Part shown: one piece after another, positions 1 through 32,000 of the stretch
Numbering within the stretch: the first letter of the stretch is position 1
Layout of the letters: each line of letters starts with the position of its first letter
Assembly (NCBI GenBank): GCA_965231145.1
Contig: OZ246420.1
Coordinates: 810,001 to 842,000, forward strand
Direction: 5' to 3'
DNA from: Candidatus Saccharimonadota bacterium
GTDB taxonomy: Bacteria; Patescibacteriota; Gracilibacteria; Absconditabacterales; Absconditicoccaceae
Length of the DNA stretch: 32,000 nucleotides
Notes under the pieces: generated by a model
Database searches by the model: none
What the model was told of the DNA's origin: nothing
The model's input: the letters and a program-made list of their open reading frames with translations, nothing else
Position numbers and translations under genes: made by a program

Positions 1-178
1 CTTTCACGCGATCGAAGGGCGTGGTATTGAGAGCGTTGAAAATAAGCGGTGCGGGAGGGAAAATAGTATATTGTTTTTTTTCTTCAAGAAGTTTATTTTT
101 GATCTCACCAAAATAAGCTTGGGAAAACTCCCCTTCCAGCACTTTTTTCCACGATGCTTCTATCTGCACGTCACTCAT
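1..178 (-). CDS. ung: Uracil-DNA glycosylase, N-terminal part (gene runs off the left edge)
   Basis: ATG at 178-176. Translation is MSDVQIEASWKKVLEGEFSQAYFGEIKNKLLEEKKQYTIFPPAPLIFNALNTTPFDRVK, the typical family-1 UDG N-terminus that precedes the VVILGQDPYH motif. Confidence 0.8.
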   Translation of the reverse strand, partial: MSDVQIEASWKKVLEGEFSQAYFGEIKNKLLEEKKQYTIFPPAPLIFNALNTTPFDRVK

Positions 179-192
179 GACCATAAATTAGG

Positions 193-819
193 TTATAAAT
201 TGATTACTTTGAGAATGCGATCAAAAACCTCCTCTACAGTTCACTTTGCATCGATGTTGATCCGCTTATTTCCCCGGATAGCAAGCTTTGATGATCTCCT
301 ATATCACTCTGTCACTTTTTCAAAAAATTCTACTCCCATCTGTTCAAATTTATCACCATCAGCATCAAACGTTCTATCGAGTGCATGTTTCACCTCCGAA
401 TCAAGGTATACTACCTTATCGGGCAACAGATCGCTGATAGCTGCATGGTTAATTGCGAGGACTTTATCAAGTCCAAGACCTCTTGCCCGCCCCTGATACG
501 CCAATGATGAGACAAATGATCTGTCAGCTATTACTATGCCTCCGGCGTCGACCGTTGGTTTAATGAGCGTCTTCAACAGCTGCGCGCGAGCTGCAGCATA
601 CAGATACGCTTCACAGATAGGATCCATAAGCTCATCAAATTGTGTTGCCTGTGCAAGTTTTCTAATTGCTTCTGCGATACCAGTTGATCCTGGTTCACGC
701 ACATGGATGATCTTTTTCTCAGGATATTTCTGCAGCAAATACTCATACAGCCTTGCTGACTGCGTCGATTTTCCTGAACCAACTATTCATTCAAACACAA
801 TGTACATAGACGAACTCAT
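193..819 (-). CDS. tmk: Thymidylate kinase (dTMP kinase)
   Basis: Rebuilt across three TGA codons (787-789, 304-306, 241-243). MSSSMYIVFEG(TGA)IVGSGKSTQSARLYEYL... gives the P-loop, followed by REPGST and a C-terminal ...INIDAKGTVEEVFDRILKVINL. Stop is TAA at 193-195. A second ATG at 807 is an alternative start. Confidence 0.9.
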
Positions 820-843
820 AGTCAATGAATAAAGAATAGCGCC

Positions 844-1437
844 TTATTGTTTTTCTGTTTCATACTTCATCCTTTTCTGGAGATAGCATCTACCACAAAC
901 TGACTGATAGGTAATACGAACATCGCTACCATCGATCTGCACCTGTTCGCCGCTAAAGACTGGGATGCTATCAATGCTTCTTATATTACAAATAGCTTTT
1001 TTGCCACACTCACAGATGGTTTTCATTTCTTCAAGCTCATGCGCAATTTCTAGAAGTCTTGTACTTCCCGGAAAACCTTCCATTTGAAAATCAGTGCGCA
1101 GCCCATAGCAGATGACTGGTATGTTATCTATCGACGCTAAGCGAAAAAGCTGGTCAACTTGTTTCTTTGTGCAAAACTGCGCTTCATCCACAAGTATGCA
1201 ATAGACGAGTGGCTGCTGCGAAACCACTTCTACGAGGTCATCCTCTTCCGAAAATACGACATCCACTTTTCTTTGGATACCAAGTCTTGAAACGAGCATA
1301 TCTTCTCCTTTCGTATCTTTACCTGGTTTCATCACTAAGACCCTCATATTTCTTTCTTCATAATTGTGGGCTACCTGCAAAAGAGCCGTCGATTTTCCAG
1401 CATTCATCGCACTATAACGGAAATACAGCTTCGCCAT
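844..1437 (-). CDS. tdk: Thymidine kinase
   Basis: Intact 197-aa ORF. It has the P-loop SAMNAGKST, VDEAQF, and the zinc-ribbon cysteines CxCG...CGRC. Stop is TAA. AGGAG lies about 11 nt upstream of the ATG. Confidence 0.92.
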   Translation of the reverse strand: MAKLYFRYSAMNAGKSTALLQVAHNYEERNMRVLVMKPGKDTKGEDMLVSRLGIQRKVDVVFSEEDDLVEVVSQQPLVYCILVDEAQFCTKKQVDQLFRLASIDNIPVICYGLRTDFQMEGFPGSTRLLEIAHELEEMKTICECGKKAICNIRSIDSIPVFSGEQVQIDGSDVRITYQSVCGRCYLQKRMKYETEKQ

Positions 1438-1624
1438 TTCTTCTTAACTCCTAAGACGGTAAAAGGATATTACAGCCAGCTTAGAGATCCTGGCTTTTAT
1501 TTCAATTGGAGCTTTATAAAACTATTTCCTACACTTTTTGGCTTATTTCTAAGGCAATTCAAAATATTGACTTCACATGGCGTTCTGTTATAATACTCAT
1601 TCACATTAAAATATATATCTATTT

Positions 1625-2140
1625 ATGAAATCGTTATTTATCATTGCCATCGTTCTTTGTATCACAGGACTCAGTTACACTCCTGCCCACGCACAAATAC
1701 GCTGCAAAGACAAAGGGAAAAAATTAGTCGTCTTTATTCACAAAGACGGTACATCTGACACCCTGTGTCTGCTTGCAAGCGACATCATTACGGACACAAT
1801 AAAGTATTCCCAACGCGAAATAAATATGGGAGAAAACGCATACAACTATAACCCGAGATTCATAAATATGATTCTCGACAGTTCAGATAACGACAACCAT
1901 ATTATCGTATTTTCTAAATACGCTTATGCAAAACAAGACCATAGATCGACGCCTTTCGATATAAGCATGGAACAACAGTCGTTAGCTCATAACACCTGGG
2001 TAGGTTTTGGCTCTTGGCTCAGCATACAAAATGGCAAAGGCTGTTATCACCACTCCGCCGATTCCAGCAATAAGGTATTTGAAATTCATTTTACCGAAAT
2101 ATTTGCAGCCATCCTGGAAAGCCTCAAAGACGAAGTATAA
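1625..2140 (+). CDS. Secreted hypothetical protein (signal peptide MKSLFIIAIVLCITGLSYTPAHAQ)
   Basis: 171-aa ORF with a clear N-terminal signal peptide, a TAA stop, and a terminator immediately after. I recognise no family. Confidence 0.7.
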   Translation: MKSLFIIAIVLCITGLSYTPAHAQIRCKDKGKKLVVFIHKDGTSDTLCLLASDIITDTIKYSQREINMGENAYNYNPRFINMILDSSDNDNHIIVFSKYAYAKQDHRSTPFDISMEQQSLAHNTWVGFGSWLSIQNGKGCYHHSADSSNKVFEIHFTEIFAAILESLKDEV

Positions 2141-2157
2141 AAACTATATACTATGTA

Positions 2158-2186
2158 AGAGCGGGATTATCCTGCTCTTTTTTTTA
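2158..2186 (+). terminator. Rho-independent terminator after the 1625..2140 gene
   Basis: AGAGCGGGA-TTAT-TCCTGCTCT stem with one mismatch, followed by a T8 run. Confidence 0.7.
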
Positions 2187-2191
2187 TAGAT

Positions 2192-2216
2192 AATAAAACC
2201 CGGCATTCCTGCCGAG
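2192..2216 (-). terminator. Possible terminator of rnj
   Basis: On the minus strand: CGGCA-GGAA-TGCCG hairpin followed by GGTTTTATTA, 55 nt after the rnj stop. The stem is short. Confidence 0.45.
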
Positions 2217-2270
2217 TTTCCTTATTATATTTAGAATTTCGCATTCAACATTTCGAATTATTGAAGTGAT

Positions 2271-4193
2271 TTAGATACCCGTATCTTCACCCTGTTCTTC
2301 AAGCGTCATACCAACGATAGCTTCTTCTTCAGAAAGCGCATCGAGTCTGCTTTCGTCTTTTACCGCATCACGGTTAATATAGACGAACATAGGCATAATC
2401 ATCGGAACACGTCCGATGTTTTTTTCGATAAACTCACCGAGTTCATCTTTCATAGACTTGAGGATCATCTTCACATCGTTTGTCTGCTTGAGGTGATGGT
2501 AGTACCTCTTCTTTGCAAACTCTACGATGTCGGTATGGATCTTCTGTACTTCTGATGAGTAAACGAATCCACGAGACTCAATCTGGATATTTCCAACTAG
2601 TTCTTTCGTCTTTGTATCTACCTTGAAGATAAGAGCAAGTACTCCGTCCTGAGACATGATCTTACGAGCTTTGATAACGTACTCACCAGAAAGGTGACCC
2701 ATACCAAGTCCGTCAATCATAACCACATCAAGTTTCATCTGGTTTTTTCCAAGGATCACTTTGTCGTCATACATTTCAATCACGCTACCGTTCTTTTCAG
2801 GCATAAGGATCTTATCGTCTGGTATACCCATATCAAGACCGAGAGATCTGTGTGAGTATCTTTCTGCCGCTGGCATGTAAAATGGAAGGAAGTATTCAGG
2901 CTTCACAAGACCAAGCATGATCTTATGATCTTCTGCTCCTCCGTGTCCGCTGGCATGTACGTCCATTGCGTCATTTGTCACAAGATTGATTCTCTTGATA
3001 ACGAGATCGTTAATCATCTTTGCAAACTGTGACTCATTTCCTGGGATCGTACTTGCTGACATCACTACAGTGTCACCAGGTCTGAGTTCAAAATGCGTAT
3101 GCTCTCCTCTTGCGATACGAGCAAGCGCTGAAAACTCTTCACCTTGTGCTCCTGTTGAAAGAAGTACTACTCTTTCATCTGGAAGCGTATCTATCTCATT
3201 TGCATTTGTTAATTTACGAACGAGACCCTTTGGAAACTGGATATATCCAAGTTGCTGACAAATTTCTACGTTATTGATCATAGATCTTCCTGAAAGGAAA
3301 ACAACTTTGTTGTGTTTTACCGCGCTCTGGATGATCTGGATAATACGTCCGACATTTGATGCGAACGTTGCAATCACCATTCTTGATTTTGTTGATCTGA
3401 TGATATTATCGATAGTCTCTCCTACTCTCTTTTCAGAAATAGCGAAACCAGGTTTATTTGCACCAAGTGAGTCTCCGATATAGAGCTTTACTCCTTCAGT
3501 ACCGATACGCGCAATCTTTGAAAGATCTGCTGGCTTATCGATAGCAGGCGTGTGGTCGATCTTGAAGTCTGATGAGTTGAAGATCAATCCCTTTGGAGTA
3601 TGGATAGCCATAGCCATCGTCTCAGGGATGTTATGGTTCACATGAACATATTCGATAGTGAAACATCCAAGTTTGACGATATCTTTATTTGGGTCAACGA
3701 TCTTTGCCTTGATTCTTCCAAGTTGTTTTGGATCTTCAAATGTTTTCTTGACGATACCGAGAGTGAGTGGTGTCGTATAGATCATAGGAAAATCAAGAGC
3801 TGGCAAGATATGACGAAGTGCTCCTACGTGGTCAAGATGGCCGTGTGAAAGGAGAATTCCTCTTATCTTATGCTGATTCTTTTTGAGATATGAAATATCC
3901 GGGATGATATAATCAGCTCCAAGAGTTTCCTCTGCAGCAAATTCCATACCCGCATCGATGATGATGATATCATCTTTATATTCGATGAATACACACTGCC
4001 CTACCTGTTCAAGACCAAGGAGTGATCCGATTCTTACAGGTATTTCTCCGGTATATACCGGTGGATCATATGACACTTCTGCCTTTGGTTTCCTTACGAA
4101 ACCACCTGTTCTTGGACGAGGCGCTGGTCTTTTAGGATTGTTTTTTTTGTCAAAATCAATATGCACATTTGTAGAAATAGTAGATTCTTCCAT
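2271..4193 (-). CDS. rnj: Ribonuclease J (metallo-beta-lactamase/beta-CASP RNase)
   Basis: Intact 640-aa ORF. It shows the MBL motif LSHGHLDHVG and beta-CASP-like middle and C-terminal regions, plus a basic N-terminal extension. Stop is TAA. Confidence 0.88.
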   Translation of the reverse strand: MEESTISTNVHIDFDKKNNPKRPAPRPRTGGFVRKPKAEVSYDPPVYTGEIPVRIGSLLGLEQVGQCVFIEYKDDIIIIDAGMEFAAEETLGADYIIPDISYLKKNQHKIRGILLSHGHLDHVGALRHILPALDFPMIYTTPLTLGIVKKTFEDPKQLGRIKAKIVDPNKDIVKLGCFTIEYVHVNHNIPETMAMAIHTPKGLIFNSSDFKIDHTPAIDKPADLSKIARIGTEGVKLYIGDSLGANKPGFAISEKRVGETIDNIIRSTKSRMVIATFASNVGRIIQIIQSAVKHNKVVFLSGRSMINNVEICQQLGYIQFPKGLVRKLTNANEIDTLPDERVVLLSTGAQGEEFSALARIARGEHTHFELRPGDTVVMSASTIPGNESQFAKMINDLVIKRINLVTNDAMDVHASGHGGAEDHKIMLGLVKPEYFLPFYMPAAERYSHRSLGLDMGIPDDKILMPEKNGSVIEMYDDKVILGKNQMKLDVVMIDGLGMGHLSGEYVIKARKIMSQDGVLALIFKVDTKTKELVGNIQIESRGFVYSSEVQKIHTDIVEFAKKRYYHHLKQTNDVKMILKSMKDELGEFIEKNIGRVPMIMPMFVYINRDAVKDESRLDALSEEEAIVGMTLEEQGEDTGI

Positions 4194-4291
4194 TATTTAC
4201 TTATATATAAATTAAAATGTCGTAAATAACTCAAAACTGAAAACCTTAAAACGTTTTTAGTTTTTAGTCTTTAGTTTTAAGTAAAATATGT

Positions 4292-4864
4292 ATGTGAGTA
4301 AATCTAGCCGAATTGAGAAGTCGATGTGCACAGCGTAATGTACCGCTGATTTCTGAAGCAACTGAAGAATATCTGAGAAAGCTTCTGAGACAATATAAAC
4401 CTCGCCGTGTTCTTGAGATAGGAACAGCTACAGGATATAGCGCTTGTATGATCTCCAATGAAATTGCATCATATGGTGGGATAGTCTATACATGTGAGAT
4501 CTGATACCGAGATTATCTGAGTGCGTGAAACCATTTTCACAAGGCACATGCATATAATGTCGTGTCGTATCACGCAGATTTCTTAGAAACAAATCTGAGC
4601 TCACGATGAATAGAAAAATTTGATATGATACTGATAGACGGAAGGAAAAATCAATACAAGGAATATCTCCTCAAGGTTTCCGACTTCGTGGCTGATGATG
4701 GACTGATTGTCATAGACGACGCCATCAAGTTCGCTCACAAAACATCTTCATTATATGACTTCTTGTCAGAAAAGCAAATCAAATATGAACTCCTCCCCCT
4801 AGATGAAGATGACGGCATCATTGTTATTGACAAGGCTGGAATTCAACTTCTAAATAGCTACTAG
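4292..4864 (+). CDS. Class I SAM-dependent O-methyltransferase (family 3, YrrM/TrmR-like)
   Basis: Two track fragments (4313..4504 and 4625..4864) are in one frame and join across TGA codons at 4295, 4502, 4526 and 4604. SAM motif VLEIGTATGYSA and FDMILIDGRKNQY are present. ATG at 4292, stop TAG. Confidence 0.8.
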
Positions 4865-5066
4865 CGGATAGCAATGAGATTATAACAAAAAAATGCTAAC
4901 ATCTAAAATCGATATGCTATATAGTTCGATGCTCTTTTTGTAAAATACCTATAAGTTCTTTTTCTGTGCTATACTGAGGCCAGCCTTTACGCGGCAACAA
5001 GTTGTTTTGTTGGATATCTCACAGTCAGATTTCGCCTTCTACTACATATGTTTCTTGCGGAGAAAA

Positions 5067-5501
5067 TCAGGTTGTTTCAAAAAATGCTTTTTTTACCACT
5101 TCCATCATATGAAAACTTGTCATAAAATCATTATGTAGTCTCATCATCTCCTGATTTTTTATGTATGTTGTCTGAAATATTTTATAACCATTTACAAGAA
5201 AATGATATAAGATAGGGTCTATATTTACTTGTGTCTGTAAGCTATTTTTACTTAAGAAGTAACTATCACGACCATCTATCATGGCATTGGGATTGTAGAG
5301 CAATCTCCTAGTTTTAGCATCTACTTGAAAGCCTCCTTTATAGGTTGGATCTTTTCATAAAGTAGGAAAACTATGTCATCTCGCTCCTCCGCTCTTCGAA
5401 TGATAATCATTTCACCAATGCGAAGCGATAAGCGTCTCTCCTGTAAATGCTCAAAAGACAGGATTGTAGTCTATTCTATACGATTCTTCGCACTCCTCCA
5501 A
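5067..5501 (-). CDS. Hypothetical protein; start uncertain, same frame as a 38-codon ORF (5520..5636) separated only by TAA
   Basis: The ORF extends upstream of track fragment 5067..5303 through four TGA codons. The first usable start is TTG at 5501. The frame stays open to an in-frame TAA at 5520-5522. Directly above that is ATG(5636)-MREHLSPYILNEKQGIPCHNEQEAAFSALHEKKLTDIT. Confidence 0.5.
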
Positions 5502-5751
5502 TATTTTAATAAGATCATATTATGTGATATCTGTAAGTTTTTTTTCATGTAATGCTGAAAATGCCGCTTCTTGTTCATTGTGACAAGGTATTCACTGTTT
5601 CTCATTCAATATATAAGGACTCAAGTGTTCTCTCATGCAATATAGTATATCGTATCTATAATTCAAATCAATCAGTAAAAAAATCCTGCTCTCGCTGGAT
5701 TCCTTTTTAATTATGCATTCTGAGTTTTGATTTACAAGTTGCGTAATAAAA

Positions 5752-6162
5752 TTACGCTTCCAGTTTTGTCAGATCAATTTTCTCTCCTTCAAGTTCCATC
5801 TTATCGATAGTCTTTGCGATAAATGGATCTACGTAGAGCCAGTATTTCGCTACGGTGAAATCTTCATCATCGAGAGCTTGTACTGATTGTACAAATGCGA
5901 CTGCCTGATTGTTATACTTGAGAAGATAATTGAGCGCACCTCCATTATCAGCTACTACCTTTATCATGACATTGTCTTTGTCGTATTCACCTGGATAGTC
6001 TATGATGAAGGTGGGATTTTTTTCCTTGTCATCCGCATATGTCATATCTTCACCCTTTGTTGCCATAAGATTGATATATTTTTTATCAGTTACTCCAAAT
6101 GAGATATACATAAGGCCTTCAAGAAGGTATCCATCATTAAGTTTTTGAATATTTACTGCCAT
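5752..6162 (-). CDS. Hypothetical protein (136 aa, acidic)
   Basis: Intact ORF with ATG start and TAA stop, well-spaced from its neighbours. No family recognised with confidence. Confidence 0.65.
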   Translation of the reverse strand: MAVNIQKLNDGYLLEGLMYISFGVTDKKYINLMATKGEDMTYADDKEKNPTFIIDYPGEYDKDNVMIKVVADNGGALNYLLKYNNQAVAFVQSVQALDDEDFTVAKYWLYVDPFIAKTIDKMELEGEKIDLTKLEA

Positions 6163-6280
6163 CTTACAAACTAAGTTTACTAGTTAAAAAGCTATTATGT
6201 CGGCAAATAGATTGTAGCAGGTAGCAACTAGCACTTTTTATGCCATCTGCTAGCTGCCAACTCCTATTTGCTGATAAGAA

Positions 6281-6805
6281 TTATTTGAAGAAGTTAGGAT
6301 TGATCAGTTGTAATATCGCTCCTGAAGCGCCGAGTATAGCTAGTCAGATTGCGACTTTCACAATCTTTGCTTTACCTTCTTTTGGATTTCCCGACGCCCA
6401 CTGTACGCCACCAATAATGATGAACATAAATGAAACTATCAGGATTGCTGTGACTACCATTTTTGAGAGTCCTCCTATGAGAGCCGGAAATGCATTATCG
6501 GCGTCGTCTTTCTTTATACATTTACCGATAAATGGGACATCTGTATTTAACTTAATTCCCTCTTTACACTCATCATCAGAGCCGCCATTTTCATCTCATC
6601 CACCATCCGATGGTTTAGGATCTGGGGTTCCTTGTGTCACATTCATGTCTGGGGTAAATCCTCCATCTGTGCTAAATCCATCAGCATCTGTCTGCGCTGC
6701 ATATGCTACACTACTTACATGTAATGTCTGGGACGATAAGAGAACTGGAGCCGAATAGACTATCGCTATCAACGGCAACAGAAACCATGAAATCCTTTTT
6801 TTCAT
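6281..6805 (-). CDS. Secreted small membrane protein, TrbC/VirB2-type (T4SS-pilin-like) family
   Basis: Track fragment 6596..6805 continues through TGA codons at 6596 and 6344 to TAA at 6281. It has a signal peptide (MKKRISWFLLPLIAIVYSAP), an acidic Gly/Asp linker, and then two hydrophobic helices (ALIGGLSKMVVTAILIVSFMFIIIGGVQWASGNPKEGKAKIVKVAIGLAILGASGAILQLINPNFFK). This layout is typical of VirB2/TrbC-like pilins. Confidence 0.7.
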
Positions 6806-6825
6806 GAGAAAGCTATAAAATAAAA

Positions 6826-7269
6826 TTACATCATACTCATTATTACATCGTTGAGCATTTTTCCATCTACAACGGCTTTATGTGACGCCATAATTGCTCC
6901 GACTACTTTTCCGCGTTCCGCTTTCAGGTCCTGTATGTTCAGAGCTGAAATAGTTTCTTTTACCAATACGCGGACCTGTTCTTCACTCATCATCTCAGGA
7001 ACATACTGCTGAAGCACAGCAATATTATTTCTTTCTACTGTAATCTCTGTACTATTTCCTGCTTTCTCCAGAAACTCTATCGCTTCATTTCTTGCTTTCA
7101 TCTCTTTCTTAATAACGCTAATGACATCGTCATCGGTCAAATCTTTCTGCGTTTCTATTTTCTTGTTCTTCAGCTGCGCTACAACATAGTTGAGGATAGG
7201 TTTCTTTGTTTCATCTTTGTCTTTAAATGCCTGCTTATAGTCATCCAAGACTCTTTGTTCCAGACTCAT
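6826..7269 (-). CDS. yqeY: GatB/YqeY domain protein
   Basis: MSLEQRVLDDYKQAFKDKDETKKPILNYVVAQLKNKKIE...RGKVVGAIMASHKAVVDGKMLNDVI is classic YqeY. The start was moved to the internal ATG at 7269; the track ORF begins at an upstream codon with non-protein-like sequence. Confidence 0.85.
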   Translation of the reverse strand: MSLEQRVLDDYKQAFKDKDETKKPILNYVVAQLKNKKIETQKDLTDDDVISVIKKEMKARNEAIEFLEKAGNSTEITVERNNIAVLQQYVPEMMSEEQVRVLVKETISALNIQDLKAERGKVVGAIMASHKAVVDGKMLNDVIMSMM

Positions 7270-7383
7270 GTACCATATGTAATGCGGATAAAGCTTTGAT
7301 TTACCATAGCGAAAAAGGCAGGCATTACAAGGAAAATGTTTTTCTGATAACAAAAAATCGTCCCCGAAAGGACAATTTTTTCA

Positions 7384-7463
7384 TGCTGGAGAGGAGACTC
7401 GAACTCCCAAGCCGAAGCATACGCACCTCAAGCGTACGTGTATACCAATTCCACCACCCCAGC
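7384..7463 (-). tRNA. tRNA-Leu (anticodon GAG), type II with long variable arm, no encoded CCA
   Basis: Folded by hand. Acceptor GCTGGGG/CTCCAGC with one G:U. D arm GTG-GAATTGGTATA-CAC. Anticodon arm TACGC-TTGAGGT-GCGTA (U33, G37). 11-nt variable arm. T arm GGGAG-TTCGAGT-CTCCT. Discriminator A. Confidence 0.85.
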
Positions 7464-7708
7464 ATAAACAACAAGTGTGATATAGAGTTTCCTCCTTCGG
7501 CGTATGGGTTACTATAAGGACTTACTGGCTAATTTCAACATGATTATTGTAGTTATTAGAAGCAATTATTTTTTATACTCCCGCCGGAGGGGCGTTACTT
7601 TTTAGCATATCCCTAAAAACCCCGTATTTACTACGGGGCAAAAAGGTCTATGGCCGACCTGCCTACAGGAGACGCAGGAAAAATCAGCGGGTTAAAATAA
7701 TATCATAC

Positions 7709-7737
7709 AGAAAAACTCGGCGCTATACCGAGTTTTC
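7709..7737 (-). terminator. Rho-independent terminator of the 7754..8872 gene
   Basis: ACTCGG-loop-CCGAGT hairpin followed by a T-run on the minus strand, about 20 nt after the stop. Confidence 0.7.
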
Positions 7738-7753
7738 ATATGTAATGGATGAA

Positions 7754-8872
7754 CTATTTCGTCTTTTTAGCAGGAGCTGCTTTTGTCGTCTTGAGCTGGT
7801 AGATACCCTTATCAACTCTTTCAAACATATCTTTATACTTCTGAAGGTTAAGAAGGACGGTGTTTGGGCTTACCATCTTTTCCTTAAGAAGTTCTTTTGA
7901 GATCTCTTTTACGCTCATAGCTCTTTCATTTTTCTTGAGGATTCTGTAGATGATGTCTTTTACGACTCCGCCTTCGATACCCCACTCTCTGAGTCCATAG
8001 ATACCAAGTCCCATATTTACAAATGTCTGATTGTTTTTTACAAGTTCATTATGAACTGTTGTTACCTTAATAGCTTTAGCTGGGAACCACTCTATGATCT
8101 TTGAAGGAATTTCCTGGAAGTGCATAGGCTTATTCACTTTTCTGAGTACATACATGATTTTCAACTTAATAGTCTTTGGATGTACATCGTGGAAGTCCTG
8201 GAGCCCAAGCTTTCCATCGAACATCTTCGCTCCTCTAATAACATTGAAGAAGTTAGTGTAGAAAAGCGTATTTGTAAGATAATGTATACTTGGATTTTTT
8301 ACCTGAAACTCAGCTTTAAGTTTTTCAATAAACTCATAAATATCTTCTGACTCTTTTCTCTTTTCAAAGTAGTTATTTACGAAAAGCGTCATCTTAGTAA
8401 GCAAGTCTTCGAAAAGCGGATCCTTATAGAAAGCTTTGTAGAGAAGTTTATTTCTTTTGAGATAGTTGATATCGAAATCTGAAACAAGAATAAGTTTAAG
8501 TTCCTGGGGTGTAAATTTGAAAATACCTTTGTTCACCATCTTCTTGATCATATCTTCTTCTGACAGGAGACCTCCAGATACATCAAGGATCTTCTTTGCT
8601 TCTTCAAGCACCTTAACGTATTTATCATTGCCTACGATGAGTCTTCTAAATCTCATGAGGGCCTGAGTTTCTATCTGTCTTACACGCTCTCTTGTCATGT
8701 TATAGTCTTGCCCGATTCTCTGGAGAGGAATTTCTTTACTCGTGAGGAGACCAAACTTCTTGCAAAGCACAAGTTGTTCTTTTGGCTTGCAGTACTGTAG
8801 AATATCTTTGATGTTAGTACTTTCGATATCTACTTTAATTTTTTTGTCATCCATCTTTATGTTGAAATTCAT
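7754..8872 (-). CDS. Sigma-70 region-4 HTH protein with C-terminal HARE-HTH-like domains
   Basis: Intact 372-aa ORF. The N-terminal LTSKEIPLQRIGQDYNMTRERVRQIETQALMRFRR is a sigma-70 region 4.2 signature. The C-terminal half has two HARE-HTH-like segments (PMHFQEI...GLGIYGLREWG and MSVKEISKELL...FERVDKGIYQLK). No region 2 is visible, so it is probably not a canonical sigma factor. Confidence 0.75.
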   Translation of the reverse strand: MNFNIKMDDKKIKVDIESTNIKDILQYCKPKEQLVLCKKFGLLTSKEIPLQRIGQDYNMTRERVRQIETQALMRFRRLIVGNDKYVKVLEEAKKILDVSGGLLSEEDMIKKMVNKGIFKFTPQELKLILVSDFDINYLKRNKLLYKAFYKDPLFEDLLTKMTLFVNNYFEKRKESEDIYEFIEKLKAEFQVKNPSIHYLTNTLFYTNFFNVIRGAKMFDGKLGLQDFHDVHPKTIKLKIMYVLRKVNKPMHFQEIPSKIIEWFPAKAIKVTTVHNELVKNNQTFVNMGLGIYGLREWGIEGGVVKDIIYRILKKNERAMSVKEISKELLKEKMVSPNTVLLNLQKYKDMFERVDKGIYQLKTTKAAPAKKTK

Positions 8873-8915
8873 GGCAAGAGGTGTTTAAGAAGATAAAGTT
8901 CATCTCTTTGGGAAC

Positions 8916-8944
8916 ATTATTACGCATTTCATTTTTGATGTCAA
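8916..8944 (-). promoter_or_regulatory. Sigma-70-type promoter proximal to the 7754..8872 gene
   Basis: Minus strand reads TTGACA-16 nt-TAATAAT, about 45 nt upstream of the ATG at 8872. Confidence 0.55.
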
Positions 8945-9159
8945 GCAAAAATGCAAAATTTTACTCGAGCACCGCGATGACGAACTCAATATAATATGTA
9001 TAAAGTTTATTCTTTCTCTTGCGTAAAAAAAATGTCCAATATTTTTTTATACTCTCTACTAATGTGTATAATCTTACATAGATTGTATTATTTTTTTTGT
9101 CATTTCTCTATTTAGCTCTTCTTTCACTTCACTCTCTTTTTTACCTCAAATTAAAACAC

Positions 9160-9187
9160 ATTATAACATTCGTCTACACATTGTCAA
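9160..9187 (-). promoter_or_regulatory. Near-consensus sigma-70 promoter with extended -10 (distal or orphan)
   Basis: Minus strand reads TTGACA-atgtgtagacgaaTGt-TATAAT: perfect -35, 16-nt spacer, TGn extended -10, perfect -10. No ORF follows within about 290 nt. Confidence 0.5.
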
Positions 9188-9303
9188 TTACTAATTAAAC
9201 AAAGGTACAAAGCTCTTTTTCATACGAACACAACCAACCCTATCTATTATCTTTCCTGAGTAAAGGAAGATATTTTTTATCTCATGCTTTTATATGTTTT
9301 TGA

Positions 9304-9330
9304 TAAAAAAAAGATGCACGATGTGCATCT
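9304..9330 (-). terminator. Rho-independent terminator of ychF
   Basis: Perfect 8-bp stem AGATGCAC-GAT-GTGCATCT, followed on the minus strand by T8. It lies about 27 nt after the ychF TAA. Confidence 0.8.
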
Positions 9331-9356
9331 ATGAAATATGAAATGATGAAATATAT

Positions 9357-10451
9357 TTATCCTCAAATTTTAAATGTGATGATATCTCACTCCTGTACGA
9401 TATACTCTTTTCACTCTAAACGGAGATATCATTTTTCTCTCGACTGTCATCGTCCTCCCGCCTCAATAAATTTATCATATGACACAACTTCTGCTTTGAT
9501 AAACTTTTTTTCAAAGTCCGTATGGATGGCTGCAGCTGCCTGAGGCGCGCGAGATCACTTTTCGATCGTCCATGCGCGCGTCTCCTTTTCTCCTGTCGTA
9601 AAGTAGTACATAAGACCAAGCGTATCAAACGCAACTGCGATCATATCATCGAGCGTCGGAACATCTTTATCCGGATGCATATCTGCGATAAACTCTTTTC
9701 TTTCTTCCGGAGAAAATCCTAACATCTCTGATTCTATTTTTGCACAGACTATCGCCACCGGGCGATGAAGCTTCGCTTCAAATTCTTTTTTGATAGCTTC
9801 TGCATTTGCGAGATCGTCCTGCGATACATTGATAGCATAGACAAATGGTTTGAAGGTAAGAAGGTTATAACTTCTGAGAAGATCGAGAGCTTCACCCACA
9901 AATTCATCTTTTACTTCGTATGCAAGCTTTCCCTGCATGAGTGCATCGTAAATAGTTTTCAAAACAGGATAGAGCTTCCCTGCTTCCTTATCTCCTGTTC
10001 TTGCTCTCTTTTCAAGCGAAGGAAGTTTTGGTTCGATCTGTTCTATATCAGACATGATAAGTTCAGTATTGATGATCTCAACATCACGAAACGGATCAAC
10101 TGTACCTTCGACGTGCATCACGTCTCCATCGCCAAAGTGACGAAGTACCTGTACGATCGCATCTACCTCACGAATATGTGCAAGAAATTTATTTCCGAGT
10201 CACTCCCCTTTTGACGCTCACTTTACAAGCCCTGCAATATCTACGAACTTAATAGCCGCATAGACTTTTTTCTGTGTATTGGAAATTTCTGAAAGCTTAT
10301 CAATTCTTTCATCAACAACATCTACGATACCAACATTTGGTTCGATCGTACAAAATGGAAAATTTGCTGCATCTGCCGCATATGTTTTTGTGAGTGCATT
10401 GAACAAGGTAGATTTTCCTACATTGGGCAATCATACAATACCTATTTTCAT
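9357..10451 (-). CDS. ychF: Ribosome-binding ATPase YchF (Obg-family GTPase)
   Basis: Two track fragments plus a C-terminal tail join in one frame across TGA codons at 10431, 10218, 10200, 9555 and four more in the tail. MKIGIVG(TGA)[19 protein letters not shown](TGA)ASKGEG(TGA)LGNKFL, and C-terminal [31 protein letters not shown]...YLRLEGKEYIVQEGDIITFKIGG. Stop is TAA at 9357. Confidence 0.95.
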
Positions 10452-10576
10452 ACTAACAACTGAAAACTAAAAGCTCAAAACCTGAAACTCCTTTATCGTG
10501 TAGTTATAATAACAAAAAAGAGCCACTAGGACTCTTTTGATTATATATATGTTACATAAGATTACTATGCTTTTTC

Positions 10577-11251
10577 TTACTGTTCATCTTCTTCGTCATA
10601 ACGAGAACGCGCATCTGCAGGATTTATGATTTCTCAACCCCTTACCGCATATGCTCATCCTCACTGATTTCGCTGTCCTCACTCAGTAAAATACTGCGTA
10701 GAGCCCTCGGGAAATGATTTTACTTTTTCACCTTGATATGAAGATGCCATAAACGTATTTTCCAGTTCATATTCAGTCGCACTTATAACATCGTCTTTCG
10801 TATGCAAATTTGCAAATGCCTTATTAATGTGTTTATAGTGTCTTTCAAAACATCTTTCTCTACCTTCTTCTGATTTGCATCTCTTTATTCCATAGATCAA
10901 AGATTTTACATTTGTATATCCCCCATAACGTTCTTCTAACTCCATAATATGATTTTTAAATCACATGTCATGTGAGCGTAAGTACTCATAAATTTCATCC
11001 ATTGCCACTCCATACGAAGCACCCAAAAGATTTCCATAAGATTTTATCTTATTTCTAATTTCCTGAACAATCCTGAGCACTATCTGACGCTCTTCAAAAG
11101 AAAAATTCGGGCGCTCATTATTTCACGCTAAATAGATAAGTTTTCCGTTGGAAGTATTGTTATCTCTTCCTTGACGAGCATAATTACCTCCTAAAGCAGC
11201 TGAATGTGCCATACTATAATCTTTTGAGGGTATAAAGAATACGTAGCTCAT
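10577..11251 (-). CDS. Hypothetical protein (224 aa, Gly-rich acidic tail)
   Basis: Track fragment 10679..10945 extends both ways through TGA codons, from ATG at 11251 to TAA at 10577. No family recognised. Confidence 0.6.
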
Positions 11252-11365
11252 TATACTTTAATTATTGTTTTTGTCAATATCTCAAAAAAAGATAATATCG
11301 TCTTTCGAGAAATACTATCTTTTTTATATGAAGTTGCAAGAGTATAAAAGCACGCTTTTTACCTA

Positions 11366-13261
11366 CTATCTTTCAAAATTTAAGTGATAGGTTCTTCCAT
11401 CGGGAGTTCCATTATCTATTTTAATAGGATGGTCAGCAGCATAAGCTTTATATTGTTGGAGAAGCTGAGCGGGAGAGATATTACGACCACGGGCACCCGC
11501 TTGAATACGAAGGTATGGCTCAGCGATAGTCATATATGCTTTATATGCATGCATATGCGGATCTATTTCTGTCGGGGTAAATGTGAGTATCGTATCTACT
11601 GATAATGGTCTACCTCCAAGTTTTGCTCTCACTACATTTGTTGTAGTTCACGCGTTTGCAGCAATCGACTCTATAGTATCACCCGGAACTACTACATAGC
11701 GCATAGGATATATATTTGGCAGATTCCATAACGTCTCAAGATACGTTTGTATGTCACGAGTAAGATGTTCACGGATAAATGTCTGAGCTTCAGCAGCCTT
11801 AGCATGAATACCCTTTGGCAAGTGTTCTGGATAAGGGATACTTACTAAGGGACGTCCCATAGTTTCTGGTCTTGCAGAAGGAATGTCTATAATACGAGTA
11901 GATGTTTCAATAGTCGTTTGTGGTCTTACTTCTACGCTCGATCTTGGGGTATATGTATCTTCCGATCTTTGTGGCGGTGCCACATCTGGAAGAAGTGGTC
12001 CTACATAACTACGGATATATGCTTGCAACAGTTGACCACCCTTCAAAGTAGGATCAAGCGTGATGCGCTGATCATAACCATCAACTGCTTTTTGTGCGTC
12101 TGCTACTTTTTGTTCCCATATAGCTTTTTGTTTCGTCCATATAGCTACCTTTTCAGGGCGAGCCGCTCAACGAACTTCAGCTTGATCACCTACGGCTGGT
12201 TTCAATAATTTTCCATTTGTTGCTTCATCGAGGCTTTTTTCCACACGTGCAAGCTCTGCTTTTGCAGCATTGAGAGCTTTCTTATCTCCGTCAAAAGTAT
12301 GAAGACCCTTATCTTCTTCACGCCTTGCTTCGATCAAAAGTGTATTGATAGCGTTAGGATCTTCTTTCTGAATTAAGCTTAACAAAGATTGTGCTCTTGC
12401 CATCTCATTTCTCTTATAGTCATTTGTCCCTGATGACGCTTTTGCTTCATCGAGGATACTGTTCGCTTCCTTAAGAAACTTCTTCGCAACATATGCATAG
12501 ACAGGATTTTCAGCCTGTCCCGCTTTCATATCATATTTTGCAGCTTGCGCAGCAGCTCCCCTATAAAATCTCATAGCCTGGAGCCAGTCTCACTGAGCAA
12601 ACATAGCGTCACCAGCTTTTTGAAGCTTATCTGATGGCTCATCAAGCATGATCTCCTGCTCGTTTGCGGCTTCTTTCTTTTGCTTTTCATCGTTTTGCCA
12701 TTCTGGAGAAAGATATCTTGTGAGTCTTTCAAGGGTCTTCTGGTCAAGTTTTCCTGTTACTGGAAGTCATTTTTCCTGTTGAAAAGATTTGACCATGTTT
12801 TCAGTCTCACCTCCTACACGCATGACACCGTCTACTTTCGTAGTTTTTCCTGCTCTATTGAGCGCAATCTGTACAGGCAAGACGATAGAAGCATCATTCA
12901 TGTTCAATGTTGCCATTTGTCTGCCACCCTGCATCTCAGCAATCACAGTATCCATCCTTCTGTTCATCTGTTCGAGGGTGATCTTTCCTGTGATCGCATT
13001 ACCGTATTCAAGAGAAAGGTTGTGTATTTTTTCATTGTGCTGATCAATAATGTTGCGACGTAGATCCGTCAGTTCGCGTCTCGTATTTCTTGTCACTTCC
13101 GCCTGCTCTCTCGCCATCTTTGTTTCCATATCAGAAAATTTTGCCTCCAACTCAGCTCTATCTGCACGATCGGGAATATATGCATCCAAAATCTGTTGGT
13201 TGGCTCTCCTATTGGTGATATCGACTCTGATATCTTTGTTTTCCGGACCTTTATAACCCAT
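11366..13261 (-). CDS. 631-aa protein with a PG_binding_1-like domain and a C-terminal LysM-like domain
   Basis: Four track fragments (12767..13297, 12167..12574, 11648..12046, 11366..11632) share one frame and join across TGA with no TAA or TAG. I checked this codon by codon. LPVQIALNRAGKTTKVDGVMRVGGETENMVKSFQQEKG(TGA)LPVTGKLDQKTLERL fits the peptidoglycan-binding repeat. YVVVPGDTIESIAANAG is LysM-like. ATG at 13261, with TAG upstream at 13298. Stop is TAG at 11366. No signal peptide is evident. Confidence 0.8.
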
Positions 13262-13428
13262 GGTCAATGTGTGCAAAATTGAAGTAAATATACACAACTA
13301 TTATAATTGCGCCACGGGTGAATGCAAAAAGAGGTCCCCTACTTGACCAGACACAGGAGAAGTCGCATTCTCATTATATAATATATATGTATAACATGTG
13401 TTCTAAACATTTACATACCCATTTTCTA

Positions 13429-13458
13429 TAAAAAAAACTCCTATCAAAAGATAGGAGT
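13429..13458 (-). terminator. Rho-independent terminator of the 13497..14057 gene
   Basis: Perfect 9-bp stem ACTCCTATC-AAAA-GATAGGAGT, followed on the minus strand by a T-run. Confidence 0.8.
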
Positions 13459-13496
13459 TCGCATAGATAACATATATTATTGCGTAGTACAAATAA

Positions 13497-14057
13497 TTAT
13501 TTACATCCACAATCTTTTACCGGCGGCGCTTTAGGCGTAACGCGTTCCAATTTAGGCTTTTTACGGGGTGGCGTCTCATTTTCTTCTACAACAACAGGCT
13601 TTGGCTTATCCACACGAGGTGGCGGCAATGGATCTGCATCACGCTTTTTTATCACATTTGTCGGAGGTGGCGTTGTTTCTTTTGGTGGCGGCGCTGTTTT
13701 AATTCTTCTGCTATTACGATCAAAGCTCCCACCGCTTGGTCTCGTAGGCGAGGGAGTCGGTGTCTCTGGCGCTGGGGATGTCGCCGGATATGAAGAGACA
13801 GGAATATGCTTTTCTTTCACATCCGGACTAGCACCGACTATAGTGGCCGTAATTTCCTGATGTAAAGCACTAAGATGTACTACTGTTTCTTTTACCACTC
13901 CTCTCTGTTCTGTATTACTCTTTTTTTCTATTTTAACAAATTCTCCTGCGACGAGCTTTTGTTCTTTCACAGGCAATGGCGCATTTAAGATTTGTTCATT
14001 GTGTGATGTTTTTTTTAGACTCACACTTCTCTCTCTATTTTCTAGATCTTTACCCAT
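13497..14057 (-). CDS. Proline-rich hypothetical protein (186 aa)
   Basis: Intact ORF with TAA stop. The C-terminal half is low-complexity and P/T/K-rich (PAPETPTPSPTRP, TAPPPKETTPPPT, PLPPPRVDKPKP) and ends in CGCK. The antisense ORF 13480..13860 is judged to be its shadow. Confidence 0.65.
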   Translation of the reverse strand: MGKDLENRERSVSLKKTSHNEQILNAPLPVKEQKLVAGEFVKIEKKSNTEQRGVVKETVVHLSALHQEITATIVGASPDVKEKHIPVSSYPATSPAPETPTPSPTRPSGGSFDRNSRRIKTAPPPKETTPPPTNVIKKRDADPLPPPRVDKPKPVVVEENETPPRKKPKLERVTPKAPPVKDCGCK

Positions 14058-14278
14058 GAGTGACTTAAGACATATTAAATGAATATAATTCTATTATAAC
14101 TGAGAACCTTCAAAGACGCAAAAATGCATAGCAAATAGGATGATATAAGATGGTATCACACATTCTCATTCTCATATTGATATATATAATACGTCTTCAC
14201 GCAAAGATAAGAATGCAAAGAGAACATGCTGGCGTAGTGCACAATTTGGTTGCATTTACCTTATTTTTTGCTAAATAA

Positions 14279-14287
14279 TGATATAAT
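14279..14287 (+). promoter_or_regulatory. Possible extended -10 promoter element for the 14378.. operon
   Basis: TGaTATAAT lies about 90 nt upstream of the ATG at 14378. No good -35 at proper spacing. Confidence 0.35.
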
Positions 14288-14377
14288 GTAGTGTAGCGTT
14301 TCCAAACGCCGTGTCGCGTTTGATTGTTTTCTTTTAGGTATATTATCTCGAAAAGGATGGTCATATTGTATGAGATT

Positions 14378-14656
14378 ATGAAAACAGCATTTTTGCTGGT
14401 AACAGTCTTGGTAGCCATATTTTTTCTTAGAGGAAATTATATCATGCCTCATGAGACATTTACATTTCTCGGCAAGATTCTGCTCCCGTTATATCTCATC
14501 ATGTGTGGTATCATGATCGGCTATATTATAGCCCAGATCATGCTCGCCAAAGGCGAGGAAAACATATCAGTATCCCAGATGTATGTAAAAGCCTTTACGA
14601 TCGGTATCATTATCGGCGTCATAGGAGCTCTTCTTTATATTTTCTTTGGACAGTAA
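14378..14656 (+). CDS. Small integral membrane protein (92 aa, about 3 TM segments)
   Basis: Hydrophobic ORF. The start was moved to MKTAFLLVTVLVAIFF. Stop is TAA, 1 nt before the next gene's ATG. Confidence 0.7.
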   Translation: MKTAFLLVTVLVAIFFLRGNYIMPHETFTFLGKILLPLYLIMCGIMIGYIIAQIMLAKGEENISVSQMYVKAFTIGIIIGVIGALLYIFFGQ

Positions 14657-14657
14657 T

Positions 14658-15185
14658 ATGAAACGCGCCTCGTTAGTAATCATAAGTGTGTGTACGATAC
14701 TGCTGGCCGGATGTACCACAAGTGGTAAAGCAATTATAACCTTTGACGGATTGAGCATGAGCATATCGCAAGATTATACAGCATTAAGCAATGCGCAGCT
14801 CGATAGTTATCAAATCATCAATAAAATCCTCAAAATCTATAGAGCCGGGACCACAACGCTCATCGTTGCAAGAAGCTCCCTTACTGCTACACTGACTCCT
14901 CAAGCATACGCTGACATCTCAAAAGAGAAAATTGCACAGACGACGCCCGGATATGAACACATCGATGATGGCACAGTAAGTTTCTCATGTGGTGAGGATA
15001 AAATACAAGGTTACACGCATAAGTTTGCTATCACAGATATACAGCAGGAAAATCCTAGTAAAGTCTATCTCATCCAATACTACTTCATCGCGCAAGGCAT
15101 CCCCTATATCATCTCGCAGGCGGATGCAAATAGCAGCCACTACTCTGACTTTACATCAATCATCAATTCGTTACATTGTAACTAA
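14658..15185 (+). CDS. Lipoprotein (lipobox LLAGC)
   Basis: MKRASLVIISVCTILLAGCTTSGK is a signal peptide plus lipobox cysteine. 175 aa, TAA stop. Confidence 0.8.
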   Translation: MKRASLVIISVCTILLAGCTTSGKAIITFDGLSMSISQDYTALSNAQLDSYQIINKILKIYRAGTTTLIVARSSLTATLTPQAYADISKEKIAQTTPGYEHIDDGTVSFSCGEDKIQGYTHKFAITDIQQENPSKVYLIQYYFIAQGIPYIISQADANSSHYSDFTSIINSLHCN

Positions 15186-15223
15186 ACATACGATAAAAAT
15201 ATTTAGCTTATAAGCACTTGTGA

Positions 15224-15994
15224 ATGCCTAAAAACGATAAGTTAATGAAGATCGATAATGAACCGCACAATAATACGTGATGGCAGATATTTGCGAAAGC
15301 AGGTATCGGACTCGCTGTAGGAGTGATCATTGCATTTCTTATTTTCATCATCCTGTTCCTTGCGAGCAGCATGTTTACGCAAGCACTCAAGAGTACGATC
15401 AATAGTCCTGGAGTTGCTAATACGGTCAATCCTCTCTTGCCACTCGTACTTGTCATCATCGCGTTCATCGCGACATTTGTGGGAAGTGTTATCCTCAGCG
15501 GTCTCTACAATCTTTTCTATAGCAATAAATATTATGATCTCGGAAAAACATTTAGCGTATCTCTTCTTACAAACATCTTCCTGTTCTTCCTGATCATCCC
15601 ACTCTACATGATGTTCTACCAAAACATCAATACACTTTTCTATCTTCTTGGGTTTCATATCCTCTTCGCCATTTTTGTCAGTTACTCACAGGGTGAATTT
15701 ATTACCAACCCGAACTACTCATCATCTCACATGATCGGTACGATGATCGGAACATCTGTTTCTATGATAGTATTTGTTCTGGCAGCAAAATATTTTAATG
15801 GAAATCAGAATATGCTTCTTATGCCATCTATCCTTGGTTATATGCTTATCCCTTTCTTTCACGCGCTCTGGGAAAAGATCTACTACAAGTTCTATGAAAA
15901 TGGGAACAACTTTCTTTTCCTCCCATCTCTCAACGAGATCATTGCAGATGAAGAAAATGTGACGACAAATGATGATATTACCGTGGAGTCATAA
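15224..15994 (+). CDS. Polytopic integral membrane protein (about 256 aa)
   Basis: Track ORF 15323..15994 extends upstream through TGA at 15278 to ATG at 15245 or 15224. There are at least six hydrophobic segments and an acidic C-terminal tail. Confidence 0.7.
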
Positions 15995-16068
15995 AAAACT
16001 TAAAACAGAAAGCTTAAATCTACAAAAGGTTTTCGCTCTAAGGTTTTAGCTTTAAGGTGTAAGTTACA

Positions 16069-16455
16069 ATGTTTAAAGTAAGGGCATTCCGTCATCTCTC
16101 ATTTTTAAAGCTGTGTATTGGTGCGACCCTTCTTGGAGTCGCATTTTTCACTATCAATGTGTATGAGGACCCAGGAATAGGCATAAGCCTCTTACTCTTT
16201 TGACTCTTCTTCCTTTCATGGGGAGCGAGCTTTTTTCTTTTTATGGCGTTACAAAAGTTTTTCCATCAACTTCCTTCTGAACCCCAGAAGAAAGAAAAAG
16301 AAAGTTATAAACTCTCCCTCTTTTTCTGACTCTATATTCTTATCAATATCATCCTGCTCATCCTGGAAAAACGAACGAAATGAAGTGGATTTTTATTACT
16401 TATCGTCTTTGTTATAGGACAGGTTATTTTATTTATCCAGCCACGCGATGCATAA
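16069..16455 (+). CDS. Small membrane protein (128 aa), absent from the standard-code ORF track
   Basis: ATG at 16069, TAA at 16453. Three in-frame TGA codons split it into sub-threshold pieces under the standard code. The table-25 translation has four hydrophobic helices (e.g. LKLCIGATLLGVAFFTI, ISLLLFGLFFLSWGASFFLFMAL). Confidence 0.6.
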
Positions 16456-16765
16456 TATCCAAGAGATGGAAGAGACCATCATAAGCCAGCTACAATGAGT
16501 GTATGACCCGGAATTTCCGCTTATTGATATCTATACAATGGGGCTGATCTATAAGATTACGATCGATACGGAAGAACATAATATCCATCTTCTTATGACA
16601 CTCACCTCTCCAAGCTGTCCTGCTGGAGATATCATCGAACAGATGATTCGCAACGCGATAATTAGTGTATACCCTGAGTGGATGCTGGAAATAGAAATCA
16701 CATTTGAACCACCACGAACCTATCATATGATGAAAGATGACGATTTGAAAAGAATGTTTGAATAG
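16448..16765 (+). CDS. DUF59/MIP18-family Fe-S cluster assembly protein (SufT/PaaD-like)
   Basis: LQG(TGA)VYDPEFPLIDIYTMGLIYKITID...HLLMTLTSPSCPAGDII is the DUF59 signature. ATG at 16448 overlaps the previous stop by 8 nt; ATG at 16466 is the alternative. Stop is TAG. Confidence 0.82.
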
Positions 16766-16791
16766 GTGTTTATTTGCTCTATTGTTCCTCT

Positions 16792-18144
16792 ATGAAGCAA
16801 TTGTCAATGTGAATAGTAGTATGTGCAATGGCGCTTTTCTCCTATACTTATGCAGCACAAACAAGCATCTCTTTTACCATACTTCCTCTGCCAGGAAGCG
16901 GAGACATAACACCACCACCGGTTACTGGAGAGATCATCACTGGAGGTACTATGAGCGGAGGCAATAATATCCCTCTGCAATTTGCAGGCGGACGCAATAT
17001 TTCCAATGGACGAGGAAATACAATCAGCGGATTTGTCCTGTGAAGCGCACCAGACACATGAGATCTACAAGAAATGGACACAGTGACGCTTATCGAATGG
17101 GGAAAACATTATGGCCTCATAAGCGGAGAAAGCGAACTTCCTCAAACCATTAGCAGGCTAGATCTTGCAAGACTACTCACTCTTTTTGTACAAAATGTTT
17201 GGTCTATTGGTATCCATGACAACCCACGCTGTGATATGACGAAATATCAAGACTATCATACTATAACTCCTGAAGAGAGACAGTATGTTCAAGCTGCATG
17301 TAATCTGTGACTGATGGGCCGAAATGGCACAAGAACAGGCTTAACTATGAAATTTAATCCTCATCAGATCGTCACCAGAGATCAACTGGCTACTATCTTT
17401 TCAAGGCTGCTCTACGGAAATGCTTATGATAATAAATCCGCGGACAAGTGGTACGAATGACATATGCGCATCATGCTTTCTGAAGGGTTTATCACCAAAC
17501 CAAACCCATCTATCATAGAGAGCACGAGTAATATCCTTACCATCCTCAGGAGAATCGCAAGGGCCATACCAAATGGAACTATTATGATCAATACATCGGC
17601 TGCGACTCCAAGGACAGGAGATGAATTACAGAAAGCATATGATCGGGCGAAAGAACATCAGATAACTCCGCTCCCTTCTTATGATACATGAGTACTCTAT
17701 AAAGAACTTTCAAGAGGCGATCTGGCGCACATGCTTACTATGTTTTCAAAAAACATCCTCGGGAAGATAAGTATCTGAACAGATGCGTGTACGATAGAGA
17801 ACTATAGTGATTTTACAGGAATGTCTGCAAATCTCAGCGCAGACATAAAAGAAGTGTGCAATCTTTGACTGATGGGCAGAACTGGAAGTGGCAGCATGCT
17901 AGCGGCCTTTAGGCCATATGATATCGTCATAAGGGCAGAACTTGGCGCGGTGCTCTCAAGAATGCTCTATGGCAACACCTACGACCATGTAGCTGAAGGG
18001 AAAGCATGGTATGAGGAGCATTTACATGCACTCTTGATCGCAGGATACCTCACTAAAATAGATACTCCTCTCATGACAGAGCGCTATGGATATGTGCTTA
18101 TCATTCTACAAAGAATGGCAAAAAAATTACAGCCTTCTTTATAG
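16792..18144 (+). CDS. Secreted protein with two SLH (S-layer homology)-like domains
   Basis: Four track fragments (16828, 17074, 17464, 17872) are in one frame and join across at least nine TGA codons. Signal peptide is MKQLSMG(TGA)IVVCAMALFSYTYAAQ. Two paralogous ~95-aa units are present: ...QYVQAACNLG(TGA)LMGRNGTRTGLTMKFNPHQIVTRDQLATIFSRLLYGNAYD and ...IKEVCNLG(TGA)LMGRTGSGSMLAAFRPYDIVIRAELGAVLSRMLYGNTYD. Stop is TAG at 18142. Confidence 0.75.
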
Positions 18145-18581
18145 GTGATTTTTCGCAATAAACCCTTAACTATCGGGTATTTTTCCCCTTCAACATTTGA
18201 CAGAATGGCTGAACAGAGCAAAAAGCTAATGAGTGTCTTCTTACTACGTGAGACGTCATTTGCCGGGATCAACGGTCGGTGTTACTTCGAGGCGATGAGT
18301 GTTATTTTCGCAAAAAATATAAACTACATATCACATACCCATGCTTTCTTGAGAAAATAATCATCTAAAACAAGGTACATACCATACTTTCAAACAAAAA
18401 TCTTTTTCTCATATAACAAACGTATATACGGACAAATATTTACAAGCAAAAATCCCTCAAAAATACGATCAGAGAGATATTTTAGCCTAAAATCTCCCCG
18501 TTTTTTTGACAATTTCTCAAATATGTATAAAATGATATAGTAAGAAAAAGTATATCGTATTTACATGATATTGTTACTTCT

Positions 18582-19181
18582 ATGAGTAAAGCAATCAGGA
18601 AAGTGCCAAGAATAATGATAGTGATGATATCAGCATTATTTTTGACATGTACCAATCCTTCGTTTACCGGCGCCAGTTCATCAAACGTTATCGTGAGTCT
18701 TCCTATCTCAGCAGGAACGGTGACTATATCAGCACCTGCTTCATTCGGATTTTCATCTATAAGTGTGGCGTTTGATGCTCAGCTTATTACCAATGACTTT
18801 ACGGGAACAGATAATCGTTTTATCATAAGCGACCTTAAAGGACATGATTCTGGATATACCACGACTCTCCAATTAACTGGAGACCTCGTATCTACAGGAG
18901 GGAGTTCTATCTCTTCAGGAAACGTCTATTTTAGATCTCTCGGTCCTACAGGATTTCTTTTGAGTGGTACTGCTAACCCTAGAGTTATCATAGACTCAGC
19001 AGCTACAGGCGGATACCAGCCTCTTAACAATACAAGAAATTTTATTTATAGAGATGAAGCACTCAATACAGGTGTACTCAGTGCATACTACCAAAATATC
19101 TCTATGCAAATATCGGTACCAGCATCTCAAGCAGCAGGTAACTATGTAGGAACTTTGGTCTATACACTTATCGAAAACTAA
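18582..19181 (+). CDS. Small secreted WxL-domain-like surface protein
   Basis: Intact 199-aa ORF with a signal peptide. The C-terminus ...AAGNYVGTLVYTLIEN* resembles the WxL-domain terminal motif (Y.G.L.W.L). The last ~115 aa align with the C-terminus of the giant protein at 20516..20860. Confidence 0.7.
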   Translation: MSKAIRKVPRIMIVMISALFLTCTNPSFTGASSSNVIVSLPISAGTVTISAPASFGFSSISVAFDAQLITNDFTGTDNRFIISDLKGHDSGYTTTLQLTGDLVSTGGSSISSGNVYFRSLGPTGFLLSGTANPRVIIDSAATGGYQPLNNTRNFIYRDEALNTGVLSAYYQNISMQISVPASQAAGNYVGTLVYTLIEN

Positions 19182-19198
19182 TCAATATTTCTTTCTCT

Positions 19199-19234
19199 AA
19201 AAAAAAGACTCTCAATTATGAGGTCTTTTTTTTC
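19199..19234. terminator. Bidirectional rho-independent terminator between convergent genes
   Basis: A-run, then AGAC(T)CTCA-ATTA-TGAGGTCT, then T-run. It serves 18582..19181 (+) and 19216..20424 (-), whose TAA lies in the hairpin loop. Confidence 0.75.
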
Positions 19235-20424
19235 ACACTTTTACGAGGAGCGGTAGTCTTTTTTGCAGCGTTCTTCTTTGGAACTGTAGTCTTTTTTACC
19301 ACAGAGGCTTCTATTGGCTTTGAGCTTGAAGAAGCCGCTACTCTCTTTTTTACTACTGTAGAGCGTTTTTGAGGGGGGATGGCTATATTCTCATCATGCT
19401 GTGTTGTTTGCGTCTTACGTCTTCTTTTACGCTTCACGATAACAATGAGAAAGATGATCATCAGGATCAAGAGCGCTCATGCAGCAACAATATATTGCCA
19501 TGGAACAAGAAAGAATTGATCACGATAGACAATCTGCTTCCATTCCTGACCTTCAACATTAGTAAGAGAATGAGGCTGATGTAATACAAGTACTTCTGCT
19601 TTTACAAAAAGATGATATCGGGGAATGCTATTGATCTCATCTGTAATAGTGCTTGTTTTCGCATAGAGCTGAGCCGGATTACTTTCTTCATCCCACGTAA
19701 CAAGTCCAAAGAAACTAGAAAAATGCATATGTATCTTATAGTCTTCATCATCAAATCCATCATTTTTAATTCAAACGAGCGTCTTTAAGATGCGAGTAGG
19801 TTTATTATAAAATATCTTTACTTTATCATCTCCTCCCACTTCTTTCCCATACAATGCAAACGCTGTTACATCTTTTGCTCCCAATTCACTCAATGGTACT
19901 AAGAAAAAATTACTTTGTACTTCTCCTGGCACGACAATATCAATCAAATTTGCTTTACGAGTTACAATCGCCATAGGCGTATTGGGATCACGCGCTACTC
20001 CATCAACTACAGAATATGTTATGCAACCATGCAGGATACCGGCAAAGCCTGAAAGCTTTGTAAATGAAGCATATTTTGTCACTGTTTCTCCTCACTGCAA
20101 TGTTATGATATTCTCTCCGGACAAACCTACTGACTGTCCAAAAAATCCATTGTTCGATGTCTTACATGCTTGAACAGGTCTATCGCCATGGCTAAACTCC
20201 CCTTCTACAAAAGACAAGACCACAGAACTAGGAGATGTACCTTTATTGGTAATCAGCATACATATAGCATCCGCTTGAAATCATGTATCTATAGTTAACT
20301 CCAGACGGTTCAACCCATTACAGAAATTCAAATCTACTATGCCCACATCCTGTGCAGCCATGCACGCTCCTCCCAGGAGCCCAACTAAAAAAAGAAAAAA
20401 TATTTTTTTGATATTTTTTTTCAT
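19216..20424 (-). CDS. Surface protein with signal peptide, C-terminal TM anchor and Lys-rich tail (CscA/DUF916-like architecture)
   Basis: Three track fragments (19771..20082, 19477..19728, 19216..19470) plus an untracked N-terminus are in one frame across TGA codons; I checked codon by codon and found no TAA or TAG. N-terminus is MKKNIKKIFFLFLVGLLGGACMAAQD. C-terminus is ...WQYIVAAGALLILMIIFLIVIVKRKRRRK followed by a K/T/A-rich tail. The family assignment rests on architecture and gene context only. Confidence 0.75.
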
Positions 20425-20515
20425 ATAAAAAAGCTATACAGTGAGTAAAATACTCTTCCTATATAGCTATGTATATTATAAATACAACTCTAAAGCGAAA
20501 TGTTTGCCACACTTT

Positions 20516-23500
20516 TTAGTTCTCAATCAGTGTATATACCAGTGTTCACTGATACTGACCAATTGGCTGCTCGGCAGGAAGCGCCACTTGCATCCAGATA
20601 TATGCTCCATAAACACCCATCACACTACTATTTGCAGCGGTATCACGAAGAATAAAGTTGGTTGCATGATCAAGAGGTTGATAACTCAGTGCAGCAGTAT
20701 CTATTTCTACTCTTGGATTTGCCGATCATGCGATGGTATCGACCTCGGTAGCACTTGACTTGAAGTAGACATTTGAAGCAGAGATAGTACTCGATCCAGA
20801 AGTGAGATTTCCATCTAACTGTAGTGTCGTTGTATATCACGCATCAGCTCATACTCCGTCTGCAACCTTAAAGTATTTCGTTTCATCATTGCTAAAGTTT
20901 TGTTCAAATGTTTGTACATTGAAGGCAGGCCTCCAGAGCCCAGTGAATAAGAGCGATGCTGGCGCTGCCATCGAAAGAGTAGTTGGAAGGATATCTATAG
21001 TAAATACCCCCGTAAGTGTATGTCCTGCACTATCCATCGTTTGAATACATACTCTTGCTGACGTTTCTATTGCATACTGGAAGTAATAATTTGTCAGTAG
21101 TTCATCGTCAGAAATTGTAAACTTATCATTGTCCAATGTTCACGCACATGTCGTATCAAACGTATACGTAAATGAACTGTCTTCAGCGTCAGTAGTAGTA
21201 AATGTTCCGACTGAGGCTCCTGTTGTAAGCTTTTCATTCATCGTCAAAGGAGTTAACGCAAGATCAGTAGGTGGTGTGTTATTTCCTTGGTATGCAAATG
21301 TCATATATAAGTCATCCTGAGCTGGTATGACAAACTGCCATGTGTCACCAACGAGAGTTCCTGTGTGATTTTGTGTCATAGAAGACATCAGCATATCTCC
21401 CCCCGTGCGTACAGCCATATACAATGTACTTCCTGTCAATGGAGCTATACTTCCTGAATCGATAGTAATAGTAATGAAATCGATATCGTTATTTCTTTCC
21501 TGGAAGTACCATGTACGTTCTATTCTCTTATATCATGTCGTAATATTATCAGTAACCCAGTTACCTGTGGACTCACCATCATTTGCCCATACAAGCAACG
21601 CATTGTTTGCAAAGCTACCACCTGTAAATTCTACAATGATATCGCTTCTACTATTTTCTGATCTTGATTTTTGCTGTAAGAGGGATGAACTATCATGACG
21701 GCCGATACCAGCGATGTCACGATTATATGCTCATCCACTTGCCGCACTCCATGCAATAATATCTCACGTTAATATATAATCTACTGGCGCTACCGTCTGA
21801 TCAATCGTGATACCATATTTCAACGCAAGATATGAGTTCATCATATTCATTTCTGTATCTGAGAGTCTGCGTTCAAACGTGATGATCTCCGCGATATCAC
21901 CACTAAATGCTCCTCTTGCTGTTGTACAGTTCGAATTTCCAATAAGCAACCCTGCTCCTGTCTGACTTCACATATTAAGAGCTCATCTCCAAGCCGTTCC
22001 ACCAGTATTACCAGAACCCTGAAGTCCAAGCGTCTGTCCAAATCCTGTTCCGTAGTTCCACGAAGCAAGTGTTGCTGCATTATTGTTCACTGATACTGTA
22101 GATAACACTCTTTGCCCCGAGAGTAATGTCATCAGACGTCATCCACTCAACATCAGTCACCTATCACACAGTGTCGGATTGACATCAGTTGTATTACCAA
22201 CTACTGTGAGCACTCATGTATTATAACTATTACGGAATACTGTGAACTGTGTTGCATCCTGTCCATTCATCTGTTTTGCCATAAACAAATAATCTCACGA
22301 CAAGAAACGCACAACAGGATTAAAGTTCATTGCACCAGTGATATATATCGGTATAAGCGACTGATTATTTTGTACTCCGCTCACTCCGTTGTACACAGTC
22401 TGACTCAACCATCATGATACTCATGCTCATGCTGCAGAGAGCACAATACCTGTATCTGCTCTCAACCATGTTGAACATCCTCAAAATCATCCACATACTG
22501 AAGGTGCTAAACCTATACGCGCAAAACGCTGTTTACTTACTGACCAAGGCGATGAGATAGATCCAAAACTCGTAAACGCTCCTCCAATATCTACTGATCG
22601 ACCATCAGAAATCATAGCATATACTCCAGATTGAGCATAGACATCGAAGGTCGTGTCTACCTTTCCGCCTGAACTTAAGCGCGCAAAATTCCATCTTGCA
22701 ACGCCTTGTACCGATGTGAACACTCCTCACACAAGTATAGATCCATCTGTTTGATCAATCAATATGGTTTTTACGACACCATTGATATTTGGATCAAATG
22801 TCGTATCTAGCAATCCTGTGGATGAGACACGGGCAATACGGTTTCTCACTGCTCCTCATACTGTCGTAAATGCTCATCCCATAACAATCGATCCATCTGA
22901 CTGCACAGCAATAGCTTCAACACCATTGTTTGCATTTGCTCCAGTAAATGTTGGATCTAGCAATCCTGTGGATGTTACACGCGCGATACTCGTTCTGATT
23001 TGTCAACCTACTGTAGTAAATCTTCCTCCTACTAATATATTTCCATCTGGCTGCAACGCAAGTCCACTCACAGAACCGGTAGAATTGAAAAGTCCGGTAA
23101 AAGCAGTATCTAACTCTCCTGTCGATGTCAGACGAGCAATTCCTCTCAGGGCAACACCATTTACACTTGAGAACGATCATCCTGCAATAATTTTATCTCA
23201 CTGTTCTAAGAGTGCACTCACATTTGCATTCATAAATAAACCAGTAAATTCCGGATCAAGCTGACCAGTTGCCGTGAGACGAGCGATATAATTTCTCGAA
23301 ATTACCGTACCCGACATACGATCAAATTCTCATCACACTATAAATCCTCAGTTGCTCTGTGCTATAACAGCGTTTACCTGTGCATTTGGATATGGATGAA
23401 AATCCTGGTCTACGAGCCCTGTTGCAGTAAGACGAGCAAGGTTGTATCTTACAGAAGCAACTATCTGAACATATGATCCTCCTATAACTATCCCCCCTTT

Positions 23501-26500
23501 CTTATCTAACGCGAGAGCATAGACTGGTCATCAGAAAACATGCGGCACAACTTCATCTACGACACCCAATGGTACAAATGGCTGGATAAAAAACGTATAG
23601 AGTCATGTAAGATATAAACCACCACTATCTGTTGTTCTTAAGCATACATTTGCTATATGATCGCTCATATCTTGGAAATAATAATTGGTGAGAAGCTGCT
23701 CACCTGTTATCGTAAATTTACTATTGTCTAACGATCCTGCACAGGTAGTATCAAAAGAATACGTAAATATACTATCTTCCTCATTTGGATCTTGTGTACT
23801 CAAGAGAGCTGCAACAGATCCGATCGGAAGCTTTTCTTTTATCGCCAATGTAGATGTCTGTAAAGCATATGGTCTATGATTTCCATTGAGATATCCAAAT
23901 GTAATAGTGGTATCATCTTCAGGATTTAGTGCAAATACCCATCTGTTTCCATCCATAAGAACTCCAGTGTAAACCTGAGTACCATCTCATGTAAATGAAT
24001 TATCTCCTGAGCTTACAAACATATATAAAGTACCATCACCGAAGTTCTGAAGTGCTCCTGAATAATAAGAAATTTCTACTGTTCATACATCTCCATTTCT
24101 TTCCTGAAAACGCCATGTACGCGGAGTTCTGAGATAACCATCAATAATAGTTCATGTAACCAAAAACCCCGCAGTAGTTTGACCATCATTAGCCCAAACT
24201 AAAGTTTCATTGTTCGCAAAAGAACCTGTCGATTCAACTATGATATCAAATCTATCATTTGCAGATTGAGATTTCATCTGATACAAAGAGGAAGTGTCAT
24301 GACGCCCGATACCGGCGATATCATGATTGTATGCTCCACCACTTGCCGCACTCCATGCAATAATATCTCATGTTAATATATAATCTACCGGTGCCGCTGT
24401 CTGATCAATCGTGATACCATATTTCAGTGCAAGGTACGAGTTCATCATATTCATCTCAGTGTTCGTGAGGCTACGTTCAAACGTGATGATCTCTGCGATA
24501 TCACCACTAAATGCTCCTCTTGCTGTTGTACAGTTCGAATTTCCAATAAGCAACCCATCACCTGTAAGAGCTCCCATCGTCAATAATGATCTCCAAGCGG
24601 TACCACCAGTATTACCAGAACCCTGAAGCCCAAGCGTTTGTCCAAATCATGTTCCGTAGTTCCATGAAGCAAGCGTCGCTGCATTATTATTCACTGATAC
24701 TGTAGATAACACTCTTTGACCCGAGAGCAATGTCATGAGACGACCACCACTCAGCATCAATCACCTATCACAGAGAGTTGGTGAAGCGTCATTACTGTTA
24801 CTTACGAGAGTCAGCACTCATGTATTATAACTATTACGGAATACGGTAAATTGTGTTGCGTCCTGGCCATTCATCTGTTTTGCCATAAACAGATGTGTAC
24901 CGCTTATAAAACGCACAACAGGATTAAAGTTCATAGCCCCAGTTACATATGTTGGCATAAGCGACTGAGTGTTTTGTACTCCACTTACTCCGTTATACGC
25001 AGCCTGACTTAACCATCATGATACTCATGCTCATACTGCAGAGAGCACAATACCTGTATCTGCTCTCAACCATGTTGAACATCCTCAAAATCATCCACAT
25101 GTGGATGGAGCAATTCCGACACGCGCAAGACGCTGCTTAGGATAAATCCATGCACCATCACCCGCGATGTTAATCTGCGTAAATATTCCACCAATATCTA
25201 TAGACCAGCCATTTGCTACCATGGCCCATATACGATTGTTTACATATACATCGAAAGTTGTATCAAGATTTCCTGAATAGTCTACGTGTGCAAGATTTGC
25301 TCTTGCCGCACCCTTCACACTTGAAAAGAGACCTCACACATAGAGACTTCCATCTGGGGCGCGAACAATAGAGCTTACCGCGGAACCAGCAATATTGAGA
25401 TTTAAACTATCAATAAGTCCCGTAGAAGAAAAACGAGCAACAAAATTTCTTGCAGTAGCGGCAATACTTGTAAAAGCACCACCAAATAAGATAGATCCAT
25501 CTGGCTCAAGCAACACGGTATTCACTATAGCATTGGCTACAACACCAGTACTAAAATCTGGATCGAGAAGTCATGTTGAGGTAACACGCGCAATGTTATT
25601 TCTCGTAACTCCACCCACTGTGGTAAATGTTCCAACAAAAATAATTTTTCCATCTGGCTGGACCACCATGCCACTTACTGTACCTACTACACTTAGATTT
25701 GGGTTGAATCCAGAGTCAACCAAGCCTGTATGACTTACACGCGCCATATGATTTCTTGTCAATCATCCAACCGTCGTAAATGCACCTCCGATAACGATGC
25801 TTCCGTCTGGTTGTTCCGCTATAGCTCCTATAGTTCCATTTGCAACTACATTAAATGAAGGGTCTACCTCACCTGTTACCGTAAGACGGGCTATGTAAGT
25901 TTTTGATGTTCATCCAACAGTAGTAAATGCTCATGCGATGAGTATACCACTATTTGCCTGAACAATAATCGAATTGACTTGTCCATTTGCATTTGGATCA
26001 AAAGTACTATCTATTAGTCCCGTAGAACTCAAGCGAGCAATACGATTTCTTGCTACTCCTCACACATCAGTAAATGTCCCGCCTAAAAGTAATGAACCAT
26101 CGAATTGAGTTGCAAGAGCAAGAACTGCTCATGCCGGCACTGAAGTATATCAGGTGTCGACTATACCTACGGGTATAAATGGATCGATAGCAAAAGTAAA
26201 AAATCCTGTTGCATACAATCCCCCACTATCTGTTGACCTGACACATATATTTGCAAGATGCTGAGTCATATCCTGGAAATAATAGTTTGTATAGATCTGA
26301 GAACCAATAATAGTAAATTTATCATTATCGAGCGTTCATGCGCATCCTCATGTATCAAATGCATAGGTAAATACGGTATCTTCTTGATTCGGATCAAGAC
26401 TCGTCAGATTTGCAACAAATGATCCAAATGGCACTTGTTCCTTTATGATACCACTTGAAACACGAATGTCATAAGGAGGTTGTCCCTCTTTCAGATAACC

Positions 26501-29500
26501 AAAAGTAATGACAGTGTTATCTGTCGGATTAAATGAAAACTTCCACATATCATCATCAAGCGTTCACGTATACACTTCTACGTCTGATCATGTAAGTAAG
26601 CCTCCGCCTGATGCAACAAACATGATAAGCTTCCCTGTTCCAAACGTTGGGATAGCGCCAGAGTAATATGACAATTCTATATTTCCAACATCTCCTTGTT
26701 TTTCCTGAAAATGCCATACACGCGCTATACTTAAGTAGCCCGACACAGCAAGACCCGTCACAAGTGATCATGTTACTCACCCCTGATGAGCCCAAACAAG
26801 TCCCTGATTATTTCAAAATCCTCCCGTCGAATAGATTGAAATTTCTCCAGAGTTATTTGTAGATTTGGAACGATTTTGATAAAGTCCCATAACATCACTA
26901 CGAGCAATACCAGCTATATCAAAACTATAGATACCACCACTCGCGGCGCTCCATAAGGTAATAGTAGTATTTCCTGATCTTACCACATAATCAGTAGGAA
27001 CTGTCTGATCAAGTGCAATACCATATTTTAATCCAAGATAACTTCATACTACTAACTCCTCTCCTGTTGTAAGGGCGCGTGAAAAACTCATAATCTCAGC
27101 TATATCACCACTATATGAAGCTCCGGAAAGACACCCAATAGGAGCTCTTCCTATTTGGAGATTCACTTCTGCGACTTGAGTTGGTCTTTGTGTTGTACCA
27201 AATCCATCTGCTTTTCACTGTACAGAGAGTGTCTGTATTCTTCAACTACCATATTTCCGTCAAAGTATTTTTGGAATAGAATCATTGATAATACCAGTAG
27301 AAAATCTACGTTCTGTTCCTAGATACGTAGTAAATTTACCTCCACTCATCATAAAAGATCTATCGCATGATATCGATGTCAATGGGACTCAAACGGATGT
27401 AACAGTCAATGTTCCACTCGCTGCACGACTACGCATAACGACATATTGAGTCCGGTCCAAGTCAGTAAAATTTATTGGCATAACAAATGCAGATCCTGAA
27501 CCATCAAAACTTATTGATGGATTATAATTCATACCTCCTGTAATAAACTGTGGTTGCCATGATCCTGTTGGCTGTCCCGCTACCCCATCCTGTCATGCTT
27601 GCGTTGTCCACCCTGACACACCATTTCCCCCACCAAACTCAATACCAGCATCTGCTTTTAACCATAATGCACATCATGTTAACCCCAGACAAGTTGATGG
27701 TAAAATTCCAACACGCGCAAAACGAGTTTTAGAAACTCAATCCACAACAGTAAAGGTACCTCAAAGGAAAACTGCGTTTTGTAGAGAATCTACAGTAAGA
27801 GCCGTAATCGTTGCATTAAAAAGAGGCACAAATGTTGTATCAAGAGTCCCATCAGGAAAAAATATAACGACACGTCATACATTTTGACTATTTGCTATAT
27901 TAAATGCTCCTGCAACCATGATTCTTCCATCATTGAGAACCTTAATAGCATTTACCGCTCCATTTACCGTACCAGAGAAAGTTGTATCTAACAAACCCGT
28001 AGATGTAGTACGAGCAAGAAAACTTCTCGCTCCTCATACCACATTGGTCAAGTTTCCTCCTATAATAATTTTTCCATCTGACTGTACGTCTATAGCAAGT
28101 ACTCCACTCGAATTCCCTGTAAAACTTCTATCAATATAACCGGTTGCATCAACACGAACTATACCTGTCATAGGAACTCATGATACGGTTGTGAATATTC
28201 CTCCAATCAATGTTTTCCCATCCGATTGTATTTTAATAGCATTTACCGAGTTATTCAAATTTCATGTAAAAGTGGAATCCAGAAATCCAGAAGAAGTAAT
28301 ACGTCATACACGATTTCTAGTCTGACCATTTATCGTCGTAAATGTCCCACCTATGATCATATTTCCATCCGACTGGATATCGATTGCATTGATGATATTA
28401 TTTGTGTTTCCCGTAAATTGTCAGCCCGTTAAAAGAAGTCACGTTGCTGTTACTTTTGCAATACGAAGTATAGCCATATTTGCACCTCCTGTAGTGAATG
28501 ACCCTGCAATAACGAGACCATCATCACTAGTACGAACCATAGCATTGACACTATTGTTCATATTTGGATCAAAGATCGTATCTACGCTACCGGTAGCTGT
28601 AATACGTGCTATACGATTTCTTGCTAGTCCACTTGCTGAAGTAAAGGTACCCCCAACAATTATTCCACCATCCGGCTCAACAACCATAGTAGATATGGTA
28701 TTGTTAAATGCCGGATTGAAAGCAATGCTGATCGTACCAACGGTAAATTCTGATGCACCACACGTATAAAATACCGCCTGATGATCTTTCACCACGACAA
28801 TTACATCTCATGAAAAGTCTGCATTACCATTTTCATCACAGCTTGTTTCTGCACTAGCAGAAAGTCACGACATATTAAATCATGTATCTCCATGATGTTT
28901 CACCTGTAATTGTACTACTTCGCCATCTGCAAGTTCAGGCAGAGAGATTGTCATCTGTACGGGCTTTGTAAAAACGAGATGCTGATCTGCAAATCAAAAC
29001 GTATATACTTTTTCTATCTTTTCTGATTCATCCAATCCTTCTACATCCTTCACTGGATGTTCCTGGATAAGTATTTCTTCACTTTCAAGTGGTGCCTGAC
29101 CCTCCATAGGATCAATCTCAGGAACAATGGTTTCTGCTACTATACTCTCTGTTGAATTCTCAAGAGAGCTGATAAGTGAGCTCTCAGGGATAAACTGCTC
29201 GGTACTAATTTCTGTGTTTTGCTCACCAGAAACTGTCTCATTTGCTGTCACCACTTCCTCAACAACAGGAGCTTCTCCTATTACTTTTTCTTCTTCTGTT
29301 ACAGGAGCAAATATTTTTGTATCTTCAGGAATAACTATCGTCACTCCTGCATCCTCACCTGTCACTATCGTTCTTTCTGCAAATTGAATCTCTCTTATTT
29401 TCAAGTCAGTATCTTTCTTAAATTTCGCGCTTACGGCTGTTTCATCGATCATCAGCTCACCCTCCTGTAACCAGATCATATCTTTTGGCAAAAATGGTTC

Positions 29501-29968
29501 TGTTACAATTTTTTCTATATCTTCAATAACGGGAAGGATATGTGGGACTCCGCTTGCAATTATATTTTGCTCAGCAATAGTCTCTTCCTGTACAATCACG
29601 CTCTGTTCTCCTGCAATCTCATCTTGGTCGTTTCCAGAACTAATAATTTCTCCTGAAAACACATTATCTCATCATCCTATCTCATCAGCACTTGTTTCTA
29701 CTATTTCTACTCACTCTTCTATCATAACGTCTTCTCCTTCTCACTCACTCTGTTCATCTACTTGTACAGAGTCTATTTCACCCTCACTCACCACTGGCGT
29801 TACCGTTTCTTCCTGCACCACGGGTGCAACCTCTTCGTCGGCAGATGCAATCCGGTGTGTCTGACCAAATGAAAACACAAAAAGACAAATCCAGATGGCT
29901 GGCTTTCTCAAGTATGCAAATGGCTTTGGTGCTTTCTTTTGGATCGCAATATTCTTCACAACGAACAT
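20516..29968 (-). CDS. Giant (3,150 aa) modular cell-surface protein: signal/TM, acidic region, 3x[beta-propeller delta-60/DUF5122-type repeats, LamG, cadherin-like], C-terminal WxL-like domain
   Basis: All 13 minus-strand track fragments from 20849 to 29968 share one frame. I read every in-frame triplet in all gaps between them and found only TGA, with no TAA or TAG, until TAA at 20516-20518. ATG at 29968 gives MFVVKNIAIQKKAPKPFAYLRKPAIWICLFVFSFG (signal/anchor). Repeats such as GGAFTTVGGVTRNNIARVTSTGLLDPDF fit the propeller type. The LamG hallmark is AFSGDIAEIITFERRLSDTEMNMMNSYLALKYGITIDQ. The cadherin-like motif is FTY.FDTTCAG.LDN.KFTI.G..LLTNYYFQ. The tail ends ...GQYQGTLVYTLIEN*. Confidence 0.88.
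20850..28800 (-). repeat. Three tandem intragenic modules of about 2.6 kb inside the giant gene
   Basis: Landmarks recur at offsets of about 2598-2604 nt. The FTY.FDT motif starts at about 21160, 23761 and 26359. The LamG ends are at 21764 and 24368. The PS.C..F/L..C..WL.AD.G junctions are at 22487, 25091 and about 27690. The two C-terminal copies are near-identical at the DNA level in the LamG block. For example, 22441-22496 equals 25045-25100 over 56 nt, and 21764-21950 versus 24368-24555 differ only at scattered positions. Confidence 0.85.
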
Positions 29969-30034
29969 GTTTCAGTAGCCGAATCAGAGGTAAATTGGAT
30001 ATATCTTAGTATATCTCCTGTCCTCTTTACTGAC

Positions 30035-30058
30035 AAAAAAAGGCTCCCCTCTGGGAGC
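30035..30058 (-). terminator. Rho-independent terminator between the Nudix/NrtR gene and the giant gene
   Basis: On the minus strand: GCTCCC-AGAG-GGGAGC followed by T7. Confidence 0.8.
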
Positions 30059-30145
30059 AATCGGCCGCAAAAAATATCGTTTTTTTGCTATTAATGATAT
30101 AATGTTTGACTTTATGCTCTTTTTGTATGATATATTAGCGATGAT

Positions 30146-30814
30146 TTATAATATTTGCTGCACTTCAAGCTCTTTATTGATGAACTCATAAAGCGAAGCG
30201 GGTCTATGGGTAACCCCCACCTCTGTTTTGTCTGTTTGTCTGATCAAATGTAGACTTTGTATTTTCTTTCTAAAATTCCTCACATCTAGGCTTTGTCCAA
30301 GGATGACCTCATAGACATTTTGCAGTTGCTTCAGTGAAAAATACTTTGGCAGAAAGTACTGTGCAGCATTTGTAGATTCAAGTTTTGATCTAAGTCTTTG
30401 ATAAGCATATCTGATGATTTCCAGATGATCAAATGCAAGAGACGGAAGCTCTTTGATGGAAAAATACTGCGACTTTGTAGCATCGCTTCCTGCTGTCGTT
30501 TTACTATGTATCTCATGACAGATAGCCATGTATGCTGTTGTGATCACTCTACCTCTGGGATCTCTATGAGGATTTGAAAATGTATAAAGTTGTTCCAGAT
30601 AGACGTTTGTTACTCATGCTTCTTCACGAAGTCTTCTTCTCGCTGCTTTTTCCAGCGACTCATCTTCGAGCACAAACCCTCATGGCAGAGCCCGATAGCC
30701 TTTATATGGAGCTCCTCCTCTTTCGATAAGAAGCAGCTGCAGCGTATTATCTGTAATCGTAAAGATCACATTATCCGTTGCCACTAAGATAGACTGGATA
30801 ATTTTGTCTCCCAT
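30146..30814 (-). CDS. nrtR: Nudix hydrolase fused to an NrtR-type winged-helix domain (NrtR-like regulator)
   Basis: Track fragment 30146..30547 extends upstream through three TGA codons to ATG at 30814. The Nudix box is LPG(TGA)GFVLEDESLEKAARRRLREEAG(TGA)V. The C-terminal YFLPKYFSLKQLQNVYEVILGQSLDVRNFRKKIQSLHLIRQT...THRPASLYEF is the NrtR wHTH signature. Stop is TAA. Confidence 0.8.
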
Positions 30815-30988
30815 GAGGTATAATATACGATTTAAAAAGACCTTGATATTGTTTTGTTTACAATATCTAATCTCATATAAGATACAAGACTTATCTCATA
30901 CTTATTGTATATATCACATTAAGAGCTTGAAAGCTTATTTTATCCGCATAGAGATAGGCATGCTTTTATCTTGATTACCACTTATACG

Positions 30989-31552
30989 ATGAACGGAAAT
31001 GAAGCACAGTTTAAAGAAATGATGTTAGATAAAGTTTTGTTTGGCGGACTATTGGCAACACACGATGAAGATATGACCGCATGAAAAAGACTCGAGATAC
31101 TCAACGGGGTAAAAGAAGATCTCTGTGATGCACTCACCGCCTTTACTCCCGATCTTCCGCATCAGTTTAGCTCTCAAGTAGAATCCATCGTAGGTAACAT
31201 AAGAGATCAGATAGAGATGATTTGGGATGACGACGAGTTCATGGGATTTATGGAACTCTATAAGATCAAGCTTGACGGCATCAATGCGATGATGGACCAA
31301 GGTCACAAAGAGTCGGGAGATATATGATCTGAAGAACAAGATGAGAAAGACAACTTTGATGAGCACACGAATATCAGAGCGAAGATGCTTAACTTCGAAG
31401 TAAACTTTACAAAGATATATGAAAAGATGAAAGAACGCGGCCTGGAAAGCATGAGTATGAACGGTCTCAAAATGTGGATAGGTATGTTCAAAAAATCAAA
31501 TGCTGAAAGAGTTGAATGGATGAAAAGATTTTCAGACGACAAAAGTGAATAG
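30989..31552 (+). CDS. Hypothetical acidic protein (187 aa)
   Basis: ATG at 30989 to TAG at 31550 with two in-frame TGA codons, so it is absent from the track. It is preferred over the antisense track ORFs 31049..31366 and 31303..31542, whose translations are low-complexity hydrophobic. Confidence 0.55.
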
Positions 31553-31576
31553 TATTTTTACTCTTTATCAAGGTAA

Positions 31577-31600
31577 CGACGACGACGACGACGACGACGA
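31577..31600. repeat. (CGA)8 trinucleotide microsatellite abutting a start codon
   Basis: cgacgacgacgacgacgacgacga is eight perfect units. The final A is the A of the ATG at 31600. Confidence 0.95.
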
Positions 31601-32000
31601 TGATTACTACTCTCAGAACATTTACACACCAAGAAGATCCATATGGTGTTCAGACAAGCTTGGAAAAATTTCTTAAAGAGAAAAATACGGCTGCTTTGGT
31701 AGAAGTTCTGATGGACCCCTATGAGATAGGTACACACGGGTCGACCACGAAGATGATCATGATGTCAGACTATGCAAGATGTACTCCCGAAGTACAGCAA
31801 GAATTACTGGAGACATTGAACTGATTCGATCTTGCATCATTGGAAACAACAGAAAAGGTAAGAGAGATGGTTTCATTTACTTATTTAGCCCTCTCACAAG
31901 ACAGGATGTGTAAAAAGATTAAGCTGATCGTACAAGTCCGAGATAAACGAGTAGATGATTTTCGTGCTGGAAAATTCAGTTCACTTCCACTGAGCGCACA
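31600..32000 (+). CDS. Hypothetical protein, N-terminal part (runs off the right edge)
   Basis: ATG at 31600. Track fragment 31600..31824 continues through TGA at 31822 to the window end (…LLETLNG(TGA)FDLASLETTEKVREMV…). No family recognised. Confidence 0.55.

Follow-up and report, generated by a model that had tools for sequence, protein, structure and literature searches.

Background and lineage

The reassignments of UGA to glycine and of CGA/CGG to tryptophan have both been described previously for the SR1/Absconditabacterales-type clade, and the biology is already known in this respect. Shulgina and Eddy (2021; PMC8629427) predicted CGA and CGG to be tryptophan codons in Absconditabacteria, with which the stretch of 32,000 nucleotides analyzed here (hereafter, the window) agrees. 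Further literature is given by PMC13092985 and the gTranslate preprint. The UGA-recoded clade of Patescibacteria consists of SR1/Absconditabacterales and BD1-5 (GTDB class JAEDAM01).

Using the RNase J of the window as a query, we retrieved 51 related loci. By RNase J, the window falls among SR1/Absconditabacterales genomes, the nearest sequences being labelled Absconditabacterales or SR1, and the source appears to be an uncultured SR1/Absconditabacterales-type bacterium of the UGA-recoded clade. We consider it highly probable from sequence comparison that the window is chromosomal DNA of such an uncultured member of the Patescibacteria, with UGA as a glycine codon, CGA and CGG very probably as tryptophan codons, AGA, AGG, CGU, and CGC for arginine, and UAA and UAG as stops. 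In the window genes (Table 1), UGA accounted for approximately 18% of Gly-family codons, and CGA and CGG together for approximately 24% of Trp-family codons.

Table 1. Genes and individual codons of the window, with codon content and supporting evidence
Feature	Position	Strand	Content and evidence
tmk, thymidylate kinase, 208 aa	193-819	-	3 TGA, 3 CGG; PF02223 1-185 of 185, PDB, 118 homologues
TGA, Tmk P-loop FE-G-xxGSGKST	787-789	-	Gly in S. aureus Tmk structures; column G 104, W 13 of 118
CGG, Tmk aromatic, mostly Trp, column	262-264	-	118-homologue alignment
tdk, thymidine kinase, 197 aa	844-1437	-	no TGA; Pfam PF00265
Hypothetical secreted protein, 171 aa	1625-2140	+	no TGA; open frame; no match in Pfam search
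RNase J, 640 aa	2271-4193	-	no TGA, CGA, CGG or TGG; Pfam RNase_J domains
Family-3 O-methyltransferase, 190 aa	4292-4864	+	4 TGA, 3 CGA; Pfam PF01596; PDB 8k1f, 5zw3; relatives
Hypothetical open frame, ~200 aa, start codon uncertain	4917-5519	-	7 TGA, 1 CGA; orthologue in L001
Hypothetical protein, 136 aa	5752-6162	-	no TGA; kept in 29 loci
Membrane protein, 174 aa	6281-6805	-	2 TGA; kept in 33 loci; weak TrbC/VirB2-like match, E = 0.008, below cut-off
YqeY-like protein, 147 aa	6826-7269	-	Pfam PF09424
tRNA-Leu(GAG), sole tRNA in window	7383-7464	-	ARAGORN; syntenic in many related loci
Sigma-70 region 4 / HARE-HTH protein, 372 aa	7754-8872	-	no TGA; Pfam
ychF, 364 aa	9357-10451	-	9 TGA, 1 CGA; Pfam; full-length vs 1jal, 8kie, 2dby, 2ohf
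TGA, YchF G1 motif GIV-G-LPNVGKS	10431-10433	-	Gly in 4/4 solved homologues shown
Two TGAs (10218-10220, 10200-10202), YchF GLVK-G-ASKGE-G-LGNKFL	10200-10220	-	Gly in 4/4 solved homologues shown
CGA, YchF aa 334	9450-9452	-	relatives and structures
Hypothetical protein, 224 aa	10577-11251	-	6 TGA, 1 CGA; open frame; no match in Pfam search
PG_binding_1 / LysM protein, 631 aa	11366-13261	-	4 TGA; Pfam
Pro/Lys-rich hypothetical protein, 186 aa	13497-14057	-	no TGA; open frame
Putative lipoprotein, 175 aa	14658-15185	+	no TGA; open frame; orthologue in L002
Membrane protein, 256 aa	15224-15994	+	1 TGA; open frame; orthologue in L002
Small membrane protein, 128 aa	16069-16455	+	3 TGA, 1 CGA (16372-16374)
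DUF59 / FeS_assembly_P protein, 105 aa	16448-16765	+	PF01883; PDB 2cu6, 1uwd, 3lno, 5ird
CGA, invariant Trp of DUF59 'PPW' motif	16715-16717	+	Trp in 4/4 solved homologues, X-masked query
Secreted protein, weak SLH match, 450 aa	16792-18144	+	8 TGA, 2 CGA, 1 CGG; SLH E = 5e-4; internal paralogy
Secreted protein, 199 aa	18582-19181	+	no TGA; paralogue of giant-protein C-terminal domain, 46% identity, E = 3e-39
Membrane-anchored hypothetical protein, 402 aa	19216-20424	-	4 TGA, 1 CGA; open frame; 402-aa call in Logan contig L055
Giant surface-type protein, 3,150 aa	20516-29968	-	82 TGA, 3 CGG, 1 CGA; translation; Pfam PF17164
CGG, giant protein aa 904	27257-27259	-	internal paralogues
CGA, giant protein aa 2457	22598-22600	-	internal paralogues
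NrtR-type Nudix regulator, 222 aa	30146-30814	-	2 TGA, 1 CGG; Pfam NUDIX and NrtR_WHD; PDB 5bs6, 3gz5, 2fml
TGA, Nudix LP-G-GF motif	30680-30682	-	Gly in 3/3 solved homologues
TGA, Nudix box Gly (REEA-G-V)	30614-30616	-	G, A, G in three solved homologues
CGG, Trp of Nudix W-x-LPGG motif	30692-30694	-	Trp in 3/3 solved homologues
Hypothetical protein, 187 aa	30989-31552	+	2 TGA; open frame; no match in Pfam search

TGA as a sense codon

The original prediction, that TGA is decoded as glycine, cited five TGA codons in ychF, tmk, and the Nudix gene, and all five proved to be in-frame minus-strand codons, each in the very peptide context quoted. Among the 9,114 codons of a set of 24 genes, which represents 85.6% of the window, 138 in-frame TGAs were spread over 15 genes, and neither TAA nor TAG occurred in frame. 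These genes stop at TAA (n = 17) or TAG (n = 7); the prediction that all rebuilt genes end in this way was true, though a consequence of how the frames were constructed. When only TAA and TAG were taken as stops, open frames of 100 aa or longer summed to 22,477 aa instead of 7,300, and the longest reached 3,209 codons instead of 641. The predicted 3,150-aa ORF was confirmed, with 82 TGA codons. Based on the off-frame rate of TAA and TAG in the same 24 genes (3.9% per codon), approximately 122 of these codons were expected in this gene, but none was found (ln P about -125), and such a stop-free frame is far beyond chance. Its product contains DUF5122 beta-propeller repeats as well as regions that are repeated internally.

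Reading TGA as glycine also restored the other genes that had been expected to reach full length, including tmk (Pfam model covered at 1-185 of 185), ychF (end-to-end alignment with solved YchF structures), a family 3 O-methyltransferase, whose closest solved match was tRNA 5-hydroxyuridine methyltransferase, and a Nudix protein with an additional NrtR winged-helix domain. The frame of the predicted SLH protein was likewise rebuilt, but its SLH label is weak and falls below the Pfam cut-off. The DUF59 gene was absent from the gene list of the original prediction and overlaps the preceding gene by 8 bases.

Most genes of the window are fragmented under table 11, which would also be seen if the locus used the standard code and were decayed or mis-assembled, its TGAs being either sequencing errors or genuine stops in pseudogenes. 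Decay, however, would affect all three stop codons rather than TGA alone. Moreover, the TGAs lie at functional Gly motifs, 13 of 37 TGA positions are kept as TGA in both related loci L001 and L002, and three sequencing runs independently yielded assemblies of the identical sequence. Decay under the standard code is already refuted by the lack of in-frame TAA/TAG, and we regard an explanation of this kind as exceedingly improbable.

Glycine at TGA positions

For comparisons with standard-code homologues, TGA was masked as X in the queries. Gly was found at seven of the eight aligned TGAs of YchF (proteins of H. influenzae, E. coli, T. thermophilus, and human), the eighth lying in a variable column (N, Q, A, N), and at two of three in Tmk (S. 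aureus structures), where the TGA columns were Gly-dominated in 104, 97, and 102 of 118 homologues. Both Nudix TGAs were on Gly motif positions, with Ala at the second in one of three homologues, and weak PDB alignments of the PG_binding_1 / LysM protein placed Gly opposite two TGAs. No Trp was found opposite any aligned window TGA in the structure alignments of standard-code YchF, Tmk, Nudix, and DUF59 proteins.

In the internal repeats of the giant protein, the partner of TGA was Gly in 180 of 348 non-TGA pairs and Trp in one; A, S, and N followed, a profile resembling that of GGN. Each of the four TGAs of its C-terminal domain is matched by a GGN Gly in the secreted 199-aa paralogue (18582-19181). 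In the 51 related loci, about 1,660 TGAs were compared, of which 1,245 fell on window Gly and two on Trp. The window RNase J has TGA in none of its 50 Gly-family codons, and its orthologues contain 0-40 TGAs each, approximately 85% of them on window Gly. In addition, a likelihood test covering every codon observed assigned TGA to G and recovered the standard meaning of each sense codon except for a near-tie at TCG and for CGA, described below. The window TGA columns were less conserved than those of GGN (Gly majority in 15/29 vs 157/204), which we counted against the reading. Taken together, the alignment columns at in-frame TGAs are enriched in Gly rather than Trp, as predicted, and support the decoding of TGA as glycine under a code of Gracilibacteria/Absconditabacteria type.

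UGA is plainly a sense codon here, as it also is in table 4, where it encodes tryptophan (Mycoplasmatales and several insect endosymbionts), and the public protein entries of some relatives show W at TGA positions, which could mislead. The 13 W entries in the Tmk P-loop column are code-4 mistranslations in the databases, because this column is otherwise Gly (104/118). The absence of Trp in the standard-code homologues given above, its scarcity in the internal paralogues and related loci, and a lineage in Patescibacteria, not Mycoplasmatota, also stand against UGA as tryptophan. This reading is already refuted by the alignment columns, and we hold it to be very unlikely.

CGA and CGG as probable tryptophan codons

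Besides that of TGA, the window very probably shows a second recoding, in which CGA and CGG encode tryptophan. The window genes contain 20 such codons, of which approximately 14 had an informative comparison and seven were on Trp columns. Two are at Trp residues invariant in solved homologues, namely the Nudix CGG at 30692-30694 (3/3 structures, although the query had R there) and the masked CGA of DUF59 (4/4). Five further codons face Trp or TGG. The Tmk CGG column contained W 65, F 36, R 13, and Y 3 among the 118 homologues, and the CGG at aa 904 of the giant protein corresponds to TGG in both paralogous copies. At the YchF CGA of aa 334, three relatives, L002 among them, have TGG and four have CGA; of the four structures shown, T. 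thermophilus 2dby has Trp here and the remaining three have Glu. One relative has TGG opposite CGA 16372-16374, and the CGA at aa 2457 of the giant protein faces TGG in the repeat at aa 1588 (best match by eye), other repeats having G, D, and others.

The related loci gave a similar picture. Their CGA fell on window Y (n = 29), F (n = 25), and TGG (n = 19), and in this comparison their CGA/CGG never fell on window Arg, where their AGA, AGG, CGT, and CGC were mainly found. The invariant YchF Trp (RAWT) is TGG in the window and CGA in L001 and L002. The TGG at aa 108 of the protein at 5752-6162 is TGG in 14 relatives, CGA in eight, and CGG in four, and both TGG codons of the Sigma-70 region 4 / HARE-HTH protein face TGG or CGA. 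Window TGG faces TGG, CGA, or CGG in relatives, and TGG in paralogues; the separate use of TGG for Trp given in the original prediction was true but incomplete, as CGA/CGG behave as Trp too.

In plain table 25, UGA would be Gly, CGA/CGG would remain Arg, and the Trp columns would reflect chance substitutions. In its favor, only 20 CGA/CGG codons are available, several in variable or non-aromatic columns (P, A, S), and some comparisons were contrary or neutral: the internal paralogue has a standard Arg codon opposite CGA 17320-17322, CGA 4322-4324 faces CGT in L002, CGA 4508-4510 faces Pro, and CGG 27452-27454 faces Ala. However, none of the 20 codons fell on a column in which Arg or Lys is conserved. 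Standard Arg codons occupied 134 positions, of which 93 were in R- or K-majority columns and none in W-majority columns. The likelihood test assigned CGA to W and ranked Arg 16th of 20. With the seven Trp comparisons and the relatives' CGA/CGG, these results make plain table 25 unlikely. The window G+C (39.4%) is slightly above the 0.26-0.38 given for four CGA/CGG-reassigned clades (Shulgina and Eddy, PMC8629427), which we counted against CGA/CGG as tryptophan codons.

Chromosomal context and decoding machinery

Stop-codon recoding occurs in some phages, and the giant repeat protein could be mistaken for one of phage tail or fibre-like type; both would suit a recoded phage or mobile element that brings its own suppressor tRNA, the alternative to a recoded cellular genome. 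Nevertheless, the window contains housekeeping genes (tmk, tdk, RNase J, ychF, yqeY, and tRNA-Leu) in an order that recurs on relatives' chromosomal contigs, one of them 937 kb long, and RNase J with a nearby tRNA-Leu(GAG) is also present on the complete SR1 chromosome CP006913. No phage-type Pfam matches were seen in the window proteins, and ARAGORN detected no suppressor tRNA in the window. We give a mobile element almost no credence and favor a recoded chromosome.

ARAGORN likewise detected no UCA, UCG, or CCG tRNA in the window, and no tRNA(UCA) was found across about 800 kb of related loci. The related locus L036 contains a tRNA(CCG) whose anticodon arm we take to be similar to the arm of E. 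coli tRNA-Trp. This tRNA has A1:U72, G73, and U20, in agreement with the Trp criteria quoted from PMC8629427. Published work on the clade, rather than the window itself, suggests that UGA would be decoded by an anticodon-UCA tRNA with glycine identity elements and that release factor 2 would be lost, so that UGA would not be read as a stop. CGA/CGG may be decoded by UCG/CCG-anticodon tRNAs derived from or mimicking tRNA-Trp and charged by TrpRS.

Consequences for annotation

As originally predicted, table 11 shreds the locus: Logan calls on identical DNA gave YchF and Tmk fragments of 70 and 144 aa and nothing at 16069-16455. The longest TGA-free stretch at 30989-31552 is 80 aa. With table 4, 138 Gly sites would be read as Trp, and with table 25, 20 probable Trp sites would be read as Arg. 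The recoding of CGA/CGG was overlooked in the original prediction, and table 25 covers part of the code here; since CGA/CGG behave as Trp, table 25 alone would mistranslate the locus. As both changes have already been described for the clade, the main consequence, and the practical value, of this finding is correct annotation.

Stop codons and open reading frames

The G+C content of the window was 39.4%. When TAA and TAG were taken as the only stops, open frames of 100 aa or longer in the window added up to 22,477 aa instead of 7,300 aa, and the longest open frame grew from 641 to 3,209 codons once TGA was read as a sense codon. The gene set used here comprised 24 protein genes and one tRNA gene, covering 85.6% of the window. 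The 24 genes contained 9,114 sense codons, among which in-frame TGA occurred 138 times (in 15 genes) and TAA and TAG not at all, and they ended in TAA (17 genes) or TAG (7 genes). The background stop rate, estimated from TAA and TAG in the two other frames (+1 and +2) of these genes, was 3.9% per codon. Accordingly, about 122 TAA and TAG codons would be expected in the 3,150-codon gene of the giant surface-type protein, which had none (ln P about -125) and carried 82 TGAs. Chance or gene decay as the source of the in-frame TGAs was ruled out, as TAA and TAG had no in-frame copy and decay would bring in all three stops. All five TGAs cited in the original prediction, that TGA encodes glycine here (translation table 25), were found on the minus strand, each in precisely the peptide context quoted.

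TGA read as glycine

To avoid alignment bias, TGA was masked as X in the queries compared with solved structures from standard-code organisms. In YchF, seven of the eight aligned TGAs corresponded to Gly in all four structures shown (H. influenzae, E. coli, T. thermophilus, and human), the eighth column was variable (N, Q, A, N), and Trp was found at none of the eight. In Tmk, the TGAs of the P-loop and of the 'EGY' motif corresponded to Gly in S. aureus structures, and the third column was variable. Among 118 Tmk homologues, the three TGA columns held Gly in 104, 97, and 102 sequences. Database entries with 'W' in the Tmk Gly columns numbered 13, 17, and 6 and came from relatives reading, for example, AYQWWARW; they are code-4 mistranslations in public databases. 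In the NrtR-type Nudix regulator, the TGA of LP-G-GF was G, G, and G in three solved homologues, and the TGA of the Nudix box was G, A, and G. The PG-binding protein had Gly opposite two TGAs, one of them at the TPR-repeat consensus Gly, in weak matches (E > 0.01). The TGA columns of the family-3 O-methyltransferase (OMT) were variable against solved structures (D/N/A, Q/V, and others) and uninformative. The check proposed with the original prediction, whether TGA columns are rich in Gly, thus came out in its favor in YchF, Tmk, and Nudix, with Trp at none in the solved structures.

Comparisons within the window and with relatives gave similar assignments. Paralogue pairs within the giant protein were obtained by a segment-wise search, as self-BLAST of the whole protein gave the identity match only. 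Of the 348 pairs with a non-TGA partner, 180 placed TGA opposite Gly and one opposite Trp, and the next most common partners were A, S, and N, which is the profile of GGN codons. In the C-terminal domain of this protein, all four TGAs faced GGN Gly in the TGA-free paralogue at 18582-19181. In the 51 related loci retrieved by the RNase J search, TGAs matched Gly of the window in 1,245 cases and Trp in two; the RNase J orthologues carried 0-40 TGAs each, approximately 85% of them on Gly of the window. Against the two closest relatives, L001 and L002 (about 80% nucleotide identity), window TGAs faced TGA in 13 and GGN in 13 of 37 comparisons. An early pooled count of TGA did not resemble Gly (S, L, I). 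Three variable OMT positions, counted across 48 loci, were responsible, and the anomaly disappeared in a per-position count.

A Codetta-style likelihood test, using all codons seen, one vote per window position, and substitution probabilities derived from BLOSUM62, assigned TGA to Gly and CGA to Trp (Arg ranked 16th of 20, from four positions only), and otherwise recovered the standard meaning of every sense codon except for a near-tie at TCG. Therefore, the alignment, paralogue, relative, and likelihood tests reject code 4, in which UGA would encode Trp: no aligned TGA faced Trp in the solved homologues, and one of the 348 paralogue pairs did.

Selenocysteine insertion also places in-frame UGA within real genes. 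It is confined to single Cys-like catalytic sites and requires a SECIS element. The UGAs observed here were spread over 15 of the 24 genes at Gly columns, with no selenoprotein family among the Pfam matches, and this explanation was rejected.

In genes shared with relatives, 15 of 29 window TGAs were in Gly-majority columns, compared with 157 of 204 GGN codons, and TGA sites were thus less conserved. Several window TGAs faced L, K, or S in relatives, and TTA and TCA are one base from TGA. These sequence comparisons suggest that many TGA-Gly codons arose at substitution-tolerant sites.

CGA and CGG as probable tryptophan codons

Arginine was encoded by AGA (179), CGT (104), CGC (36), and AGG (29) in the 9,114 codons, whereas CGA and CGG were present 12 and 8 times, corresponding to 13 and 9 per 10,000 codons of the window genes. 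The Trp codon TGG was found 62 times in these genes. The CGA and CGG codons at which Trp or TGG was found in homologues, paralogous copies, or relatives are listed in the table.

CGA and CGG codons of the window facing Trp or TGG
Codon	Position	Gene or motif	Corresponding residues or codons
CGG	30692-30694	Nudix W-x-LPGG motif	All 3 solved homologues have Trp (R in the query)
CGA	16715-16717	DUF59 'PPW' motif, gene 16448-16765	All 4 solved homologues have Trp
CGG	262-264	Tmk	W in 65, F in 36, R in 13, and Y in 3 of 118 homologues
CGG	27257-27259	Giant protein, aa 904	TGG in each of the two paralogous copies
CGA	22598-22600	Giant protein, aa 2457	TGG in a single paralogous repeat (aa 1588, best match by eye)
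CGA	9450-9452	YchF, aa 334	TGG in three relatives, L002 among them; T. thermophilus has Trp
CGA	16372-16374	Small membrane protein	TGG in a single relative

Four further CGA or CGG codons were at aromatic or hydrophobic columns, two in Tmk (F/L/M and E/F/Y) and two in OMT (L/F/I and S/Y/F). Neutral or contrary cases were CGA at 4508-4510 (opposite Pro), CGG at 27452-27454 (opposite Ala), CGA at 17320-17322 (opposite a standard Arg codon in a paralogue), and CGA at 4322-4324 (opposite CGT in L002). No conserved Arg or Lys column was occupied by any of the 20 CGA and CGG codons in the window. As a control, 134 AGA, AGG, CGT, and CGC positions of the window were analyzed, of which 93 were in R- or K-majority columns and none in a W-majority column.

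The relatives were compared in the opposite direction. Their CGA codons fell on Y (29), F (25), and TGG (19) of the window and never on Arg, and their CGG codons on Y (7) and TGG (7); the other four Arg codons of the relatives were overwhelmingly on Arg of the window. The invariant Trp of YchF (RAWT) was encoded by TGG in the window and by CGA in both L001 and L002. In 20 comparisons of window TGG with these two loci, CGA or CGG stood opposite it 8 times. Taken together, these alignments indicate that the 20 CGA and CGG codons very probably behave as Trp in the window. That Absconditabacteria read both codons as Trp was predicted with Codetta by Shulgina and Eddy (2021, eLife; PMC8629427), and the reading is taken as fact for Absconditabacterales in a 2026 paper (PMC13092985). 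The assignment to table 25 in the original prediction is therefore correct for UGA and incomplete for CGA and CGG, a second recoding that it had missed.

Phylogenetic placement

RNase J of two MAGs, L001 (named 'Patescibacteria group bacterium') and L002 (named 'bacterium'), was 90-91% identical to that of the window. Identity was 55-70% for genomes of SR1, Absconditabacterales, and Gracilibacteria, among them Vampirococcus lugosii and the complete RAAC1_SR1_1 chromosome. The relatives retrieved spanned SR1/Absconditabacterales and BD1-5 genomes, and the gene order around RNase J was common to the window, L001, and L002. In a neighbor-joining tree of RNase J, which is only indicative, being a single-gene tree without support values, the window, L001, L002, and a further related locus (L003) were nested among Absconditabacterales and SR1. 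Therefore, the identity, gene order, and tree place the window as cellular DNA of the table-25 clade. A recoded phage was considered and rejected as the source of the TGA recoding.

In addition, many third-party MAGs titled 'uncultured Candidatus Peribacteria bacterium' (L008, L012-L014, L016, L022, L027, and others) had many RNase J TGAs at Gly, with 40 in-frame TGAs in L027, and they clustered with Absconditabacterales/SR1 in the RNase J tree. The 'Candidatus Peribacteria' labels therefore seem untrustworthy, as does any translation table chosen on their basis.

tRNA genes and predicted decoding

The sole tRNA in the window was tRNA-Leu(GAG), and UCA, UCG, and CCG anticodons were not found there by ARAGORN. 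Scanning of the 51 related loci for these anticodons gave no UCA, no UCG, and one CCG tRNA. Logan contigs (3.5-14 kb) that extended the window by approximately 3.4 kb beyond its start contained no tRNA and no release factor, and prfB was not among the Pfam-matched genes of the 32-kb window. Loss of RF2 has been reported for UGA-reassigned bacterial lineages, including the SR1/Absconditabacterales clade (gTranslate preprint). Glycine identity of a UCA tRNA has been described by G1:C72, C2:G71, G3:C70, and U73, and Trp identity of tRNA(UCG) and tRNA(CCG) by G73, no A20, and A/G1:U72 (PMC8629427). From these two sources, UGA would be read by tRNA-Gly(UCA) following the loss of RF2, and, from PMC8629427, CGA and CGG would be read by tRNA(UCG) and tRNA(CCG) with Trp identity and CGU and CGC by tRNA(GCG).

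The single CCG tRNA, in the related locus L036, was labeled by ARAGORN as tRNA-Arg(CCG) at 343-413; bases 416-343 (minus strand) are the better reading. Its cloverleaf was taken from the Rfam covariance-model alignment and not from a minimum-free-energy fold, and the alignment with the flanking bases gave A1:U72, G73, and U20 rather than A20. The anticodon arm (CCGGU-CUCCGAC-GCCGG) is nearly that of E. coli tRNA-Trp. With A1:U72, G73, and U20, this tRNA therefore fits the published Trp criteria (PMC8629427), and its sequence points to a Trp-accepting reader of CGG. As it belongs to another organism (65% RNase J identity), its support for the mechanism extends to the clade and does not reach the organism of the window.

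The tRNA-Leu(GAG) gene (7383-7464, minus strand) was at a similar distance to RNase J in many related loci (L001, L002, L004, L012, and others), and adjoined the yqeY region in L001 and L002. It was 99% identical to that of L001 over 121 bases, compared with 70-83% for the flanking genes.

Comparison with known genetic codes

In NCBI table 25, the Candidate Division SR1 and Gracilibacteria code, CGA and CGG remain arginine, and we know of no NCBI table in which these two codons change. The window resembles table 25 in UGA as Gly, UAA and UAG as the only stops, UGG as Trp, and a matching lineage, but differs in that CGA and CGG behave as Trp; with this table, 20 codons would be mistranslated, including two invariant Trp motif positions. 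Table 4, with UGA as Trp, is used by Mycoplasmatales, Entomoplasmatales, Hodgkinia, Zinderia, Nasuia, and others. It shares with the window the capture of UGA as a sense codon, a small genome, low to moderate G+C content, and an expected loss of RF2, whereas UGA encodes Gly rather than Trp in the window, and the phylum is another one.

UGA as Gly was described in SR1 and Gracilibacteria in 2013 (Campbell et al. 2013 and Rinke et al. 2013, as cited in PMC8629427 and the gTranslate preprint). All three reassignments of the Absconditabacteria code (PMC8629427), UGA to Gly and CGA and CGG to Trp, were seen in the window, together with rarity of CGA and CGG and Arg encoded mainly by AGA and CGU, and a relative carried a tRNA(CCG) with G73 and no A20. 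The differences were a G+C content slightly above the range of 0.26-0.38 in the four CGA/CGG-reassigned clades (PMC8629427), the window being a 32-kb sample and not a genome, and the basis of the evidence, which was per-codon alignment here and a genome-wide count of Pfam columns for that code. CGG has also changed to Trp in Anaerococcus and Onthovivens of the Bacillota (PMC8629427, PMC13092985), where, similarly, an Arg CGN codon is read as Trp via tRNA(CCG), one anticodon base from tRNA-Trp(CCA). However, these genera retain CGA as Arg and UGA as a stop, whereas CGA and CGG change together in the window and UGA is recoded too. Taken together, the finding that UGA encodes Gly is real and was rightly interpreted in the original prediction, UGA as Gly (table 25) was already known, and CGA/CGG as Trp had been published in 2021 as a computational prediction.

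Additional genes in the window

A DUF59 (FeS_assembly_P) gene of 105 aa (16448-16765, plus strand), not listed with the original prediction, was identified with one TGA in addition to the CGA of its PPW motif, and it shared 8 bases with the end of the 16069-16455 gene. The giant protein (20516-29968, minus strand) contained DUF5122 beta-propeller repeats, along with long regions repeated internally. Its last approximately 155 aa matched the whole mature part of the secreted protein encoded at 18582-19181 (plus strand) with 46% identity (E = 3e-39), and both proteins ended in TLVYTLIEN. This common C-terminal domain had no Pfam match.

Public annotation

Exact matches to parts of the window were found in Logan contigs from the runs ERR4405439, ERR4405440, and ERR4405441; contig L052 was 100% identical over 7.6 kb. 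The public table-11 calls on identical DNA (contigs L052 and L054) gave YchF and Tmk fragments of 70 and 144 aa, and no gene was called at 16069-16455 in the Logan annotation, bearing out the expectation that table 11 would shred the locus and miss this gene. At the same locus in sister runs of one sample series, the calls were shredded in L054 and L056 and full-length (445, 402, and 415 aa) in L055; therefore, the table used by the gene caller differs from contig to contig. Errors in public proteins of the clade included table-11 fragments, code-4 W at Gly columns (the Tmk homologue P0001; AYQWWARW), and R at a Trp column, the last probably from CGA or CGG. The two closest genomes are labeled only 'Patescibacteria group bacterium' and 'bacterium', and default annotation with table 11 is therefore a risk for both.

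The biology is established, and the worth of the window is practical, for annotation. Even a correct table-25 annotation would place Arg at 20 probable Trp sites, including the invariant Trp of Nudix and DUF59. According to PMC8629427, experiments alone can establish CGA and CGG as Trp, and the window provides clean, motif-anchored codons at which metaproteomics could confirm this reading at the protein level.

Absence of reassigned codons from RNase J

In the RNase J gene (2271-4193, minus strand), TGA accounted for none of 50 Gly-family codons (P about 4e-5, given a window-wide share of 18%), and Gly was encoded almost only by GGA and GGT; CGA, CGG, and any Trp were also absent. UGA, CGA, and CGG were likewise absent from tdk (844-1437) and the sigma-like gene (7754-8872), and TGA made up 20-40% of the Gly-family codons in other window genes. 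The simpler reading of RNase J is the ordinary codon bias of a highly expressed gene. It is conceivable from this pattern and from the lower conservation of TGA than of GGN sites, although we consider it unlikely, that the genus-level lineage of the window, L001, and L002 decodes its reassigned codons at a cost or with some ambiguity. One candidate error would be wobbling of tRNA-Gly(UCA) onto UGG, a risk noted previously (PMC8629427). If the pattern does reflect selection against error-prone reading, this lineage would be a natural system in which to measure how much fitness a captured stop codon costs.

Follow-up and report, generated by a model that had tools for sequence, protein, structure and literature searches.

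A probable, highly diverged WxL/WxLIP-type cell-surface gene cluster in a code-25 bacterium of the Gracilibacteria/Absconditabacteria group

Three genes located within a 32,000-nt stretch of a bacterial contig (OZ246420.1, positions 810,001 to 842,000; hereafter called the window) probably form a highly diverged WxL/WxLIP (Csc-type) cell-surface cluster of a code-25 CPR bacterium belonging to the Gracilibacteria/Absconditabacteria group. In the Csc/WxL clusters of Lactobacillales, Listeria and Enterococcus, CscA is the WxLIP protein (DUF916, DUF3324 and a TM helix), CscB a small WxL protein, CscC a large WxL protein and CscD an LPxTG protein (Siezen 2006, PMC1534035; Hassan & Williamson, PMC9772566, PMC10599100). 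The putative counterparts found here are a small secreted protein of 199 aa (CscB; 18582..19181, plus strand), a membrane anchor of 402 aa (CscA; 19216..20424, minus strand) and a giant secreted protein of 3150 aa (CscC; 20516..29968, minus strand). The paralogy of the small and giant proteins, the export and anchor signals, the homology to WxL and WxLIP and the conservation of the gene arrangement were all computed here.

Coding frame and layout of the three genes

Genetic code 25 (UGA = glycine) applies across the window, and with TGA taken as sense all three genes are intact; in-frame TGA codons number zero in the small gene, four in the anchor gene and 84 in the giant gene. In alignments among the internal repeats of the giant protein, TGA was found opposite Gly 49 times and opposite Trp only once, and code 25, as originally predicted, is hence favored over code 4. 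The gap between the stop of the giant gene and the start of the anchor gene, which lie on the same strand, measured 91 nt, in agreement with the earlier reading. A WxL-like, a WxLIP-like and a second WxL-like gene follow each other in direct succession, an arrangement that corresponds to the definition of a WxL cluster given in PMC10599100. About 50 nt 5' of the small gene lies a candidate sigma-70-like promoter, TTGACA-16-TAAAAT (18506..18533, plus strand; 11/12 match), which was judged by position and match quality only, since the total of promoter-like sites in the region was not above shuffle expectation.

The domain common to the small and giant proteins

The N-terminus of the small protein reads as a K/R region followed by the hydrophobic stretch IMIVMISALFL, and the signal peptide precedes a single WxL-like domain at residues 35–199 (18684..19178, plus strand). 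BLASTP aligned the small protein with the C-terminal WxL-like domain of the giant, residues 2986–3150 (20519..21013, minus strand), at 76/165 identities (46%, E 2e-43), a similarity far beyond chance; the two are paralogs. The common C-terminal domain proposed in the original prediction is real, but instead of ~115 aa it covers about 165 aa (approximately residues 37–199 of the small protein and 2988–3150 of the giant), which is the entire mature small protein. The identical last ten residues that had been pointed out, GTLVYTLIEN, are indeed seen in both sequences. In this family the WxL-like domain sits at the extreme C-terminus of Sec-exported proteins, the small ones consisting of a signal peptide and the domain only.

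The proposed relationship to WxL domains held at the level of profiles only. Against Pfam WxL (PF13731, gathering score 25 bits), the window proteins themselves remained sub-threshold, with 15.2 bits (E 0.022) for the small protein and 15.1 bits (E 0.024) for the C-terminus of the giant. The homolog P0002, 57% identical to the window protein (E 1.2e-57), scored 38.7 bits (E 1.4e-9) over positions 42–210 of the 214 in the profile, and PF13731 was matched by five of the 15 family members. Alignment of the 15-member family profile with 11 Pfam-verified Firmicutes small WxL proteins using hhalign gave a probability of 87.2% and an E of 3.8e-6 with both motifs in register, and the controls (cross-family comparisons and reversed sequences) were negative (probability <=9.3%, E >=0.0035). 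Homology of the common domain to bona fide WxL domains is hence supported at the profile level.

The Trp-x-Leu motifs themselves are replaced. In the hhalign register, D84, K86, G87, G91 and Y92 of motif 1 (D84-x-K86-G87-x3-G91-Y92-T-T) align with D, R, G, G and W, and Y188, Y194 and L196 at motif 2 (Y194-T-L196) with Y, W and L, which places Y92 on Trp-1 and Y194 on Trp-2 of the Firmicutes small WxL proteins; Thr takes the place of the Leu in motif 1. The aromatic residue is kept and Trp is not, as evidenced by the invariance of Y92 in 15/15 family sequences and by Tyr (13/15) or Phe (2/15) at the motif-2 position. In the published motif context (PMC9772566), hydrophobic residues occupy W1-10, W1+4 and W2-2, Asp and Arg stand at W1-8 and W1-6, respectively, and a turn is flanked by Gly; the small protein has all of these, with I82, L96 and L192 as the hydrophobic residues, D84, K86 (Lys for Arg) and G87...G91. 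Within the family D84 is invariant and K86, G87 and G91 are conserved at >=90%, and the motif residues fit the structural roles given in the same paper. The motifs are 102 residues apart in the small protein and 99–102 in this lineage as a whole, small and large proteins alike; published spacings are ~106 for the small type and ~68 for the large type (PMC9772566), and our reference proteins showed 96–120 for small WxL. Unlike the large WxL proteins of Firmicutes, with a spacing of 68 in that publication and 83–84 in our three large references, the giant's domain has a spacing of 100. The large proteins of this lineage, as judged from spacing, carry a small-type WxL-like domain, and there are no separate small and large domain types.

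The anchor protein and the passenger of the giant

Profile matching, architecture and Foldseek comparison of a homolog model point to the anchor being a WxLIP-like (DUF916/DUF3324-like) type I membrane protein. An N-terminal signal peptide is followed by a PGBD/DUF916-like domain at residues ~25–170 (19915..20352), assigned by hhalign, in which the invariant columns include four family-invariant cysteines (C35, C55, C87 and C134), and by a putative HBD/DUF3324-like beta-sandwich at residues ~171–305 (19510..19914), assigned from family-level profile alignment only. Hydropathy, with a peak at residues 303–335, and composition indicate a TM helix at ~313–335 and a 65-aa Lys/Thr/Pro-rich cytoplasmic tail with 17 K+R versus 3 D+E (together 19219..19488); all of these features are on the minus strand. 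WxLIP proteins of ~337–365 aa have been described with the same plan, in which two beta-sandwiches lie between the signal peptide and a C-terminal TM helix (PMC10599100). Relatives of the anchor are mostly 320–420 aa long, and the length of 402 aa in the window is due to the 65-aa tail.

Neither PF06030 nor PF11797 was matched directly, at E<=1 by the window anchor or at E<=10 by seven orthologs. The suggested affinity to DUF916/DUF3324 was recovered by comparing profiles: an 89-sequence anchor family profile aligned with 11 Pfam-verified DUF916+DUF3324 (WxLIP) proteins at 98.3% probability (E 1.4e-14, 219 columns) and spanned both WxLIP domains, through P0011 residue 281 / WxLIP position 277. 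A narrow seven-sequence profile that includes the window anchor gave a probability of 86.9% (E 4.2e-6) against the same 11 proteins, with residues 42–165 aligned to WxLIP positions 51–178; this is the DUF916 part only, and the second domain was not reached. Among the 89 anchor relatives, 17 matched PF06030 directly (best E 3.5e-5) and none matched PF11797; the DUF3324 similarity of the second domain comes from the broad family profile only. Taken at the profile level, homology of the first domain to DUF916 (PGBD) is supported.

It might be argued that true homology is lacking and that beta-sandwich proteins specific to this lineage have come to look like WxL and WxLIP through convergence or composition, a reading that we disfavor and regard as very improbable. 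The sub-threshold or absent HMM matches of the window proteins would agree with it, as would the missing signature Trp residues and the absence of the WxLIP motif NQIDKxxxYFDLK from the aligned segment of the anchor family, which has F-C-N and the four conserved cysteines instead. In the PDB, the profiles of both families had no sequence match to WxL or E. faecium WxLIP chains, and a Foldseek search with the AF2 model of the small protein (all-beta, pLDDT 70) returned no WxL chain, GH123 enzymes giving the best match through their N-terminal sandwich (E 9e-4). However, two independent families encoded in one cluster each match their own Firmicutes counterpart and not the other's, reversed sequences give no match, and P0002 lies above Pfam's curated cut-off; moreover, the motif context residues and the motif spacing agree with WxL and the cluster architecture is that of Firmicutes. 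Homology to both families is the reading we retain.

For E. faecium, which has WxL loci A–C, the structures 9i1y (WxLIP) and 9i25 (WxLIP bound to a long WxL) were released on 2026-01-28. A model of the anchor homolog P0011 (pLDDT 66) has two beta-sandwich domains and a long C-terminal helix, and its Foldseek ranks 1–3 of 350,542 chains were 9i25_C, 9i1y_B and 9i1y_A (E 8.7e-9 to 1.4e-8). These are the best structural matches but had no sequence-level counterpart; the TM-scores were low (0.25–0.37), identity in the structural alignment was 6–8%, and many other tandem-Ig proteins came within 10- to 100-fold of the WxLIP score. The modeled homolog thus resembles solved WxLIP structures, though the support for this is weak.

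The Foldseek matches that follow WxLIP are mostly chaperone-usher chaperones (Caf1M, FimC, CfaA, CsuC; E ~1e-6), and these bring to mind a fibre or pilus-like assembly in which the small proteins polymerise by donor-strand exchange, the anchor is a chaperone-like base and the giant a tip adhesin. Such an assembly, which we find improbable, would also accommodate the weak FimA match of the small protein (E 0.019), the one to three tandem small genes and the proposal that WxLIP inserts a beta-hairpin strand into WxL (PMC10599100). Nevertheless, the WxLIP structures rank above the chaperones, the FimA match is far under its cut-off (15.7 vs 30 bits), an usher or sortase gene is absent from the window, and fibre formation is not known from the Firmicutes system. 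Caf1M, FimC and CfaA, second-tier matches that bind a partner beta-sandwich by strand insertion through a tandem Ig-like fold, may serve as a mechanistic analogue of the WxLIP-like anchor and not as a family assignment: they are periplasmic, soluble, usher-dependent proteins of diderms, with no sequence relationship to the anchor.

The giant begins with a signal peptide and an acidic N-terminal region, followed by three tandem units of ~855 aa and the C-terminal WxL-like domain. Located at residues ~415–1270, 1270–2135 and 2135–2985 (21014..28726, minus strand), the units are 42–61% identical to one another and together comprise ~2570 aa. DUF5122 was recognized by Pfam at E 1.4e-129 with 16 repeats. 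Each unit consists of a DUF5122 beta-propeller and ~530 aa of beta-rich modules without annotation, and these inter-propeller modules had no match in Pfam, PDB or NCBIfam.

Conservation, related systems and proposed role

The grouping of these genes, from which a surface complex had originally been proposed, is conserved in related TGA-recoded genomes. An anchor and a WxL-like gene occur together in 10/10 other loci examined; the full trio in the same convergent layout is present in six (L004, L005, L006, L009, L010 and L079), and the pair without the full trio in L007, L078, L080 and L081. The small and anchor genes converge in every case, with one to three tandem copies of the former, and large partners range in length from ~430 to 3150 aa and differ in their passengers. 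The anchor family comprises 453 clusters at 50% identity, mostly from TGA-recoded genomes.

How widely the family is spread is one reason to consider a core envelope or structural layer, in which the anchor and small protein form a constitutive coat or wall-tethering scaffold and the large partner is one cargo among several, not mainly devoted to cell binding. Housekeeping genes surround the locus in every lineage sampled (YchF, an FeS-assembly protein, DnaK, trigger factor, YbaB and an EngA-like GTPase), L078 and L080 encode the anchor and small protein only, with no large partner, and the window and L005 both encode a weakly SLH-like secreted protein directly upstream. We nonetheless consider this layer unlikely, since the propeller/repeat passengers are very different from one lineage to the next and have undergone a threefold expansion here, a pattern typical of adhesins under diversifying pressure, and since the large WxL proteins and WxlA of Firmicutes are adhesins (PMC9772566; PMC13522541); the SLH match, furthermore, is sub-cut-off and the adjacency is confined to close relatives.

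A Csc-type cluster displaying an adhesin is the interpretation we favor. With the Firmicutes systems it shares the minimal trio of a protein with two Ig-like domains and a TM anchor, one or more small proteins composed of signal peptide and domain only, and a large protein that ends in this domain. Sec export of all products, profile-level homology of both families, the motif context, the small-type spacing and a large partner variable in size and passenger are likewise common to both. The differences are also considerable: the cluster is found in a CPR bacterium that reads TGA as Gly, the motifs are Y-x-T and Y-x-L as opposed to W-x-L twice, and the anchor lacks NQIDKxxxYFDLK, contains the four invariant cysteines and ends in the 65-aa Lys-rich tail. 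The passenger, built of DUF5122 propellers, is 3–6 times longer than the 500–1000 aa typical of Firmicutes, and the small and anchor genes are convergent throughout. No gene for an LPxTG partner (CscD) adjoins the trio in the window; CscD is frequent but not obligatory in Csc clusters (Siezen 2006).

By analogy with Firmicutes, the cluster probably holds the giant adhesin at the cell surface. All three products would be exported through Sec, and the anchor would be kept in the membrane by its C-terminal helix with the Lys-rich tail in the cytoplasm, displaying two Ig-like domains, one homologous to DUF916 (PGBD) and the other putatively to DUF3324 (HBD). The DUF916-like domain may grip the WxL-like domains of the small and giant proteins, and these domains may sit non-covalently on the cell wall, such that the N-terminal passenger of the giant, with its three propeller-containing units, would project outward from the cell. 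The giant would most likely be an adhesin that binds the host or prey cell of a presumably episymbiotic organism. We infer the physical complex, its attachment to the wall and the part played by the giant as an adhesin, including what it binds; in Firmicutes, 9i25 of E. faecium is direct evidence of a WxLIP–WxL complex.

The original statement that such a complex had not been described outside Firmicutes stands in part. Our literature search found no published description of a WxL cluster in CPR, but ~9% of Pfam WxL sequences are from outside Firmicutes (PMC9772566), and lone DUF916 matches in two CPR genomes, TM7x_00820 (329 aa) and Kazan VE98_C0001G0381 (476 aa), are listed in Table S5 of PMC10599100; the latter show that the WxLIP fold is not confined to Firmicutes. 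Those two proteins are listed with neither a WxL partner nor a cluster label, whereas the anchor described here is paired with a WxL-like gene in every locus examined; they show DUF916 similarity, whereas the window anchor escapes the DUF916 HMM. The present cluster would extend the three-part WxL system well beyond Firmicutes. More speculatively, the WxL/WxLIP module could be an ancient monoderm wall-tethering device common to Firmicutes and CPR, of which the Tyr-for-Trp, Cys-stabilised, conserved-locus version in the code-25 lineages (Gracilibacteria and Absconditabacteria) is the main platform displaying giant propeller adhesins for host or prey attachment; if true, the module would not be a Firmicutes speciality.

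The neighbors of the trio in the window encode an NrtR-like regulator and the secreted protein mentioned above, whose weak SLH-like repeats score 20.4 bits against a cut-off of 20.8.

Recoding of TGA and the organization of the trio

Translation with the standard bacterial code leaves only ORF fragments in the region, whereas reading TGA as a sense codon yields a single 9.6-kb ORF on the minus strand, which carries 84 in-frame TGA codons. When the internal repeats of the encoded giant protein were aligned to one another, TGA lay opposite Gly 49 times and opposite Trp once. This pairing shows that the organism uses code 25, as the original prediction had assumed, and code 4 (TGA as Trp) was ruled out. 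TGA is a sense codon across the whole window. The Logan and JGI protein databases translate the trio families with TGA as Trp, which places spurious Trp residues at conserved Gly positions (e.g., FVDW instead of FVDG). Trp makes up a median of 3.7% of residues in database members of the anchor family, which indicates that most of them belong to TGA-recoded genomes whose genes were translated with code 4.

The gene of the small protein (18582..19181, plus strand; 199 aa, no TGA codon) is convergent with that of the membrane anchor (19216..20424, minus strand; 402 aa) across a gap of 34 nt, in which a search for an intrinsic terminator found none. The giant gene (20516..29968, minus strand; 3150 aa) shares the strand of the anchor gene, with 91 nt between the two. 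Upstream of the small gene, the 437-nt non-coding gap at 18145..18581 contains a strong sigma-70-like match, TTGACA-16-TAAAAT (18506..18533), without an Rfam match; an Rfam search of the window gave zero matches. All three proteins carry Sec signal peptides, and the anchor has the topology of a type I membrane protein. The sequence LFLTC in the small protein could suggest a lipoprotein, but we dismissed this because its Cys is not conserved among homologs and LFLTC is not a fitting lipobox. The giant protein consists largely of a unit of ~855 aa present in three copies that are 42–61% identical, each comprising a DUF5122 beta-propeller and unannotated modules. Neither these inter-propeller modules nor the N-terminal region gave a significant match in Pfam, PDB or NCBIfam, and a likeness to LamG or cadherin modules noted by eye is therefore not claimed.

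The domain shared by the small and giant proteins

BLASTP aligned the small protein with the C-terminus of the giant protein over 165 residues (46% identity, E 2e-43), and both proteins terminate in GTLVYTLIEN. The common domain had thus been recognized correctly, but its proposed length of ~115 aa was an underestimate because the whole mature small protein lies within it. Against Pfam, both copies in the window match the WxL family PF13731 in the correct register at 15 bits, below the cut-off of 25. A word-index search retrieved nine relatives, among them a database homolog, P0002 (57% identical to the window protein, E 1.2e-57), which clears the curated PF13731 cut-off with 38.7 bits (E 1.4e-9; profile positions 42–210 of 214). 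Five of the 15 aligned family members match PF13731, and Pfam annotation already labels a few members of the family as WxL.

For reference sequences, metagenome contigs were scanned for DNA encoding the published motif NQ[I/V]DKxxxYFDLK of WxLIP, the partner protein with DUF916 and DUF3324 domains. This gave 11 WxLIP and 11 small WxL proteins from Firmicutes-type clusters, each confirmed by Pfam (PF06030 and PF11797 in all 11 WxLIP; PF13731 in all 11 small WxL proteins). In an HHpred-style profile–profile test, the window family matched the small-WxL profile with a probability of 87.2% (E 3.8e-6). The alignment placed D84, K86, G87, G91 and Y92 opposite D, R, G, G and W of the first WxL motif, and Y188...Y194-T-L196 opposite Y...W-x-L of the second; structural roles have been assigned to exactly these motif-context residues by Hassan and Williamson (PMC9772566). 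Two results speak against a lack of homology between the trio and WxL and WxLIP: the two profile matches, this one and that of the anchor described below, are reciprocally specific, and the cross-family and reversed-sequence controls were negative (probability ≤9.3%, E ≥0.0035). We conclude, from comparisons of sequence profiles, that the shared domain is a WxL domain, as originally proposed, in which both signature tryptophans have been replaced by tyrosines and the first leucine by threonine. The eponymous Trp residues of WxL are evidently replaceable by Tyr.

Searching PDB sequences with profiles of the small-protein and anchor families matched no WxL or WxLIP chain. A fold search with a model of the small protein likewise returned no WxL chain, only N-terminal sandwiches of GH123 (E ~1e-3); we gave this result no weight, given the mediocre quality of the model and a PDB that apparently contains only a long-type WxL.

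Firmicutes have one domain type in small proteins and another in large ones, with different motif spacing (~106 versus 68; PMC9772566), and our reference set gave spacings of 96–120 for small and 83–84 for large proteins. The lineage of the window, in contrast, shows a spacing of 99–102 in small and large proteins alike, the two being close paralogs, and lacks a separate large-type domain, an absence that bears on the evolution of the module.

The membrane anchor as a remote WxLIP homolog

Seven anchor orthologs had no relevant match in Pfam, even at E ≤10, and a search of NCBIfam with the anchor also gave nothing relevant. Among 1.84 billion representatives, a profile built from 12 database homologs detected 453 proteins at E ≤1e-3 (245 at E ≤1e-10), mostly of 320–420 aa. 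When 89 of these relatives were scanned, 17 matched PF06030 (WxLIP_PGBD, formerly DUF916; best E 3.5e-5), and no other non-trivial Pfam family recurred among them. The profile of the 89 sequences matched that of the 11 verified WxLIP with a probability of 98.3% (E 1.4e-14) over 219 columns; these take in both extracellular domains but neither the TM helix nor the signal peptide. A narrower profile, built from seven orthologs including the window anchor, aligned only across the first domain, with a probability of 86.9% (E 4.2e-6).

A database homolog, P0011 (45–49% identical to the window anchor), has an AlphaFold model (pLDDT 66) in which two beta-sandwiches are accompanied by a long helix at the C-terminus. 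Because the modelled sequence was the database version, in which TGA is rendered as Trp, the quality of the model is lowered. Its top three Foldseek matches among 350,542 PDB chains were Enterococcus faecium WxLIP, alone and bound to long WxL (9i1y, 9i25; E ~1e-8), though TM-scores were low and other tandem-Ig proteins followed closely behind. Taken together, these results identify the anchor as a distant homolog of WxLIP, in agreement with the DUF916/DUF3324 identity predicted for the middle gene; this is well supported for domain 1, whereas for domain 2 the sequence profiles support it only at the family level.

Unlike Firmicutes WxLIP, the anchor lacks the NQIDKxxxYFDLK motif, has four invariant cysteines in domain 1, and possesses a Lys/Thr/Pro-rich cytoplasmic tail of 65 residues (19219..19419, minus strand; aa 336–402; 17 Lys plus Arg). 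This tail is unusually long, those of Firmicutes WxLIP being short. It is histone H1-like, and its length varies highly across orthologs.

Conservation, possible function and gene neighborhood

The sequence of the window itself also occurs in three Logan assemblies. Of the independent loci, L004 is a Logan contig reached through the anchor and L005 one reached through the small protein, L006–L010 are five genome contigs, and L078–L081 are four contigs reached through distant anchors; TGA is a sense codon in all of them. The predicted conservation of the arrangement held up: the anchor is paired with a WxL-like gene in 10 of 10 anchor-containing loci, with L008 having a small WxL-like gene alone, and the latter gene is convergent with the anchor wherever it lies downstream of it. 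A complete trio, in which an anchor and a large protein terminated by the domain are joined by one to three small genes, is present in L004, L005, L006, L009, L010 and L079. The size of the large partner ranges from ~430 aa (L009) through ~1330 aa (L005, L006, L010) to 3150 aa in the window. NCBI labels the proteins "hypothetical." One locus, L010 (CAYOFF010000005.1), belongs to a MAG labelled "Candidatus Peribacteria," even though its anchor and WxL-like genes clearly use TGA as sense. Either the taxonomic assignment or the code assumed for this bin may be in error.

Our literature searches turned up no publication that connects WxL with Gracilibacteria or Patescibacteria, and a genome survey reported DUF916 matches in CPR only as lone matches in two genomes, with no cluster (PMC10599100). 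Because of this, and since Pfam already tags some members as WxL, we therefore regard the trio as a variant of a known system and not as a different kind of system, one that extends WxL/WxLIP beyond low-GC Gram-positives.

In the Firmicutes system, WxL domains attach non-covalently to the cell wall (Brinster 2007, cited after PMC9772566). WxL is bound and stabilized by WxLIP through strand insertion (PMC10599100), a complex of WxLIP with long WxL has been solved (9i25), large WxL proteins display adhesive passengers, and WxlA mediates adhesion (PMC13522541). By analogy, the anchor would tether the small protein and the giant at the surface of the wall, with the three propeller units of the giant projecting outward. 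Since episymbiotic or predatory lifestyles are reported for lineages of Gracilibacteria and Absconditabacteria, the target of the giant would probably be the surface of another cell, the least supported step. The trio could alternatively serve as a constitutive envelope scaffold, a reading favored by its housekeeping gene neighborhood, the breadth of the anchor family and the loci devoid of a large partner. Chaperone-like Foldseek matches, a weak FimA match and tandem small paralogs suggest yet another arrangement, a fiber assembled by donor-strand exchange.

Members of the Gracilibacteria and Absconditabacteria are believed to spend their lives attached to other cells, and their contact-mediating proteins are largely unannotated, in part because the genes are mistranslated in databases. 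As a WxL/WxLIP system, at least 453 protein clusters and their giant partners would gain a known, experimentally tractable architecture of membrane anchor, wall-binding domain and adhesin, making the anchor family and the giants concrete candidates for the attachment apparatus.

Directly upstream of the trio is encoded a secreted protein of 450 aa (16792..18144, plus strand), which contains two internal repeats and gave a borderline SLH match (20.4 bits; cut-off 20.8); a 36%-identical ortholog occupies the same place in L005, and in more distant loci it is not beside the cluster. On the other side, an NrtR-like regulator (30146..30814, minus strand; Nudix domain and NrtR winged helix, E 1.9e-22) shares the strand of the giant gene and ends 177 nt upstream of it; in L005 the neighbor is DnaK. 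Farther away, a 631-aa protein (11366..13261, minus strand) with PG_binding_1 (E 3.7e-11), a partial LysM and no obvious signal peptide may be a wall-binding or wall-lytic factor. A 174-aa signal-peptide protein (6281..6805, minus strand) with a weak, sub-cut-off TrbC/VirB2 pilin match (E 0.0084) in its hydrophobic C-terminal half may be a type IV secretion pilin. A 372-aa protein (7754..8872, minus strand) combines sigma-70 region 4 (E 3e-9) with HARE-HTH (E 1e-7), an unusual architecture for a regulator, and is kept in the same neighborhood in L005.

Follow-up and report, generated by a model that had tools for sequence, protein, structure and literature searches.

A recoded giant gene as the probable large-protein component of a divergent WxL-type surface cluster in a CPR-type bacterium

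The locus, its reading frame and its genetic code

The window, that is, the whole 32,000-nt stretch of DNA that was analysed, contains three consecutive genes which are the focus of this report (Table 1). These encode a small secreted protein of 199 aa, a 402-aa membrane protein whose gene is convergent with that of the small protein, and a giant protein, whose gene lies on the same strand as the 402-aa gene, the latter being situated 82 nt downstream of it. In addition, the neighbouring 450-aa protein may be an accessory wall-associated component, its membership in the system being uncertain. The window also encodes a protein with PG_binding_1 and LysM domains, the only indirect hint here that the WxL-type domains might bind peptidoglycan.

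The giant ORF spans 9,453 nt, and a scan of its frame found 82 TGA triplets and neither TAA nor TAG before the terminal TAA. At the window's GC content of 39.4%, TAA or TAG would be expected at about 0.046 per codon, and the probability of 3,150 codons free of both, computed from the window base composition, is about e^-148. Upstream, the frame stays open until it meets the stop codon of an nrtR-like gene (TAA, 30146-30148), and the first ATG lies at 29968. The initial annotation had proposed one continuous ORF of 3,150 aa, and the single frame, in which TGA is the only stop-type triplet, bears this out; its count of thirteen standard-code fragments is too low, since 82 in-frame TGA codons divide the frame into 83 pieces.

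Table 1. Positions of the features at the locus, numbered from the first letter of the window
Feature	Residues	Position	Strand	Basis or remark
Terminator-like hairpin of upstream nrtR-like gene		30058..30043	-	consensus scan
Promoter-like site TTGTCA-17-TATACT		30036..30008	-	consensus scan; ~40 nt before ATG 29968
Giant CDS, 'large WxL-type protein'		20516..29968	-	3,150 codons + TAA; 82 in-frame TGA = Gly
Signal-peptide-like N-terminus	1-43	29840..29968	-	basic n-region, h-region AIWICLFVFSF, ASA/DE; read from sequence
Acidic E/I/V-rich low-complexity region	44-320	29009..29839	-	composition; no Pfam match
Conserved N-proximal domain	321-412	28733..29008	-	motif FTFG..QHLVFTKPV...CD..GN...FYTCGAS.F
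Module 1 beta-propeller	413-757	27698..28732	-	DUF5122/delta-60 repeats
Module 1 LamG-like domain	758-986	27011..27697	-	homologues with Laminin_G_3
Module 1 mid domain	987-1163	26480..27010	-	homologous to PF26628-labelled region of distant homologues
Module 1 'cadherin-like' spacer, ~100 aa (putative)	1164-1262	26183..26479	-	FTYxFDT..DNDKFTI motif
Module 2 beta-propeller	1263-1621	25106..26182	-	DUF5122/delta-60 repeats
Module 2 LamG-like domain	1622-1854	24407..25105	-	homologues with Laminin_G_3
Module 2 mid domain	1855-2031	23876..24406	-	sequence homology
Module 2 'cadherin-like' spacer (putative)	2032-2129	23582..23875	-
Module 3 beta-propeller	2130-2489	22502..23581	-	DUF5122/delta-60 repeats
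Module 3 LamG-like domain	2490-2722	21803..22501	-	DNA 83-88% identical to module 2 copy
Module 3 mid domain	2723-2897	21278..21802	-	module alignment
Module 3 'cadherin-like' spacer (putative)	2898-2992	20993..21277	-
C-terminal WxL-type domain	2993-3150	20519..20992	-	GYTTTLQ ... LVYTLIEN; Tyr for both Trp
WxLIP-like partner, 402 aa		19216..20424	-	signal peptide, DUF916/WxLIP_PGBD-homologous N-domain, TM helix, basic tail
Small WxL-type protein, 199 aa		18582..19181	+	signal peptide + WxL-type domain only; 0 TGA
Promoter-like site of small WxL gene		18506..18533		
Secreted protein with borderline SLH match, 450 aa		16792..18144	+	directly upstream of small WxL gene

An artefactual origin of the long ORF, either as an assembly chimera or repeat collapse or as a decayed gene whose translation still ends at TGA, is very improbable. 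Such a reading could point to the two paralogous LamG segments of about 700 bp (21765-22466 and 24369-25070), at which short-read contigs end and which are the parts of the giant gene without an independent contig, and to the repeats shared exactly by modules 2 and 3, which reach 61 nt or more. However, Logan contigs from three independent runs match the window at 100% identity over 1-7612, 8582-21764, 22467-24368 and 25071-32000, and thereby cover both the M1/M2 and the M2/M3 junction independently. Furthermore, the modules are only 40-62% identical to one another in protein and 83-88% in their most similar DNA stretches, and the conserved domains continue through TGA codons which align with glycine. 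Together with the complete absence of TAA and TAG, this makes it nearly certain from the sequence that the 9.45-kb ORF is a real gene in which TGA is read as glycine.

In the internal alignment of the three modules, TGA stands opposite glycine 43 times and opposite tryptophan once, which points to genetic code 25, with TGA as a sense codon for glycine, and thus upholds the table 25 reading proposed at the outset. Over 19 genes, TGA makes up 18% of the glycine codons. Seven of the nine TGA codons of the YchF gene in the window align with invariant glycines, that of the P-loop included, of what we take to be the E. coli YchF sequence. A tRNA-Gly(UCA) gene was not found within this window. Translation of TGA as tryptophan (code 4, Mycoplasma-type) was evidently used for some public homologue calls, in which W sits at conserved glycine positions of the WxL-type family, but it is hardly credible in view of these alignments and of the implausible proteins that it yields, one example containing 9.8% Trp and 1.4% Gly. 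The source is a code-25 bacterium of the Gracilibacteria/Absconditabacteria type, in agreement with the CPR-type host that had been suggested.

Domain architecture of the giant protein

The giant protein begins with a basic and then hydrophobic stretch, as expected for the N-terminal signal or anchor named in the initial annotation, and its features are those predicted for a secreted modular surface protein. The acidic region that follows is real and consists of 26% D+E (E 20%, I 12%, V 12%), with a net charge of -60, the protein as a whole having a net charge of -126; the segment 28994..29662, to which it had been assigned, is its TGA-free portion. The same N-terminal layout is present in the orthologue of the related locus L006, and the N-proximal domain also occurs in the large proteins of the related loci L006, L007 and L010.

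As had been proposed, three modules follow, each of about 868 aa, whose starts lie exactly 2,604 nt apart. The propeller repeats were predicted to match DUF5122 or TIGR02608, and both models score above their Pfam and NCBIfam cut-offs: PF17164 (DUF5122) reaches 148-168 bits (cut-off 27), matching five to six stretches in each module with E-values between 1e-44 and 1e-50, and TIGR02608 (delta-60 repeat) reaches 99 and 112 bits (cut-off 76.5). Each module contains six full 'ARL..G.LD..F' repeats and a partial seventh, which is compatible with the suggested number of about seven blades, a count that the sequence cannot separate from six.

The assignment of the following domain to the LamG type is probable, by way of homologues only: at E <= 1, Laminin_G_3 gave no direct Pfam match in the giant protein, but residues 8-239 after the propeller align with the Pfam Laminin_G_3 segments of the proteins P0009 and P0013, and also with P0015, another carrier of this domain (E 4e-14 to 4e-9). 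A cadherin-like domain, on the other hand, is not established for the spacer. Cadherin models (PF00028, PF17803, PF17892 and related) gave no Pfam match to it at E <= 10, and in a profile search against the PDB cadherins were four of the top five matches, all of them sub-threshold (E 0.019-1.3). Its AlphaFold model has a pLDDT of 36, and comparison with a family member that carries Cadherin_4/5 domains gave an hhalign probability of 0.3%.

The WxL-type tail, its partners and related loci

The last 158 residues of the giant protein are 50% identical to the 199-aa small protein. The Pfam WxL model scores tail and small protein at 15.2 bits (E 0.02), below its cut-off of 25, and close family members at E 1.4e-9 and 1.6e-8. 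Alignment by hhalign of the tail and small-protein family with four Firmicutes small WxL proteins gave 96.2% (E 2.5e-9) over 152 columns, spanning both motifs, and together with the likeness of tail and small protein this supports the WxL-like tail of the initial annotation; cross-controls for the WxL and DUF916 comparisons gave 1.4% and 2.3%. The tblastn matches are annotated WxL genes, each adjoining a 'DUF916 and DUF3324' gene. A literal Trp-x-Leu motif is absent from the tail and from the small protein, the aligned positions being G-Y-T-T in motif 1 and V-Y-T-L in motif 2, and the aromatic residue is thus kept.

This family comprises 377 clusters (50% identity) at E <= 1e-3. Among the 150 representatives listed of these 377, the residue of the second motif is Y in 96, F in 30 and W in 2, and the domain is C-terminal in nearly all, in proteins of up to 1,848 aa. 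The passenger domains of the family include DUF5122, Big_9/Cadherin_4/5 and Big_5. The Pfam WxL model matches 14 of 81 small family members, missing most of them, and no other Pfam family recurs among them.

The 402-aa partner, which starts MKKNIKKIFFLFLVGLLGGACMAA, has, as read from its sequence, a signal peptide and, near its end, a hydrophobic TM helix at aa 309-335, after which comes a tail rich in Lys/Arg with a charge of +14. Compared with eight diverse WxLIP proteins, its family gave an hhalign probability of 95.6% (E 1.2e-8) over 110 columns that take in the PGBD/DUF916 domain, a value which is 31% in the same comparison with only four sequences; PF06030 matches two of seven family members weakly, and no other Pfam family recurs. 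The second domain of the partner has a DUF3324-like size (about 150 aa) and the same position, and hhalign of the sub-alignments detected no similarity to DUF3324 (HBD) in it (0.5%).

By the definition of Hassan et al. (PMC10599100), a cluster consists of at least one WxLIP and at least two WxL proteins within four genes. The three consecutive genes of the locus encode two proteins with a WxL-type domain, one small and one large that carries it at the C-terminus, and a partner with a DUF916 (PGBD) domain, a signal peptide and a C-terminal TM helix. The likeness between tail and small protein and the DUF916-type partner therefore indicate a cluster composed of a small WxL, a WxLIP-like and a large WxL protein. 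On this evidence the giant protein very probably is the large protein of a WxL-type cluster, and the locus is, judged by its predicted products, a diverged form, in a CPR bacterium, of the system by which WxL proteins are displayed on the cell wall.

Two loci of related MAGs, L006 (JAGOPC010000027) and L007 (CAYOFF010000005), each contain one to three small WxL genes, a gene for a TM protein and a gene for a one-module large protein of 1,341 aa and 1,356 aa, respectively. The large proteins resemble the giant protein in their N-terminal layout, N-domain, DUF5122 propeller, LamG-like and mid domains, YxL tail and type of locus. They differ in that their single module lacks the 'cadherin-like' spacer which follows each of the three modules of the giant protein, and this module is only 39-47% identical to those of the giant protein. 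In L008, L010, L011 and L012, a TM-protein gene likewise adjoins a YxL-tailed gene. Relative to L006, the nrtR-like neighbour is 92% identical, compared with 60% for the small WxL protein, 49% for the TM protein and 40-47% for the large protein, measured over the propeller, LamG-like and mid domains; by this measure the locus evolves fast relative to the neighbouring NrtR. The combination of domains had been presented as undescribed, and we found no paper that describes it, but its single-module form (propeller, LamG, mid domain, YxL tail) recurs in L006 and L007, and a DUF5122 domain occurs together with a YxL tail in three of the six large family members scanned.

Proposed role and comparison with known systems

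To our knowledge, little has been described of the means by which CPR episymbionts and predators attach to their hosts; suspicion falls on giant surface proteins, and we know of no proposal as to how these are anchored. The three-gene WxL-type context offers an explanation of how the giant protein would be held on the cell. By analogy with the Firmicutes clusters (PMC9772566, PMC10599100), it would be exported by Sec, its WxL-type tail and the small WxL protein would bind peptidoglycan non-covalently, and the partner in the membrane would hold the tail in place through its DUF916-like domain, the N-terminal part of about 2,950 residues pointing outward. The propellers and the lectin-like LamG domains might then attach to glycans or proteins on the surface of a host or prey cell, with the tripling of the module raising reach and avidity, and the locus would diversify quickly under pressure from host specificity or an arms race. 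As an explanation of the locus as a whole, we consider it probable that a gene with TGA read as glycine encodes the large protein of a three-gene WxL-type surface cluster with an adhesin role; the chance that this role is specifically host or prey adhesion we put at about even. We infer that the giant protein most likely serves in contact with a host or prey, as an adhesin that evolves fast and is anchored to the wall non-covalently.

Instead of attaching the cell to a host or prey, the same complex might capture extracellular polysaccharides as nutrients, as in the original 'Csc' hypothesis for Lactobacillus plantarum; Siezen et al. are reported to have proposed carbohydrate use for the Csc clusters (PMC1534035; cited in PMC9772566). 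Carbohydrates are commonly bound by LamG/ConA-like domains and by beta-propellers, the LamG-like and mid domains have their distant homologues in T9SS-secreted Bacteroidota proteins, and the WxL-like predicted model finds its best PDB fold matches in the N-domains of GH123 glycosidases. Within the window, however, no gene for a glycoside hydrolase, a transporter or sugar metabolism is present, subsequent studies of WxL clusters speak for host binding (PMC9772566, PMC10599100), and the very fast divergence of the locus in comparison with its neighbours fits partner-specific recognition better than nutrient capture, which we therefore regard as unlikely. Lower still is the probability of a structural or protective coat without a specific ligand, fibrous or S-layer-like and maybe acting as a shield against phages or proteases: the size, repetitiveness and high acidity of the giant protein, the borderline SLH-type protein encoded beside the locus and the fibrous surface credited to the giant proteins of Vampirococcus (PMC8080830) would suit it, but LamG-like domains, propellers and the Big/cadherin-like domains of the family are of kinds typically seen in adhesins, the S-layer proteins known so far tend to be much more abundant and less modular, and no self-assembly domain was recognised in the giant protein.

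Beyond this locus, it is conceivable, with the balance leaning somewhat against it, that Tyr/Phe-type 'YxL' clusters generally display giant, rapidly evolving host- or prey-recognition proteins on the walls of TGA-recoded CPR bacteria (Gracilibacteria/Absconditabacteria), in which case they may form a hitherto unrecognised branch that is sister to the WxL clusters of Firmicutes, with the giant protein as an extreme member. If so, they would provide a sequence handle for attachment factors of uncultivated episymbionts and predators, and a monoderm wall-display system would have either an ancient shared origin or a history of inter-phylum transfer. Through this locus, one giant CPR protein is connected with a display system (WxL/WxLIP) that can be recognised and is tractable by experiment. 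Most of the family's clusters apparently derive from TGA-recoded genomes and are missed by the Pfam WxL model, and since public gene calls mistranslate or fragment proteins of the YxL type, these are systematically under-represented in protein databases. The conserved C-terminal motif ...Y.GT[LI].[YF]TL[IY]EN could serve in mining these lineages for candidate adhesins.

Among known proteins, T9SS-secreted LamG and PF26628 proteins of the Bacteroidota type (P0001-P0012) are homologous to the giant protein in the region of its LamG-like and mid domains (identity 26-33%, lowest E 4e-13) and share with it the motif GDIAE..F...L...E...V.SYLALKYGI. Unlike the giant protein with its WxL-type tail, they are anchored by a Por_Secre_tail, lack the DUF5122 propeller and are single-copy.

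In the literature searched, WxL clusters are described almost solely from Lactobacillales and Bacillales (Firmicutes), where a small and a large WxL protein are combined with a WxLIP of the composition DUF916-DUF3324-TM (PMC9772566, PMC10599100). Examples include the Swp/Lwp/Duf loci of E. faecium, the Elr operon of E. faecalis and the Csc clusters of L. plantarum (PMC9772566, PMC10599100, PMC1534035). The present locus has the same gene trio and adjacency. As here, the small protein consists of a signal peptide and a WxL-type domain only, the large one carries this domain at its extreme C-terminus behind adhesin-like passengers, and the WxLIP has a signal peptide, then DUF916 as the first of its domains, and at its C-terminus a TM helix with a basic tail. 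In contrast to the Firmicutes clusters, the host is a code-25 bacterium of the CPR type, both motif tryptophans are replaced by Tyr (or, in other members of the family, by Phe), DUF3324 is not recognisable in the partner's second domain, and the window contains no LPXTG protein. Furthermore, the large protein has 3,150 aa instead of 500-1,000 aa, and its WxL-type domain, in which the two Tyr lie 99 residues apart, has the spacing of the small type and resembles the small protein, unlike that of large Firmicutes proteins with a motif spacing of roughly 68 residues (PMC9772566).

The predatory Absconditabacterium Vampirococcus lugosii encodes giant membrane or surface proteins of 1,392-4,163 aa, which are implicated in prey attachment (PMC8080830). 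According to that paper their domains (WD40, TPR, PKD, DUF11, integrin, fibronectin) differ from those of the giant protein, and neither a WxL-type anchor nor partner genes are described in it. Common to both cases is that a code-25 CPR genome, small and reduced, encodes very large predicted surface proteins with many domains, for which a role in the recognition of and attachment to a host or prey cell is proposed.

The giant reading frame and its genetic code

The giant gene (see the table) comprises 9,453 nt, corresponding to 3,150 sense codons, and ends in TAA. The initial annotation described it as a single uninterrupted ORF with TGA as the only in-frame stop-type triplet, and this is indeed the case: the frame holds 82 TGA, no TAA and no TAG. 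The thirteen standard-code fragments counted there are too few, as 82 TGA codons would leave 83 pieces. At the GC content of the window (39.4%), TAA or TAG is expected about once per 22 codons of a random frame, and by our own arithmetic, based on the window composition, the chance of 3,150 codons without either is approximately e^-148. A pseudogene reading was considered and rejected. Upstream, the open frame runs back to a TAA at 30146-30148, the stop codon of an nrtR-like Nudix regulator gene. Because a terminator-like hairpin and a promoter-like site lie between this stop and ATG 29968, this ATG is the likely start of the gene.

Features of the window discussed in the text (aa, residues of the giant protein; TGA vs GGN, codon counts)
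Feature	Position	Remarks
RNase J gene	2271..4193 (-)	TGA vs GGN 0 vs 50
Hypothetical gene	4917..5519	TGA vs GGN 7 vs 10
tRNA-Leu(GAG)	7383..7464 (-)	
Sigma-like gene	7754..8872 (-)	TGA vs GGN 0 vs 16
YchF GTPase gene	9357..10451	TGA vs GGN 9 vs 19
631-aa protein	11366..13261 (-)	PG_binding_1 (E 4e-11) and LysM, with a long charged, probably helical region between
450-aa secreted protein	16792..18144 (+)	directly upstream of small WxL gene; borderline SLH (E 5e-4, 20.4 bits vs cut-off 20.8)
Small WxL gene (199 aa)	18582..19181 (+)	TGA vs GGN 0 vs 18
Partner gene (402 aa)	19216..20424 (-)	
Giant gene (3,150 aa)	20516..29968 (-)	TGA vs GGN 82 vs 291
Signal-peptide-like N-terminus	aa 1-43	basic stretch, hydrophobic AIWICLFVFSF, ASA-DE cut; read from sequence
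Acidic low-complexity region	aa 44-320	E 20%, I 12%, V 12%; net charge -60
Conserved N-domain with Cys pair	aa 321-412	common to large proteins of loci L006, L007 and L010
Module M1	aa 413-1262	
Module M2	aa 1263-2129	
Module M3	aa 2130-2992	
Tail	aa 2993-3150	
Promoter-like site TTGTCA-17-TATACT	30036..30008	between nrtR-like stop and ATG 29968; consensus scan only
Terminator-like hairpin	30058..30043	between nrtR-like stop and ATG 29968; consensus scan only
NrtR-like Nudix/winged-helix regulator gene	30146..30814 (-)	

The gene is internally repetitive, with a module period of exactly 2,604 nt. Module DNA is most alike in the LamG part of M2 and M3, at 83-88% identity and with exact repeats of up to at least 61 nt. 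Logan short-read contigs (runs ERR4405439-41) match the window at 100% identity over 1-7612, 8582-21764, 22467-24368 and 25071-32000, and both module junctions are independently spanned, M1/M2 by contig L017 and M2/M3 by contig L018, which supports the assembly across the repeats. Within the giant gene, only two paralogous segments of about 700 bp are without Logan coverage, and breaks in a k-mer assembly are to be expected at such segments. Furthermore, an NCBI contig of 1,107,293 bp encodes an identical copy of the 199-aa protein. Since the independent contigs and this identical copy agree with the window, a chimera or a repeat collapse at the giant gene is very unlikely, and an assembly chimera was rejected.

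Three independent lines of sequence evidence show that TGA encodes glycine (code 25) and not tryptophan. Firstly, the residues facing TGA in the three-module alignment are mostly glycine (G 43, A 14, S 10, W 1), and TGA falls within motifs of the giant protein such as GGxFTTVG-G and FDTTCA-G. Secondly, seven of the nine TGA codons of the YchF GTPase gene align with glycines of E. coli YchF, including those of GIV-G-LPNVGKS and K-G-ASKGE-G-LGN; this comparison counts as corroboration only. Thirdly, many database homologues of the 199-aa protein carry W precisely at the conserved G positions of the family, and tryptophan exceeds 3% in 83 of 150 family representatives (one has 9.8% Trp and 1.4% Gly), as is typical when genes of TGA = Gly genomes are called under code 4. 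Code 4 (TGA = Trp) was rejected for the window on these counts. Code 25 is the genetic code of SR1/Absconditabacteria and Gracilibacteria, and the MAGs holding related loci are labelled Patescibacteria or "Candidatus Peribacteria". The tRNA search of the window gave tRNA-Leu(GAG) as the sole tRNA and no tRNA-Gly(UCA), and Rfam at gathering thresholds gave no matches in the window.

Across 19 window genes, TGA makes up 18% of the glycine codons, and its usage is very uneven among them (see the table). Under the window-wide 18%, the absence of TGA from the RNase J gene has P ~5e-5. This unevenness could mean that the reassigned codon is avoided in a manner linked to expression, or that the genes differ in their histories.

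Architecture of the giant protein

The N-terminal hydrophobic signal or anchor and the acidic E/V/I-rich region of the initial annotation are both present. The former is signal-peptide-like, and its layout recurs in the one-module orthologue at L006 (JAGOPC010000027). The conserved N-domain that follows gave no Pfam match, and a profile search of the PDB returned nothing meaningful for it.

Each of the three modules consists of a propeller region, a LamG-like region, a mid domain and a spacer. The propeller part is matched by both of the expected families, DUF5122 (PF17164, E 6e-44 to 6e-50, in five to six stretches per module) and the delta-60 repeat TIGR02608 (99-112 bits, above the cut-off of 76.5). 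Against the approximately seven blades claimed per module, there are six full repeats and a closing partial one, which may make six or seven blades. A sequence search of the PDB with the propeller gave no match. The region of about 230 aa behind it was predicted to be a LamG domain. It has no direct Pfam match, but aligns with the Laminin_G_3 parts of two database homologues (P0009 and P0013) and with a further carrier of this domain (P0015), at E-values from 4e-14 to 4e-9; the LamG-like assignment is thus supported transitively. The mid domain, about 177 aa, is homologous to a region of Bacteroidota-type T9SS proteins pre-labelled PF26628, and an NCBIfam search gave no named family for it. 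Sequence searches of the PDB with the LamG-mid region returned nothing, and an A2 profile only homologue-derived T9SS tails.

The fourth part, a spacer of about 100 aa, is the "cadherin-like" domain of the initial annotation. It has no Pfam match at E <= 10. A three-sequence profile retrieved cadherins as four of its five top PDB matches (Cdhr2, CELSR1, Cdh23 and Dsc2), at weak E-values (0.019-1.3) and aligned at the start of the cadherin repeat (..I.E..P.GS.V..L...D.......). A comparison by hhalign with a family member carrying genuine Cadherin_4/5 domains gave 0.3%, and structure prediction of a TGA-free fragment (aa 1995-2121, alignment of five rows) was unusable at pLDDT 35.8. The fourth part is therefore treated simply as a putative beta-rich spacer. 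As the one-module orthologues are entirely without it, a role as a linker between the repeated modules fits.

The WxL-type gene cluster and its relatives

The tail of the giant protein shares 50% identity with the neighbouring 199-aa protein, which consists of a signal peptide and a WxL-type domain only. Pfam WxL matches both at E 0.02, under the cut-off, but reaches 1.4e-9 and 1.6e-8 on their close relatives in the family; it is the only recurrent family among 81 small members (14 matches). In hhalign, the family pairs with four small WxL proteins, encoded on plasmids of Pediococcus, Lactiplantibacillus, Companilactobacillus and Vagococcus, at a probability of 96.2% (E 2.5e-9, 152 columns), and together these results substantiate the proposed WxL-like tail. 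This alignment sets D-L-K-G-x-D-S-G-Y-T-T against D-L-R-G-T-x-A-G-W-x-L of Firmicutes in motif 1 and G-T-L-V-Y-T-L against S-T-L-T-W-T-L in motif 2; both signature tryptophans are thus tyrosine in the giant tail and the 199-aa protein (YxL). The AlphaFold model of the 199-aa protein (P0016) is all-beta at pLDDT 70. Its best PDB matches, and sole likeness to a solved structure, are the N-terminal beta-sandwiches of GH123 glycosidases (probability 0.98-1.0), at a TM-score of ~0.28, too low to support a conclusion; no WxL protein occurs among its 50 best PDB fold matches. Pfam Glyco_hydro_123_N_2 gave weak matches in two family members.

The 402-aa gene follows the giant gene in the same orientation, 82 nt downstream. 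From its sequence, the protein starts with a putative signal peptide; an extracellular part of about 285 residues leads to a TM helix (aa 309-335) and then a Lys/Arg tail of +14. In hhalign, its family (seven sequences) matches the DUF916/PGBD domain of eight diverse WxLIP proteins (Pediococcus, Lactiplantibacillus, Vagococcus, two Enterococcus, Lactococcus, B. cereus and B. anthracis pXO1) at a probability of 95.6% (E 1.2e-8, 110 columns). The negative cross-controls gave 1.4% (WxLIP-like against WxL) and 2.3% (WxL-like against WxLIP), and PF06030, with weak matches in two members, is the sole recurrent Pfam family. A database search with the 402-aa protein yielded one homologue only. The genes of the four Firmicutes WxL proteins above were retrieved by tblastn with a family member, and each adjoins a gene for a "DUF916 and DUF3324 domain-containing protein". 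A WxL cluster is operationally defined as at least one WxLIP and at least two WxL proteins within four genes (PMC10599100), and by this definition the giant, 402-aa and 199-aa genes, as assigned by homology, constitute such a cluster.

Related arrangements were found at seven loci in a pattern scan of GTDB representatives. At L006 and L007 (CAYOFF010000005), one to three small genes and the TM partner accompany a large protein of 1,341 or 1,356 aa with the same N-terminal layout, one propeller, the LamG-like region, the mid domain and the tail. The large proteins of L010-L012, which reach 2,389 aa, are of another make-up: they combine LamG-like regions with other domains and end in the same tail, and a TM partner adjoins them. 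Between the window and L006, the nrtR-like regulator is 92% identical (L006 7842..8585), against 40-47% for the large protein over a module, 49% for the TM partner and about 60% for the small proteins, so that the WxL-type locus evolves at a much higher rate than its surroundings. Among the modules of the giant protein, M2 and M3 share 62% identity, and M1, at 40-43% to either, is as distant from them as from modules of other species; this implies two duplications, one older than the other, or else an exchange of modules.

An exhaustive profile search gave 377 family clusters (50% identity) at E <= 1e-3, of which 219 reach E <= 1e-10. Among the best 150 of the 377, the domain is C-terminal almost throughout, with the motif ...Y.GT[LI].[YF]TL[IY]EN; 102 of these 150 measure at most 260 aa and 34 at least 400 aa (maximum 1,848 aa). 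Among six large members scanned, DUF5122 propellers occur in three, Big_9/Cadherin_4/Cadherin_5 in one and Big_5 in one, so that the propeller-plus-YxL architecture is recurrent in sequence databases. The giant protein is longer than every one of the 150 best-scoring representatives, a biased comparison as public calls fragment TGA-rich genes. Public sets hold code-4-translated members (P0019, P0020, P0023, P0025, P0030, P0033, P0117 and others), and code-11 calls shred large genes, as in Logan contigs L003 and L017, where the giant gene is cut into stretches of 45-222 aa. Proteins of this family are therefore too few in the databases, and often distorted there.

Two further window genes may concern the cell wall. 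The 450-aa protein may be a further wall-associated component; a homologous C-terminal region occurs in an 888-aa protein (L010 83..2749) upstream of the WxL-type locus there. The 631-aa protein indicates peptidoglycan-directed proteins in the organism, and the two would fit a monoderm envelope that bears a wall.

Proposed function and comparison with known WxL systems

With the gene, its genetic code, the domain homologies and the conserved three-gene cluster established, its working can be considered by analogy, and most likely it resembles that of a Firmicutes WxL cluster. Following the work on Firmicutes (PMC9772566; PMC10599100), the giant protein would be exported by Sec, its C-terminal WxL-type domain would join the small WxL-type protein in a non-covalent platform on peptidoglycan, the membrane-anchored 402-aa partner would stabilise this platform through its DUF916-like domain, and the passenger domains would point outward. 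In models of the Firmicutes complex, a beta-hairpin of DUF916 inserts beside the N-terminal strand of the WxL domain (PMC10599100). The LamG-like domains and propellers might then bind surface glycans or proteins of a host or prey, with three modules possibly providing more reach and avidity. The fast divergence of the locus fits partner specificity, and for the related Vampirococcus lugosii, a role of giant surface proteins in attachment to prey has already been proposed (PMC8080830). Two rival explanations assign the cluster another role, namely a complex for polysaccharide capture, as in the original Csc idea, or a structural or protective coat formed by the giant protein.

Giant CPR surface proteins as such are already known. 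The WxL family has been described almost entirely in Lactobacillales and Bacillales (PMC9772566; PMC10599100), a full-text literature search gave no relevant paper joining WxL with Patescibacteria, and WxL is unmentioned in the top-ranked papers on CPR terms. What the cluster adds is a putative anchoring system for a giant CPR surface protein, together with a minable motif.

The window cluster departs from Firmicutes WxL clusters in several respects. It carries tyrosine instead of the motif tryptophans, and its large protein bears a "small-type" WxL domain, with the motifs spaced by 99 residues (101 in the small protein), whereas Firmicutes spacings are about 68 in large and about 106 in small WxL proteins (PMC9772566). 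The second domain of the partner differs from that of WxLIP (hhalign against DUF3324, 0.5%, no similarity), and the window encodes no LPXTG protein. The cluster thus lacks the literal WxL motif and a recognisable DUF3324. On plasmids of Bacillus and Enterococcus, WxLIP genes occur frequently, with 295 matching plasmid records. The gene logic of the window cluster is the same as in three plasmid WxL loci of Firmicutes: in Vagococcus (L016, NZ_CP038867, 7656..11880), a WxL gene is followed by a DUF916/DUF3324 gene and then by the gene for a large MucBP protein; in L019, the WxLIP gene adjoins that of a BspA-type LRR surface protein; and in B. cereus (L020), a DUF916 gene is flanked by WxL genes. 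The window cluster is homologous to these Firmicutes systems, but belongs to another phylum and is written in another genetic code.
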